A stretch of 64,000 bases of DNA from Legionellaceae bacterium (GTDB lineage Bacteria; Pseudomonadota; Gammaproteobacteria; Legionellales; Legionellaceae): contig JAUYQG010000162.1 of assembly GCA_030695645.1 (NCBI GenBank), positions 7,092 through 71,091 of the forward strand, read 5' to 3'. Positions 1 through 64,000 of the stretch are shown one piece after another (the first letter of the stretch is position 1; each line of letters starts with the position of its first letter). Below the pieces are notes generated by a model that saw only the letters and a program-made list of their open reading frames with translations, did not search any database and was not told the DNA's origin. The position numbers and the translations under genes were made by a program.

Positions 1-622
1 TATTCTTGGGTTCTTTATTGACGAGAATTTCAACAAGCCTAAAGAAATCATTAATGTAAATATAATCATAAATAACATTTTGATTAATAACAATGGGAAG
101 TTTAAGTAAGTTTTTAACGATAGCATTCGATATGAACTTAAATCTATAATCTTCATACCGACCATAGATTCCGAAAATTCTTAGATTAATAACATTACTT
201 TGCTCTGTGTCACGAATGTATTTGGAGATAAGATACTTCGAATAGCTGTGATCATCTTCAGGAATGTGTTGGTCGAAAAACTCTTCTGGCATTTTTCGGT
301 ACCAATATCGTCGATCATATTCAGAGCCGCTTCCAAAGTTTATTAATTTTATTTTCGGGGTGAGTTGCTTTTGAAGGTTAAAAAACATGCGCAGGTTGTT
401 TTCGCAGGTTTTAGCTGGATACGAAGTGTCTTGTCTTAAAGTGGTTGCAGAATGAATAATGACATCGATCTTATGTTGTCCAAAATACTCACTTACTCGT
501 TCTTCATTAGTAAGATCAAGCTCTGAATAGGGCGGACTCAATACTGAATACCCTTTTTTTAAAAATTCTTCGACTAGATGTTTACCTACAGATCCTTCAG
601 AACCCGTGATTAAAATATTCAT
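1..622 (-). CDS. NAD-dependent epimerase/dehydratase family protein (partial, 3' end off window)
   Basis: Absent from the ORF track because there is no stop in the window. Reverse-strand ATG at 622-620 gives MNILITGSEGSVGKH (Rossmann GxxGxxG). Downstream translation (NVIYDYIYINDFFRLVEILV) parallels the paralog at 6892..7743. Confidence 0.75.
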   Translation of the reverse strand, partial: MNILITGSEGSVGKHLVEEFLKKGYSVLSPPYSELDLTNEERVSEYFGQHKIDVIIHSATTLRQDTSYPAKTCENNLRMFFNLQKQLTPKIKLINFGSGSEYDRRYWYRKMPEEFFDQHIPEDDHSYSKYLISKYIRDTEQSNVINLRIFGIYGRYEDYRFKFISNAIVKNLLKLPIVINQNVIYDYIYINDFFRLVEILVNKEPKN

Positions 623-668
623 AAACAAAACTCTCTTAGTCTGTGCCAACCCTATAATCGAGTAAAAT

Positions 669-1586
669 CTAATCGATTGGAGCTTTGGTTTTTAAAATAT
701 AAATTTCTGCGCTCCGCTTCAGCATATTGTAAAGGCTTCGCGGAAGAATACTTCGTAATAAAGAGGAACCCATCTTGAATAACCTATTAGGCAGGATGGT
801 GTGGTATTTAAGAGCTTCTTCAGAATGAAGTTCAGTTAATTGCAAACGGCTTCGTATCCAATTAATGTAATCTATCCAAGATTGCTCTAGGTTCACCAAA
901 GGTAGCTCTACAATATCCACACTAAATGGCGCTCTTAGTTCACGTACAATTATAGTTTTATAATTTGTATAATAAACCGTTAAACTTTCATTTATTAGCC
1001 CACTTATCATTCCATACATATGGGCATACCGTGTTTGCAGTTTTGTCTCTGCTAATCTTGCATCAAAGCTTTTTGCTAAAAACACATTTGCAGTTATAAG
1101 AGAATGTGCTATCAGCACATGTGGATTTCCGGCCTTGATGGCTGCTTTAGCAAAGTCTTTGAAGTTTTCATATTTCGCAGGTAATTTGAGCTTTGATAGA
1201 TATGCTCCGTCATTATTAATGAGCAACCCAGGTCTCTCAGACTCCAAAATCTTGATGACATGTGCTAAACCATTCGGAGCAATAAGCTCATCATCCCCTA
1301 TAACCCAACGGTATTTACCTGCCCCAGAAGTACAAGATTTTAAGACATTCTTACAGCTACCAAAATTGGACCCATTGCGAGAATATTCCATATTCCGGAA
1401 TATCGTGCTGTATTCACTGCATAATTCATTCGTTCGATCGGTTGAAGCATTATCGGAGATGTATATTTTAAATTTGTTAACAATTTCTGGATGTTTTATT
1501 ATTTCTGTTTGTATACTTTCAAGCAAATCTTGTAAGTACTCAGCTCGATTATAAGTTGGAATACATATTGATAATAGCTCATTCAT
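669..1586 (-). CDS. family 2 glycosyltransferase
   Basis: N-terminal LSICIPTYNRAEYL, then ISDNASTD and GDDE motifs typical of the GT2 GT-A fold. Confidence 0.85.
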   Translation of the reverse strand: MNELLSICIPTYNRAEYLQDLLESIQTEIIKHPEIVNKFKIYISDNASTDRTNELCSEYSTIFRNMEYSRNGSNFGSCKNVLKSCTSGAGKYRWVIGDDELIAPNGLAHVIKILESERPGLLINNDGAYLSKLKLPAKYENFKDFAKAAIKAGNPHVLIAHSLITANVFLAKSFDARLAETKLQTRYAHMYGMISGLINESLTVYYTNYKTIIVRELRAPFSVDIVELPLVNLEQSWIDYINWIRSRLQLTELHSEEALKYHTILPNRLFKMGSSLLRSILPRSLYNMLKRSAEIYILKTKAPID

Positions 1587-1608
1587 ACTTACTCCGTTTT
1601 AGTTAAAC

Positions 1609-2898
1609 TTAAACTTCAGAAACCGGCTTAGCTGATAATAATTCTGTTTCCCATACCATTTTTGGTCTAATTATTCCTCTCCAATGCCCTGTAAAACCAT
1701 TTCGCATTGTCCCACTATCTAGAACACTAAACTGTAAGGGTTCATTTGTACCAACCTCCACAGACCCAATATTCCGGGTCACAAAGGCATGCACCAAGTA
1801 GGTGGTATCATTTAGAAAATTTGCGGGAATGACACATATCGAGCGGTACAGACCAACAGGATAAGGTCGATTAATCCATTTATCTTCCGTAAGGTCAGCA
1901 TTTCCAGTGGCGAAAATGCATGACCCAAGAGAATCAAGAATATGGATACTCGTTCTTAACATCGCTCCCTCCTCAAAGTTCCAAAAGCATACTTCGATTC
2001 TGACCTCTTTATCGCTCCATACTTCGGATGTTATCGTATTTTCAGAAATAATTCTAAATGCGTGAAGGCGAACACGCTTTGTTCCTGGAGCTGTTGACGG
2101 GTCATCCCAAACAACTTGCCCTCCAAATTCCTGCAGCATGCATGAATATTTTCGGACAACTTCATGGGCATCTCCCTCGGATGTTATCTGTCCTTTGTCG
2201 AGTAGAATGGATTTTGAGCATAGCGTTGTAATAACAGCCGTATTATGACTGACCAACAGAATGGTTCTTCCTTCCTTTCCGAACTTCTCCATTTTTCCAA
2301 GACACTTTTTCTGAAAATGCACATCACCGACCGCCAATACCTCGTCCACAATTAGAATTTCCGGATCAAGATGTGCTGCTACCGCAAATGCAAGCCGCAC
2401 ATACATTCCGGACGAGTACCGTTTGACAGGGGTATCCAGGAATTTCTCTATCTCAGCAAACTCAATGATTTCATCGAATTTTCCATTAATTTCAGCCTTT
2501 CTCATCCCTAAAATAGAGCCATTGAGATATATATTCTCTCGCCCAGTCAACTCGGGGTGAAAACCCGTACCAACCTCCAACAAACTTGCTACGCGTCCTC
2601 GAATGCCGATTTTTCCTTGAGTCGGTTCTGTTATCCGTGATAGCACTTTCAGTAACGTGCTTTTGCCAGCACCATTTCGGCCAATAATACCGATTACGTC
2701 TCCAGCTTGAACCTCAAAATTGATGTCTTTTAATGCCCAAAAATGCTCTTCTTGTGACAATCCCTTTTTGATTTTTTTTATATGCCTAAATGGTGCATTC
2801 ATTGTGTTAACCAAAGATTCTCGGAACGTTTGGTATTTCTCGTGACCTCCTATCTTGTATTTTTTGCTCACATTTTCTACTTTAATAACAGGAGGCAT
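1609..2898 (-). CDS. wzt: polysaccharide ABC exporter ATP-binding protein (Wzt type) with extra C-terminal domain
   Basis: Walker A GRNGAGKST, signature YSSGM, Walker B ILIVDE. About 180 additional C-terminal residues, as in Wzt proteins that carry a glycan-terminus-binding domain. Adjacent to an ABC-2 permease. Confidence 0.9.
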   Translation of the reverse strand: MPPVIKVENVSKKYKIGGHEKYQTFRESLVNTMNAPFRHIKKIKKGLSQEEHFWALKDINFEVQAGDVIGIIGRNGAGKSTLLKVLSRITEPTQGKIGIRGRVASLLEVGTGFHPELTGRENIYLNGSILGMRKAEINGKFDEIIEFAEIEKFLDTPVKRYSSGMYVRLAFAVAAHLDPEILIVDEVLAVGDVHFQKKCLGKMEKFGKEGRTILLVSHNTAVITTLCSKSILLDKGQITSEGDAHEVVRKYSCMLQEFGGQVVWDDPSTAPGTKRVRLHAFRIISENTITSEVWSDKEVRIEVCFWNFEEGAMLRTSIHILDSLGSCIFATGNADLTEDKWINRPYPVGLYRSICVIPANFLNDTTYLVHAFVTRNIGSVEVGTNEPLQFSVLDSGTMRNGFTGHWRGIIRPKMVWETELLSAKPVSEV

Positions 2899-2928
2899 CT
2901 CGAAACCTTTTTGAAAATATTGTTTTTT

Positions 2929-3786
2929 TCAGATTATATCTGCGAATTTTCGTTCTACCTTTTCGAAGTAGCTCACGCCGATAAGAAAAAAGGCAATGGC
3001 TACACCGAAAGAAATCCCGATGGCACCCATATCAAGTGGCTTTCCGAGAAAAGCCGACCGAAAGGCATCAATCATGCCCGACATGGGATTAAGGAACAAT
3101 ATCCACTGCCATTTTGCAGGAACCAGGTTAGCAGGGTAAACCACGGGGGTTGCGAACATCCAAAACTGCATCATGAATGGGACCACATAGCGAAAATCAC
3201 GATAGGCAACAATCAGTGCTGACAGCAGGGTCCCAACTCCGAGTGCAGTAAAAATTACTGCACTAAGTAAAAAAGGTATCAACAGCAAATGCAGTGACCA
3301 GCCAACGCCGTAATAGAGCATCAATAAAAACATCACGCCTGTCGATATCGCCAGATCGACCAAACCGCCACCAATGGAGGCCAAGGGGATAATCAGGCGA
3401 GGGAAATATACCTTGCTAATTAAATTGGCTTCATTGATGAGTGAGCTGGATGACGCTGTGATGGCATTCGAGAAAAACATCCATGGCAACAGCGCGGCAA
3501 ACACATAAATAGCATAAGGATAATCATCTGAAGGCATCTTCGCTAATCTGCCAAAGATCATCGTGAATATCAACATGGCCGATACTGGTTGTATAATGGC
3601 CCAAAGAGCACCCAATACCGTCTGTTTGTAACGCACCTTGATGTCTCGAGTGATAAGCACAACGAGCAATTCTCGGTACGCCCAAAATTCTCGAAAATTT
3701 AGCGATCGCCAACCTTTGGTTGGCTTGATGACAGTCAAGTGACTGTCATCCAAACATTTGTTTGGCGTACTGATATTTGTCGTCAT
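2929..3786 (-). CDS. wzm: polysaccharide ABC exporter permease (ABC-2 / Wzm type)
   Basis: N-terminal EFWAYRELLVVLITRDIKVRYKQTVLGALWAI motif typical of Wzm/KpsM/TagG. Multiple hydrophobic segments. Directly upstream of wzt. Confidence 0.9.
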   Translation of the reverse strand: MTTNISTPNKCLDDSHLTVIKPTKGWRSLNFREFWAYRELLVVLITRDIKVRYKQTVLGALWAIIQPVSAMLIFTMIFGRLAKMPSDDYPYAIYVFAALLPWMFFSNAITASSSSLINEANLISKVYFPRLIIPLASIGGGLVDLAISTGVMFLLMLYYGVGWSLHLLLIPFLLSAVIFTALGVGTLLSALIVAYRDFRYVVPFMMQFWMFATPVVYPANLVPAKWQWILFLNPMSGMIDAFRSAFLGKPLDMGAIGISFGVAIAFFLIGVSYFEKVERKFADII

Positions 3787-3819
3787 AGAAATTCAAACAT
3801 ACCCTAGTAATATTCTAAA

Positions 3820-3831
3820 CAAGCTACCGCT
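3820..3831 (-). promoter_or_regulatory. ops-like element (AGCGGTAGCTTG) in the wzm leader
   Basis: The reverse complement of 3820..3831 reads AGCGGTAGCTTG. This matches GGCGGTAGnnTG except at the first base. It lies about 34 nt upstream of the wzm ATG, inside a duplicated leader homologous to 17760..17900. Confidence 0.55.
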
Positions 3832-3929
3832 CTTGGATTTCATTGTATCAATTTCCAAAAGACCTCAGACAGAATCGTAGTCCATACAAGCTCCGGTTCA
3901 GAGTTAGTATATTTTCTTAAAAATCAGTT

Positions 3930-4180
3930 TTGCCCATTCATAGCCAATGACGTTTCAGCTATTTCAAAACATTGTGAGCGATTAAACGAATTTAGCAACA
4001 AAATAACACGCTATTCACCGGTTGGTGCCATCGCAATGGCTTGAATTGCGTCACCAGATTTTTCTTAAGGGGAAGTCTCGGATGAAAACATTGATAACCC
4101 TGATTAGTCAAATGTATCTTGGCACGAAAACTTTCACGAGGCTTGCATTGTAATAAATACCACTTACGATACTCGTCCAT
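3930..4180 (-). pseudogene. rfaH: rfaH paralog with internal deletion and frameshift
   Basis: N-terminal MDEYRKWYLLQCKPRESFRAKIHLTNQGYQCFHP aligns to intact RfaH (17893..18396). The DNA then jumps to the homolog of the last ~110 nt of rfaH. About 250 nt are missing, the ancestral frame has a TAG (gaa tag versus gaa gag), and the tracked ORF 3992..4282 reads out of frame. Confidence 0.8.
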
Positions 4181-4530
4181 TACCGCCTCATTACCTATGG
4201 TAGTATATCCTAAAATGACTCTATAAAACATTTCTTGTGCCATACGTGAATCTATCAGTTTTTTCATCTCTTGTAAACTCAATACGTCGCTGGAGCACGG
4301 CTAATTGGAAGGCGTAGGCTGGTCGGAACAGCAGTCAAGGCCCACTATTCTTGGCTTTAATCTTATGTAAACCATGCGATTTCTATTGACCAAATTAAAA
4401 GCATAATGTGGGCCGCAATTGGCTTACGGAGCTGGTGTTTTTTGATCGCATTACGCGACAGCGACTATATATAGTGGAGCAAGGGCGTAGCCGTGAATTT
4501 TTTCATTATAGGCACCATTGCTTATCTATT

Positions 4531-5331
4531 TTATCGCAAAAAGAAGTAGTTGTATTCAACGTGATTAACAAGTTTATAACCATGTGCTATCATCAATTCA
4601 ATAGGAGAGCCTCCCACTAGCGGGATTGCGTGACCCCATGCTTCGAGAATAACAGCCTTAGGGTAACAGCATAGCGGGGCTTCTTTCAAAAACTGATACA
4701 GAATAGGATACTCGTAACCCTCTACATCAATCTTTAACGCTCCTATCTTTGTAACGCCAGCTGCAGACAGAGCATCTGTGATGGGTACACATTCGACTTC
4801 AATAGTATCTTCCTCTTGTTTTTTGGTATATTTGGTTTGGGACAACACCATGCTACTTCCAGCGCGATTAGTAGCGGTATTAAGCATCAGTAATTTCTTT
4901 TCTCTCTTATCTGATAATCCCTTTGGTACCAGTACTATATTTTCTGCATTATTAAGAACTATATTTTCTCTGAATTTTTCCACACTATAAGGGTCTGGTT
5001 CAAATGCAATTACCTGGCAGTCAGGTACGCTTTTAGCTATCATTAACGAGTAGAGGCCTTGGTTGGCTCCTATATCCACAAACGCGGTACCTTTTTCGCA
5101 ATTTTCAAAGGCCTTCATAAGAAAAGACAACTCCTCTCTATCATATTTTCCAATGAAATACTCTTTATCTAGATGTTGATTTAAATCAAGAGCAAGAGAT
5201 ATTCCGTCCACTTTTGTAATCAAGTGGGATTTGCCTTTTTTTGTTACACAAGCTAATGTCAAACGCCGTAATGTTCTTCTGCAGAAAGGTAATCTATTGA
5301 TACTCATCATAGTTTGATTAAGTATAGACAT
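4531..5331 (-). CDS. FkbM-family SAM-dependent methyltransferase
   Basis: VDIGANQGLYSL, AFEPDP and KIDVEGYEYPIL motifs characteristic of the FkbM family. GGAG lies 7 nt upstream of the ATG. Confidence 0.8.
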   Translation of the reverse strand: MSILNQTMMSINRLPFCRRTLRRLTLACVTKKGKSHLITKVDGISLALDLNQHLDKEYFIGKYDREELSFLMKAFENCEKGTAFVDIGANQGLYSLMIAKSVPDCQVIAFEPDPYSVEKFRENIVLNNAENIVLVPKGLSDKREKKLLMLNTATNRAGSSMVLSQTKYTKKQEEDTIEVECVPITDALSAAGVTKIGALKIDVEGYEYPILYQFLKEAPLCCYPKAVILEAWGHAIPLVGGSPIELMIAHGYKLVNHVEYNYFFLR

Positions 5332-5489
5332 GCATAATCTCCAAACATAAATTCTAAAACGGGGGGTTATTTAAGTAATTTGTAGTCATGAAAATACAAG
5401 CAAACCCTGATAATGTGATTTAGTGCCATTACTAAATAGCTTCTGATCCGGCAAAAAACTTTAGCACCATCGATCGACCGAAAGCAGCC

Positions 5490-5768
5490 TTAAGTCTTCT
5501 GCTGAACCTTAGTCATACGGATTGCATTCTCGCCATTATTATTCATGATGGTAAAAACACGACCAGTGTTCATTAACGGCGCAGTGTAACCAGATGCGTT
5601 TACCATTAACACCGATGCTGGTTTCATCGGCATGAATATTGATTCAGTCAACTTGTCTTTGACAAAGGTTTCAAACAACTGAAGTTTGTCGAAGGCTTCC
5701 TGGTTGAAGTTGAATAAACTGCCAACACTAGCGGGAATGCCTGATTCACTGCTAAAATGGTCCGACAC
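5490..5768 (-). CDS. hypothetical protein (92 aa)
   Basis: Only an ORF in operon orientation. No recognisable motif. It could be a gene remnant. Confidence 0.3.
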   Translation of the reverse strand: MSDHFSSESGIPASVGSLFNFNQEAFDKLQLFETFVKDKLTESIFMPMKPASVLMVNASGYTAPLMNTGRVFTIMNNNGENAIRMTKVQQKT

Positions 5769-5905
5769 ACGCTCATAGGGAATAAGCTATTATTGTGATA
5801 AGTATACACTGTGTGATTTAACCGATTGACTATATTGAATCGGTCGGGGGACTCCATCAGGTCAGAGGGAGAAGGAAAATCATTCTGAATAGTTACCAGC
5901 GGTTT

Positions 5906-6841
5906 TCATATGAGCAAAGGAGAAACGGGGTACAGCCAAGGGAAATAACAGCGAAGCAACCTGCTCCATATCATGATATTAAAGGGGAATGCTGATAGCT
6001 GACGGAGGAAACATTGTCTGGCCACCCTAATGTCGCCCGAATCCCATGAGCTTCGTCCTATAATATCATAGGCCCAAGCGGCCCCTCGCTTCAGTAAGCG
6101 CCTGTAACCCCATGTATGGTTTCCAAACATAAGTGGCTCATGGAATGCGGCAACATAGCCAAACAGTACGTGTTTACCACGTACATTACACTCTTGGCTC
6201 TGGTGCTGCCGAACAACCAATCCATCGTTATGTATCCAAGCAACGTCGTTTGTTGGATCGAGAGCAATACGAACTTTTAATGATGTATCCGTCGCGTGTC
6301 CAGCCCTCGTGCTATGGTCCCAATGCGTCAATACAATGCCCCGTCTAAATAATGTGGCACCAATAAACCACGTATGCGTCACAATGCATGTAAGCAATTC
6401 TTTTCCATTCATTACTGTTTCGGAATCAAAGGATCGTATCGATGTGGATAGTAATCGTCCACGATCATCACAAGTTTCGTAATTTGAGAAAACAGCCTGA
6501 ACTTTTTTGAATCTATCAAATGCACCCAATCGAGAAGCAAGAAAATCTGGCTTATAAAAATCATCATCACCTAAGATGGATAGATACTCCCCTTGTGCCC
6601 AGTAAACACCATAAGTCCAATTAGCAGAGGACTCAATATTGCATTGATGTCGAAGATATTTAATCCGTGGATCGTTAAAACCAGCAACAACTTCTGGGGT
6701 ATGGTCAGAACTACAATTATCCAGTATCAATAATTCTAAGTGCTTATAGGTTTGCGTCAAAACACTTTCAATTGCTATTTTGAGCCAATCGGCTCGATTG
6801 TATGTGGGGATAATAACACTGACTAGTCCTGATTCGTTCAT
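5906..6841 (-). CDS. family 2 glycosyltransferase
   Basis: VSVIIPTYNRADWL, LDNCSSD and GDDD motifs. Start moved to the internal ATG (MNESGLVSV), which is preceded by AAGGAAG. The track ORF extends to 6898. Confidence 0.85.
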   Translation of the reverse strand: MNESGLVSVIIPTYNRADWLKIAIESVLTQTYKHLELLILDNCSSDHTPEVVAGFNDPRIKYLRHQCNIESSANWTYGVYWAQGEYLSILGDDDFYKPDFLASRLGAFDRFKKVQAVFSNYETCDDRGRLLSTSIRSFDSETVMNGKELLTCIVTHTWFIGATLFRRGIVLTHWDHSTRAGHATDTSLKVRIALDPTNDVAWIHNDGLVVRQHQSQECNVRGKHVLFGYVAAFHEPLMFGNHTWGYRRLLKRGAAWAYDIIGRSSWDSGDIRVARQCFLRQLSAFPFNIMIWSRLLRCYFPWLYPVSPLLI

Positions 6842-6891
6842 TATTTCAATCTTCCTTAATTCCATGTATAAAATGAATGGTCTTAGACCGA

Positions 6892-7743
6892 TTAACAATA
6901 TTCTTTTTTATCAAATACTAGGTTGCTTTCATCACGATACCATTGATATAAAAGGGCTATCGATTTTTTAAGCTCAGTAAAGTTGAAATTACCATATTCA
7001 GAAATAAACAACGAATTGTCCCCACTATATTCTGGATTTAACCCCTCTTGTTTAACCTGAATGAGCACTTCATGACCATGAACATCCCGAATTGTCCTTG
7101 CCAAGGAAAACAAATCAATGCGCTCACCTGTACAGATATTATAGGTGTGTTTTTTGGGTCTTTTCTTAATAACCATTTCAGTTATTTTGCAAAAATCATC
7201 AATGTATAAGTAATCGAAATATACATTTTTGTTAACGCTTAAATCCATTCCTGAAAGAGCACGAGAAATATTGTCTGAAATAAATCGACGTTTATAATTT
7301 TCATATTTACCAAATACTCCAAAAAGGCGAAGATTTACTATGTTTCCTGATTTATATTCAATATCTTTTGCAATGACATATTTTGAAAACCCATAAATAT
7401 CATCAGGAATATATTTTCCAAAATAACTCTCTTTCATTTTTGGCTCATAATGTTTTGGATCGTACTCAGAACCAGAGCCTGGATTAATCATGAAACCAAA
7501 TAAATCAGAGCAGCGTTCAAGGTTAAAGTAAATTTTTATATTTTGCTCAACTGATGTTAACGTCACCGCATTATTAATCACAACGTCAAATCTATGCTTT
7601 GCCAAATAGTTCTCTACGGCTTGACTATCAAGTAAGTCTAAATCGGCACGTTTTGGAGAATACACATGTTCATAGCGTGATTGGTAATATTCTAATAAAT
7701 TTTTACCAACAAATCCGTTCGTTCCAGTAATTAGTATTTTCAT
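6892..7743 (-). CDS. NAD-dependent epimerase/dehydratase (SDR) family protein
   Basis: MKILITGTNGFVGKNL Rossmann motif. Paralogous to the partial gene at 1..622. Confidence 0.85.
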   Translation of the reverse strand: MKILITGTNGFVGKNLLEYYQSRYEHVYSPKRADLDLLDSQAVENYLAKHRFDVVINNAVTLTSVEQNIKIYFNLERCSDLFGFMINPGSGSEYDPKHYEPKMKESYFGKYIPDDIYGFSKYVIAKDIEYKSGNIVNLRLFGVFGKYENYKRRFISDNISRALSGMDLSVNKNVYFDYLYIDDFCKITEMVIKKRPKKHTYNICTGERIDLFSLARTIRDVHGHEVLIQVKQEGLNPEYSGDNSLFISEYGNFNFTELKKSIALLYQWYRDESNLVFDKKEYC

Positions 7744-7744
7744 T

Positions 7745-8905
7745 TTATACCATCTCTTTCATTTTTTGAGCTAAAAATTCCACCTTATTATCTCGTAATA
7801 TTGCGATATCTACGTCTAATTTCATGTTGTCTAGTGTGTTAAGTACTTCACTTGGATATAGTCCAGGAACCATGATCATGACTAAATCAATATGACGCTC
7901 CTTTATTGTATCGGGTGACACAATCTCTTTGTGCAATATTGGAGTATATTTTCCTTGTTTAAATGGTGCTGAATCAATAATACAGGAAATCTCATGAAGC
8001 TTTGCAAGCGCTAATAGTGCGAGAGTGCGATGGCCTGCTCCCCAGACAGCAATTTTTTTATTCTGAGCTGAATAACGATCTACAATTTGACGTAATTTAT
8101 AGATCAAAGATTCAACGTCTTGATAATGATCATCGATCTCAAGGCTTGGTCTTTTTTTTACTATGGCAACAATGTCGTTTTCGTTGTTAATTGTATAGCA
8201 ATCTAATACATCAAATCCGTTTATTTCAAATGCACGGGCTAACGTTTTTTTAGAGAAATAAGAAACATGATCGGCTACAAATTCATAAAGACATTTAGTT
8301 CGTAGTAAATAGTCAAGATTTGGCACGGTGACATAGCCGACGGCATCGGAGGTTGTTTGTGCGTATATCGTACGGATAATGTCACCGGGTTTCGGGAGAT
8401 GCTCTAAAAAATTTAATGATATAAACGAGTCAAAAGGTGCTCCCTCAACATGTTCAACCTCGCCAATATAGGCTTGCACCATGGTTCTTTGAGCAGCACG
8501 TCCAATGGCAACTGAATTTTTTGACGTTTCAATGCCAACGGGCTTAAGACCTACCTCTTGAAGAACATCCAACATCTCACCTCGGGCACTTCCTACCTCA
8601 AGAACCTTTTTCCCTTTCAGGTTAAACCGTGAAACAAACGATGACATTTGTTCCAAGCGTGATGCTCTCGATTTTCCAGAAAGAGTTGCCGCGGTAATCA
8701 CTTCTCTGAAATAGTCAACTGGTTGTAAATTATGTTGCACTAATCCACAGCCAGAGCACTGATAGATAATAAGCTCAATACCTGTATCAGTGGAAAATTC
8801 GTTTTTCCTAGGATAATATTGTGCGGCGCGAGGCATTCCATTGAGCTGAAGAATCGGTGATTCAAACAAAACTCCACTACACAAATGACAGCTGCTCTTA
8901 TTCAA
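7745..8905 (-). CDS. NDP-hexose C-methyltransferase (TylC3/EvaC-like)
   Basis: N-terminal four-Cys zinc-ribbon pattern (CHLCSG ... CSGCGLVQ). Class I SAM motif VLEVGSARG. C-terminal Rossmann-like module KKIAVWGAGHRT...IIDS, typical of sugar C-methyltransferases. Confidence 0.75.
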   Translation of the reverse strand: MNKSSCHLCSGVLFESPILQLNGMPRAAQYYPRKNEFSTDTGIELIIYQCSGCGLVQHNLQPVDYFREVITAATLSGKSRASRLEQMSSFVSRFNLKGKKVLEVGSARGEMLDVLQEVGLKPVGIETSKNSVAIGRAAQRTMVQAYIGEVEHVEGAPFDSFISLNFLEHLPKPGDIIRTIYAQTTSDAVGYVTVPNLDYLLRTKCLYEFVADHVSYFSKKTLARAFEINGFDVLDCYTINNENDIVAIVKKRPSLEIDDHYQDVESLIYKLRQIVDRYSAQNKKIAVWGAGHRTLALLALAKLHEISCIIDSAPFKQGKYTPILHKEIVSPDTIKERHIDLVMIMVPGLYPSEVLNTLDNMKLDVDIAILRDNKVEFLAQKMKEMV

Positions 8906-8929
8906 TGAAAGCCCCTCCGGAGGTCAATT

Positions 8930-9754
8930 TTATGCATCCACTAAATCTCGATATACCGTTTTTTTGAAAACGCGTTTTTCAAGCATCTGAATCCGTTTTT
9001 CATCCTCATTTTTTATGCGATGATAATACTGCCTTTTACTTTTTAACCACAAGAGTTCAAACTGTATCCCTTTGGCCAGTCCTTCCTCAATGTTATCAAA
9101 TGATTCGATAGAATATACCAACTTTCTCGTTTCGAATTTATCGATCAGACCATCTGCAATGAGCGCTGCAATAAATGGAATTGATTCTTGGGATATCGCC
9201 CCACCTAGGGCAGTTTTTAACCCCTTGCCTCGAGCTTTATAAAAGATTTCCTTGCAATAACCAAGCATTGTATCATTATTAACAAAATTACGATTTGCTC
9301 CAACTGATTCAGAAAAATCTACCCTTCCCACTGTTAAGCCTGTTAATATATTGATGTCTTTTAAATTTAATATGTCATCAATATTTTTATAAGCTGTAAT
9401 AGTCTCAATATTGACACAAAAATCTATGGCTCGTTGATTTTCTTCGGGGATAAATGTTTGAATAGCATTTAAGAACTTATAGGTTGCAAAGGCAGTCTCC
9501 GCCATTGGAGCAATAATCCCCTTTACCCCCAACGACAGTGCGTCATACATATCAGTGACGGCTTCTACACCTCCTATTTTCAAAATGATTGGCAAAGATG
9601 CTTTTCCGGTCACATCCTTCAGTCGCATCAACTCCACAAGACGACTTCCTTCATTTTCATATTCTGCTTTAACCTCAAAGACACCATTATTTTGCTTAAG
9701 GTCTTTTAAGATACCTACCATGTCATCTTCTAGAAGATTCAAAATTGCCTCCAC
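8930..9754 (-). CDS. HpcH/HpaI aldolase / citrate-lyase-beta-like TIM-barrel protein (tentative)
   Basis: Size and alternating beta/alpha pattern (ILKIGGVEA, GIIAPMAET, GRVDFS) resemble the HpcH/HpaI aldolase family. The assignment rests on pattern only. Confidence 0.45.
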   Translation of the reverse strand: MEAILNLLEDDMVGILKDLKQNNGVFEVKAEYENEGSRLVELMRLKDVTGKASLPIILKIGGVEAVTDMYDALSLGVKGIIAPMAETAFATYKFLNAIQTFIPEENQRAIDFCVNIETITAYKNIDDILNLKDINILTGLTVGRVDFSESVGANRNFVNNDTMLGYCKEIFYKARGKGLKTALGGAISQESIPFIAALIADGLIDKFETRKLVYSIESFDNIEEGLAKGIQFELLWLKSKRQYYHRIKNEDEKRIQMLEKRVFKKTVYRDLVDA

Positions 9755-10521
9755 ATAGTCAATAATTCTTTTACGCTTTTCGTTGTGATCATATTATGCT
9801 CGCCTGCATACTCTCCTTGAGGATCAATGAGGACACCCAAACAATGATATTGAGTTGCCATGGCCATGTCACTTTCAAAGCTATCACCAATCACCATGAT
9901 TTCATTAGGACAACACTGATAATCAGCTGCTATCTGGGATAATACATATGTGCTTGGTTTCCCGACAATGCAATCGGGGCTTCGATTCGAAGCCGCTGAG
10001 AGTGCTCCAACGATTGCCCCACATCCAGGAGAATAGGTTGTTTTTCCATTTGGAAAATATCGATCAATATTACATGCAATGAATTTACCACCTTTTATAA
10101 GAACTGATAATGCGATAGCCATTTTTTGATAGGAAAAATTAACATCGAGTCCAACGACAACATGGTCTGCATCGCCGCTCGTCACAATATGGATTCCACC
10201 CCTCTCAAGATCTTCACAAAATTCAGCTGATCCAATGACATAGACATTATTAAGTTCTGATTCAACTAAATATCGCAGGGTCGCAGCAGCTGAAGAATAA
10301 ATATCATGTGGATCGCACACAACTCCCAATCGATTTAATTTGGTATGAATTTGCGATAGTGACGAGGCAGAGCCATTTGTAAAGAAAACGACTTTGCGTT
10401 GTTTTCGTATGAATTGAATAAGATCGATGGCGCCATCTACTGCTTGATTGCCGATATAGATGGTTCCATCCAAATCTAAAACACAAAGACGTATATTCTC
10501 GTTTAGTCCATTCATACTCAA
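9739..10521 (-). CDS. HAD-superfamily (subfamily IIA, NagD-like) phosphatase
   Basis: DLDGTIY (DxDGT motif I), FFTNGS (motif II), GKP and GDSFESDM (motifs III/IV). Confidence 0.8.
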   Translation of the reverse strand: MSMNGLNENIRLCVLDLDGTIYIGNQAVDGAIDLIQFIRKQRKVVFFTNGSASSLSQIHTKLNRLGVVCDPHDIYSSAAATLRYLVESELNNVYVIGSAEFCEDLERGGIHIVTSGDADHVVVGLDVNFSYQKMAIALSVLIKGGKFIACNIDRYFPNGKTTYSPGCGAIVGALSAASNRSPDCIVGKPSTYVLSQIAADYQCCPNEIMVIGDSFESDMAMATQYHCLGVLIDPQGEYAGEHNMITTKSVKELLTMWRQF

Positions 10522-10524
10522 ACA

Positions 10525-12312
10525 TTAATCCTGAGGGATCATATTGGAATTAAACTCCGCACGATCTAGAAAAGGGTATAAATCTTCAAGAGGCCTAGCA
10601 ATCAGGCGCCCATCTGCCGTTTTTTCAGAGGATAGTTTTGGTGCGAAAATATATTCTTTATCGAGCACTACTTCACACAAAACCGCCGTTGGGCTTTTTA
10701 ATACTTCTTGTATTTTTTCATCACTTCCTACTGTGGAATTTATGACAACATAAGATAAATCATACAGATCAGCGACTTTTCTCAAGTTTGGAAAAGAAAC
10801 ACCCGATTCCTCATTACACCCAATATAATCACCATTAAAAAAACTTGACTGTGTTTGCTCTATTGAACGATATCCATGGTTATTTAAGACAAATAATTTG
10901 ATGGGTAGAGCATAATGTTTGATTGTTTGTAATTCTTGAATATTCATTTGTAAGCAACCATCTCCAATGAGACAAATGACTGGCTTATTACAAGCAAGGG
11001 CAGCGCCAATTGACGCAGGCAAAGCATATCCCATTGAGGCACACCCTGAATTCCAGAAGATCCGCTGATTTGATTTTACAATTCCCGCTTGAAACAACAC
11101 GACGCACGCACTACCATTCGCTGATACGACAACAGCATCTTTATCTAAATGATATGTCAATTGTTCAACAAAGACATATGGGTGAACGCTTTTTAAACAT
11201 GTTTTTCTATACAAATCTAACACGACAGGATATTTTTTCTTTCGCAATAAACACCATGCTAGCCATGCCTCATTAACTCGAAAATCTTTGGGAATTTTCT
11301 TAATTAATTCTCTCAGGAATACCTTGGCATCTGCATTTACGAGAATATCACCTTTAACTGTTTTTTTATGCAGCTCGGTATTATCAATATCAATGATAAT
11401 TTTTTTTGCATTTTTAGCATAGGATTGCCAATTATAACTGATTTGTCGAATATTATTCCGTGTTCCTAAAGAAAGGACAAGATCGGCATTTTGAAGGGCA
11501 AAATTTCCCGCACGACTGCCGAGCGTGCCAATCCTCCCAACAAATGTATCTGAATCATTCTCAATGAGATCAAAACCATTAAAAGTTGTGACCACAGGCA
11601 TGCCAAGCCGATCAATAAATGCGTGCAGTTCTTTTTTTGCCTGAGCAATCCGAATGCCGTGACCCGCAATTAACAGTGGTCTTTTTGCCTTCTGTAATTC
11701 GTCCATTACTAGGGATAATTGACCTTCATCTAGTTCTAACTTATCGGGGTCCACCCGATATGAGGCTATTTTCGGTGCATCAATTAAAGCTCCTTGCACA
11801 TCAAGGGGAATATCTAACCACACAGGCCCAGGTCTTCCTTCGGTGGCTATCTGAATTGCTTTTTCCAATTCAGCTTTAATTGTTGTTGGATCAGTAACCA
11901 TCGCAGAATATTTGGTCACTGACTTTACAATCTCGACAATATTAGTTTCTTGATCACCAAGTTGGCGCAAACCTGAGTTGGGAACAGAGGAAACTGTTGT
12001 TTCAAATTTCACCTGTCCGGATAAATAGAGCACTGGTATCGAATCGAGCCATTGACCAATAACGCCCGTAAGTGTATTGGTACCGCCAGGACCTGAGGAA
12101 ACGCACACCACAGCCAAGCTACCTTTAGTACGAGAGTAACCCTCAGCAGCAATTGCGGCGCCCTGCTCGTGGTGAAAACATACAAATTTGAGTCGTTTTT
12201 CCTTTTTAATTGCATCATTTAAGTGCATTGCTCCGCCGCCAGTTATCAAAAACACAATTTTTATTCCATAATCGGCGAGATATTTAAAAATGAAATCAGC
12301 AACTCTCATCAC
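10525..12312 (-). CDS. thiamine-diphosphate-dependent enzyme, acetolactate-synthase-like (YerE-like candidate)
   Basis: Three-domain length of 595 aa. ThDP-binding motif GDGCLQMNIQELQT...LNNHGY. N-terminal Pyr domain GGGAMHLNDAI ... HHEQGAA. Located in a CDP-deoxysugar cluster. Confidence 0.8.
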   Translation of the reverse strand: MMRVADFIFKYLADYGIKIVFLITGGGAMHLNDAIKKEKRLKFVCFHHEQGAAIAAEGYSRTKGSLAVVCVSSGPGGTNTLTGVIGQWLDSIPVLYLSGQVKFETTVSSVPNSGLRQLGDQETNIVEIVKSVTKYSAMVTDPTTIKAELEKAIQIATEGRPGPVWLDIPLDVQGALIDAPKIASYRVDPDKLELDEGQLSLVMDELQKAKRPLLIAGHGIRIAQAKKELHAFIDRLGMPVVTTFNGFDLIENDSDTFVGRIGTLGSRAGNFALQNADLVLSLGTRNNIRQISYNWQSYAKNAKKIIIDIDNTELHKKTVKGDILVNADAKVFLRELIKKIPKDFRVNEAWLAWCLLRKKKYPVVLDLYRKTCLKSVHPYVFVEQLTYHLDKDAVVVSANGSACVVLFQAGIVKSNQRIFWNSGCASMGYALPASIGAALACNKPVICLIGDGCLQMNIQELQTIKHYALPIKLFVLNNHGYRSIEQTQSSFFNGDYIGCNEESGVSFPNLRKVADLYDLSYVVINSTVGSDEKIQEVLKSPTAVLCEVVLDKEYIFAPKLSSEKTADGRLIARPLEDLYPFLDRAEFNSNMIPQD

Positions 12313-12324
12313 ATCTCCATAAGG

Positions 12325-12819
12325 CTATAAGTATTTTTTGTAGATATTATGTAGTATTAATAAATCATCAGGACAGCGATCATGCCATTGAACAAAACCT
12401 GGATCAGTTTTTAACAACCCTTTATTTTTGGGCTCAAAATTTTCATTTAAAAAACATTCATAGAGAAGTGAAATAAAATGACCTCTAACAGACCTTTTTT
12501 CACTAAGTATTTCGTTAATTGCGATGGGTTTTGGCGTGAAGTCAACCTGTGATCCAATTTCCTCTTCCGCTACTTTTTTCAATCGTGTAATGAGAGTCTC
12601 TTTAAACCTTACGATTCCACCAGGCAGATGCCATCCTTTTCCGGCATATTGATCATCTCTCCAAGATAAAAGAAAACGACCAGATTCGTCTTTAATTAAA
12701 AGATCAACGTTGATCATTGGTGTAACTGAGCTTACAAAATAAAATACATCATCAGGAAGCCCTTCGGATGGATCCTGAATTTCTTTTTTCAAAAAAGAAA
12801 CTGCCTCAAATAAATTCAT
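12325..12819 (-). CDS. Nudix hydrolase (GDP-mannose mannosyl hydrolase/WcaH-like)
   Basis: Modified Nudix box GGIVRFKETLITRLKKVAEEEIG, similar to the variant box of Gmm/NudD proteins. About 160 aa. Confidence 0.65.
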   Translation of the reverse strand: MNLFEAVSFLKKEIQDPSEGLPDDVFYFVSSVTPMINVDLLIKDESGRFLLSWRDDQYAGKGWHLPGGIVRFKETLITRLKKVAEEEIGSQVDFTPKPIAINEILSEKRSVRGHFISLLYECFLNENFEPKNKGLLKTDPGFVQWHDRCPDDLLILHNIYKKYL

Positions 12820-14155
12820 TGATCATCTCCAAACGTTTTTTTTCTTTTTTTACGTCCGGAGGAGACGTGGAACCAAGACCTACATCAATAATTGATTTTT
12901 GTTGTGCATAAGAATCCCATTCCTTACGGTTAAATCCAAGGTTATATTCCGGAAGACGGAGCTTCATGCATTGCGAACACAGTTTATTTTTCTTTTTAGC
13001 CTCATTAATTTCTTGAGTTGTTGCCTCTAAGAAATTGGGAGCAACGATATTCCCCTCTCGATGAAAAACCGTACAACAAATTGGAACAGATAAGTCCGCA
13101 TTAATATTGATTTGGTTTTCTCTAAAAGGACAGGTATTTTTCGGAAGGGGCTCTTTAGAGGCTGCTTCAATGCCTTCATCAATAGTAACGAGCAAATTCT
13201 TTTGTAGGTCTTGCGTTTGCTTGTCTGGATTGCCCTCAAGATGTGACATGACTCGTTCAAGAGGCATTACGAGTGCATAGGTTTTAGAAACAATAAAATC
13301 GAGTTCCTTCGCTAAGTCTTCGATTTTTTCCAAATTCTCACCCGAATTATCTCGATATAAGTGATAATTAATATCCACAAGTGTATTGGACTTATAGCGA
13401 TCCATGAGATATCTAAGGCGATATAAATTAGATTTAACTAAATTTATATTTCCTCCTGTATGGGTGTTTTCATAAGCTTTCGGATAAAATCCAGACAAAG
13501 ATACTTTTAGATAATCAGGTGATGTGCTAATTACTTTTTCAATTCTATTTTCGAATTTAATGGACAAATTGCTCGAAAGAGCAACTGCAACATTATATGA
13601 ATGTACATATTTTATAATTTCATCCAAATGAGGGTGCAGAAAAGGCTCACCCCAACTGTATAAGCTTAAATGTGTCATATCCGATTCTTTTATAGCCTTA
13701 TCAAAAACTTTTTTAAAGGTTTCTAGGGTCATGGAACCCCTTGGCACATTATGTTCTTGAATACTGTGGGGACATGATGGACATTTAAGATTACAAGAAC
13801 TTAAAATATCAATGGTATAGTAAGGTGAGTCCTGATCTTGAAAACTATACACCGGGATATTGGACATACCCTGCTTTGAGAGTTGTGAAAAAATTTCATC
13901 CTCTTTTAAAGCCACAGCAACCAAAATCACACAATTATCTATTGTTGGTAAAAAGTTCTCTAGCTCCTGAGGATGAATGACCGGCAATCCACAGACTTTT
14001 TTGCCAATGAATGCTATATCTGAGTCAATAAAACCTACAACATTAATGTTTCTTGAGCGAGCCCTTCTGAAAGCGCCTAAGCCCGTCATTCGAGCTCCCC
14101 AAATGACAATATTTTTACTCGCAATGGCACTAAGAATTGCAGTTCTATTTTTCAA
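12806..14155 (-). CDS. radical SAM enzyme with N-terminal Rossmann-like module and C-terminal Cys-rich (SPASM/twitch-like) region
   Basis: CNLKCPSCPH (CX3CX2C). N-terminal IVIWGARMTGLG...VVGFIDSD...GLPV resembles the NeuD/PglD N-domain and the C-terminal module of the neighbouring C-methyltransferase. C-terminal cysteines CPF...ICC...CSQC. Confidence 0.8.
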   Translation of the reverse strand: MKNRTAILSAIASKNIVIWGARMTGLGAFRRARSRNINVVGFIDSDIAFIGKKVCGLPVIHPQELENFLPTIDNCVILVAVALKEDEIFSQLSKQGMSNIPVYSFQDQDSPYYTIDILSSCNLKCPSCPHSIQEHNVPRGSMTLETFKKVFDKAIKESDMTHLSLYSWGEPFLHPHLDEIIKYVHSYNVAVALSSNLSIKFENRIEKVISTSPDYLKVSLSGFYPKAYENTHTGGNINLVKSNLYRLRYLMDRYKSNTLVDINYHLYRDNSGENLEKIEDLAKELDFIVSKTYALVMPLERVMSHLEGNPDKQTQDLQKNLLVTIDEGIEAASKEPLPKNTCPFRENQININADLSVPICCTVFHREGNIVAPNFLEATTQEINEAKKKNKLCSQCMKLRLPEYNLGFNRKEWDSYAQQKSIIDVGLGSTSPPDVKKEKKRLEMINEFI

Positions 14156-14182
14156 ATTTAGATATCCTCAAAGACTTGGTTA

Positions 14183-15316
14183 TTATTTTTGGTTCTGTAA
14201 CCATCGATTGGCCTGCAAATTTTCAAAATCTTGTCTCCCTCCAATTAAGTCGATCACAGTATCCGAATGAGGATCAAGATCTTCCTCAACACATACCATT
14301 GGAGCTGAGCAGTTTGCGCACAAGTTTACACATTTTCTTTTTCCAGCAAGCATTGCAACCTGAAGCTCACGGAGTAATGAGCCATACCAAATCTCAGATA
14401 CAGTTTGAGTGTTTACGTTTCCAATGACCACTTTCCGTGGCCAGTCAAGTGTACAAGGACTTACGGTTCCATCACAGTTAAACTGCATATACATAAAGAT
14501 AAACGGACAGGTATTTTTCCACGAGCTGATAGGCTGCCCATACATGCCCGTCTCAGTGACTTCATTTTGTTTGTCAAGTTGTGTGTCTGCCCATTGAGGG
14601 ACCACCTTTTCAACAAATATTTCATCACAGATCGGAGTGAATGTATCGAAAAAGTACTTTTTCTCCTCATCACTTAGAATAAATTTCTTGGTTGAGTCCT
14701 TTTTAAGTGCATGTGCTTGATCAGCAATTTTAACATATATTTTTAATTCACTTTTTGCCGCCGTTTTTATCTCGTATAGGCTTTTAACCCCATCAATAAT
14801 TTTTTGAAATTTCTGTCGTGTACCAGCAACTTCGAAATATCGTTCATCAGATAGCCCTTCTAGTGATATATTTATCCGCTGCAATCCAGCGTCAACAAGA
14901 CCTTTATTCAGTTCTGGCTCTAATCGAGAGCCATTAGTAAACATTTCAATTATTTCAGATCTGCCGCTTTTTCTTGCGTAAGCGACTAGTTCAGCAACAT
15001 GAGGATGCAGTGTTGGCTCTCCATGGTTTCCTATTTTAATTTTTTTAATCTTATCAGGAAAATCACGGAACTCATCTACAATTTTTTTAAACATAGAAAC
15101 CTCCATGAATCCCCGTTTGAGGCCAGCCTGTTTCATTCCGGCTGAATCAGCCTGGAAGCAAAAGCTACAGCGATAATTACAGACACTCGAGATATCAATA
15201 TGTGCAGATATTGGTGTTTTTAATGGCAGCATATCTTGTAAAGGTTTTTTTACAGCGGAATGAATTCTCGGTCTTATAATTGTAGACTTCTCATCGATTA
15301 GTTCGTTTATCATCAA
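14183..15316 (-). CDS. radical SAM / SPASM-domain protein
   Basis: ISSVCNYRCSFCFQ (CX3CX2C). C-terminal CPF...CDG...SPC...CANCSAPMVC cluster consistent with auxiliary Fe-S binding. Confidence 0.85.
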   Translation of the reverse strand: MMINELIDEKSTIIRPRIHSAVKKPLQDMLPLKTPISAHIDISSVCNYRCSFCFQADSAGMKQAGLKRGFMEVSMFKKIVDEFRDFPDKIKKIKIGNHGEPTLHPHVAELVAYARKSGRSEIIEMFTNGSRLEPELNKGLVDAGLQRINISLEGLSDERYFEVAGTRQKFQKIIDGVKSLYEIKTAAKSELKIYVKIADQAHALKKDSTKKFILSDEEKKYFFDTFTPICDEIFVEKVVPQWADTQLDKQNEVTETGMYGQPISSWKNTCPFIFMYMQFNCDGTVSPCTLDWPRKVVIGNVNTQTVSEIWYGSLLRELQVAMLAGKRKCVNLCANCSAPMVCVEEDLDPHSDTVIDLIGGRQDFENLQANRWLQNQK

Positions 15317-15464
15317 TTTCCCTCCATTGCTGGTTCAGCTTAATCAAAATATAGGGTAACTACTGCGATTGCAAGCGCAAAAATCCTGCCGTAGAAAGCC
15401 CATGCTAGGTCACCCAGAGTGTTAGGAACTACACCGGGTTATAGGTATCATCTCCATTTCAGTT

Positions 15465-16466
15465 CTACTTAATCCCACGAATAGAGTAAATGGCCTTCCG
15501 CACAATTCTTCTAGGCCAAGATCGCACAATATGGCTGACTGGTTTGAGTTTGCATAAAACCTGCTGCTTAGCTGGCTCTTTGCAAATCTCTGACATCAAC
15601 TGAAAAATATTATATTGATCTAGCACAAGCTTTCTTGCTTCAATAATTGCATGTACATAGCCATTATAAGGATCTCTTTGAATCAGATCATTCAGAATTG
15701 ACACGCTACTCTCAAAATCATCAATATCTATACTACAAAAAGAGTTTGATGAAAAATAGTTTGATATATTTGGACAACCATAATAGATAGGTAGAGAAAA
15801 CCCAAGATAAGCGTCTGCTAATTTTTCAGACCAGTAATCCGGTACAACACTATTTTCCAAGACAATATGATATTTGTAGGGTGCAATGGCATGCCATTTA
15901 TCTAAGATAGGATTATGACCACCCCCAAAAAAGTCAATATGTTTACTGATCGCATGATTCTTTAATCTTTCTAGAAATTCTAAGCGTTTTGTATGCCCTG
16001 GAAGTGATCTGTTTTTCGAACAGATGACCGACATGATTTTTTGCTTTGCAACGGGCATCATTGTTTTTAAGATATCATAATTCAACGAGTAGTCAGGTGA
16101 AAAGTGATGGCCATTTTCATGTCGTACATTGATCCCACACCACCAAGTCAGGCCATTAGTATATTGGATATTCCTATGTTGTACCTTACGGTCACAAAGG
16201 ATCAGTTTGGAAAACTGTGCGTGAAATCCTGATGGAACCCATTGCTCGGTAGGTTCCATTGAAATATAAACAATATGCTCAGGGTCGCATCGTGTCACTT
16301 CAGGCCGAACTAACGATGAGCTGTGGCACACAAACCACCAATCACAATACTCTACATCTTGCTTGACAATAAATTGATTATTACCCCACCGCCCCTTTCC
16401 ATAGGGGGATTGTCGCATGATAAGTCCAGCTAGCTCTGGCTTTCCAGTAGTTAGTTTTATCAGCAT
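15465..16466 (-). CDS. glycosyltransferase, GT10 (alpha-1,3-fucosyltransferase)-like
   Basis: C-terminal YKYHIVLENSVVPDYWSEKLADAYLGFSLPIYYG resembles the GT10 motif (YKF..AFENS...DYVTEK). Start is uncertain: the track begins at a TTG at 16508, and I used the first ATG. Confidence 0.6.
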   Translation of the reverse strand: MLIKLTTGKPELAGLIMRQSPYGKGRWGNNQFIVKQDVEYCDWWFVCHSSSLVRPEVTRCDPEHIVYISMEPTEQWVPSGFHAQFSKLILCDRKVQHRNIQYTNGLTWWCGINVRHENGHHFSPDYSLNYDILKTMMPVAKQKIMSVICSKNRSLPGHTKRLEFLERLKNHAISKHIDFFGGGHNPILDKWHAIAPYKYHIVLENSVVPDYWSEKLADAYLGFSLPIYYGCPNISNYFSSNSFCSIDIDDFESSVSILNDLIQRDPYNGYVHAIIEARKLVLDQYNIFQLMSEICKEPAKQQVLCKLKPVSHIVRSWPRRIVRKAIYSIRGIK

Positions 16467-16537
16467 ACAACACCATTCTCTACCTTGACGTTTTGACCAA
16501 CTGCTCAAACTGAAGTGGTTGGTGGCCCATTTTTTTG

Positions 16538-17746
16538 TTAATGACGAGTTGCAAGAAATTCTTGGAATGATTGATGAATATGCTGGACCATATTTTTTGT
16601 TAACCCATGATGGCAGCCAATTAACATTCCATTTCTCATGACCTGATCAGCACCAGGATAACCGGCTTGTGCTTCTCGTCGATTAATATTTTTAAACCCT
16701 GGCTGGCGCAAAATATTTCCGGTAAACACAGTGCGGGTTTGAATATTGCGCAGCTCAAGAAAGATCTGTAGTTCTTTTCGAGTGAAGGAAGCATTATCTT
16801 TTATTATTAACGGATATGCTAACCATCCTGTGCGTGAGTTTGGCAACTGCTTAGGCAAAATAAACCTATCTTGATACTGGGTAAAAAACTCAGTATGAAG
16901 GTTAAAAGCTTGTTCACGAGCAAGGATATTTTGATTCAACTTTTTAAGTTGCACCAAGCCAAAAGCCGCACCCAGTTCTGAGGGTTCCAGGTTATATCCT
17001 ATCGTTTCAAATATGAATTTGGCATCATAGTCTATATCGTCGACTTTAATATTAAAGCGATTTTCAATTGCTTCTGATTCCACAAATAAGGAAGAACTTC
17101 GTCCCCAACTGCGTAGTAATTTTGCTTTTTCAGCTATTTTATTATCATTGACGCATAACATTCCGCCATTGCCCGCACAATTTATAATATGCGACCCATA
17201 AAAACTAGTAGTACTAATATCTGTGAATCTCCCTGCGGGCAGCTCATCGATGATGCTACCTAAGGCATCGCAGGAATCTTCAATTACAATTAATTTATAC
17301 CTATCAGCAAGTACTCTTATTGCCTTCCAGTCCGGAAGATTTCCTAATAAATTGGGAATCATCATCGCTTTAGTATTCGATGTAATCATTTCCTCAATTT
17401 TATTGACATCAATATTAAATGTTTCAGGAGTCACATCAACAAAAACGGGTGTAAGGTTGTTTTTAATTATTGGGGCAACTGTCGTGGCGAAAGTTAATGC
17501 AGGAGTGATGATTTCAGAACCAGAGGGTAAGTTTAATAACTCTAAGGCCAAGTAATTGGCAGAAGATCCTGAATTCACCATAATCCCGTATTTTTTATTG
17601 AATAACCCAGAGATTTTCTCTTCCATTTCGCGAACATGTTTTCCCATCTGAGTAGAAGTATGCAGTACAGAAACAACTGCAGCAATTTCTTCTTCACCAT
17701 GCACTGTTTGCCCATAAGGGACATGTATATATTGCTGTTTGTTCAT
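16538..17746 (-). CDS. PLP/PMP-dependent NDP-4-keto-6-deoxyhexose 3-dehydratase (E1/ColD-like, DegT fold)
   Basis: DegT/DnrJ/EryC1 fold (NSGSSANYLA, IEDSCDALG). The position of the Schiff-base Lys is His (SFYGSHIINCAGNGG), as in E1 (DdhC/AscC) and ColD dehydratases. Confidence 0.7.
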   Translation of the reverse strand: MNKQQYIHVPYGQTVHGEEEIAAVVSVLHTSTQMGKHVREMEEKISGLFNKKYGIMVNSGSSANYLALELLNLPSGSEIITPALTFATTVAPIIKNNLTPVFVDVTPETFNIDVNKIEEMITSNTKAMMIPNLLGNLPDWKAIRVLADRYKLIVIEDSCDALGSIIDELPAGRFTDISTTSFYGSHIINCAGNGGMLCVNDNKIAEKAKLLRSWGRSSSLFVESEAIENRFNIKVDDIDYDAKFIFETIGYNLEPSELGAAFGLVQLKKLNQNILAREQAFNLHTEFFTQYQDRFILPKQLPNSRTGWLAYPLIIKDNASFTRKELQIFLELRNIQTRTVFTGNILRQPGFKNINRREAQAGYPGADQVMRNGMLIGCHHGLTKNMVQHIHQSFQEFLATRH

Positions 17747-17781
17747 TAAACTATTTATCCTTACTCTGCTAATATTCTAAA

Positions 17782-17793
17782 CACGCTACCGCC
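17782..17793 (-). promoter_or_regulatory. ops (operon polarity suppressor) element GGCGGTAGCGTG
   Basis: The reverse complement of 17782..17793 is GGCGGTAGCGTG. This is a full match to the RfaH recruitment consensus GGCGGTAGnnTG. It sits in the leader 36-47 nt upstream of the first gene of the long minus-strand operon and just downstream of rfaH. Confidence 0.8.
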
Positions 17794-17892
17794 CTTGGAT
17801 TTCATTGCGTCAATTTCCAAAAGACTTCGGATAAGATTGTAATCCATAACGACTCCCGTTCGGAGTCACTATGTTTTTTTAAAACATCAGTT

Positions 17893-18396
17893 TTACCCAC
17901 TCATAGCCAATGAAGTTTCAGGTAATTCCAAATGTTGTTGGCGATTAAATAAATTTAACAACAAAATAACACGCTCTTCACCGGTTGGTGCCATCACAAT
18001 GGCTTCCAAATCCTTAAAGCATCCTTGTGTAATTCGAACACGGTCACCTTTTTTAAACATATTCTCAGGCCCGCTGTGATTCATTTTAATACAAATATTC
18101 CGTAGATCCTCGATTAAATCGTTACTAATACTAGCAGGGACGCCATTAAATGTGACCATACGACTTACTCCGCGAGTTGAGCGGATCGATGACCAGGATG
18201 TCAATTGATTTAACGAAACAAACAGATAATATGGAAATAAAGGAGATAGAAGCGTTTGAATGGAATCACGTGATGTTTTCTTAAGAGGATATGTCGGATG
18301 GAAACATTGATAGCCTTGATTGGACAATTGTATCTCGGCACGAAAACTTTCTCGAGGCTTGCATTGTACTAAATACCACTTACTATCCTTGTCCAT
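17893..18396 (-). CDS. rfaH: transcription antiterminator RfaH (NusG paralog)
   Basis: WYLVQCKPRES, PLFPYYLFV, TRGVSRMVTF, GDRVRITQGCF and GEERVILLLNL align by eye with the E. coli RfaH hallmarks (WYLLYCK, PLFPNYLFV, TRGVSHFVRF, GDKVIITEGAF, LLLNL). Confidence 0.85.
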   Translation of the reverse strand: MDKDSKWYLVQCKPRESFRAEIQLSNQGYQCFHPTYPLKKTSRDSIQTLLSPLFPYYLFVSLNQLTSWSSIRSTRGVSRMVTFNGVPASISNDLIEDLRNICIKMNHSGPENMFKKGDRVRITQGCFKDLEAIVMAPTGEERVILLLNLFNRQQHLELPETSLAMSG

Positions 18397-18553
18397 TACT
18401 GCTCCATTACCTATTGTATTTATGCCTGGAAATGACTTTGTCGATACCCTTTCTGTGTTAGGGGTGACTATATCAATTCTTTCATCTCTTGTCTACTCTC
18501 AAATAAGCCGATCTCACCTATGAAACTTTAATATCCATCTGTGAATAGTCCTT

Positions 18554-19651
18554 TCAATTGCACCCCAATTTACCTGAATATATCGTCTGTTGAATGTAAT
18601 CATCGAGTTGTTTTTCCATAATGTGACGAGGATCAGCGCCTTTTTGTAATTGATTAAACCAATCCATAACTAATTGCAATGTTTCATCTAGCGTTAAAAT
18701 CGGTTTCCAATTAAGATGGCTGATTGATTTAGATATGTCCAATTTGAGATGATGTGCTTCATGAGGATGTTGCTGCTCATCAATTTCCCATGATACATCC
18801 TCATCATAAAGTTCAATCATTCGTTGGACTATCCAAGACACCGATTTAGCTTCATCATCAATCGGTCCGAAATTCCAAGCTTCTGCAAAACGAGGTCCCT
18901 GCTCATAAAGCTTTTCAGCTAACACCAAATAACCGCGCAGTGGTTCCAGCACGTGTTGCCAAGGACGAATGGAATGTGGGTTGCGAATAGTAATTCTAGT
19001 TTTTGATTGAAATGCCGCAAGAATATCTGGAATCAATCTATTTGTAGCATAGTCACCACCACCAATAACATTTCCAGCTCTAGCAGTTGCCAAGGCTACA
19101 CCATGTTGTTCGTACGTGTTAGGATTAAAATAAGATGAACGAAATGCGGTACTAACGAGTTCTGAGCACCCTTTACTATTGCTATACGGATCATAGCCAC
19201 CTAATGCGTCATGCTCTCGATACCCCCAAAGCCATTCACGATTTTCATAACATTTGTCAGAAGTGATATTGACAATAGCTTTAACACTTGGTGTATGCCG
19301 AGCAGCTTCTAAGAGGTGCACGGTTCCCATAACGTTGGTCGCATACGTATTCACAGGATCAACATAAGAGGCTTGTACTAATGATTGGGCTGCCATATGA
19401 AAAATTATTTCAGGCTTATTGTCGTTTAAAACTTGTTGCAACAATACGAGATCTAAAATATCACCGTGGTACGAGCAGATCTTTTCTGCAATTCGCGCAC
19501 TTTCAAAGAGGTTACATGGTGTTGGGGGAGATAGAGCATATCCAATAACATCGGCCCCCATCATTTGTAACCATACGGAAAGCCATGATCCTTTAAAACC
19601 AGTATGACCTGTAATTAAAATACGTTTATCACGCCAAAATTGTTGATTCAT
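18554..19651 (-). CDS. rfbG: CDP-glucose 4,6-dehydratase
   Basis: MNQQFWRDKRILITGHTGFKGSWL is the typical RfbG/DdhB N-terminus. SDR YxxxK region. Start chosen at the ATG that forms an ATGA overlap with the rfbF stop; the track extends to 19687. Confidence 0.85.
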   Translation of the reverse strand: MNQQFWRDKRILITGHTGFKGSWLSVWLQMMGADVIGYALSPPTPCNLFESARIAEKICSYHGDILDLVLLQQVLNDNKPEIIFHMAAQSLVQASYVDPVNTYATNVMGTVHLLEAARHTPSVKAIVNITSDKCYENREWLWGYREHDALGGYDPYSNSKGCSELVSTAFRSSYFNPNTYEQHGVALATARAGNVIGGGDYATNRLIPDILAAFQSKTRITIRNPHSIRPWQHVLEPLRGYLVLAEKLYEQGPRFAEAWNFGPIDDEAKSVSWIVQRMIELYDEDVSWEIDEQQHPHEAHHLKLDISKSISHLNWKPILTLDETLQLVMDWFNQLQKGADPRHIMEKQLDDYIQQTIYSGKLGCN

Positions 19652-20421
19652 TCCCATATCTTCCAGGGAGCATTTTTTGAGAACCACAACTCTTCAAGAT
19701 AGGTTTTATCACGCAACGTGTCCATGGGAAACCAAAAACCTTGATGCTGAAACGCTGCTAATTGACCTTGTTCAACTAAATGTTCCAAAGGGGCTAGTTC
19801 CCAGCTTGTTTCATCATCTTCAATCATATCTATGACTGATTTATGCAGCACAAAAAATCCCGCATTGATCATGGCGCCATCACCTTTTGGTTTTTCTTTA
19901 AACTGCATAACCATGTTATCCACAATATCAAGGGCACCAAATCGACTTGGGGGTGGCGCTGCGGTGACGGTTGCTTTCACCCCCTTCTTTAGATGAAACG
20001 CGATTAAGTCATGAATATTGACATTACTTAAACCATCACCGTAGGTAAAGCAAAAAGCTTCATCATCATTCAAATAAGGCGCAACTCGTTTTAAGCGACC
20101 ACCAGTCATAGTATTTTCACCTGTATCCACTAACGTAACACGCCAAGGTTCTGATTTACGCTCATGCACTTCCATATAATTGTCACTCATATGAAACGTA
20201 ACATCGGACATATGCAAAAAATAATTGGCAAAATACTCCTTGATGAGATATCCCTTATACCCACAACAGATAATAAAATCATCGATCCCATAGTGTGAAT
20301 AATATTTCATGATATGCCAAAGAATGGGTTTGCCTCCAATCTCAATCATGGGTTTGGGTTTAAGATGTGTTTCTTCAGAAATACGCGTTCCATATCCACC
20401 AGCAAGAATGACAGCTTTCAT
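19648..20421 (-). CDS. rfbF: glucose-1-phosphate cytidylyltransferase
   Basis: MKAVILAGGYGTRISEETHLKPKPMIEIGGKPILWHIM is the canonical RfbF/DdhA N-terminus. The track ORF N-terminus (to 20499) is repeat-derived read-through. Confidence 0.9.
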   Translation of the reverse strand: MKAVILAGGYGTRISEETHLKPKPMIEIGGKPILWHIMKYYSHYGIDDFIICCGYKGYLIKEYFANYFLHMSDVTFHMSDNYMEVHERKSEPWRVTLVDTGENTMTGGRLKRVAPYLNDDEAFCFTYGDGLSNVNIHDLIAFHLKKGVKATVTAAPPPSRFGALDIVDNMVMQFKEKPKGDGAMINAGFFVLHKSVIDMIEDDETSWELAPLEHLVEQGQLAAFQHQGFWFPMDTLRDKTYLEELWFSKNAPWKIWE

Positions 20422-20457
20422 ATTAGCAATGCTCCGATATATGTTTAAAGTACAGGT

Positions 20458-20614
20458 TCTGGACTTTGGACAAAACTGTATGCAAAAAGCCGCATGCAAT
20501 TCTGTATATATAATAGTGACAGATAGGGTGATTACTGATCCAAATCAAGAGAATACATCTCCAATTTCTTGAACAGAAAGACATGAGGCCATTTTCATAT
20601 CTTTCTGTTCAAAG
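20458..20614. repeat. two-hairpin palindromic element, short-core variant (copy a)
   Basis: TCTGGACTTTGGACA terminus, GCATGC-type hairpin, 65-nt core, then a GACATGA-type hairpin. Inverted copy at 20877..21032. Confidence 0.85.
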
Positions 20615-20876
20615 ACAGAGCATATTCAAAGTCAGTACTATCACCTTACGCCTTTGGTGATGGTTTTTATTGGGACTTCATCATCAATTTTTTGCCTAAA
20701 AAGCTAAAGACTCATTCGAATGATGATTGTTACATAACCCGCATACGATGACAATTGTATTCTTGAGTGAAGCAAACATCGGAAAAGAACGCCTCTGCCG
20801 AGAGCCCCTCATCCGCCATGCGGTCACCTTCCCGTGTTCGGGCAGAAGGGAATAAGGAAGAGGTTGGTTGGTTTTT

Positions 20877-21032
20877 CTTTGAGCAGAAAGTCATGAAAAT
20901 AGCCTAATGTCTTTCTGTTCAAGAAATTGGAGATGTATTCTCTTGATTTGGATCAGTAATCACCCTATCTGTCACTATTATACATACAGAATTGCATGCG
21001 GTTTTTTGCATACAGTTTTGTCCAAAGTCCAA
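20877..21032. repeat. two-hairpin palindromic element, short-core variant (copy b, inverted)
   Basis: Near-identical reverse complement of 20458..20614, ending TGTCCAAAGTCCAA. Confidence 0.85.
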
Positions 21033-21059
21033 TCTTTGGAGTTCTCAATTAAAACCTCC

Positions 21060-21089
21060 TTGACAAAAAAAACAAATAGCGTGTAGTAT
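21060..21089 (+). promoter_or_regulatory. candidate sigma-70 promoter for wza-wzc
   Basis: TTGACA (21060-21065), an 18-nt spacer, then TAGTAT (21084-21089), about 67 nt upstream of the wza ATG. Confidence 0.4.
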
Positions 21090-21155
21090 TCGTAGATTAA
21101 AATGGCCATCCAAACATAGAATGGCGCATAGTACAGGACGTTGTGGAAATCATAA

Positions 21156-21986
21156 ATGCTGAAAAAAATTAGTTTACTTAGTTTACTTAGTACAGCCATA
21201 ATGCTAACCAGTTGTGGGTTGCTTCCAGGCATGCAAAATCTAGAAACGGGTCAAATGAGAAAATCGATTGTCCCAGAAAAAATCCACGTTCAACCCACAC
21301 TGATTCCAATAACACCTTCTTTAATTGCTGACCAACGAGTAAGCCGATACTACTATCACGTGGCACCTCCTGATGTACTTTCAATCAATGTCTGGGAGCA
21401 TCCTGAATTTGATTTTTTAGTGAGCCCTATATCAACTATTACCACAACAAATGGTGCCTCCGGAACCACGGGCCAGCAATCGGGTTATTTGGTGAATCCG
21501 AACGGGCAGATTTATTTCCCACTTGTGGGTTATATTACCGTTGGCGGAAAAACAACGGATAAAATACGGGAAGAACTAACAAGTAAACTGCAAAAATATG
21601 TTCCCAATCCCCAAATTTATGTCCGAGTATCTCAATATCGAGGGCAAAAAGTGTATGTTCTTGGCGAAGTAACAAGACCTGGTTTATTGCCCATTAATGA
21701 TGAGCAACTTACGATTGCAGATGCGCTGGCGATATCGGGCGGCATTAATTTAGAAACGGCTAATCCTACTTATATTTATGTGATCCGCGGTGATTATACG
21801 AAACCACTTATTTTCTGGTTGAACGCAAAAACTCCCGACAAAATGCTCATCGCGGAACGGTTTAGCTTAAAACCCAAGGATATTCTATATGTATCTTCGG
21901 CTCCTCTCACTCGTTGGAACCGCTTCTTGAGTCTATTGATACCGTCATTACAACCCGTTTTGATTACTCAAGCAATCGTGGCTTGA
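21156..21986 (+). CDS. wza: polysaccharide export outer-membrane lipoprotein (Wza/OPX family, short form)
   Basis: Lipobox LTSC in the signal peptide. Poly_export-like YHVAPPDVLSINVWEHPEF. SLBB-like VYVLGEVTRPG. Followed by wzc. Confidence 0.85.
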   Translation: MLKKISLLSLLSTAIMLTSCGLLPGMQNLETGQMRKSIVPEKIHVQPTLIPITPSLIADQRVSRYYYHVAPPDVLSINVWEHPEFDFLVSPISTITTTNGASGTTGQQSGYLVNPNGQIYFPLVGYITVGGKTTDKIREELTSKLQKYVPNPQIYVRVSQYRGQKVYVLGEVTRPGLLPINDEQLTIADALAISGGINLETANPTYIYVIRGDYTKPLIFWLNAKTPDKMLIAERFSLKPKDILYVSSAPLTRWNRFLSLLIPSLQPVLITQAIVA

Positions 21987-22057
21987 TTGGTTGAGTAATC
22001 AGCTATGCCGACTTGGCTACAAAACCGAGTCATTACAAACACAGGTGAAGGATAAAT

Positions 22058-24274
22058 ATGAGTATCATTGAGTCGATGCATAATCACACCCATAATGAAG
22101 AAGCGACTGATATTTCAGAGATTATTGATAAATTACTAGAGAACAAATTATTAATTGCTATTATTACAAGTATTAGCCTTGCTTGTGGTGTATTCTACGC
22201 TTCAAGGCAAATACCACAATTTCAAGCTAGCATCCTGATTCAGTTTGAGGACAGTGGCCGCGGGATGGTCTTGGGAGCAGGCCTTCTAAATCAAGGTTTT
22301 TCGGGATTCAATCATGGAAATGAGGCCGCTATACAGTCTGCGCTGATCAAATCACGAGTTGTTCTTAACCCAGTATGCCAGAGCTTAGGTCTCGATGTCT
22401 CTGCAACGCCTACACAAGGTTTCTTTAAGCACTTGATTTCGCCAAGCCGAGCAACGATTGAAATTAACAAACTGGAGTTATCTGAACCCTATGTGAATAA
22501 AACATTGGATTTATTCTATGATAAAAGCAATCACGTTGTCCTTTCTGATGATCAGCAGAACATTTTAGTCGAAGGCAACACGTCTTCCCTTCTTCAGAGC
22601 AAGGATAAATCGATAAAATTAAAAGTTTCTAAAATACACGCGGCAATAGGAAATCATTTTTCTGTGATGAAAAGCTCCACTGAACATATCGTTCAAGGTC
22701 TTGCCAGTCGAATCAACATCGTAGATTTGGGTGGGAGACAGCCGATTGGGATCGTCGATGTGACATTACAAGATGCAAACCCACAGCGCGCGGTTGATGT
22801 TTTGAATCAGATTGCCAAAACAATTCTCGAAAGAGACGCAGAGAAAAAATCGCTGGAAGCATCGAAAACATTAGCATTTTTATATCAGCAATTACCCATC
22901 ACAAAAGAATCTCTTGAGAAAGCAGAACTGAAACTCAATCAATATCGCGCGAACAGTGGGAAAATAGATTTTAAGTTCCAATCTAGAGCACTATTAGGAC
23001 AATTCCTTGAAATCGATACAAAATTAGCCGAGTTAAAGCTTACAAAAGAGGATATGAAGCAACGCTATACCATGCACCATCCTTCATTGAATGCATTAAT
23101 GCAAAAAATTTCCTCCATTGAACAACAGCGTGCTGAAATGGAAAAAGATCTAAAGAATTTACCATCATCTGATCAAATAGCATTGAATCTATCCAGAGAT
23201 GTTAGTGTTAAAACAGCGCTTTATACGACATTACTACGAAAAATTCAGGAATTAAAAGTCATAAAGGCTGGCACTATCAGCGACTTAAATATACTCTCGC
23301 TTGCCAAATTACCGGAATCTCCGCTACCAACCCGAAAAAAGGTAACTTATCTAGGAAGCGTCCTATTTGGTCTTATTTTAAGTGTCATGATTATTTATAC
23401 TAGAAAACTGATTTCACCCAAAATTGAAGATCCGCGTTGGACGGAACAACATTTTAATATAGCAAATTTGGCTATTATTCCTTATTCAAAAGAACAAAAA
23501 GATTATTCAGATACTCTAGGATCTCTCAAACAAATTCCTTTACTTGCACATACGAATCCACGGAATTTATCGATTGAGGCGTTAAGGAGTTTACGTACCA
23601 GCTTACAAATTAATTTAAGTTGCGCAAATAATAACATTGTCTCCATTCTTGGGATATCTCCGGGTGTAGGTAAAACCTTCATATCCACAAATCTTGCTTA
23701 TCTTTTAGCAACTGCTGAAAAACGTGTTCTATTAATCGATGCCGATCTACGTCGAGGTACTGCGCATCATTATTTCAATGTATCGGCAGCACCTGGTTTA
23801 ACTGAATTAATTAATGGCACAACAACAGTAGAAAGCGTTTTATTGCCGACGACTCATAAAAATTTAACGTTATTACCAAGAGGAGACTATCCAGCTGATC
23901 CATCAGAGATACTCTCCAGTGCCCGCTTCAAAGGATTAATTCATGAATTATCGCTACAATACGATATTGTAATTATAGATACCGCCCCTGTGTTATTAGT
24001 AACGGACTCGATACTTATTGGATCGATTTCAACGACAAATTATCTAGTCCTGGGTTCAAATGCACACACAACTGGCGAGGTAGAAATTGCCATTAAACGA
24101 CTACAAGGCGCAGGTATTACGGTAAATGGCTCCATTTTCAACTTCCATAATGTGCGAAGTCAGCGAAATCCGTATTATTATCGCTATTATAGCTATAATT
24201 ACTATGCTGACGATAATGCCACCACTAAGGACAAAAAATCACGCAAAAGGAAGAAAGGTGAAGTTGCGTACTAA
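22058..24274 (+). CDS. wzc: polysaccharide co-polymerase / BY-kinase (Wzc type)
   Basis: N-terminal Wzz-like domain with two TM segments and a coiled-coil region. Walker A GISPGVGKTF, A' VLLIDADLRRG, B IVIIDTAPV. C-terminal tyrosine cluster NPYYYRYYSYNYYADD. Confidence 0.9.
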   Translation: MSIIESMHNHTHNEEATDISEIIDKLLENKLLIAIITSISLACGVFYASRQIPQFQASILIQFEDSGRGMVLGAGLLNQGFSGFNHGNEAAIQSALIKSRVVLNPVCQSLGLDVSATPTQGFFKHLISPSRATIEINKLELSEPYVNKTLDLFYDKSNHVVLSDDQQNILVEGNTSSLLQSKDKSIKLKVSKIHAAIGNHFSVMKSSTEHIVQGLASRINIVDLGGRQPIGIVDVTLQDANPQRAVDVLNQIAKTILERDAEKKSLEASKTLAFLYQQLPITKESLEKAELKLNQYRANSGKIDFKFQSRALLGQFLEIDTKLAELKLTKEDMKQRYTMHHPSLNALMQKISSIEQQRAEMEKDLKNLPSSDQIALNLSRDVSVKTALYTTLLRKIQELKVIKAGTISDLNILSLAKLPESPLPTRKKVTYLGSVLFGLILSVMIIYTRKLISPKIEDPRWTEQHFNIANLAIIPYSKEQKDYSDTLGSLKQIPLLAHTNPRNLSIEALRSLRTSLQINLSCANNNIVSILGISPGVGKTFISTNLAYLLATAEKRVLLIDADLRRGTAHHYFNVSAAPGLTELINGTTTVESVLLPTTHKNLTLLPRGDYPADPSEILSSARFKGLIHELSLQYDIVIIDTAPVLLVTDSILIGSISTTNYLVLGSNAHTTGEVEIAIKRLQGAGITVNGSIFNFHNVRSQRNPYYYRYYSYNYYADDNATTKDKKSRKRKKGEVAY

Positions 24275-24289
24275 CTTTTTGTGGTTATT

Positions 24290-24345
24290 AGGGTCTGGAC
24301 AAAAAGACATGAGGCTCTTCTCATGTCTTTTTGTCCAAAGTCCAA
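24290..24345. repeat. solo GACATGA-type hairpin with one element terminus
   Basis: GGACAAAAAGACATGAG / CTCATGTCTTTTTGTCC stem, followed by AAAGTCCAA. Lies between convergent wzc and wzb, a plausible bidirectional terminator position. Confidence 0.8.
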
Positions 24346-24354
24346 TTGTTAAAT

Positions 24355-24789
24355 CTACAATTTTTTATACCACTCATCGAGACTTTGCTCGATCAGGTTC
24401 AATGCTTGTTCAAAGATAACCACCGGACGCTTGAATGGATCGACAATATCAACACCTAGCCATTGACCTAATCTAAAAACACGTCCCCGCGAAAAAGGAA
24501 AATCAGAATGTACTTGTTCTTGTTGTTCTGTTGTCATTGTCCATATAATATCTGAAGCATAGATCATATCTGCTGTAACTTGCTTAGCTCGATGCGAGGA
24601 AATGTCTAGACCTCTCTCCAACATTAACGAGCAGCTGGTCGGGTCAGCTTGTCCTCCAACCACTGCTGCCAAACCAGCAGAATCAACAGCTACTGAATGA
24701 TTTGTCTCAAATTTTTGCTTACATAGCGCCCAAGCCATTGGGCTTCGACAAATATTACCGATACAAAGGATAAGAATTTTTTGAATCAT
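24355..24789 (-). CDS. wzb: low-molecular-weight protein-tyrosine phosphatase
   Basis: CIGNICRSPMA (CX5R(S/T) P-loop). About 145 aa. Start set at the first ATG (MIQKILILC); the track starts at an upstream GTG. Confidence 0.85.
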   Translation of the reverse strand: MIQKILILCIGNICRSPMAWALCKQKFETNHSVAVDSAGLAAVVGGQADPTSCSLMLERGLDISSHRAKQVTADMIYASDIIWTMTTEQQEQVHSDFPFSRGRVFRLGQWLGVDIVDPFKRPVVIFEQALNLIEQSLDEWYKKL

Positions 24790-24809
24790 TTTCGGAATAC
24801 ACACATTAA

Positions 24810-24911
24810 AGTTCGGAGCTTTTTTTGCAACTTACCACAGAACTGATACCCTCTCCCCTTGAGGGGAGAGGGTATCAGTTCTGTGGTAATTCATAAGAAA
24901 AACTCCGAACT
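24810..24911. repeat. nested palindrome with CCCTCTCCCC/GGGGAGAGGG core
   Basis: 58-bp near-perfect palindrome TTACCACAGAACTGATACCCTCTCCCC-TTGA-GGGGAGAGGGTATCAGTTCTGTGGTAA (24832..24889). It is flanked by the outer inverted repeat AGTTCGGAGCTTTTT / AAAAACTCCGAACT. Confidence 0.85.
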
Positions 24912-24933
24912 GGGGTTAGGTTAATAAACAAGT

Positions 24934-26091
24934 CTACACTAAGTCGGCGTGATCGCGCTTTGATTTTGTCAATTTTACGATTGAGTTTCGACCTTTAACA
25001 AAGAAATCTCGAAGAACTTGAACAGTTCGCATGGCACTGTGGCCATCACCATAGGGTGAAATGCCACGTGCCATGTCGCGATAGGCTAATTCATCATCTA
25101 GTAACCGTTGAGTTTCGCTGACAATATGATCACAGTTAGAACCTATCAGTTTGACCACACCGTGCTCTACTGCCTCAGGTCGTTCTGTTTCCTCCCGTAA
25201 CACTAAAACAGGCTTTCCTAATGCTGGCGCTTCCTCTTGCACTCCCCCTGAGTCACTAATAATCAAATAAGCTCGTTTCATTGCAGCAACAAATTGCTCA
25301 TAATCCAATGGATCACATAAATGAATGGATGGGCAATCACTCAACATAGCATAGACAACATCATGTACATTCGGGTTTGGATGCACCGGATACAAAAATT
25401 GAACAGAAGGATTACGTTCAGCTAATATTTTCAATGCACGACAAATATGTCTCAACGGTTCACCAAAATTTTCACGGCGATGAATGGTCAGCAAAATAAG
25501 TCGCTTTGTTGGATTAAGCGCTTGATTCAAAGCGACATTCTTTGAGCTCATCATCAATAGTGCGTCAATCACTGTATTGCCCGTGACAACAATCTGCTGA
25601 TCCGTGATACCTGCTTTTAATAAATTCACGCGAGCACTCTCTGTTGGAGCAAAATGCCAATAAGCGAAATGACTCACAATAACGCGATTAGCTTCCTCAG
25701 GAAAAGGATTATGGATATTGCCTGTACGTAATCCAGCTTCAACATGGCCTATTAGAATGCCATGATAAAAGCAAGCAAGAGCAACCGTCATCACCGTTGT
25801 CGTATCGCCTTGAACCAAAACCACGTCGGGTTTCTCAGCTAAGAGAACATCATCTATTGTCGATAACAATCGAGAGGTCAACATCGTTAACGACTGATTA
25901 GGACGCATGACATCTAAATCGATATCTGGCTTAATATGAAACAGATCCAATACTTGCGTTAACATATGACGATGTTGGGCCGTAGCTAACACGATAACTT
26001 GTGCCCAAGATTCCTTTTGCAGCGCCAATATTATAGGAGCCATTTTTATTGCTTCAGGTCGTGTCCCAACAACACAGATTATTTTTATCAC
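24934..26091 (-). CDS. wecB: UDP-N-acetylglucosamine 2-epimerase (non-hydrolysing)
   Basis: MIKIICVVGTRPEAIKMAPI, GDTTT, HVEAGLRT and SDSGGVQEEAP are hallmark WecB/MnaA motifs. Confidence 0.9.
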   Translation of the reverse strand: MIKIICVVGTRPEAIKMAPIILALQKESWAQVIVLATAQHRHMLTQVLDLFHIKPDIDLDVMRPNQSLTMLTSRLLSTIDDVLLAEKPDVVLVQGDTTTVMTVALACFYHGILIGHVEAGLRTGNIHNPFPEEANRVIVSHFAYWHFAPTESARVNLLKAGITDQQIVVTGNTVIDALLMMSSKNVALNQALNPTKRLILLTIHRRENFGEPLRHICRALKILAERNPSVQFLYPVHPNPNVHDVVYAMLSDCPSIHLCDPLDYEQFVAAMKRAYLIISDSGGVQEEAPALGKPVLVLREETERPEAVEHGVVKLIGSNCDHIVSETQRLLDDELAYRDMARGISPYGDGHSAMRTVQVLRDFFVKGRNSIVKLTKSKRDHADLV

Positions 26092-26104
26092 GATATCTCC
26101 TTAA

Positions 26105-26162
26105 CTGGACTTTTGACAGAAAGACATGAGGCCTTTTTCATGTCTTTCTGTCAAAAGTCCAA
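26105..26162. repeat. solo GACATGA-type hairpin (24-nt perfect arms)
   Basis: TGGACTTTTGACAGAAAGACATGA ... TCATGTCTTTCTGTCAAAAGTCCA. It overlaps the last codons and the stop of the 26138..27847 gene. Confidence 0.85.
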
Positions 26163-27847
26163 TCCTTAATGGCTTCACAATGTGCTACGCCTTTTTTTGA
26201 ATTTGGGGGATCTTGTATTACGGAATGGTTTAGATAACCCGCATCGCATAAAAAATGCATCACGTTAGCCACGGACTCATCCACAGAACTATTTGATGTA
26301 TCAAGAGTAATGTCAGGATGTTTTGGAGCCTCATAAATATCATCAATACCTGTAAAATGCTTTAATTTGCCGGCTCGCGCTTTCGCGTACAATCCCTTTG
26401 TGTCTCGTTTTTCACATGTCTCAAGTGGCGTTGCGTTATAAATTTCAATGAAACCGCCCTGCTGCGCGATGAGTTGCCGACTTTGTTGTCGCGCATTTTG
26501 ATAGGGTGCGATGGCTGCGCAAATGGCAATACCGCCTGCTTTGGTAATTTCAGATGCTATGTAGCTGATAATACGAATATTTAAATCTCGGTCTGCTTGT
26601 GAAAAACCTAATTTATCTGCTAAAAGATGGCGGACAATATCACCATCTAGAATGGATACGCTTCGTTTATCATGACTCATTATTTTAGCCATCAGCGCTT
26701 GGGCTAGGGTGGATTTTCCTGAGCCAGATAGGCCTGTGAAAAATAATGTAAACCCCTGTTTATTTCGCGAGGGGTAGGCTTCTCTTAATAGTTGAATGAT
26801 ATCTGGAAAGGAAAACCAATCGGGGATAGGCTGATCCAATAGAAGGTTAGTTCGCAATTGAGTACCTGATATGGTAAGCGGTGTTTCATCCGATTTTAAT
26901 TCATGGATAGGTGAATAAGATCGCCGTTCTTTAACATAAACCATTTCTTGAAATGGTAGTATTTTAATCCCTATCTCATGTGCATAATGACTTACAAATT
27001 CTTGTGCCGCATAAGGTTCATAAAAAGGCTGATTACGAGTATTATTTCCAGGGCCTGCGTGATCGCGCCCAACAATGAAATGTGTACAACCGTAATTTTT
27101 ACGAATTAAAGCATGCCATAATGCTTCTCGTGGCCCTGCCATGCGCATAGCCAGAGGTAGAAGGCTTAACACAGCACTTTGCACGGGATAATGTCGCAAC
27201 ACGGTTTGATAACAACGAACGCGTGTAAAATAATCAATATCACCCGGCTTCGTTAAGCCGACAACGGGATGGATGAGAATGTTACCATCGACTTGTACCG
27301 CAGCTTTCAGCATGAGCTCCATGTGAGCTCGATGAATGGGGTTGCGTGTTTGAAAGCCAATGACTGTCGTCCATCCGAGTTGTGAAAACAACTGTTTCAG
27401 TGAATTGGGGGTATGACGAAGTTCTGTAAAATCGTGATACTTGGGTGAGTTTACTGGCTCAAGTGGTCCACCTAGATACCAAGCGCCGGCTGTATTGAAA
27501 AGATAATCCACTCCAGGATGCTTTTTATCGTCTGTCCCAAATATTTTTTCTGCTTCGATGCCTTTATCAGGACGCCATTTATCCGTTATGTTCATGCGCG
27601 CAAGCAAGGTATTGTCTACGTCATAGAGGTTAATGGTTTCCCCTACGATAACTTTATTAGCAATGTCCTCTGACACATCGAGTGTGATGGGTATTGGCCA
27701 GATGTGGTTATTGGCCAGACGGGAATGTGTCAAGACGCTTTCATAATCGGCTTGCGAGAGAAATCCTGTTAATGGAGAAAATGCATTGTTTAGAAGCATT
27801 TCAATGTCGTAACGTTGTCGATTGGTAACAATCCATTGTGAATTCAT
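26138..27847 (-). CDS. bifunctional sulfate adenylyltransferase (Sat type) / adenylylsulfate kinase (PAPS synthase)
   Basis: N-terminal ATP sulfurylase motifs QTRNPIHRAH and VGRDHAG. C-terminal APS kinase P-loop GLSGSGKST. Confidence 0.9.
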   Translation of the reverse strand: MNSQWIVTNRQRYDIEMLLNNAFSPLTGFLSQADYESVLTHSRLANNHIWPIPITLDVSEDIANKVIVGETINLYDVDNTLLARMNITDKWRPDKGIEAEKIFGTDDKKHPGVDYLFNTAGAWYLGGPLEPVNSPKYHDFTELRHTPNSLKQLFSQLGWTTVIGFQTRNPIHRAHMELMLKAAVQVDGNILIHPVVGLTKPGDIDYFTRVRCYQTVLRHYPVQSAVLSLLPLAMRMAGPREALWHALIRKNYGCTHFIVGRDHAGPGNNTRNQPFYEPYAAQEFVSHYAHEIGIKILPFQEMVYVKERRSYSPIHELKSDETPLTISGTQLRTNLLLDQPIPDWFSFPDIIQLLREAYPSRNKQGFTLFFTGLSGSGKSTLAQALMAKIMSHDKRSVSILDGDIVRHLLADKLGFSQADRDLNIRIISYIASEITKAGGIAICAAIAPYQNARQQSRQLIAQQGGFIEIYNATPLETCEKRDTKGLYAKARAGKLKHFTGIDDIYEAPKHPDITLDTSNSSVDESVANVMHFLCDAGYLNHSVIQDPPNSKKGVAHCEAIKDWTFDRKT

Positions 27848-27865
27848 CTGTCATCCATATTTCAT

Positions 27866-28050
27866 CTAGTACCATTTCCATTTAGTTTTGACAGGTAGCA
27901 TCTGACCTTAAATTCATTTTTTGTCGATCGGGAACCTCAAAAATGCTCGAATTAGCGCAACTAGTCCTGCGCTTTTTGAGGTTCCCGATCGACAAAATCT
28001 AAACACAATGATCAGCGCTACCTGTCAAAACTAAATGGAAATGGTACTAG
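27866..28050. repeat. 185-bp triple-nested palindromic element
   Basis: 34-nt outer arms CTAGTACCATTTCCATTTAGTTTTGACAGGTAGC (27866-27899) and their reverse complement (28017-28050). Inner arms TTTGTCGATCGGGAACCTCAAAAA and reverse complement. Central GCGCA...TGCGC hairpin. Confidence 0.9.
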
Positions 28051-28117
28051 GGTCTGTTGACAACAAACCCTAGATGAAAGCTGTTATTGATTTGGACTTT
28101 GGACCAAACTAATCCCA

Positions 28118-36629: not shown

Positions 36630-37388
36630 TTACACCCTATCAAGTGCATTTTGCGAGTAGGCATCCAATACTTCATCAACCGAACCAAATTTAATCATTT
36701 TTCCATGCTCCAACAACAGTGCCTTATTACACATTTTCTTAATAAGATCATTAGAGTGCGAAGCAACAACGAGTATGCTTATTTTTTTATAGAAACAATC
36801 AAGTCTCTCTACCGCCTTTTTTGCAAAACTTGCATCGCCCATGCCTATCCCTTCGTCCATGATTAAAATGTCTGGATCAAATGAGGTAAGAATGGCAAAA
36901 CTTAAACGCAATAACATACCACTTGAATAAATCCTCACCGGTAGATATATATAATCACCCAACTCACTAAATTCAATTATTTCATCTTTTTTTGCATCGA
37001 TTGCTTGTCGATCTAAACCAAAATACATCCCAATAGTATATATGTTTTCATAACCCGTATCATCGACCTCCAATCCTAGGCTGGTATTAAATAATGAGGT
37101 CACTTTACCCGAAACAGTTACCGATCCATGATGTGATAAATAAATACCCGCCAAAACATTTAGTAGTGTGGATTTACCTGCGCCGTTATGACCCACGATG
37201 CCTAACCGATCCCCTTCCTCTATGCGAAAAGAAATATTATCAAGTGCGCGGACACAAATGTGCTTTCGCGAGGTTTGTTGAATATTTCCACCTATACAAC
37301 GATTATAAAGTGATTTTCGTAAACTACGATTCGAATCAAAAACCGGAATATCGATGGTTACATTTCGTACATCCAAATACTTTTTCAT
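36630..37388 (-). CDS. polysaccharide ABC exporter ATP-binding protein (short Wzt/KpsT/TagH type)
   Basis: Walker A GHNGAGKST, signature YSSGM, Walker B ILIMDE. 252 aa with no C-terminal extension. Confidence 0.9.
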   Translation of the reverse strand: MKKYLDVRNVTIDIPVFDSNRSLRKSLYNRCIGGNIQQTSRKHICVRALDNISFRIEEGDRLGIVGHNGAGKSTLLNVLAGIYLSHHGSVTVSGKVTSLFNTSLGLEVDDTGYENIYTIGMYFGLDRQAIDAKKDEIIEFSELGDYIYLPVRIYSSGMLLRLSFAILTSFDPDILIMDEGIGMGDASFAKKAVERLDCFYKKISILVVASHSNDLIKKMCNKALLLEHGKMIKFGSVDEVLDAYSQNALDRV

Positions 37389-37397
37389 AATAAACTC

Positions 37398-38276
37398 CTA
37401 CAACCAAAATACGAGATGTCTTTGGAACTTACCAAGTATTTTCATTGAAACTAACCAACCAACAATACAAATGCCCATCGTTACAATCCAATCGATGGGC
37501 GCTGGTTTCAGACCTAGCAATGGTGCTCGAGCAATCTCAACAAAGTGATATAACGGATTAACAGCAACTAAAATTTTAGCGTACGTCGCATTACCCAATT
37601 GCGTTGGTGACCAAAAAACTGGCGTAATAAACATCGCGATTTGTAATAAACTAGTAACAAATTGTCTAATATCCCTAAAACGTGCTGTCATTAAACCCAA
37701 TAGAATACAAACCCAACTCCCTGTTAAGCCGATAATCATCATTGCCGGAATAATTAATAGGGTATTCAAGTTAACCGGTACTTTGAAAAGTAACACAATT
37801 GCCAAATAAAATACAAAATGATGTAGGATAACCAAAAAATTACGAGTGACCGCACTATTTGAGTAAACCGAATATGGTAAGCTGGTTTGTTTAATAAGAC
37901 CACTTGCATCTAAGAAAGTCCCACATCCATCCGTTATGATCGTTGAAATAAATGTCCAGATAATAAAACCAGAAGAAAAAAATGGTAGGAAAGTTTTAAC
38001 ATCGGTGTGCCACAAAATTGGAAATATTAATCCCATGCTGCCAATAAAAATAGCTATACTTAATGTTAACCAAAATGGACCAAACAATGTGCGTCGGTAT
38101 CGGCGCCGAATTTCTGCAACGGCCATGCTAGACCAGAGATGCCACTGCAAAAATCCCTGTGCATAAATATGCGCCCCCTTCAAGGTGTCACTTTTAATGA
38201 CATCAATAAAATCGTGAGGTGGCTGCAATTCACTATCTTGAATTACATCATCAAAATTTATTTGGCTTCCATCCAC
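37398..38276 (-). CDS. polysaccharide ABC exporter permease (ABC-2 type)
   Basis: AVAEIRRRYRRTLFGPFW motif and 6 TM segments. Start is uncertain: I chose the GTG at 38276, preceded by AGGAGA, and the track starts at a GTG at 38303 overlapping the upstream gene. Confidence 0.85.
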   Translation of the reverse strand: MDGSQINFDDVIQDSELQPPHDFIDVIKSDTLKGAHIYAQGFLQWHLWSSMAVAEIRRRYRRTLFGPFWLTLSIAIFIGSMGLIFPILWHTDVKTFLPFFSSGFIIWTFISTIITDGCGTFLDASGLIKQTSLPYSVYSNSAVTRNFLVILHHFVFYLAIVLLFKVPVNLNTLLIIPAMMIIGLTGSWVCILLGLMTARFRDIRQFVTSLLQIAMFITPVFWSPTQLGNATYAKILVAVNPLYHFVEIARAPLLGLKPAPIDWIVTMGICIVGWLVSMKILGKFQRHLVFWL

Positions 38277-38280
38277 TATG

Positions 38281-39420
38281 TCATCTCCTGTCCAAAACGT
38301 CACACATTAATCTAAACTCACCGAATATAACATCAAAATCATCATCATCCCACACCCACTTCTGAAATGCGTTAGCAAATTTGGGATTTTCTCCTCGAAC
38401 GAATCCTCTATCAACCATTACTTCAAGTGAGGCGGAGGGCACATTTTCTACCGTTGTTTTAAAAGTAATATAAGCACAACGAGAATTAAACCAACATAAT
38501 GACATGGGACCCGTATTAACCCCTAAATTCAGATAAGCCAATTCATACAAGGCACTTCGCAAAGACAAATTCCAACAAGCAGGCTGAAAAAAATGGAAAT
38601 TCTTCAGTTGCTCAGGCACATCCTGTAATGCTTGCTCTGTATCAGGAACAAAAATTACACTAAAGTCCTCGTCTTTAATTTTTTGTGCAAACTTAGACCA
38701 GGAAGCAATGTTGCTGTTTCGTTCAGGTAAATAAGCATATTGACGCAAGGTAATCACAACCAGTTTTTTATTTCCAGCATATCGTTGCTTCCACTCCGAA
38801 ATGTACTGCAACGATTGAATATCAGCTTTTAATGATAACATGCTTTTTTGATACCACATTGCCTGTCCGGGCGAATAAGGTATCGGAAATAAAACACTAT
38901 ACTTATCTGGATAAACAAATCGAGCCTCTTTTTCTCTGATTAACAGCGCCTCATACCGTGTTGCACAAAAAACAACACCGTAATCACATATTAATTGCCG
39001 AGTAATAGGAATCAGTATGGAATAAATGCGGAGATTTCGAGCATCTTGACCAACTGCTTGTTCATAATCCACAGCCTCTTTTCTTAAACCACCAGTCATC
39101 CCGGGAACCAAAATAACTCGCAAATACTTCAACCCGAGCTCTTCTCTTTTTGCATTAGCAATACACAAAGCCCACGCAAAGTCATATGTAATGGGCTCCA
39201 CTTCAAAATCATAAAAAAAATATAAACTTTCTTTACTGTTAATAGTACTCTTTTTAAGAGAACTAAAAAAATTAACTGGTCTAATAAACAAGTGATGAAT
39301 AACCAACGCGAAAGGTTTAATAACGTTTCGTGGAATTATCGTGGGCGTTATAAATTCGCGAACTATTCGTCGCATAAACCACCTCAAACCCTGCTCTTTA
39401 AATTTTCTTAACAAATACAT
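38281..39420 (-). CDS. hypothetical protein, possible GT-B-fold glycosyltransferase
   Basis: The C-terminal half (KKLVVITLRQ...SWSKFAQKI...FVPD...LNLGVNTGPMSL) loosely resembles the GT9-type nucleotide-sugar-binding half. Weak call. Confidence 0.35.
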   Translation of the reverse strand: MYLLRKFKEQGLRWFMRRIVREFITPTIIPRNVIKPFALVIHHLFIRPVNFFSSLKKSTINSKESLYFFYDFEVEPITYDFAWALCIANAKREELGLKYLRVILVPGMTGGLRKEAVDYEQAVGQDARNLRIYSILIPITRQLICDYGVVFCATRYEALLIREKEARFVYPDKYSVLFPIPYSPGQAMWYQKSMLSLKADIQSLQYISEWKQRYAGNKKLVVITLRQYAYLPERNSNIASWSKFAQKIKDEDFSVIFVPDTEQALQDVPEQLKNFHFFQPACWNLSLRSALYELAYLNLGVNTGPMSLCWFNSRCAYITFKTTVENVPSASLEVMVDRGFVRGENPKFANAFQKWVWDDDDFDVIFGEFRLMCDVLDRR

Positions 39421-39432
39421 TACTTAATCCTA

Positions 39433-39655
39433 CTGGACTTTGGACAAAAAGACATGAAAATGGCCTCATGTCTTTCTGTCCAAGAAATTTGAGATCTGTC
39501 ATTCTAAATTAGATTACTAATCATCCTGAATGTATGTTTTTTTACAAGGAAAGCCGGTTGTGTCAAGTATTGTAAGCTTATAAATATCACCGATCTAAAA
39601 TTATTTGGACAGAACTGCATGCGTCTTTTTGCATGCAGTTCTGTCCAAAGTCCAA
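39433..39655. repeat. full-length two-hairpin palindromic (MITE-like) element, core type I
   Basis: Fills the whole gap between two co-directional genes. Both hairpins and both termini (CTGGACTTTGGACA ... TGTCCAAAGTCCAA) are intact. Confidence 0.9.
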
Positions 39656-39656
39656 T

Positions 39657-40538
39657 TTACAAATAATCACCATATAAATCCTCTACAATGGATTCAAGTG
39701 ACATATCTGGCAACTGAAACAGCTTGCTTGACTCACTCATATCAAGACTTGAATAAGAACATAATGGAGAAGCAACACCTGCTTGTAATGCGGACTTAGG
39801 ATGAACCAACGATTCACTCACTCCTAACAGGCGCACTAAACACAAAGCCATCGTATGATAAGTAATATCATGTTCTCCGGAGAGATGAATGGTTTGTTTT
39901 ATATTTCTTGCCACAATTTCCTTTAGACACGAAGTGACTGTTTTGATAGAAATTGGACTGAAACGAAGATCATAAAAAGGTTCAATACGGCTATTGTTTT
40001 TTAATGCCTGTATCCATTGTAAAATGAGCGGGTAATCCGGTGTTAATACCTTTGTTAATCGCACTATTGCAACATTATTAGACATGCTAAGAAGCTTACT
40101 CTCTGTGGCTGCCTTGTGTTCGCCATGAGCGGTTGTTGGGCAAACATTGTCTTCTACTCGATAAGCCGGCTTATTTCCATCAAAAACAGTTTGACTGGAT
40201 AAAAAAATAATAAATGCATTTTGCCTGAAAAAAAAGTTCGCCAAATTAATTTGTGCTTCATAATTCACTATTCGTGAATATTCAAGAGAGTTTTTACAGT
40301 CAGAAAACTTAGTAATGCTGGCGCATAAAAAAACCGCGTCCATGGGAATATCGCAACAAAACTCCCCAACCAGAGCTAAATCTAAATAAAAAATTCGTTT
40401 ACTTATGTTTTCCTTTTTTCGCGTAGTCCCAAATACAGAGTAACCAAAATGCTCCAGCTCTGCTTTTAAAGCAGAACCTATTTGAGAGTCAATTCCAATA
40501 ATCAATATATTTTGATTTTGTGTCAAATAAAAAGTCAT
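39657..40538 (-). CDS. SDR-family sugar nucleotide reductase/epimerase (RmlD-like)
   Basis: ILIIGIDSQIGSAL glycine-rich loop. About 290 aa, in a sugar-locus context. Confidence 0.6.
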   Translation of the reverse strand: MTFYLTQNQNILIIGIDSQIGSALKAELEHFGYSVFGTTRKKENISKRIFYLDLALVGEFCCDIPMDAVFLCASITKFSDCKNSLEYSRIVNYEAQINLANFFFRQNAFIIFLSSQTVFDGNKPAYRVEDNVCPTTAHGEHKAATESKLLSMSNNVAIVRLTKVLTPDYPLILQWIQALKNNSRIEPFYDLRFSPISIKTVTSCLKEIVARNIKQTIHLSGEHDITYHTMALCLVRLLGVSESLVHPKSALQAGVASPLCSYSSLDMSESSKLFQLPDMSLESIVEDLYGDYL

Positions 40539-40570
40539 TCACAATCCCAGTTTAATGAGCTTACTTACGC

Positions 40571-40765
40571 TTGGAGTTTGGACAAAGCAACATGCAAAAA
40601 CACGCATGTTGCTTGTTCAAATAATTGAGATCCCGATTTAATAGGCGGTTTGAGTATAACCATGCATCATCGCAAACCCCCTATTAAATACATTAATCTT
40701 TCTCAGTGCCCATCATGGACAGAAGGACATGAGTCTTTTTTCATGTTCTTTTGTCCAATGTCCAA
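40571..40765. repeat. degenerate two-hairpin element with a different core
   Basis: TTGGAGTTTGGACAAAGCAACATGCAAAAACACGCATGTTGCTTGTTCAAATAATTGAGATC ... GGACAGAAGGACATGAGTCTTTTTTCATGTTCTTTTGTCCAATGTCCAA. Confidence 0.75.
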
Positions 40766-40932
40766 TTAGTTAAGATACGAAAAAATATCACAAAATAAAT
40801 TTATAAACAAATTATGAAAAACAGGTTGCAACCAAGCTTTACATTGCATTACTATCACTGGAATCATAACACTAGTTTTTCATGAAATGATTCCGGGTGC
40901 GTTCGAAATAACCTCCTATTTCCGTACGAAAC

Positions 40933-40980
40933 TATACTGCGCGCGGTCACAAACTTAAGTTTGTGACCGCGCGCAGTATA
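40933..40980. repeat. 48-bp perfect palindrome
   Basis: TATACTGCGCGCGGTCACAAACTT immediately followed by its exact reverse complement. Confidence 0.9.
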
Positions 40981-41050
40981 ATTACGTTTTACATATTCAT
41001 AAGCAGACATATATGTTTCTTGAGCTACCACCAGAGCAGGAATTGACTTA

Positions 41051-42406
41051 ATGAATCCAATTTATTTCGGTGTTTGCGTCTGGAGTCGCGCTTATTGTGA
41101 GTTGTTTGTCAATTACGCTCTAGCTTCATTACTAGCAGATGAAAACATTCCGGCACTTGATAATTCATCAAAAAAGAATTGTTTTTTATTATCAACTACA
41201 AAAGAAGATTGGCAATGGTTCCAATCTCAGCCTCTGTTCAAACTATTACAGTGCCATATGGATGTTGAGCTCCTAGAAATTACTCTCATCTCAGAAGAAG
41301 AATATCAAAAATTAAACAACCGACTCGGGCTGAGCAAACTATACACAATGACATTGGGGCATCGCCAAATTCTTAATAAAATGCATGCTGATAAAGCTGT
41401 AGGAAGCATTGTTTTCCCTGATTCAATTTATTCAAAAAATGCCATTTCTTCCGCTTATAAACATATTGCGAATGGGAAAACGTCCGTTTTAGTACATTGC
41501 CCCCGATTTTCAACAACATCTATCGTTGATGAATTACGAGATATGCAATACGTTAAGCCAGGAGTCCCTCTAACAATAGAGCCCCGCACGCTAGTACAAG
41601 TTGCTATACAGCATCTTCATATCGATATGCGAATGCAACAATGGGAGGCGCCTTATGCACCTGAATTTTTCATGGACCCATCATGGGTTTTACCGAATAA
41701 CTCCGGTATGTTGTTTTATACATGGAGTTGCTGGTACGCATTTATTGATTACGCCAAAATGCCATCACATAATATCAATTCCTTACAGGATAATACGATA
41801 GATGGTGCATATTTCGATAATAATCTTAAGAAAAATGAAGCGCATTTTATTACGGATTCCGATGAATTTACTTTAATTACATTTAGTCCTCATATGTATC
41901 GAACGATCCGTCAGCACTCCATCAGCAATCACTTCGATCAAAAAGCAATTAATTTAACCAAAATTGACTTTGCAAGAAGGAAAATAAAAGAAACTATGGG
42001 TGCCAATCTTAGTGTTTTTAAGTCGCAGTTTGCAAACAAACCCGTCTATTGGCACACTAAAGATTTAACACCTAGCTGCTTTAAACTACAAGAATGTACA
42101 ATGAACCTTATCAAAAAAATAATGAGCAGTAAGTTATCACTTGTTGACAAAATCACACTGAAAATGAACCGAACTTATCACTCTATTCAAACAGAAGAAA
42201 TAAAAATCAATACGTTTCAGCCTTCTTTTCCAAAACCGGCAATGACATTCAAACCCTTTTCTCATTATGCATACAGCATTTTTAATGGCCTGAAAAAGCT
42301 TATGCGTCGTCTGTTTGTTTGGGGAAAGATACTTCTAATCGGCTTTTTTTTTGGTGCAACTTTGACCCTCTTCATTGTATTGTTACGAGTATGGGGATTC
42401 TATTGA
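41051..42406 (+). CDS. uncharacterised tail-anchored protein, paralog 1 of tandem family (candidate glycosyltransferase)
   Basis: Conserved N-terminus NPIYFGVCVWSRAYCELFVNYALASLLADENIPALDNS. DKAVGSIVFPDSIY. C-terminal TM helix LLIGFFFGATLTLFIVLL. Confidence 0.8.
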   Translation: MNPIYFGVCVWSRAYCELFVNYALASLLADENIPALDNSSKKNCFLLSTTKEDWQWFQSQPLFKLLQCHMDVELLEITLISEEEYQKLNNRLGLSKLYTMTLGHRQILNKMHADKAVGSIVFPDSIYSKNAISSAYKHIANGKTSVLVHCPRFSTTSIVDELRDMQYVKPGVPLTIEPRTLVQVAIQHLHIDMRMQQWEAPYAPEFFMDPSWVLPNNSGMLFYTWSCWYAFIDYAKMPSHNINSLQDNTIDGAYFDNNLKKNEAHFITDSDEFTLITFSPHMYRTIRQHSISNHFDQKAINLTKIDFARRKIKETMGANLSVFKSQFANKPVYWHTKDLTPSCFKLQECTMNLIKKIMSSKLSLVDKITLKMNRTYHSIQTEEIKINTFQPSFPKPAMTFKPFSHYAYSIFNGLKKLMRRLFVWGKILLIGFFFGATLTLFIVLLRVWGFY

Positions 42407-42422
42407 AACAAGGAGTAAAGGA

Positions 42423-43835
42423 ATGAGTAAACCGATTTATTTGGGAATTACGGTATGGGGAAGAGAGTATTGCGAAACCTTCGCCGATTATTGTTTAGGA
42501 TCACTTTTAGCCAAAGGAAATATTCCTGCGCTTGATAATTCAACGGGCAACAATACATTTTTAATTGCCACAACAAAAGCCGATTGGCAGTGGTTTCAAA
42601 CCCATCCTAATTTTAAATTGTTAAAGCAATATATGAAAGCTGAGTTTATAGAGCTCTACATTGTTTCTGAAGAAACATACCAGCAAATGAATCATAACTT
42701 GAACTCTTGCAAGCTATATAATGTTTCGTTAGGCCAAACAAAAATTGTATCTAGAATGTACCGAGATAAGGCAGTTGGTGGCGTTATATATGGCGATACT
42801 ATTTATGCTCAAAACGCTTTAACCTCTGCTTATCGCTTTATTTTAACAGGCAAAAAAATTGTTATGTTTCATTTTTGTCGTTTTGCGAGAACGCAGCAGT
42901 TATTGTCTGGTTTAATGGAACTAGGATATATAAAACCTGGGAAACCCATTGAAATTTCTAACCGAGACTTAGTGCGAGTTGCTTTGCAGTGTTTACACAT
43001 TGATATTGCTATGCAGAACTGGAATGCCCCTGTTTTACCTGAGTTTGCGATAGAGATGGCATGGTCTCTGCCAAATCAAAAAGGTATACTTTTTCACCCA
43101 TTAAGTTTTTGGTATGTTTTCATCGACTACTCTAGGCTAGTTAATCACAATATAGAATGCTTGCAGAATGATACGATCGATTCAACTTATCTCCGTGATA
43201 ATTTCACAAAGGACGATGCTCATTTAATCACTGATTCAGACATATTTACCGCAATCAGTTTTAGCCCTGATCTTCCTCGAAAACCTGTGCTAATTACCGA
43301 TATACATACAACACCAATTAATTACGCAACTATTGGTCCATACTCTATGGTAGGTCGATTTACTAACTGCTCAGGAGTTAATCCAGACTTTTTATTAAAC
43401 TCTGCAGCTTCTTTTGAGGGAAAATTGTCGGATAAAGATGTGGCAATCAAATTGGCTTATTTAAAAGAAAGAATTTATTTGCAGTTGAATACTACTGGAC
43501 AAATTGATTTATTCAAAATTGGATTCACGCAATACCCTATTTATATGCATTCCGAAGATTTGGATGAAGAATGCTTTACCATAGAACAAAACGCGCAACA
43601 TGTTATTGGGGAAATCATATCCTTTCTTGAGCAAAAACCGACGGAATCATATGAGTATTTATTTAAAAAAGTATCTTTCCTAAGGCGATTATTAGGTTTT
43701 TCAATTGAAGTATATCTTATTTTAAGAAAAAAGCTTTTAAGAGGCTCTGAAGAAAAACGTAAATTTTATCCTGTATTTTGCCACAACATTGAAAATGAGA
43801 CCGAGAGCGACTCTGATAAGGACTATCCAGTATGA
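42423..43835 (+). CDS. uncharacterised protein, paralog 2 of tandem family
   Basis: MSKPIYLGITVWGREYCETFADYCLGSLLAKGNIPALDNS. Start at the ATG preceded by AAGGAG; the track starts at 42375. More divergent, and I saw no clear terminal TM helix. Confidence 0.8.
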   Translation: MSKPIYLGITVWGREYCETFADYCLGSLLAKGNIPALDNSTGNNTFLIATTKADWQWFQTHPNFKLLKQYMKAEFIELYIVSEETYQQMNHNLNSCKLYNVSLGQTKIVSRMYRDKAVGGVIYGDTIYAQNALTSAYRFILTGKKIVMFHFCRFARTQQLLSGLMELGYIKPGKPIEISNRDLVRVALQCLHIDIAMQNWNAPVLPEFAIEMAWSLPNQKGILFHPLSFWYVFIDYSRLVNHNIECLQNDTIDSTYLRDNFTKDDAHLITDSDIFTAISFSPDLPRKPVLITDIHTTPINYATIGPYSMVGRFTNCSGVNPDFLLNSAASFEGKLSDKDVAIKLAYLKERIYLQLNTTGQIDLFKIGFTQYPIYMHSEDLDEECFTIEQNAQHVIGEIISFLEQKPTESYEYLFKKVSFLRRLLGFSIEVYLILRKKLLRGSEEKRKFYPVFCHNIENETESDSDKDYPV

Positions 43836-45343
43836 AAACTTTAGCGGAAAAAGTAAATCCAATTTATTTTGGCGTTTGCATGTGGGGGCGTTCTTTCTGC
43901 GAGCTATTTGTGAATTATGCCTTAGCGTCTATGCTTGCAGAAAAAAACATTCCAGCACTTGATAACTCAGCAAGGAAAAATTGTTTTTTAATTTGTACAA
44001 CAAAAAACGACTGGGAATGGCTACAACGTCAAGCGACTATTAAGTTATTAGAACGTTATATCGATATTGACTTCATTGAGATCACCCCCATATCAGAAGA
44101 GGCGTATAAAAAATTAAACAATCGCTTAAACTCGCATAAACTTTATATAATGACGATGGGGCATCGTTTAATTCTAAATCGTATGTACAAAGATAAGGCT
44201 GTAGGCAGTATCGTCTTTCCTGACTCAATTTATGCAAATAATGCCATTTCCTCAGCCTACAAACATATCGCTGATGGGAAAACGTCTGTTTTGGTTCATT
44301 GTCCTCGATTTTCTACAACATCGATTATTGAAGAGTTATGCGACTTAAAATTTGTGACTCAAGGCGATCCATTATCTATTGAACCTCGGGCATTAGTACA
44401 GGTGGCCATGCGCCATCTCCATATTGATATACGAATGCAACAATGGGATGCGCCTTATTTCCCCGAGTTTCTATTGGAGCCATCATGGATTTTACCTGAT
44501 AATGCTGGTATGTTATTTTACACATGGAATTGTTGGTACGCATTCATCAATTATGCAAACCTTGCATCACACAATATAAGCACATTAGGTGACAACTCCA
44601 TAGATGGTGTGTATTTTGATGCCAATCTTAAGCCAAATGAAGCACATTTTATTGAGGATTCCGATGAGTATGCATTGATTACCTTCAGTCCTCATATTCA
44701 TCGCACAATCAAACCTATACATCGTATTAGTTATTCTGTGTCAAGTAAAAATATGATGGATTTAATCAAGATTAATTTTACAAAACAAAAAATAAATGGC
44801 TCTATGGGTATGCATATGGGGCAATTTAAAATGGAATTTGCTTCAAAACCAATTTATTGGCATTCAAAGGAATTAACCCCTGCTTGTTATCAATTGCAAG
44901 CTCAGTCACAGATGCTAATTCAAAAATCACTATATGGTAAATTGACGTTTATTGACAAAATAAAAATAGATATTAGCAATACTCATAATACGGGTCTAAT
45001 AAAGAGAAAAATAATTAATAACATACATCTACTTTTTAGCAAATTATTGAGTTTATCTTATCGTGTGTTGAGGCGACTAAAACGCAGTATTGTTGGTATT
45101 CGAAATATTGGAATTCGAAGGGTTGTAGATTTTGGGATTCGAAGGACTCGAAACATCCTAAAGATACTATTTATGGGGCCTAAATACATATTTAAAGGAG
45201 CGAAACACGCCGTCCATAGTACTTATCAGATTGTATCTAATAATAGACACTTATTCATAGGCATGACTCTATTTGCAACTGGAGCGGTGCTCGGCGTGAC
45301 GTTAACTCTACTGGTTTTATTGCTGCGAATCTTGAAGGTCTAA
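43832..45343 (+). CDS. uncharacterised tail-anchored protein, paralog 3 of tandem family
   Basis: NPIYFGVCMWGRSFCELFVNYALASMLAEKNIPALDNS. Highly similar to paralog 1 across about 330 aa. ATGA overlap with the preceding gene. C-terminal TM LFATGAVLGVTLTLLVLLL. Confidence 0.8.
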   Translation: MKTLAEKVNPIYFGVCMWGRSFCELFVNYALASMLAEKNIPALDNSARKNCFLICTTKNDWEWLQRQATIKLLERYIDIDFIEITPISEEAYKKLNNRLNSHKLYIMTMGHRLILNRMYKDKAVGSIVFPDSIYANNAISSAYKHIADGKTSVLVHCPRFSTTSIIEELCDLKFVTQGDPLSIEPRALVQVAMRHLHIDIRMQQWDAPYFPEFLLEPSWILPDNAGMLFYTWNCWYAFINYANLASHNISTLGDNSIDGVYFDANLKPNEAHFIEDSDEYALITFSPHIHRTIKPIHRISYSVSSKNMMDLIKINFTKQKINGSMGMHMGQFKMEFASKPIYWHSKELTPACYQLQAQSQMLIQKSLYGKLTFIDKIKIDISNTHNTGLIKRKIINNIHLLFSKLLSLSYRVLRRLKRSIVGIRNIGIRRVVDFGIRRTRNILKILFMGPKYIFKGAKHAVHSTYQIVSNNRHLFIGMTLFATGAVLGVTLTLLVLLLRILKV

Positions 45344-45357
45344 TGGGCTTCTTAAGA

Positions 45358-45412
45358 TTTGGAGTCTGGACAAAACCGCATGAAAAAAGACTCATGCGGT
45401 TTTATCCAAATA
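45358..45412. repeat. solo hairpin of the element family between convergent genes
   Basis: TTTGGAGTCTGGACAAAACCGCATGA AAAAAGA CTCATGCGGTTTTATCCAAATAA. The position fits a bidirectional terminator. Confidence 0.75.
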
Positions 45413-45440
45413 ACGGGCAATTAATGAACGGTATAAAAAA

Positions 45441-46298
45441 TTAAGTGATGTCTTCAAGATAATAGTTAAGCGCTTCTTTGAAGGCCAATGGTTTAAAAGC
45501 ATAATTATCTATAGCGTATTGGCTTGAAATTACAAAAGATGTTTTTTGATTATCTTCTATACTAATTACTGAGCTCGAATTGAATTTCTTAATAATTTTT
45601 TCTACTATGTTGATAATGGGTAACCCATCTTTAGAGGCAACATTAATACAATCAAAATCATGATGTAATTTTGTATGCAATAACGTCTCAACAAAAACAG
45701 CTAATTCGTTAACATAGATCGCATTGTTAAAAAGAGCATCTGGATTATTTAAGGTAATCGTTTCACCTGCTTTCGCTTTATGAATAGTACTAGCTAACCA
45801 ATGTCTAGCCGCACCATTCCCCATGACGGCTGGTAACCGTATCGTTATCGATTGAAACCATTTTTGCTCACGTAACATTGCCTCACACATTAGCTTACTT
45901 GTGCCGTAGACATGGGGTTTATAAATTGGGGTGCTTTCATTCAATATTGGTTGATTCACTTCCCCATATACAGAGCAAGTAGAGAAAAATATAAATTTCT
46001 GGATACTAAGGTTCTTCACTAAGTTGATTAAATTTTGAGTTGCTAATATATTGTCTTGTATAAGTGGATATGTTGTACTCACGGGAGGAGCCGTAGCGGC
46101 AATATGTACTACGACATCAAAACTACCTTCTATTTGTTTAATGCTAGATAGGTCACCATAAATACACTGAACATTATTTCCAAAATTTTGTGATGCTTTG
46201 TTGCGACTAATAACGGTGACATCGTGACCCTTGTTTATAAACTGCCTCAATATAAATTTGCCGCAAAAACTATTAGGTCCGGTCAATAAAATTTTCAT
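45441..46298 (-). CDS. NAD-dependent epimerase/dehydratase (SDR) family protein
   Basis: MKILLTGPNSFCGKF Rossmann motif, and a YGTSK catalytic YxxxK. Confidence 0.8.
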   Translation of the reverse strand: MKILLTGPNSFCGKFILRQFINKGHDVTVISRNKASQNFGNNVQCIYGDLSSIKQIEGSFDVVVHIAATAPPVSTTYPLIQDNILATQNLINLVKNLSIQKFIFFSTCSVYGEVNQPILNESTPIYKPHVYGTSKLMCEAMLREQKWFQSITIRLPAVMGNGAARHWLASTIHKAKAGETITLNNPDALFNNAIYVNELAVFVETLLHTKLHHDFDCINVASKDGLPIINIVEKIIKKFNSSSVISIEDNQKTSFVISSQYAIDNYAFKPLAFKEALNYYLEDIT

Positions 46299-46337
46299 AT
46301 GCACTCATCTACTAGAATTGTCAACAGACCCTAATTA

Positions 46338-46559
46338 TTGGACTTTGGACAAAAAGACATGAAAAGAGGCTCTTGTCTTTTTGTCCAAGAAATTTCAGAT
46401 CTATCCTTCATAATTAGATCGTTAATTATCCTGATTGTAAATGTTTTTACAAAGCAAGCCGATTGTCGTTGATATTTTGGCCTATAAATAAGTCAGATCT
46501 AAACTTATTTGGACAGAATTGCATGCGTCTTTTTGCATGCAGTTTTGTCCAAACTCCAA
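46338..46559. repeat. full-length two-hairpin palindromic (MITE-like) element, core type I (diverged)
   Basis: Collinear with 39433..39655. Termini TTGGACTTTGGACA ... TGTCCAAACTCCAA. Confidence 0.9.
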
Positions 46560-46598
46560 TAATTAGTAACTACTCATTTCGTATCAAGGAAATTAATA

Positions 46599-46618
46599 TA
46601 TACTGCGCGCGCAGTATA
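46599..46618. repeat. 20-bp palindrome, a collapsed version of the 40933 palindrome
   Basis: TATACTGCGCGCGCAGTATA shares the outer arms of 40933..40980 but lacks the GGTCACAAACTT/AAGTTTGTGACC centre. Confidence 0.8.
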
Positions 46619-46622
46619 GCCA

Positions 46623-47774
46623 TTAAGATACCACTTCTGCAGTCTTTGTCTCGACTGTATCCTTATAACGAGCGGTTAAGTAAAACTCACGCACTTTATC
46701 TATGGTGTAATTAATTTCTTCTTCAGTAAGATAAGGATGTGCCGGGAAAGTAATTACTTGTTGTCCATGAGCCTCTGCAACTGGGAAGTCACCTTTTTTA
46801 TATCCTAAGTACTTTGCAGCCGGTTGCATATGCATAGCTATAGGATAATGAATTTTTACCTCTATCCCTGCTTTAGATAAGAAATTAAAAAGTTGATCTC
46901 TGTGTTTAACACGAATCACATAGATATGAAAAACATGATTTACGTCTTTTCTACGGACAGGAACATCAATAAAATCGTTCAGATCAGCAAAAGCTGCATC
47001 ATAACGATGTGCAATCGCAATACGTTTTTTAGTAATTTCCTCTAACTGATTTATTAATCGGTTTGCAATAACCGCCTGAAGAGTATCCATACGGCAATTA
47101 ATACCATACTCCACACAAACATCACGATTTAGCATCCCATGATTCCGATAACGGCGTAGTTTTTCTGCATGCACATCTGAGTGAGTGATAATAACACCCG
47201 CATCAGACCAAACATTTAAATTTTTGAGTGGATGTAAACTAAACGCTGCAAAATCACTCCAGCTCCCGACGGATTGAGTACCAATTCGCCCCATTATAGT
47301 TTGACAAGCATCTTCCACAATGGATAGATTGTGCCTTTTTGCAATTTTAGCAATGCTCGGCATATCAGCAACATTACCCGTATAGTGAACCGGCATAATG
47401 GCTTTGGTTTTAGACGTAATGGCAGCTTCAATTTTTTCAGGATCGATAACGTATCCATTTTCACTATCTACAAAAACGGGAGTCGCTCCAACTTGTACAA
47501 TAGAGCCAACAGTAGCGACAAAAGTATTTGCACAAGTAATCACTTCGTCACCAGGCCCAATCTGTAGCATTTTTAGAGACATGGCCAGGGCATCAGTACC
47601 AGTACCAACACCAATAGCATGAGGTGCATTATGTAACTTAGCAAATCGATCTTCGAATTTTTTTAACTCAGCGCCCAGAGTAAAATCTGTGGTTTTGACA
47701 AAATTACGAATATCCTCAAGATAGGGATCTATATCAGCAAATTGACGTTCTAAATAAGAATAAGGGACACGCAT
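46623..47774 (-). CDS. DegT/DnrJ/EryC1/StrS-family sugar aminotransferase
   Basis: [12 protein letters not shown] start preceded by AAGGAG. GTGTDAL, IVEDACQ and [10 protein letters not shown] (Lys retained). Confidence 0.85.
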
Positions 47775-47787
47775 TGAAAACACTCCT

Positions 47788-48897
47788 TTAATAATAAAAC
47801 TTCTTAACATGTTCAACTATATATTCTTTCTCATCATCTCCCAACTCTGGGTAAATGGGCAAAGAAAGAACCTGACTCGAAATTCGTTCAACATTCGGCA
47901 AGCTACCTGGTACATATTTTAAGTGAGTTCTTGCTATAGGTTGTTGATGAATAGGCACTTTATAATGAATTTTTGTTTCAATTCCTTGTGAAGACAAATA
48001 GTTTTGCAATTCATCTCTATTTTGAGCTTTAATAATATAAGTATGATACACAGAGTGATAATCATCACACAGCGATTTTGGCAAAACAATTTGATCTAGA
48101 TCACGCAAGTGTTCATCGTAATAAGCAGCAATCTGAATACGACTCCTCGTCCAATCTTCAAAATACTTAAACTTAACATTTAATATAGAGGCTTGCATTG
48201 AGTCCAACCGCGAGTTATTACTCCAAACATGGCAGACTCCATCCATGGTCAAACCATTGTGGCGAAGAATTCGTAGCTTTTCAGCTAAGTTAGCATCATC
48301 AGTAACCACCACTCCGGCATCACCGCAAGCATTGAGAGTTTTAAACGGATGGAGGCTAAAACATCCGGCATCACCAAATGTGCCTACTAGTTGATTTTTG
48401 TACTTAGCGGATATTGCTTGAGCACAATCCTCTACAATTTTGAGTCCATGCTTCTCTGCAATGTCACATATACGTTCCATATTACATGGGCGTCCGGTCC
48501 AGTGAACGGGAAGAATCGCCTTGGTTTTGGCTGTGATATGTCGCTCTATTTGCTCGACATCCAAATTATCATCATCACCAATATCAATTAGAATCGGCTT
48601 GGCACCAACCAAAGCAATACTGCTTACTGATGTAACAAAGGAATTAGCTGTCGTAATAACCTCATCACCCTCACCTATGTCCAATGCTTTTAAAGAAAGC
48701 ATCAAGGCATCTGTACCCGAATTTAATCCAATAGCATATTTTTTTCTATGAAATGCAGCAAATGTATTTTCAAATTCTCGTAAATGATCACCAAGAGTAA
48801 AAACACCAGTTTTTAATACATCTTCTAAGGCAATTAATATTTCAGGTATGATATCGGTATACTGCTTGTTTAGTGGCAAATAAGGTATTTTATTCAT
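47788..48897 (-). CDS. DegT/DnrJ/EryC1/StrS-family sugar aminotransferase
   Basis: [19 protein letters not shown] and [12 protein letters not shown] (Lys retained). Paralog of the downstream gene. Confidence 0.85.
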
Positions 48898-49087
48898 TAA
48901 GACTCCGCAACAGATAAACTGAACGTATAGATTTCATATGATCGTAATTTATAATTTTTGATTCGGTTCCTGCATCTAATCTGTTGACTAACTCTTACTA
49001 TAATTGCTCAATTAAACTATGAGTTAATCAACAGATCAAACGAAACACATCGGCAAAAGCTAGAAATCATGTCCAAGAAACACATAG

Positions 49088-50074
49088 CTAGGCATGCAAT
49101 ACAAATTCCTGTGATTCTTTATGCAAGTGGTCCAAATACCGTTTTCCCCAATTTGCCATATCACGAACACCCTCTTCCAAAGAAATATCTTGCCTCCAAC
49201 CTAATTTCTTAATTTTGCTACTATCTAGCCAGTATTGTGCATCCTCACCAACTCGACCAGGCGCCAATTTACACACGGAATCAAAATCTACATTCAATTC
49301 TTGTGTAATCATAAACACCAGATCTCTAATAGAAATGGGCACTTCCGGGCCTACATTATAAGTTTCCCCCGTTGGTGCATTCTTGGCAACGATATAAATT
49401 GCTTGAGCCAAGTCTCTAGCATGAAAATACGATTTCTTTACTTTCCCACCGCCTTCTAGAGGGAATGTTTGGCCTGTCAATATATTATAGATTAACCGAG
49501 GGATTACCCTCCAAATTTGCTGTCCTGGTCCGTACGCATTAGACGGTCGAATAATATTCATCGGTAATTTATTGACAAGGTGCAGAGTCTCCAAATGCAT
49601 ATCCGCCGCCAATTTTGAAACAGCATAAGGACTCGTTGGATATACTGGGAATTTTTCATCGGCAGGTCGATCAACAGAACCATATAACTCCGACGTGCCA
49701 ATTTGTATAAATTTCTTTAAAAAAGATCGTGTGCTTAACGCTTCACATAAACGAACAACTGCTAGCAAGTTGGTTTCATAGTATCGATACGATTTATCCC
49801 AGGATGTTGCATAAGCAAGTGCCGCAAAATTGATAATATAATCTGGCTTTTCTTTGTCAATCAGTTCCAACAGTCGATCGAGTTCAAACGTCATGTGAAT
49901 TTGACGATATATGTATCTTGGATCTGCCACACCAATATTGAGTGTATAGGCGGGGCTTCTTTCTAAATTACGACCGACACTAATTACTTTTTTTGTATCG
50001 GGCTGTTCCAGCAAATAAGATGCAGTATGAACTCCGAACACTCCTGCTCCACCGATTAACAAATAACTTGACAT
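49088..50074 (-). CDS. NDP-sugar 4,6-dehydratase/epimerase (extended SDR)
   Basis: MSSYLLIGGAGVFG start preceded by AAGGAG. YAVSK catalytic motif. The track N-terminal extension (to 50203) is repeat sequence. Paralog of 52600..53592. Confidence 0.85.
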   Translation of the reverse strand: MSSYLLIGGAGVFGVHTASYLLEQPDTKKVISVGRNLERSPAYTLNIGVADPRYIYRQIHMTFELDRLLELIDKEKPDYIINFAALAYATSWDKSYRYYETNLLAVVRLCEALSTRSFLKKFIQIGTSELYGSVDRPADEKFPVYPTSPYAVSKLAADMHLETLHLVNKLPMNIIRPSNAYGPGQQIWRVIPRLIYNILTGQTFPLEGGGKVKKSYFHARDLAQAIYIVAKNAPTGETYNVGPEVPISIRDLVFMITQELNVDFDSVCKLAPGRVGEDAQYWLDSSKIKKLGWRQDISLEEGVRDMANWGKRYLDHLHKESQEFVLHA

Positions 50075-50109
50075 AATTTTCAACTCCTTTTTATTGAGAT
50101 TTAATACAA

Positions 50110-50332
50110 TTGGACTTTGGACAGAAAGACATGAAAAAGGCCTCATGTCTTTCTGTCCAAGAAACTTGAGATCTATTACCCTCAAACAGTTCATTAATTG
50201 CACTATATGAAACTATTTTCATAAAATAGATCGATTCCACCCAATAATAGATGTCTGTAAATTTCACAAATCTGAAATTATTTGGACGGAATTGCATGCG
50301 TTTTTTTGCATGCGGTTTTGTCCAAAGTCCAA
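50110..50332. repeat. full-length two-hairpin palindromic (MITE-like) element, core type II
   Basis: Reverse complement of 33930..34150, with only scattered mismatches by eye. Both termini are intact. Confidence 0.9.
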
Positions 50333-50459
50333 ATACAACATCCTATTGGTTTTATCGACAAATCGTCGATACCGAAATCTGTACTATCAACAGATTCGAG
50401 TCTTGCAAAAGTACGCCATCAGCGAAGTCTATTGCCACCGCACTTTTTTTATCATTAAA

Positions 50460-51518
50460 TCAAAACGGCCCTTCAAACCAATCCCCTGGCACATCTCTTG
50501 GGTACTGATTACGTATGTCTCTTATGGGTTGAATATCAATAGTCAAAGAAAGCATTTGACATATTGTCTCTGCTATATCATCGCTGTACGTATACATTGG
50601 ATTGGCTAATACTGGAGACGTAAGAACAGGATAGTCAGGTATAGCCATGCGGCGGGGGGGAGCCGTCAATTCGGAAAAACAATCCATAGTTACCTTAGCA
50701 ATAATTTCACTAGCCACTGAACAAAATTCAGATCCTGTGTCTAATACCAATAACTTACCCGTCTTTCTGACTGACGCGTAAATTGTATCCCAGTCAAGCG
50801 GCTTAATAGTCCTTAAATCAATAAGATCACAAGAAACACCGCGCTCCTGTAAGAATTCCACGGCATGCAATGCCTCAATGGTCATATAAGACATTGAAAC
50901 AACAGTAATATCCGATCCTTCAATGACCGTTTTCGCCTTCCCAAGAGGTACAAATTTATATGGGTTAGCAGATTGATTTGCTTTAATATTGTGTAACCAG
51001 CGATGCTCGATAAAAATCACGGGATTATTATCAAAAATACTAGACAACAATAAACCATACACATCTTCAGCCAAGGAGGGCATAACAACTTTCAAGCCTG
51101 GAATCTGTGCAAAACAAGATTGCAAACTTTGACAATGCGTGGGACCTTGACCCCACCCGCGACCAACTATCACTCGCGTCGTTAATGAAATCGGCATCGT
51201 ACCCGCAAAAACATTATTCCATTTTGCTGCACCATTTATAATTTGGTCCATTGCGAGCAAAATAAAATCCAAACGATTATGCGAAAATATAGGGCGGAAT
51301 CCATTAATTGAAAGGCCAATACCGACCCCAGTAAGTGCATTTTCAGACGTTGGAATATCGAAAACTCGATCGTCACCAAACTCCTCAACATGCCCGGTAG
51401 TCGCGCCAAATAAACGAGACCGGTCATTCATGCCAAGTGCGTAGTGCAGAACCGAACTATCAATTTGCATCGCTTTTTTGAATGCTGCATTCACAAGATG
51501 AATAAATTTATCACTCAA
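50460..51518 (-). CDS. ThDP-dependent dehydrogenase E1 component beta subunit-like (transketolase Pyr and C-terminal domains)
   Basis: FDIPTSENALTGVGIGLSINGFRP and the later transketolase C-terminal pattern. Start proposed at a TTG that overlaps the E1-alpha TGA (TTGA) and is preceded by GAGGGAG. The track starts at 51563. Confidence 0.8.
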   Translation of the reverse strand: MSDKFIHLVNAAFKKAMQIDSSVLHYALGMNDRSRLFGATTGHVEEFGDDRVFDIPTSENALTGVGIGLSINGFRPIFSHNRLDFILLAMDQIINGAAKWNNVFAGTMPISLTTRVIVGRGWGQGPTHCQSLQSCFAQIPGLKVVMPSLAEDVYGLLLSSIFDNNPVIFIEHRWLHNIKANQSANPYKFVPLGKAKTVIEGSDITVVSMSYMTIEALHAVEFLQERGVSCDLIDLRTIKPLDWDTIYASVRKTGKLLVLDTGSEFCSVASEIIAKVTMDCFSELTAPPRRMAIPDYPVLTSPVLANPMYTYSDDIAETICQMLSLTIDIQPIRDIRNQYPRDVPGDWFEGPF

Positions 51519-52558
51519 TTTAATGCTCCCTCTTTTTCTGCAGTTAATATAGTTTCCAACCAATCTAAGTTGCTCTCTGCGTATTGATTTAAAAATCGAT
51601 CCTGCTCAGGTGGAAAAGGGGATTGCTCCGCAAAAGTAAATGCCTTTTTTATCTCATCAAATATTCGAGTATTATCTTTTTCTATCTCGTGTTCCGAAAT
51701 AATGTGTTGCTCAAGAATGTATTTTTTATACACAACAAGAGGATCCTTAGCAAGCCAATAATCAAGCTCTGTTTTCGGTCTATATTTTTCATCCAGATCA
51801 TCTTCATGGCCGCAATGTACTTTATGACGATACGTTAAGAACTCCAGAAACCAGGGTCCACCATTTTTGCGCAAATCGGCAAATATAGTCCCCATGGCAT
51901 CGTAGTAACTTAATACATCATTGCCATCAAACTGTGCCGACTGGGCGCCAATACTTCTTGCAAGCTCGAATATTTGTCTGTTTTTTGGTTGCCGTAAGTT
52001 TAAATGTGTATTGACGGAATACAAATTGTTTTCACAAATAAAAATCACCGGTAGCTTTTTTAATACTGCAAAATTTAAAGACTCGTAAAAAGCGCCTTCC
52101 TCAATCGCCGCATCTCCCAAGAAAATGCAAGTGATGTCATTGCTTTTTTTCAGCTGCTGGGCAAATGCTAAGCCCACTCCCACAGGGATGGTATTTGCAA
52201 TAATTGCTTTGCTCGCAACAAAACCAGCTGATAAATCGCTTAGATTCATTGAGCCACCACGACCACGAGTACACCCGGTTTCTTTACCGTACAATTCAGC
52301 AAGTAAAGCCGACAAGCTTCCACCTTTCGCTAAATAATGCGCGTGCGAGCGATGGGAGCTCACAACCTGATCTGACGGTTTTAAATAGTCACAGACCGCA
52401 ACAGGAATTGCTTCCTGTCCAATGGACAGATGCGTTGGGCAACGCATCTGTCCTTCAGGATACCGTTTCGCGATGGCTTCTTCGATTAAACGAATACGCA
52501 ATATTTCATAAAACAGCTTCTTATGCTTCCAGTTCATTATACTTCGGCTATCCTGCAT
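51515..52558 (-). CDS. ThDP-dependent dehydrogenase E1 component alpha subunit-like
   Basis: HLSIGQEA, SHRSHAHYLAKG, and the GDAAIEEGAFYESLNFA...ENN ThDP-binding motif. Confidence 0.85.
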   Translation of the reverse strand: MQDSRSIMNWKHKKLFYEILRIRLIEEAIAKRYPEGQMRCPTHLSIGQEAIPVAVCDYLKPSDQVVSSHRSHAHYLAKGGSLSALLAELYGKETGCTRGRGGSMNLSDLSAGFVASKAIIANTIPVGVGLAFAQQLKKSNDITCIFLGDAAIEEGAFYESLNFAVLKKLPVIFICENNLYSVNTHLNLRQPKNRQIFELARSIGAQSAQFDGNDVLSYYDAMGTIFADLRKNGGPWFLEFLTYRHKVHCGHEDDLDEKYRPKTELDYWLAKDPLVVYKKYILEQHIISEHEIEKDNTRIFDEIKKAFTFAEQSPFPPEQDRFLNQYAESNLDWLETILTAEKEGALN

Positions 52559-52599
52559 ATTTTTACCCTATTATGTGAAATTAAAGAATATCAAACAAA

Positions 52600-53592
52600 C
52601 TATGCCCGCATTACATATTCCGTTGATAAGCCCTTAAGCTCAGTAAAGTACTGATCTACCCATCCCATCATTTCATTCAAACCTTGAGACCAGTCTATTT
52701 CAGGTGTCCAACCAACATCCTTTTTAATTGCCGAAGAGTTTAACCAATATCGAGAATCCTGCCCTAAGCGGTCTTGGCTCATTTCACATAATTGATCAAA
52801 AGGTAGATTAAGGGTATTAGCACACAACTCTAGAACCTGACGAATAGATGTTGGATTCTCAGATCCTACATTGTAAATTTTACCTAATGGTGCTTTTTCA
52901 GAAACCAAATGAATAGCCCTCGCTAAATCCCGAACATGAATATAGGACTTTTCAGCACGGCCTCCGCCATGAAGAGGTATACGTTTACCCATGCGCCCCA
53001 TCAATAGAGCTTTAGGAATGACCCTATGCAGTGCTTGCCCAGAACAATAAGCATTTGATGGTCGTAAAATATTCATAGGGAAGTTTAAAAATCGATGAAT
53101 AGACATGAGGTGCATATCGAACGCCACTTTAGACGCTGCGTAAGGGCTGGACGGTTTAATTGGCTCTTCTTCAGTACATGGATGCTCAACTGAACCATAC
53201 ATTTCAGATGTGCCAATTTGAATAAAGCGTTCTAACCAATCTCGTTTCATTAATTCTTCAGTCAGTCGAGCTAGCCCCATAGAATTGGTTTCAAAATATC
53301 TCCAGCTGTTTTTCCACGAAACGGCACCTTCACCTTGCGCTGCGTAGTTGATAATAACTTCTGGTTTTTCTCTATCTAATAGCTCCATTAATAAATCAAG
53401 CTCATATGTCAGATGTCGTGCATGATATTCGTAATTTTCACGCTTCTCAATATTAAGAGAAAATGGTTCTGAACGTAACAGATTACGGCCTACTCCTATT
53501 ACTTTTTTTGGATTAGCATGATCTAATAAATACAATGCCGTATGAATTCCAAAAGCTCCACCCCCACCTAACACTACATACGTCTTTCCCAT
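52600..53592 (-). CDS. NDP-sugar 4,6-dehydratase/epimerase (extended SDR)
   Basis: VVLGGGGAFGIHTALYLL, YAASK. Close paralog of 49088..50074. Confidence 0.85.
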   Translation of the reverse strand: MGKTYVVLGGGGAFGIHTALYLLDHANPKKVIGVGRNLLRSEPFSLNIEKRENYEYHARHLTYELDLLMELLDREKPEVIINYAAQGEGAVSWKNSWRYFETNSMGLARLTEELMKRDWLERFIQIGTSEMYGSVEHPCTEEEPIKPSSPYAASKVAFDMHLMSIHRFLNFPMNILRPSNAYCSGQALHRVIPKALLMGRMGKRIPLHGGGRAEKSYIHVRDLARAIHLVSEKAPLGKIYNVGSENPTSIRQVLELCANTLNLPFDQLCEMSQDRLGQDSRYWLNSSAIKKDVGWTPEIDWSQGLNEMMGWVDQYFTELKGLSTEYVMRA

Positions 53593-53634
53593 AACTTTCC
53601 CTCTTCAACGTTTCTAAACCGGTTAATTTATTGA

Positions 53635-54810
53635 TTAGCTCTGCCTTAGAAAGGCAGAGCTAATCAATCCTTTTACTCCGCGCATTTTCCAATATATTCG
53701 TCTTAATAAGTTTTTAAACCACACTGGTAAAATTGGACCCAACAATGAGCGTAAACTTTTAGCTTTTATAATGCTTTCTGTTTTTATACTATTAAGAACT
53801 TCAGCAACAATTAACAAACTGTCACGCTCAACTACAAGCCATTCGTTACATAATTCATCACTATGTAATTTATACGCATTATAAAAATATATTTTTTGTA
53901 GTTCATTCACTAAAATACTCTGTGACATGTTTATGATTGCCTGAAGCTTGTCTTTAAGAGCAGTAATCAGTCCAACTTCTATTCTATCTCTATCATTCGT
54001 CATAGAGTATAATATTATATTGTCAGAGTCTCTTTCTAAATGAATTTTATTAATATTCAAAAAATTTCTTTTAATAAAGTGAGAATCAATGGTTTCATCT
54101 TTATAAAAAATAACGGGTTCCTCACGATCTGAAAAATTAACCATCAAAGGATGCAAATGAAATCCCCGAATTAAAAGTCCCTTTTGCTTCGGAACATTCC
54201 AAGAGACCATCTGTGGCCATTTTGTAAAGCTCTTCCCCGTGTAGTTATAGTTTTTAAACTCAGTATGTAAGCAATCAATTCCAATATCAGCCAGTTTACG
54301 AGACTGAAGAGCGAGCACATCATCGTCTTTTAAATTCATATCGTTAACATACGACATAAATTTTTCTTTAATGACTCTTGGCCCTGGTACTAAAACGACA
54401 TCATTATCTCCCAGTGCATACCTCTCAAGACTTAAGAAAGTTCCATCTGAAATAATACAGTCTGGTAAAAGATAAATTGCGTATGCTTTTTGTGCGTAGC
54501 TAAATTTACTTGCTTGCTCATATCCCATGGTCATTCTGGTGTGAATAGTCTCATCACCACTCATATCAAGTTCTAGAAATACGGGTTGAACATAGGACTC
54601 CAGTTTTTTGAACATGGGGGATGCCGATATTCTTGAAAAATCATCAGTGGTCGTAACAAAAATAAACCTCGATTCGTTTAAGTTATTTAAACCAGGAATA
54701 TTTTGGGGTGACAAAAAACAACGCAAAGAAATCTGCAAAAGCATATCAACGTAGTCATCACCCCACACAACCACAATAAAATAAAATACTGGCTGTTTTT
54801 TTAATTCCAT
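53635..54810 (-). CDS. uncharacterised protein, distant fourth member of the 41051-45343 family
   Basis: MELKKQPVFYFIVVVWGDDYVDMLLQISLRCFLSPQNIPGLNN parallels the NPIYFGVCVWG...NIPALDN N-terminus. LLPDCIIS parallels FPDSIYS. Start at the ATG in a TAATG overlap with the upstream stop. Confidence 0.75.
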   Translation of the reverse strand: MELKKQPVFYFIVVVWGDDYVDMLLQISLRCFLSPQNIPGLNNLNESRFIFVTTTDDFSRISASPMFKKLESYVQPVFLELDMSGDETIHTRMTMGYEQASKFSYAQKAYAIYLLPDCIISDGTFLSLERYALGDNDVVLVPGPRVIKEKFMSYVNDMNLKDDDVLALQSRKLADIGIDCLHTEFKNYNYTGKSFTKWPQMVSWNVPKQKGLLIRGFHLHPLMVNFSDREEPVIFYKDETIDSHFIKRNFLNINKIHLERDSDNIILYSMTNDRDRIEVGLITALKDKLQAIINMSQSILVNELQKIYFYNAYKLHSDELCNEWLVVERDSLLIVAEVLNSIKTESIIKAKSLRSLLGPILPVWFKNLLRRIYWKMRGVKGLISSAFLRQS

Positions 54811-55487
54811 TATTTTCTCATACAACAAAGGCCAATTAGGTAGTGTGCCATCTTATGAAACCCAGTATGCACCACCTCATCATTCATGGAGAATAAAAAC
54901 ACATTGTGAAAGTATTTTTCGAGAAAAGCTTTTAAGTCATGACCACTTTTACAATTAATATGACCCTCTATGCTGGCTGGGGACGCATACTGCTGTGATT
55001 CAAGAGACGGCATACCAATAATGGCCACACCCTGATCAGATAACGATGCCACAATATTTTTCATAAAAGAATCTTCGTGTTGAGTGGAAATATGCTCTAA
55101 AACATCAAGAGAATAAGCACCATCAAATTGTCCAGGAACTGGTGATTTTAATATATCATGTACAAATGATCGGAATGGCCATTTGTCACACATTCTATCA
55201 TTCACATCCGCGATAAAAGCGGGTTCAATATCTATGGCAGTGAGATTTTTAACCTCTTGAACCACGACACGAGTACCAAAAGCATCGGCGCACCCCACTT
55301 CCAATACCTGTTCCTTTCCAGATAACATTTTGCTAACAAACTTATAGCGCGCAAAATGAAATGCAAGACGCCTTGGATCGTCATACCAGGCATAATTTGA
55401 CATTAAACCAAATCGTTGTATACCAACATCGTTCTTGGCATGTAACATCATACTGTTGGCACTATCATTCAGCTCTATATTTTCCAT
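54810..55487 (-). CDS. class I SAM-dependent methyltransferase
   Basis: VLEVGCADAFGT motif I and LDVLEHI motif. Confidence 0.8.
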   Translation of the reverse strand: MENIELNDSANSMMLHAKNDVGIQRFGLMSNYAWYDDPRRLAFHFARYKFVSKMLSGKEQVLEVGCADAFGTRVVVQEVKNLTAIDIEPAFIADVNDRMCDKWPFRSFVHDILKSPVPGQFDGAYSLDVLEHISTQHEDSFMKNIVASLSDQGVAIIGMPSLESQQYASPASIEGHINCKSGHDLKAFLEKYFHNVFLFSMNDEVVHTGFHKMAHYLIGLCCMRK

Positions 55488-55549
55488 TATTTTAAAACCC
55501 TCTTTTTTTTAACTACTGCCAGCAATTAAGAATTAATCTAACTCCCCAG

Positions 55550-55648
55550 GCACGTCATCCAGAGCGCGTCTTTTTGCGCGAAGGATCTCAGATTGTGCCA
55601 AATTCAGGAGATCCTTCGCGCAAAAAGAATGCGCTCTGGATGACGTGC
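55550..55648. repeat. 99-bp palindromic element (GTCATCC..GAGC family)
   Basis: GCACGTCATCCAGAGCGC...CGAAGGATCTC ... GAGATCCTTCG...GCGCTCTGGATGACGTGC. Shares terminus and inner hairpin modules with 63278..63394 and 30324..30482. Confidence 0.85.
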
Positions 55649-55712
55649 TTGCTTCGGGTTCAGTGAAAACACTAAACTTATCCACAAGCTGGGTGGTTAC
55701 GAACTAATTCGT

Positions 55713-56387
55713 TTACTCTAAAACAGTCCAATAATAATCACCGGTATATCCTGTCGTATTAAATAATTTAATCCATTCATCGGGATAATCATGGAACTCT
55801 GCCGTTAACACCCATTCTTCGAACAGTTTTTTTTGTTCTTCTGTGTGGTAACTATCAACCTGAACAAAGCTCTTTCCTTTGGATACTCGTTGAATTTCAT
55901 CTAATGCCTTAGCTACTCCATCTCGTTTAAAATTATGTATGGTATTTATAGAAATTACTGCGTCAAAACAATGATCAGGGAATGGTAATTCATCGGCCGA
56001 ACCGAGATGCAATCTTCCCACCACGTCTGGATGACAATGCTTTAATGCATAGGTAGACAAATCAAGACCGAATACCTCAAGTCCCGGACACACATGCATC
56101 AGATCTCGGACTAAAAACCCTTTTGCACATCCTACGTCCAATACACGGTCACCGGGCTTTAAATCAAAATGCTCTACCATATCGTTTGCAACAGGGATCC
56201 ATCGACCATCATAGCGATAGCCTCCGTAACCGAACTCACGAGGACCATCAAAATACATCTCGCCAAATTGTTTTGCTATGGATATCACATCAGCACTTTT
56301 TCCTTCTTTGCGTACTTGGACATTACGTTTTGCGTTAGGTAGTGCTTTGAGTAAATTGATTTCTTTCATGAAGTTGCCTTGGTTCAA
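55713..56387 (-). CDS. class I SAM-dependent methyltransferase
   Basis: VLDVGCAKGFL motif I and VISINTIHN. The alternative start is an ATG at 56369 (MKEINLLK). Confidence 0.8.
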   Translation of the reverse strand: MNQGNFMKEINLLKALPNAKRNVQVRKEGKSADVISIAKQFGEMYFDGPREFGYGGYRYDGRWIPVANDMVEHFDLKPGDRVLDVGCAKGFLVRDLMHVCPGLEVFGLDLSTYALKHCHPDVVGRLHLGSADELPFPDHCFDAVISINTIHNFKRDGVAKALDEIQRVSKGKSFVQVDSYHTEEQKKLFEEWVLTAEFHDYPDEWIKLFNTTGYTGDYYWTVLE

Positions 56388-56444
56388 TAATTATTGTAGG
56401 TTAGGCCTTGGCTAACAGACCCGTGTATCAGCATCATTTGCGAT

Positions 56445-57323
56445 CTACAAACTTTCACACATTTTCTGTAATCCATCAGTCAATAAGGTATATTGAAAAC
56501 CTGAAAAAGCTTGCTGACAGACTGTATTATCAAACGCTCGATAGCCATTATGTGGCATAGCGCTACTTCGCACACGAAGTTTAATGTCGAGAGATTTGTT
56601 TGTAATCTTCCCAATTAAGTCTGCAATTTGAGCAAAAGAAGCTACTTCACCGGTGGTGATATTTAAAACACCATAACTACGATGCGCCAAACATAAATAG
56701 ATTAACTCAGCTACATCTTCAATATAGACATGATCGCGTTGCTCTTCGCCGAAGCCAAACAACTCGATGGCTTTATCCGATAGAGCTAAACGATAAAAAC
56801 GATTAGGACCATAGCCGTTGTGAGGATCATTCACGCCATACAGCAAACTGGGACGAAGAATTGTCAGTGCGTCTTTACTCACAACGGATTGCAACATGTG
56901 TTCACGTGCAAGGTGCATCGCACCGTGTAAAGACGTAGGTGCGGCCGGCGATGATTCATTTAATTTGCCCATGGAATCTGTGTATACAGCGTCCGAGCTG
57001 ATGTAAATAACCTGTTGAACGGGTTGCTTGATGAGCGCATCACATACAGGCTTCATCATTTGAATGTTTTGTAATAACATATCATGATTTTTACAGGGTG
57101 CTTTGGCGGAAATAACCACTAACGCATCATCTGATCGGAGGAGTTTTACAAGTTGCTCAGCGGCATTGCTATTCGCTAAATCAATATCCTCACGCCCGAT
57201 TGCAACGACCTCAACATCGTCTGCTTCAAGTCGTTTGACAGTCGTTGAACCCACAAAACCCTTGGCTCCTAAGATAACAACGCGTTTGGGCTTTATCGCT
57301 TTATCATTGATATGGTTAAGCAT
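56445..57323 (-). CDS. NAD-dependent epimerase/dehydratase (SDR) family protein
   Basis: VVILGAKGFVGS Rossmann motif. Confidence 0.8.
   Translation of the reverse strand: MLNHINDKAIKPKRVVILGAKGFVGSTTVKRLEADDVEVVAIGREDIDLANSNAAEQLVKLLRSDDALVVISAKAPCKNHDMLLQNIQMMKPVCDALIKQPVQQVIYISSDAVYTDSMGKLNESSPAAPTSLHGAMHLAREHMLQSVVSKDALTILRPSLLYGVNDPHNGYGPNRFYRLALSDKAIELFGFGEEQRDHVYIEDVAELIYLCLAHRSYGVLNITTGEVASFAQIADLIGKITNKSLDIKLRVRSSAMPHNGYRAFDNTVCQQAFSGFQYTLLTDGLQKMCESL

Positions 57324-64000: not shown

Follow-up and report, generated by a model that had tools for sequence, protein, structure and literature searches.

Several families of small non-coding repeats are the closest described counterparts of the elements considered here. 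Extragenic palindromes of the REP/BIME type, found in enterobacteria and pseudomonads, have a conserved stem base, occur singly or in pairs, can affect mRNA stability and are associated with RAYT transposases. To our knowledge, they have neither terminal inverted repeats around a core nor target-site duplications, and we know of no target-site duplication made by the movement of REP/RAYT or IS200/IS605 elements. RUP and other IS630-derived MITEs duplicate the dinucleotide TA, which is also duplicated by Correia elements, whose terminal repeats are of 26 bp. In Neisseria, the Correia elements (CREE/NEMIS), a MITE of ~100-155 bp, are abundant in intergenic DNA; they have inverted-repeat ends, are often adjacent to genes and co-transcribed, and change the expression of neighbouring genes, and their transposase is unidentified (PMC5896051; PMC11602168). 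QMITE2 of Coxiella burnetii is a non-coding element of ~150-190 bp with a highly stable fold, terminal inverted repeats of 23-29 bp, direct repeats that are unique and of 7-9 (7-11) bp, and a GTAG-type REP targeted by IS1111; its population comprises a few full-length copies and many small, hairpin-only, REP-like derivatives, and its copies run into gene 3' ends by a few bases (Wachter et al. 2018, PMC5896051; review PMC10969869).

The DNA analysed here is a stretch of 64,000 nt (the window) of contig JAUYQG010000162.1 from the metagenome-assembled genome (MAG) of a Legionellaceae bacterium (assembly GCA_030695645.1). Results of our analysis indicate, with a probability that we put at about 0.85, that the repeats in the sugar-coat (glycan) gene cluster of this uncultured Legionella relative are a previously unnamed family of non-coding MITEs. 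Rfam, plasmids, phages and the literature gave no match to the family. What is new is the family itself; MITEs as a kind of element are well known, and no new mechanism is involved. A scan for the 14-nt terminus TTGGACTTTGGACA, with up to two mismatches allowed, gave 19 sites in the window versus 0.56 expected, a number reached in none of 100 shuffles, and all 19 sites fall inside 20459-50332. The window and other loci were scanned with an nhmmer profile built on the four full copies. In the window it detected, besides these four, five partial copies and several that consist of a hairpin only, and none at 1-20 kb or 50.4-64 kb. The inventory of the window comprises 14 pieces, with elements of 58-223 bp. 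The four full copies (33930-34150, 39433-39655, 46338-46559 and 50110-50332) have the layout and the coordinates given in an earlier note on this DNA, and every short, truncated or degenerate copy and solo hairpin listed there was found again by the profile. The ORF map and the sequences agree also with the placement described there, between genes, near start or stop codons and in both orientations.

A full element is of ~222 bp and is bounded by a terminal inverted repeat of 14-16 nt, TTGGACTTTGGACA(AA), with TTGGACTTTGGACA at one end and TGTCCAAAGTCCAA at the opposite one. This repeat holds a tandem TGGAC motif, and the same motif recurs, inverted, in the GGACA/TGTCC base of an 18-bp hairpin located directly inside each end. 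The top of the stem of each hairpin is an invariant CATG, and the short linker inward of the hairpin contains AGATCT, which varies among copies (CGATCT at 39592, AAATCT at 50267). The two arms are inverted imperfectly over ~67-72 nt (75-76%) and enclose a core of ~90 nt that diverges freely. Comparison of the copies bears out the three core types proposed earlier and their membership, namely, type I (36410, 39433 and 46338), type II (31417, 33930 and 50110) and a short type (20460 and 20869). As regards the modular termini with swappable cores that were proposed as well, the conservation of the ends is evident, as identity between subfamilies is 88-100% in the arms of ~65 nt versus 48-63% in the cores, whereas active swapping did not find support, and no chimeric copy was seen. 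Conserved ends with drifting or replaced interiors are the result of selection for transposase recognition in MITE subfamilies, so active core swapping is not needed. The same holds for the 'recombination-shuffled RNA-structure module' that was offered as another interpretation, since subfamily selection yields the same pattern. No ORF of at least 100 aa lies inside any element; ORFs that overlap the elements enter from or exit to the flanks.

The leftmost elements of the window, two short copies of 163 nt at 20459..20622 (minus strand) and 20869..21032 (plus strand), form a 574-bp inverted pair with arms 94% complementary, separated by 246 nt of unrelated sequence (20623..20868) in which there is no Rfam hit. 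The outer (left) end of the former carries a B-type terminus and hairpin, and its inner end an A-type hairpin and a degenerate terminus; the outer terminus of the latter, which is the right arm of the pair, is TGTCCAAAGTCCAA. A solo A-type hairpin with only the right outer terminus (24290..24345) is flanked by the convergent genes of a Wzc-like protein (22058-24274) and a low-molecular-weight phosphotyrosine phosphatase (24355-24804). The 58-bp solo element at 26105..26162, composed of a terminus, an A hairpin and a terminus, sits in the last codons of an ATP-sulfurylase/APS-kinase gene, directly upstream of the start codon of an epimerase gene, between two copies of the 7-bp duplication TCCTTAA (26098-26104 and 26163-26169). 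By our reading of the sequence, its excision would bring back an overlapping stop/start GTGA. The terminus scan detected additionally a bare terminus remnant, TTGGACTTTGGACC, at 28092..28105 (plus strand), which is absent from the earlier note. A truncated type II copy of 97 nt (31417..31513, minus strand) consists of the B-arm terminus, the hairpin and the start of the core, and is 95% complementary to 50236-50332. The full type II copy of 221 bp at 33930..34150 (minus strand) is flanked by the 7-bp duplication ATCTCAT (33923-33929 and 34151-34157). Of the type I copies, that of 190 nt at 36410..36600 (plus strand), located between convergent genes, is cut off inside the B hairpin and shares 94% identity with 39431-39623, while the full copy of 223 bp at 39433..39655 (plus strand) occupies the gap from the stop codon of the gene at 39657-40538 to the ribosome-binding site of that at 38281-39420 and has no duplication. 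A divergent copy of 195 bp (40571..40765), with two hairpins of different stem sequence and without a duplication, lies in a divergent intergenic region, and a B-like arm only, with a terminus and a hairpin of the stem AAAACCGCATGA, is found between convergent genes at 45359..45414 (minus strand). The remaining full copies, both on the plus strand, are the 222-bp type I copy at 46338..46559, with the 6-bp duplication TAATTA (46332-46337 and 46560-46565), and the 223-bp type II copy at 50110..50332, with the 6-bp duplication ATACAA (50104-50109 and 50333-50338). The latter copy is likely to lie 34 nt upstream of the true start of a dehydratase gene, which we read at ~50076.

The search for target-site duplications that had been proposed earlier gave flush, exact direct repeats of 6-7 bp at eight of the 14 two-ended elements of the window and related loci, and a 7-bp repeat with one mismatch at a ninth one, versus 1/182 in a cross-pair control. 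The duplications are of 6 or 7 bp, variable in sequence and 79% A+T. They are missing at the other five two-ended elements (39433, 40571, the 20459-21032 pair, and the loci L010 and L017), for which the window offered no flank-exchange partner that would account for the absence by recombination. The consequences of one insertion can be followed in a gene encoding a Rieske-domain protein, which is interrupted by copy 33930-34150 17 codons before its natural end and takes its present stop codon from this copy. Removal of the copy with one duplicate restores the tail ...ELILSH-ISCASKEAS..., which is colinear with the tails of orthologues, ...ELILCR-IKQVVTAES... (L023) and ...ALVASR-VTHAATLK... 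(L021), at loci without a copy of the element. Flush duplications of variable sequence indicate transposition and not recombination. Together with terminal inverted repeats, dispersed copies and the lack of coding capacity seen in the elements, they support the reading of the repeats as non-autonomous mobile elements, i.e., MITEs, which the earlier note had suggested.

The family may be compared with the described systems. QMITE2 resembles it in the order of the host (Legionellales), in size, the presence of terminal inverted repeats, direct-repeat length, the highly stable fold, the population of full and hairpin-only copies and the overlap with gene 3' ends; the family described here is set apart by description, as it has no GTAG REP motif (by eye), a 14-16 nt terminus of TTGGAC type and two separate sub-terminal hairpins. 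From Correia elements it differs in the variable, A+T-rich duplications of 6-7 bp, the length of which does not agree with the TA target duplication of Correia or IS630-type elements, RUP included, and in having its own covarying hairpin at each end. ERIC/IRU, RUP, Nezha and further bacterial MITE families are, likewise, small (~100-300 bp), non-coding, intergenic elements with inverted ends, a stable fold and internally deleted subfamilies; the present elements have no Rfam similarity and possess tandem TGGAC repeated as inverted TGGAC in the hairpin. With REP/BIME sequences they share extragenic palindromes with a conserved stem base, located between genes, and it could be proposed that a RAYT, i.e., a Y1 transposase of the IS200/IS605-like type, keeps or moves these palindromes by action on their single-stranded hairpins. 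Such a proposal would fit the hairpins, which are short, covary, have conserved motifs at the base and the top and are mostly extragenic, as well as the existence of solo hairpins and the description of small QMITE2 derivatives of Coxiella as REP-like (PMC5896051). Nevertheless, we consider it very improbable: true terminal inverted repeats are present, duplications of 6-7 bp flank the elements, and the ORFs of the window yielded no Y1/RAYT gene. In view of the terminal repeats and the duplications, the label BIME-like, used in the earlier note, does not apply.

The structure of the hairpins deserves separate consideration. Among 28 hairpin units, 95.4% of cells are paired and 9 of the 18 base pairs of the stem change on both sides, values matched in 0/500 shuffles, while slid controls are 33-44% paired; the GGACA base and the CATG top are conserved, and the middle covaries. 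The RNA fold z-scores are -10.4 for copy 50110-50332 and -8.3 for copy 39433-39655. The strong covariation and the high stability of full copies would be expected also if the repeats were RNA or DNA structure modules selected by the host as bidirectional terminators, mRNA 3'-end stabilisers or protein-binding sites, which spread mainly by recombination within glycan loci and serve as cassette boundaries, their mobility being secondary. The positions of certain copies point in the same direction: all three convergent junctions in the 20-50 kb region hold a hairpin-only or truncated copy (24290, 36410 and 45359), synteny with L021 and L023 breaks off ~17 codons from copy 33930, and a cassette of three ABC-transporter genes has the near-identical direct copies 36410 and 39433 on its two sides. 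However, no T-runs follow the hairpins, a single B hairpin passes a lax terminator scan, and terminator-like sites are not above shuffles (18 vs. 14.1 ± 5.0). Rfam covariance models gave zero hits at the gathering score in the whole window, and at E<=10 one copy gave solely chance matches to microRNA hairpins, far under the threshold. Covariation in a DNA palindrome may arise as well from selection for transposase recognition or from template-switch correction of quasipalindromes. As the flush duplications of variable sequence and the copies near housekeeping genes in another MAG also oppose it, the origin of the repeats as host-selected modules seems quite unlikely. In the family of MITEs that we propose, the hairpins may have a role in transposase recognition, and host effects, e.g., through mRNA 3'-end hairpins or polarity, may accompany their presence.

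Outside the window, two further copies are present in the same strain (L020, 17011-17157 and 18435-18543), and the family occurs in at least four other Legionellales MAGs, among the matches listed. Another MAG contains a full copy with the duplication TAACATA (L004), a 179-bp copy (L003) and a solo element with the duplication TTATAA (L009). Their neighbours are genes of an lpxA-type acyltransferase (by FabZ-/BamA-like genes), of D-Ala-D-Ala carboxypeptidase and an RlpA-like protein, between which the copy is located, and of NAD-glutamate dehydrogenase, with the copy upstream. Partial copies were found in three further Legionellales MAGs (L008, L010 and L012), and three metagenome contigs (L016-L018) contain copies. 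Since copies lie beside housekeeping genes in another MAG, the family is not specific to the glycan locus. Its pile-up in a stretch of 30 kb is most likely due to the many short, A+T-rich gaps that separate gene cassettes there and tolerate insertion, and it does not indicate a glycan-specific function.

The recurrence of the family in independent assemblies from other studies bears also on the question whether the many-copy picture could be false, produced by a collapsed or mis-joined repeat in assembly or binning. The window comes from a MAG, duplications are missing at some copies, and contigs of the independent short-read assembly made by Logan from the same sample are interrupted at the repeats: L001 ends in them, and L020 begins near 20.2-20.5 kb of the window. 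Such breaks would be caused by multi-copy repeats. Four copies of the window have duplications that match on both flanks, which indicates that these joins are genuine, and copies that are 67-95% identical, with different core types, are not one collapsed repeat. An artefact is thus extremely improbable as an explanation of the whole, although, as the contig is from a MAG, the assembly could be wrong in the joins at those repeats that lack a duplication.

In agreement with the earlier note, Pfam and NCBIfam revealed no transposase among the ORFs of the window; a small number of ORFs could not be assigned to a family, and the domains of ORFs at 56445-63311 were taken from the precomputed annotation of Logan contig L019. 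An autonomous partner, i.e., a transposase gene within the same termini, for which a search had been suggested, was found neither in the window nor at 23 other loci; mobilisation in trans is what we propose. A transposase coded elsewhere in the genome would bind the TGGAC-containing ends and insert the element at A+T-rich sites with a cut staggered by 6-7 bp, giving the flanking duplications; the duplications suggest an enzyme of DDE type. Decay products of the elements are present as truncated arms and solo hairpins, and the latter might form by deletion between TGTCCAA repeats after hairpin A and hairpin B.

The same terminus was found on unrelated cores in a Desulfobacteraceae MAG (L002; 215 bp, duplication TCCTTT) and in a proteobacterial MAG (L007; 274 bp, duplication CATTCT), and in the latter case an IstB-like reading frame is regained on excision. 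Such a distribution points to a wider transposase family. One may go further and suppose that the TTGGACTTTGGACAAA terminus and the structure-specific sub-terminal hairpin are the mark of a transposase family, undescribed or little characterised, which moves diverse cargo across Legionellales, Desulfobacteraceae and another proteobacterium, and that the MITEs of Legionellales act as recombination joints for deletion, swap or truncation of surface-glycan cassettes; we regard this as a speculative and unlikely extension.

The family leaves the general understanding of MITEs unchanged. It is a convenient marker for the annotation and assembly of uncultured Legionellales genomes. Short-read assemblies break at it, and it makes false ORF extensions; e.g., copy 33930 contains the start of a 455-aa protein of the annotation and the present end of the Rieske gene. 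With this family, the order of Coxiella has a second MITE system of a described type, and there is a hint of a transposase family whose terminus is recognisable and common to several phyla. The glycan locus of this bacterium is full of mobile DNA that changes the ends of genes and lies near at least one rearrangement. If MITEs indeed served as recombination joints there, they would contribute directly to the diversification of surface antigens in a group of amoeba and human pathogens.

The repeats in the intergenic gaps of the window are two-hairpin elements with four full-length copies (33930-34150, 39433-39655, 46338-46559, and 50110-50332), and the layout that the earlier note had described for them was confirmed in the sequence of all four. 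The terminus TTGGACTTTGGACA, with up to two mismatches allowed, occurs at 19 sites in the window, as compared to 0.56 expected from shuffling, and all 19 are located within 20459-50332. The four full copies were used to build a profile HMM, which recovered each of the partial copies listed in the same note and had no match in 1-20 kb or 50.4-64 kb of the window; a remnant terminus at 28092 can be added to that list. In an independent assembly of the same strain (L020), two further copies (17011-17157 and 18435-18543) are present just left of the window edge. When oriented with the GACATGA hairpin (hairpin A) first, a full element starts with the outer 8 nt, TTGGACTT, followed by hairpin A (TGGACAgaaagaCATGa, loop, tCATGtctttcTGTCCA), the linker AGAAAnTTGAGATCT, a core of ~90 nt, the linker AGATCTaAAATTATT, hairpin B (TGGACAgaactgCATGc, loop, gCATGcagttcTGTCCA), and the outer end of the B side, AAGTCCAA. 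The two arms of ~70 nt are imperfect inverted repeats of one another (75-76%), and the layout of the ends implies that the motif TGGAC is present three times per end, twice as a direct and once as an inverted copy. In single-strand folds, full copies form a terminal 7-bp helix and two hairpins of 17-19 bp, with energies of -82 and -80 kcal/mol (z-scores of -10.4 and -8.3 vs. shuffles).

Evidence for transposition of these elements comes from the bases flush with both termini, which were compared for every two-ended element. Exact 7-bp duplications flank the elements at 26105 (TCCTTAA) and 33930 (ATCTCAT) and that of locus L004 of the Legionellales MAG JAPLRK01 (TAACATA). Exact 6-bp duplications flank the elements at 46338 (TAATTA) and 50110 (ATACAA) in the window, and those of L009, another JAPLRK01 locus (TTATAA), L002 of a Desulfobacteraceae MAG (TCCTTT), and L007 of a high-G+C proteobacterial MAG (CATTCT); a 7-bp duplication with one mismatch is present at L003, also of JAPLRK01. 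In the control, where the left flank of one element was compared with the right flank of another, 1/182 pairs reached 6. The duplicated sites are 79% A+T vs. 61% for the window. No duplication was found at five two-ended elements, namely 39433, 40571, the inverted pair 20459-21032, L010 (a further Legionellales MAG), and L017 (a metagenome contig), which may be old, rearranged, or mis-joined. No flank-exchange partners were found within the window that would identify the duplication-less copies as recombinants with other window copies. The pair 20459-21032, which also as a whole has no duplication on its flanks, consists of short copies with 163-nt arms (94% complementary) around 246 nt of unrelated, more G+C-rich sequence, and is located where the 20-kb minus-strand operon and wza-wzc diverge; the pair could represent a composite or foldback element.

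Two insertions could be traced in the ends of genes. In related Legionellaceae loci L021 (GCA_030696305.1) and L023, whose contigs contain no copy of the element anywhere, the order of genes is Rieske, GT2, LPG-synthase-like membrane protein, and a membrane protein of 650-700 aa. The homology of the window to the Rieske gene ends at the left terminus of copy 33930, and the removal of this copy with one ATCTCAT yields ...NNELILSH-ISCASKEAS..., colinear with ...NDELILCR-IKQVVTAES... of L023; thus, copy 33930 was simply inserted 17 codons ahead of the Rieske stop codon, and the present end of the Rieske gene is inside the copy. At a second junction, ~17 codons past the insertion, the Rieske tail continues, without a change of frame, into the large membrane protein at residue ~283. 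Over the region of broken synteny (33024-36402 in the window vs. 6266-11090 in L021 and 3264-8015 in L023), the window has no GT2 gene, encodes the large membrane protein only as a C-terminal part of ~416 aa, and has the LPG-synthase-like gene downstream of it. Since this junction is separate and ~17 codons away, the Rieske locus was rearranged near the element and not at it. The in-frame continuity across copy 33930 could be read as the splitting of one long gene by the element, but the orthologous loci have separate genes for the Rieske protein and the 650-700-aa membrane protein, and the continuity is due to the separate deletion junction ~17 codons downstream. The second insertion, a 58-bp solo hairpin at 26105, is located within the final codons of the sulfurylase/kinase gene. 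After excision of the solo hairpin, as read from the sequence, the stop codon of this gene again overlaps the epimerase start codon (GTGA), and the duplication of the hairpin keeps the epimerase ribosome-binding site intact.

In an alignment of 28 hairpin units, taken both from the window and from loci related to it, 95.4% of hairpin cells are paired, as compared to 33-44% when the partner was slid. Both-side changes occur in 9/18 hairpin pairs, and 0/500 shuffles were as high as the observed values. The stem base (GGAC/GTCC) and top (CATG) show little or no variation, and the six positions in between covary, resulting in at least seven stem variants (e.g., AGAAAGA, AGAACTG, AAGTCTG, AAAGCAA, AAAACCG, and ATAAAGA). 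This covariation shows a pressure to preserve the palindrome, compatible with action at the DNA or RNA level; transposase recognition, template-switch correction of quasipalindromes, and transcript structure are its possible sources. Strand-specific G·T wobble in the hairpins was not taken as a sign of selection on RNA, because the common descent of the two arms explains the pattern and the units are too few. Between subfamilies, the left arms are 88-100% and the right arms 85-95% identical, whereas the cores are 48-63% identical, near noise for their composition, and reach 70-89% within a subfamily. At least four core types are present across genomes: type I (36410, 39433, and 46338), type II (31417, 33930, and 50110, with L017 loosely related), that of L003 and L004, and that of the metagenome contig L018. 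Short forms with an internal deletion are present at 20460, 20869, and L020 17011. The arm and core identities bear out the earlier description of constant termini with differing cores; the suggestion that the cores are interchangeable, in the sense of active swapping, is not needed, as no chimeric copy was seen that would require it.

A scan of a genome collection matched at least 11 loci, with four other Legionellales MAGs among the matches listed. JAPLRK01 contains a full copy behind an lpxA-type acyltransferase gene that adjoins FabZ- and BamA-like genes, a 179-bp copy between the genes of a D-Ala-D-Ala carboxypeptidase and an RlpA-like protein, and a solo hairpin upstream of an NAD-glutamate dehydrogenase gene. 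Thus, the family is not glycan-specific. At least three short metagenome contigs, all of one JGI metagenome, also contain the element. Its presence varies among relatives, as no copies were found at L014 and L015, two related loci with a 71% identical sulfurylase, or at the likewise related L021-L023. When the source sample was assembled independently from short reads, contigs broke at copies. A pattern scan of viral contigs gave 0 matches, and BLASTN searches of plasmids with the full copies and the L002 and L007 elements, and of phages with one full copy, gave nothing or chance matches (E about 1). Nothing meaningful was found in Rfam with the whole window at gathering score or with one copy permissively.

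The L002 and L007 loci contain complete elements of 215 bp and 274 bp, respectively, each bounded on either side by the same 16-nt terminus and having a 6-bp duplication and an unrelated interior. The search pattern fixed one end only, so that the other terminus, in inverted orientation, and the duplication provide evidence independent of it. Excision of the L007 element restores the frame of an IstB-like C-terminus, LDRLRHNAYRLILEGQSYRAPKP. The terminus is therefore older and wider than the Legionellales family, which implies a transposase family that recognizes TTGGACTTTGGACAAA in several lineages. Lone termini in L005, L006, and L011 adjoin ORFs of unrelated genes and are probably chance matches. 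No transposase domain was found in any scanned window ORF, no transposase with matching ends in the fetched loci, and no candidate for an autonomous partner among the ORFs of L002, L007, and the Legionellales MAG loci L008, L010, and L012. In L007, mobile-element remnants are clustered around the TTGGAC-terminus element (3700-5400 of CAVPSQ010000001.1), including an IS3-family transposase frame, an IstB-like C-terminal fragment, and a large serine recombinase; these were rejected as partners, as none has matching ends. Duplications of 6-7 bp are made by the ISDol1 group, which has a Desulfobacteraceae host, by some IS982 members, and by Tn552-like enzymes, and we treat these as a lead only to the transposase source. 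Literature searches gave irrelevant matches only for the terminus string and nothing usable for 'ISDol1'.

The window belongs to a 71,377-bp contig from the MAG of an uncultured 'Legionellaceae bacterium', and the ATP-sulfurylase/APS-kinase that it encodes is 100% identical to an NCBI protein listed under this name. It has a G+C content of 35-45%, and in its entirety represents a very large surface-glycan locus, as indicated by family scans of ORFs and, for 56-63 kb, by precomputed annotation. It encodes Wza, Wzc, a low-molecular-weight phosphotyrosine phosphatase, UDP-GlcNAc 2-epimerase, two ABC-2 transporter pairs, one NusG paralogue, and many epimerases/dehydratases, aminotransferases, methyltransferases, and glycosyltransferases. 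Junctions of all kinds contain copies: by an eye count on the ORF map, hairpin-only or truncated copies occupy 3/3 convergent junctions in 20-50 kb (24290, 36410, and 45359), and copies are present at 2/3 divergent junctions (20459-21032 and 40571) and in seven co-directional gaps. Several abut gene signals; a stop codon is 1 nt away from copy 39433 on one side and a start codon 12 nt away on the other. In the 20-kb operon (1-20 kb), where genes are tightly packed, no copy is present, which fits insertion or retention only at gaps. No T-run follows the hairpins, and terminator-like sites in the region (18 vs. 14.1 in shuffles) are not above expectation; a terminator or stabilizer role of the hairpins is speculative.

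Other repeats were also observed in the window. A second, unrelated MITE-like element of 185 bp (27866-28050), between the sulfurylase gene and an OMP/SPOR gene, ends in perfect inverted repeats of 34 nt (CTAGTACCATTTCCATTTAGTTTTGACAGGTAGC) and carries another perfect inverted repeat, of 25 nt, further inside; its arm has a partial match at 61730-61758. G+C-rich palindromes on TATACTGCGCGCG...CGCGCGCAGTATA, with a perfect-type hairpin of 31-nt arms at 40926-40987 and a 20-nt version at 46599-46618, constitute a third kind of small repeat within the same gaps between genes. The NusG-paralogue gene (17893-18396) lies, together with adjacent sequence, in a stretch of ~500 bp that is present twice (3791-4280 vs. 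17753-18498, 79-86% identical); the 3791-4280 copy, which contains no long ORF, is a probable pseudogene. Directly downstream of the NusG paralogue, on the minus strand, there is an exact ops-like GGCGGTAG (17786-17793). Three tandem paralogous ORFs at 41051-45343 (451, 486, and 503 aa; 63-74% DNA identity over stretches) had no Pfam or NCBIfam match, and no family match was found for a 634-aa ORF (29462-31640), which is located where the G+C content of the window is highest (45%). A segment of 41 nt from this ORF (30442-30482) recurs at 31542-31582, just after the truncated element 31417-31513, and a related CGTCATCCCGAG motif is also present at 30323 and 63296.

Correia and IS630-type MITEs duplicate TA, which the window elements do not, and REP/BIME elements make no duplications, whereas the window elements have them. 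Compared by description only, the closest analogue is QMITE2 of Coxiella burnetii, an element of 150-190 bp with direct repeats of 7-9 or 7-11 bp, few full copies, many small REP-like derivatives, and overlaps with gene 3' ends (PMC5896051, PMC10969869). However, QMITE2 is described with the GTAG REP targeted by IS1111, which the window elements lack. A census found conserved MITEs in 99.6% of Legionella genomes (PMC11602168), so MITEs as such are expected in this group. That the family marks an uncharacterized transposase family and, jointly, that its copies drive the rearrangement of glycan cassettes is improbable, at about one chance in ten. Results of our analysis indicate that the elements are a genuine, well-delimited MITE family of Legionellales, apparently undescribed so far, with a tidy two-hairpin architecture of its ends and a terminus common to small elements in distant bacteria.
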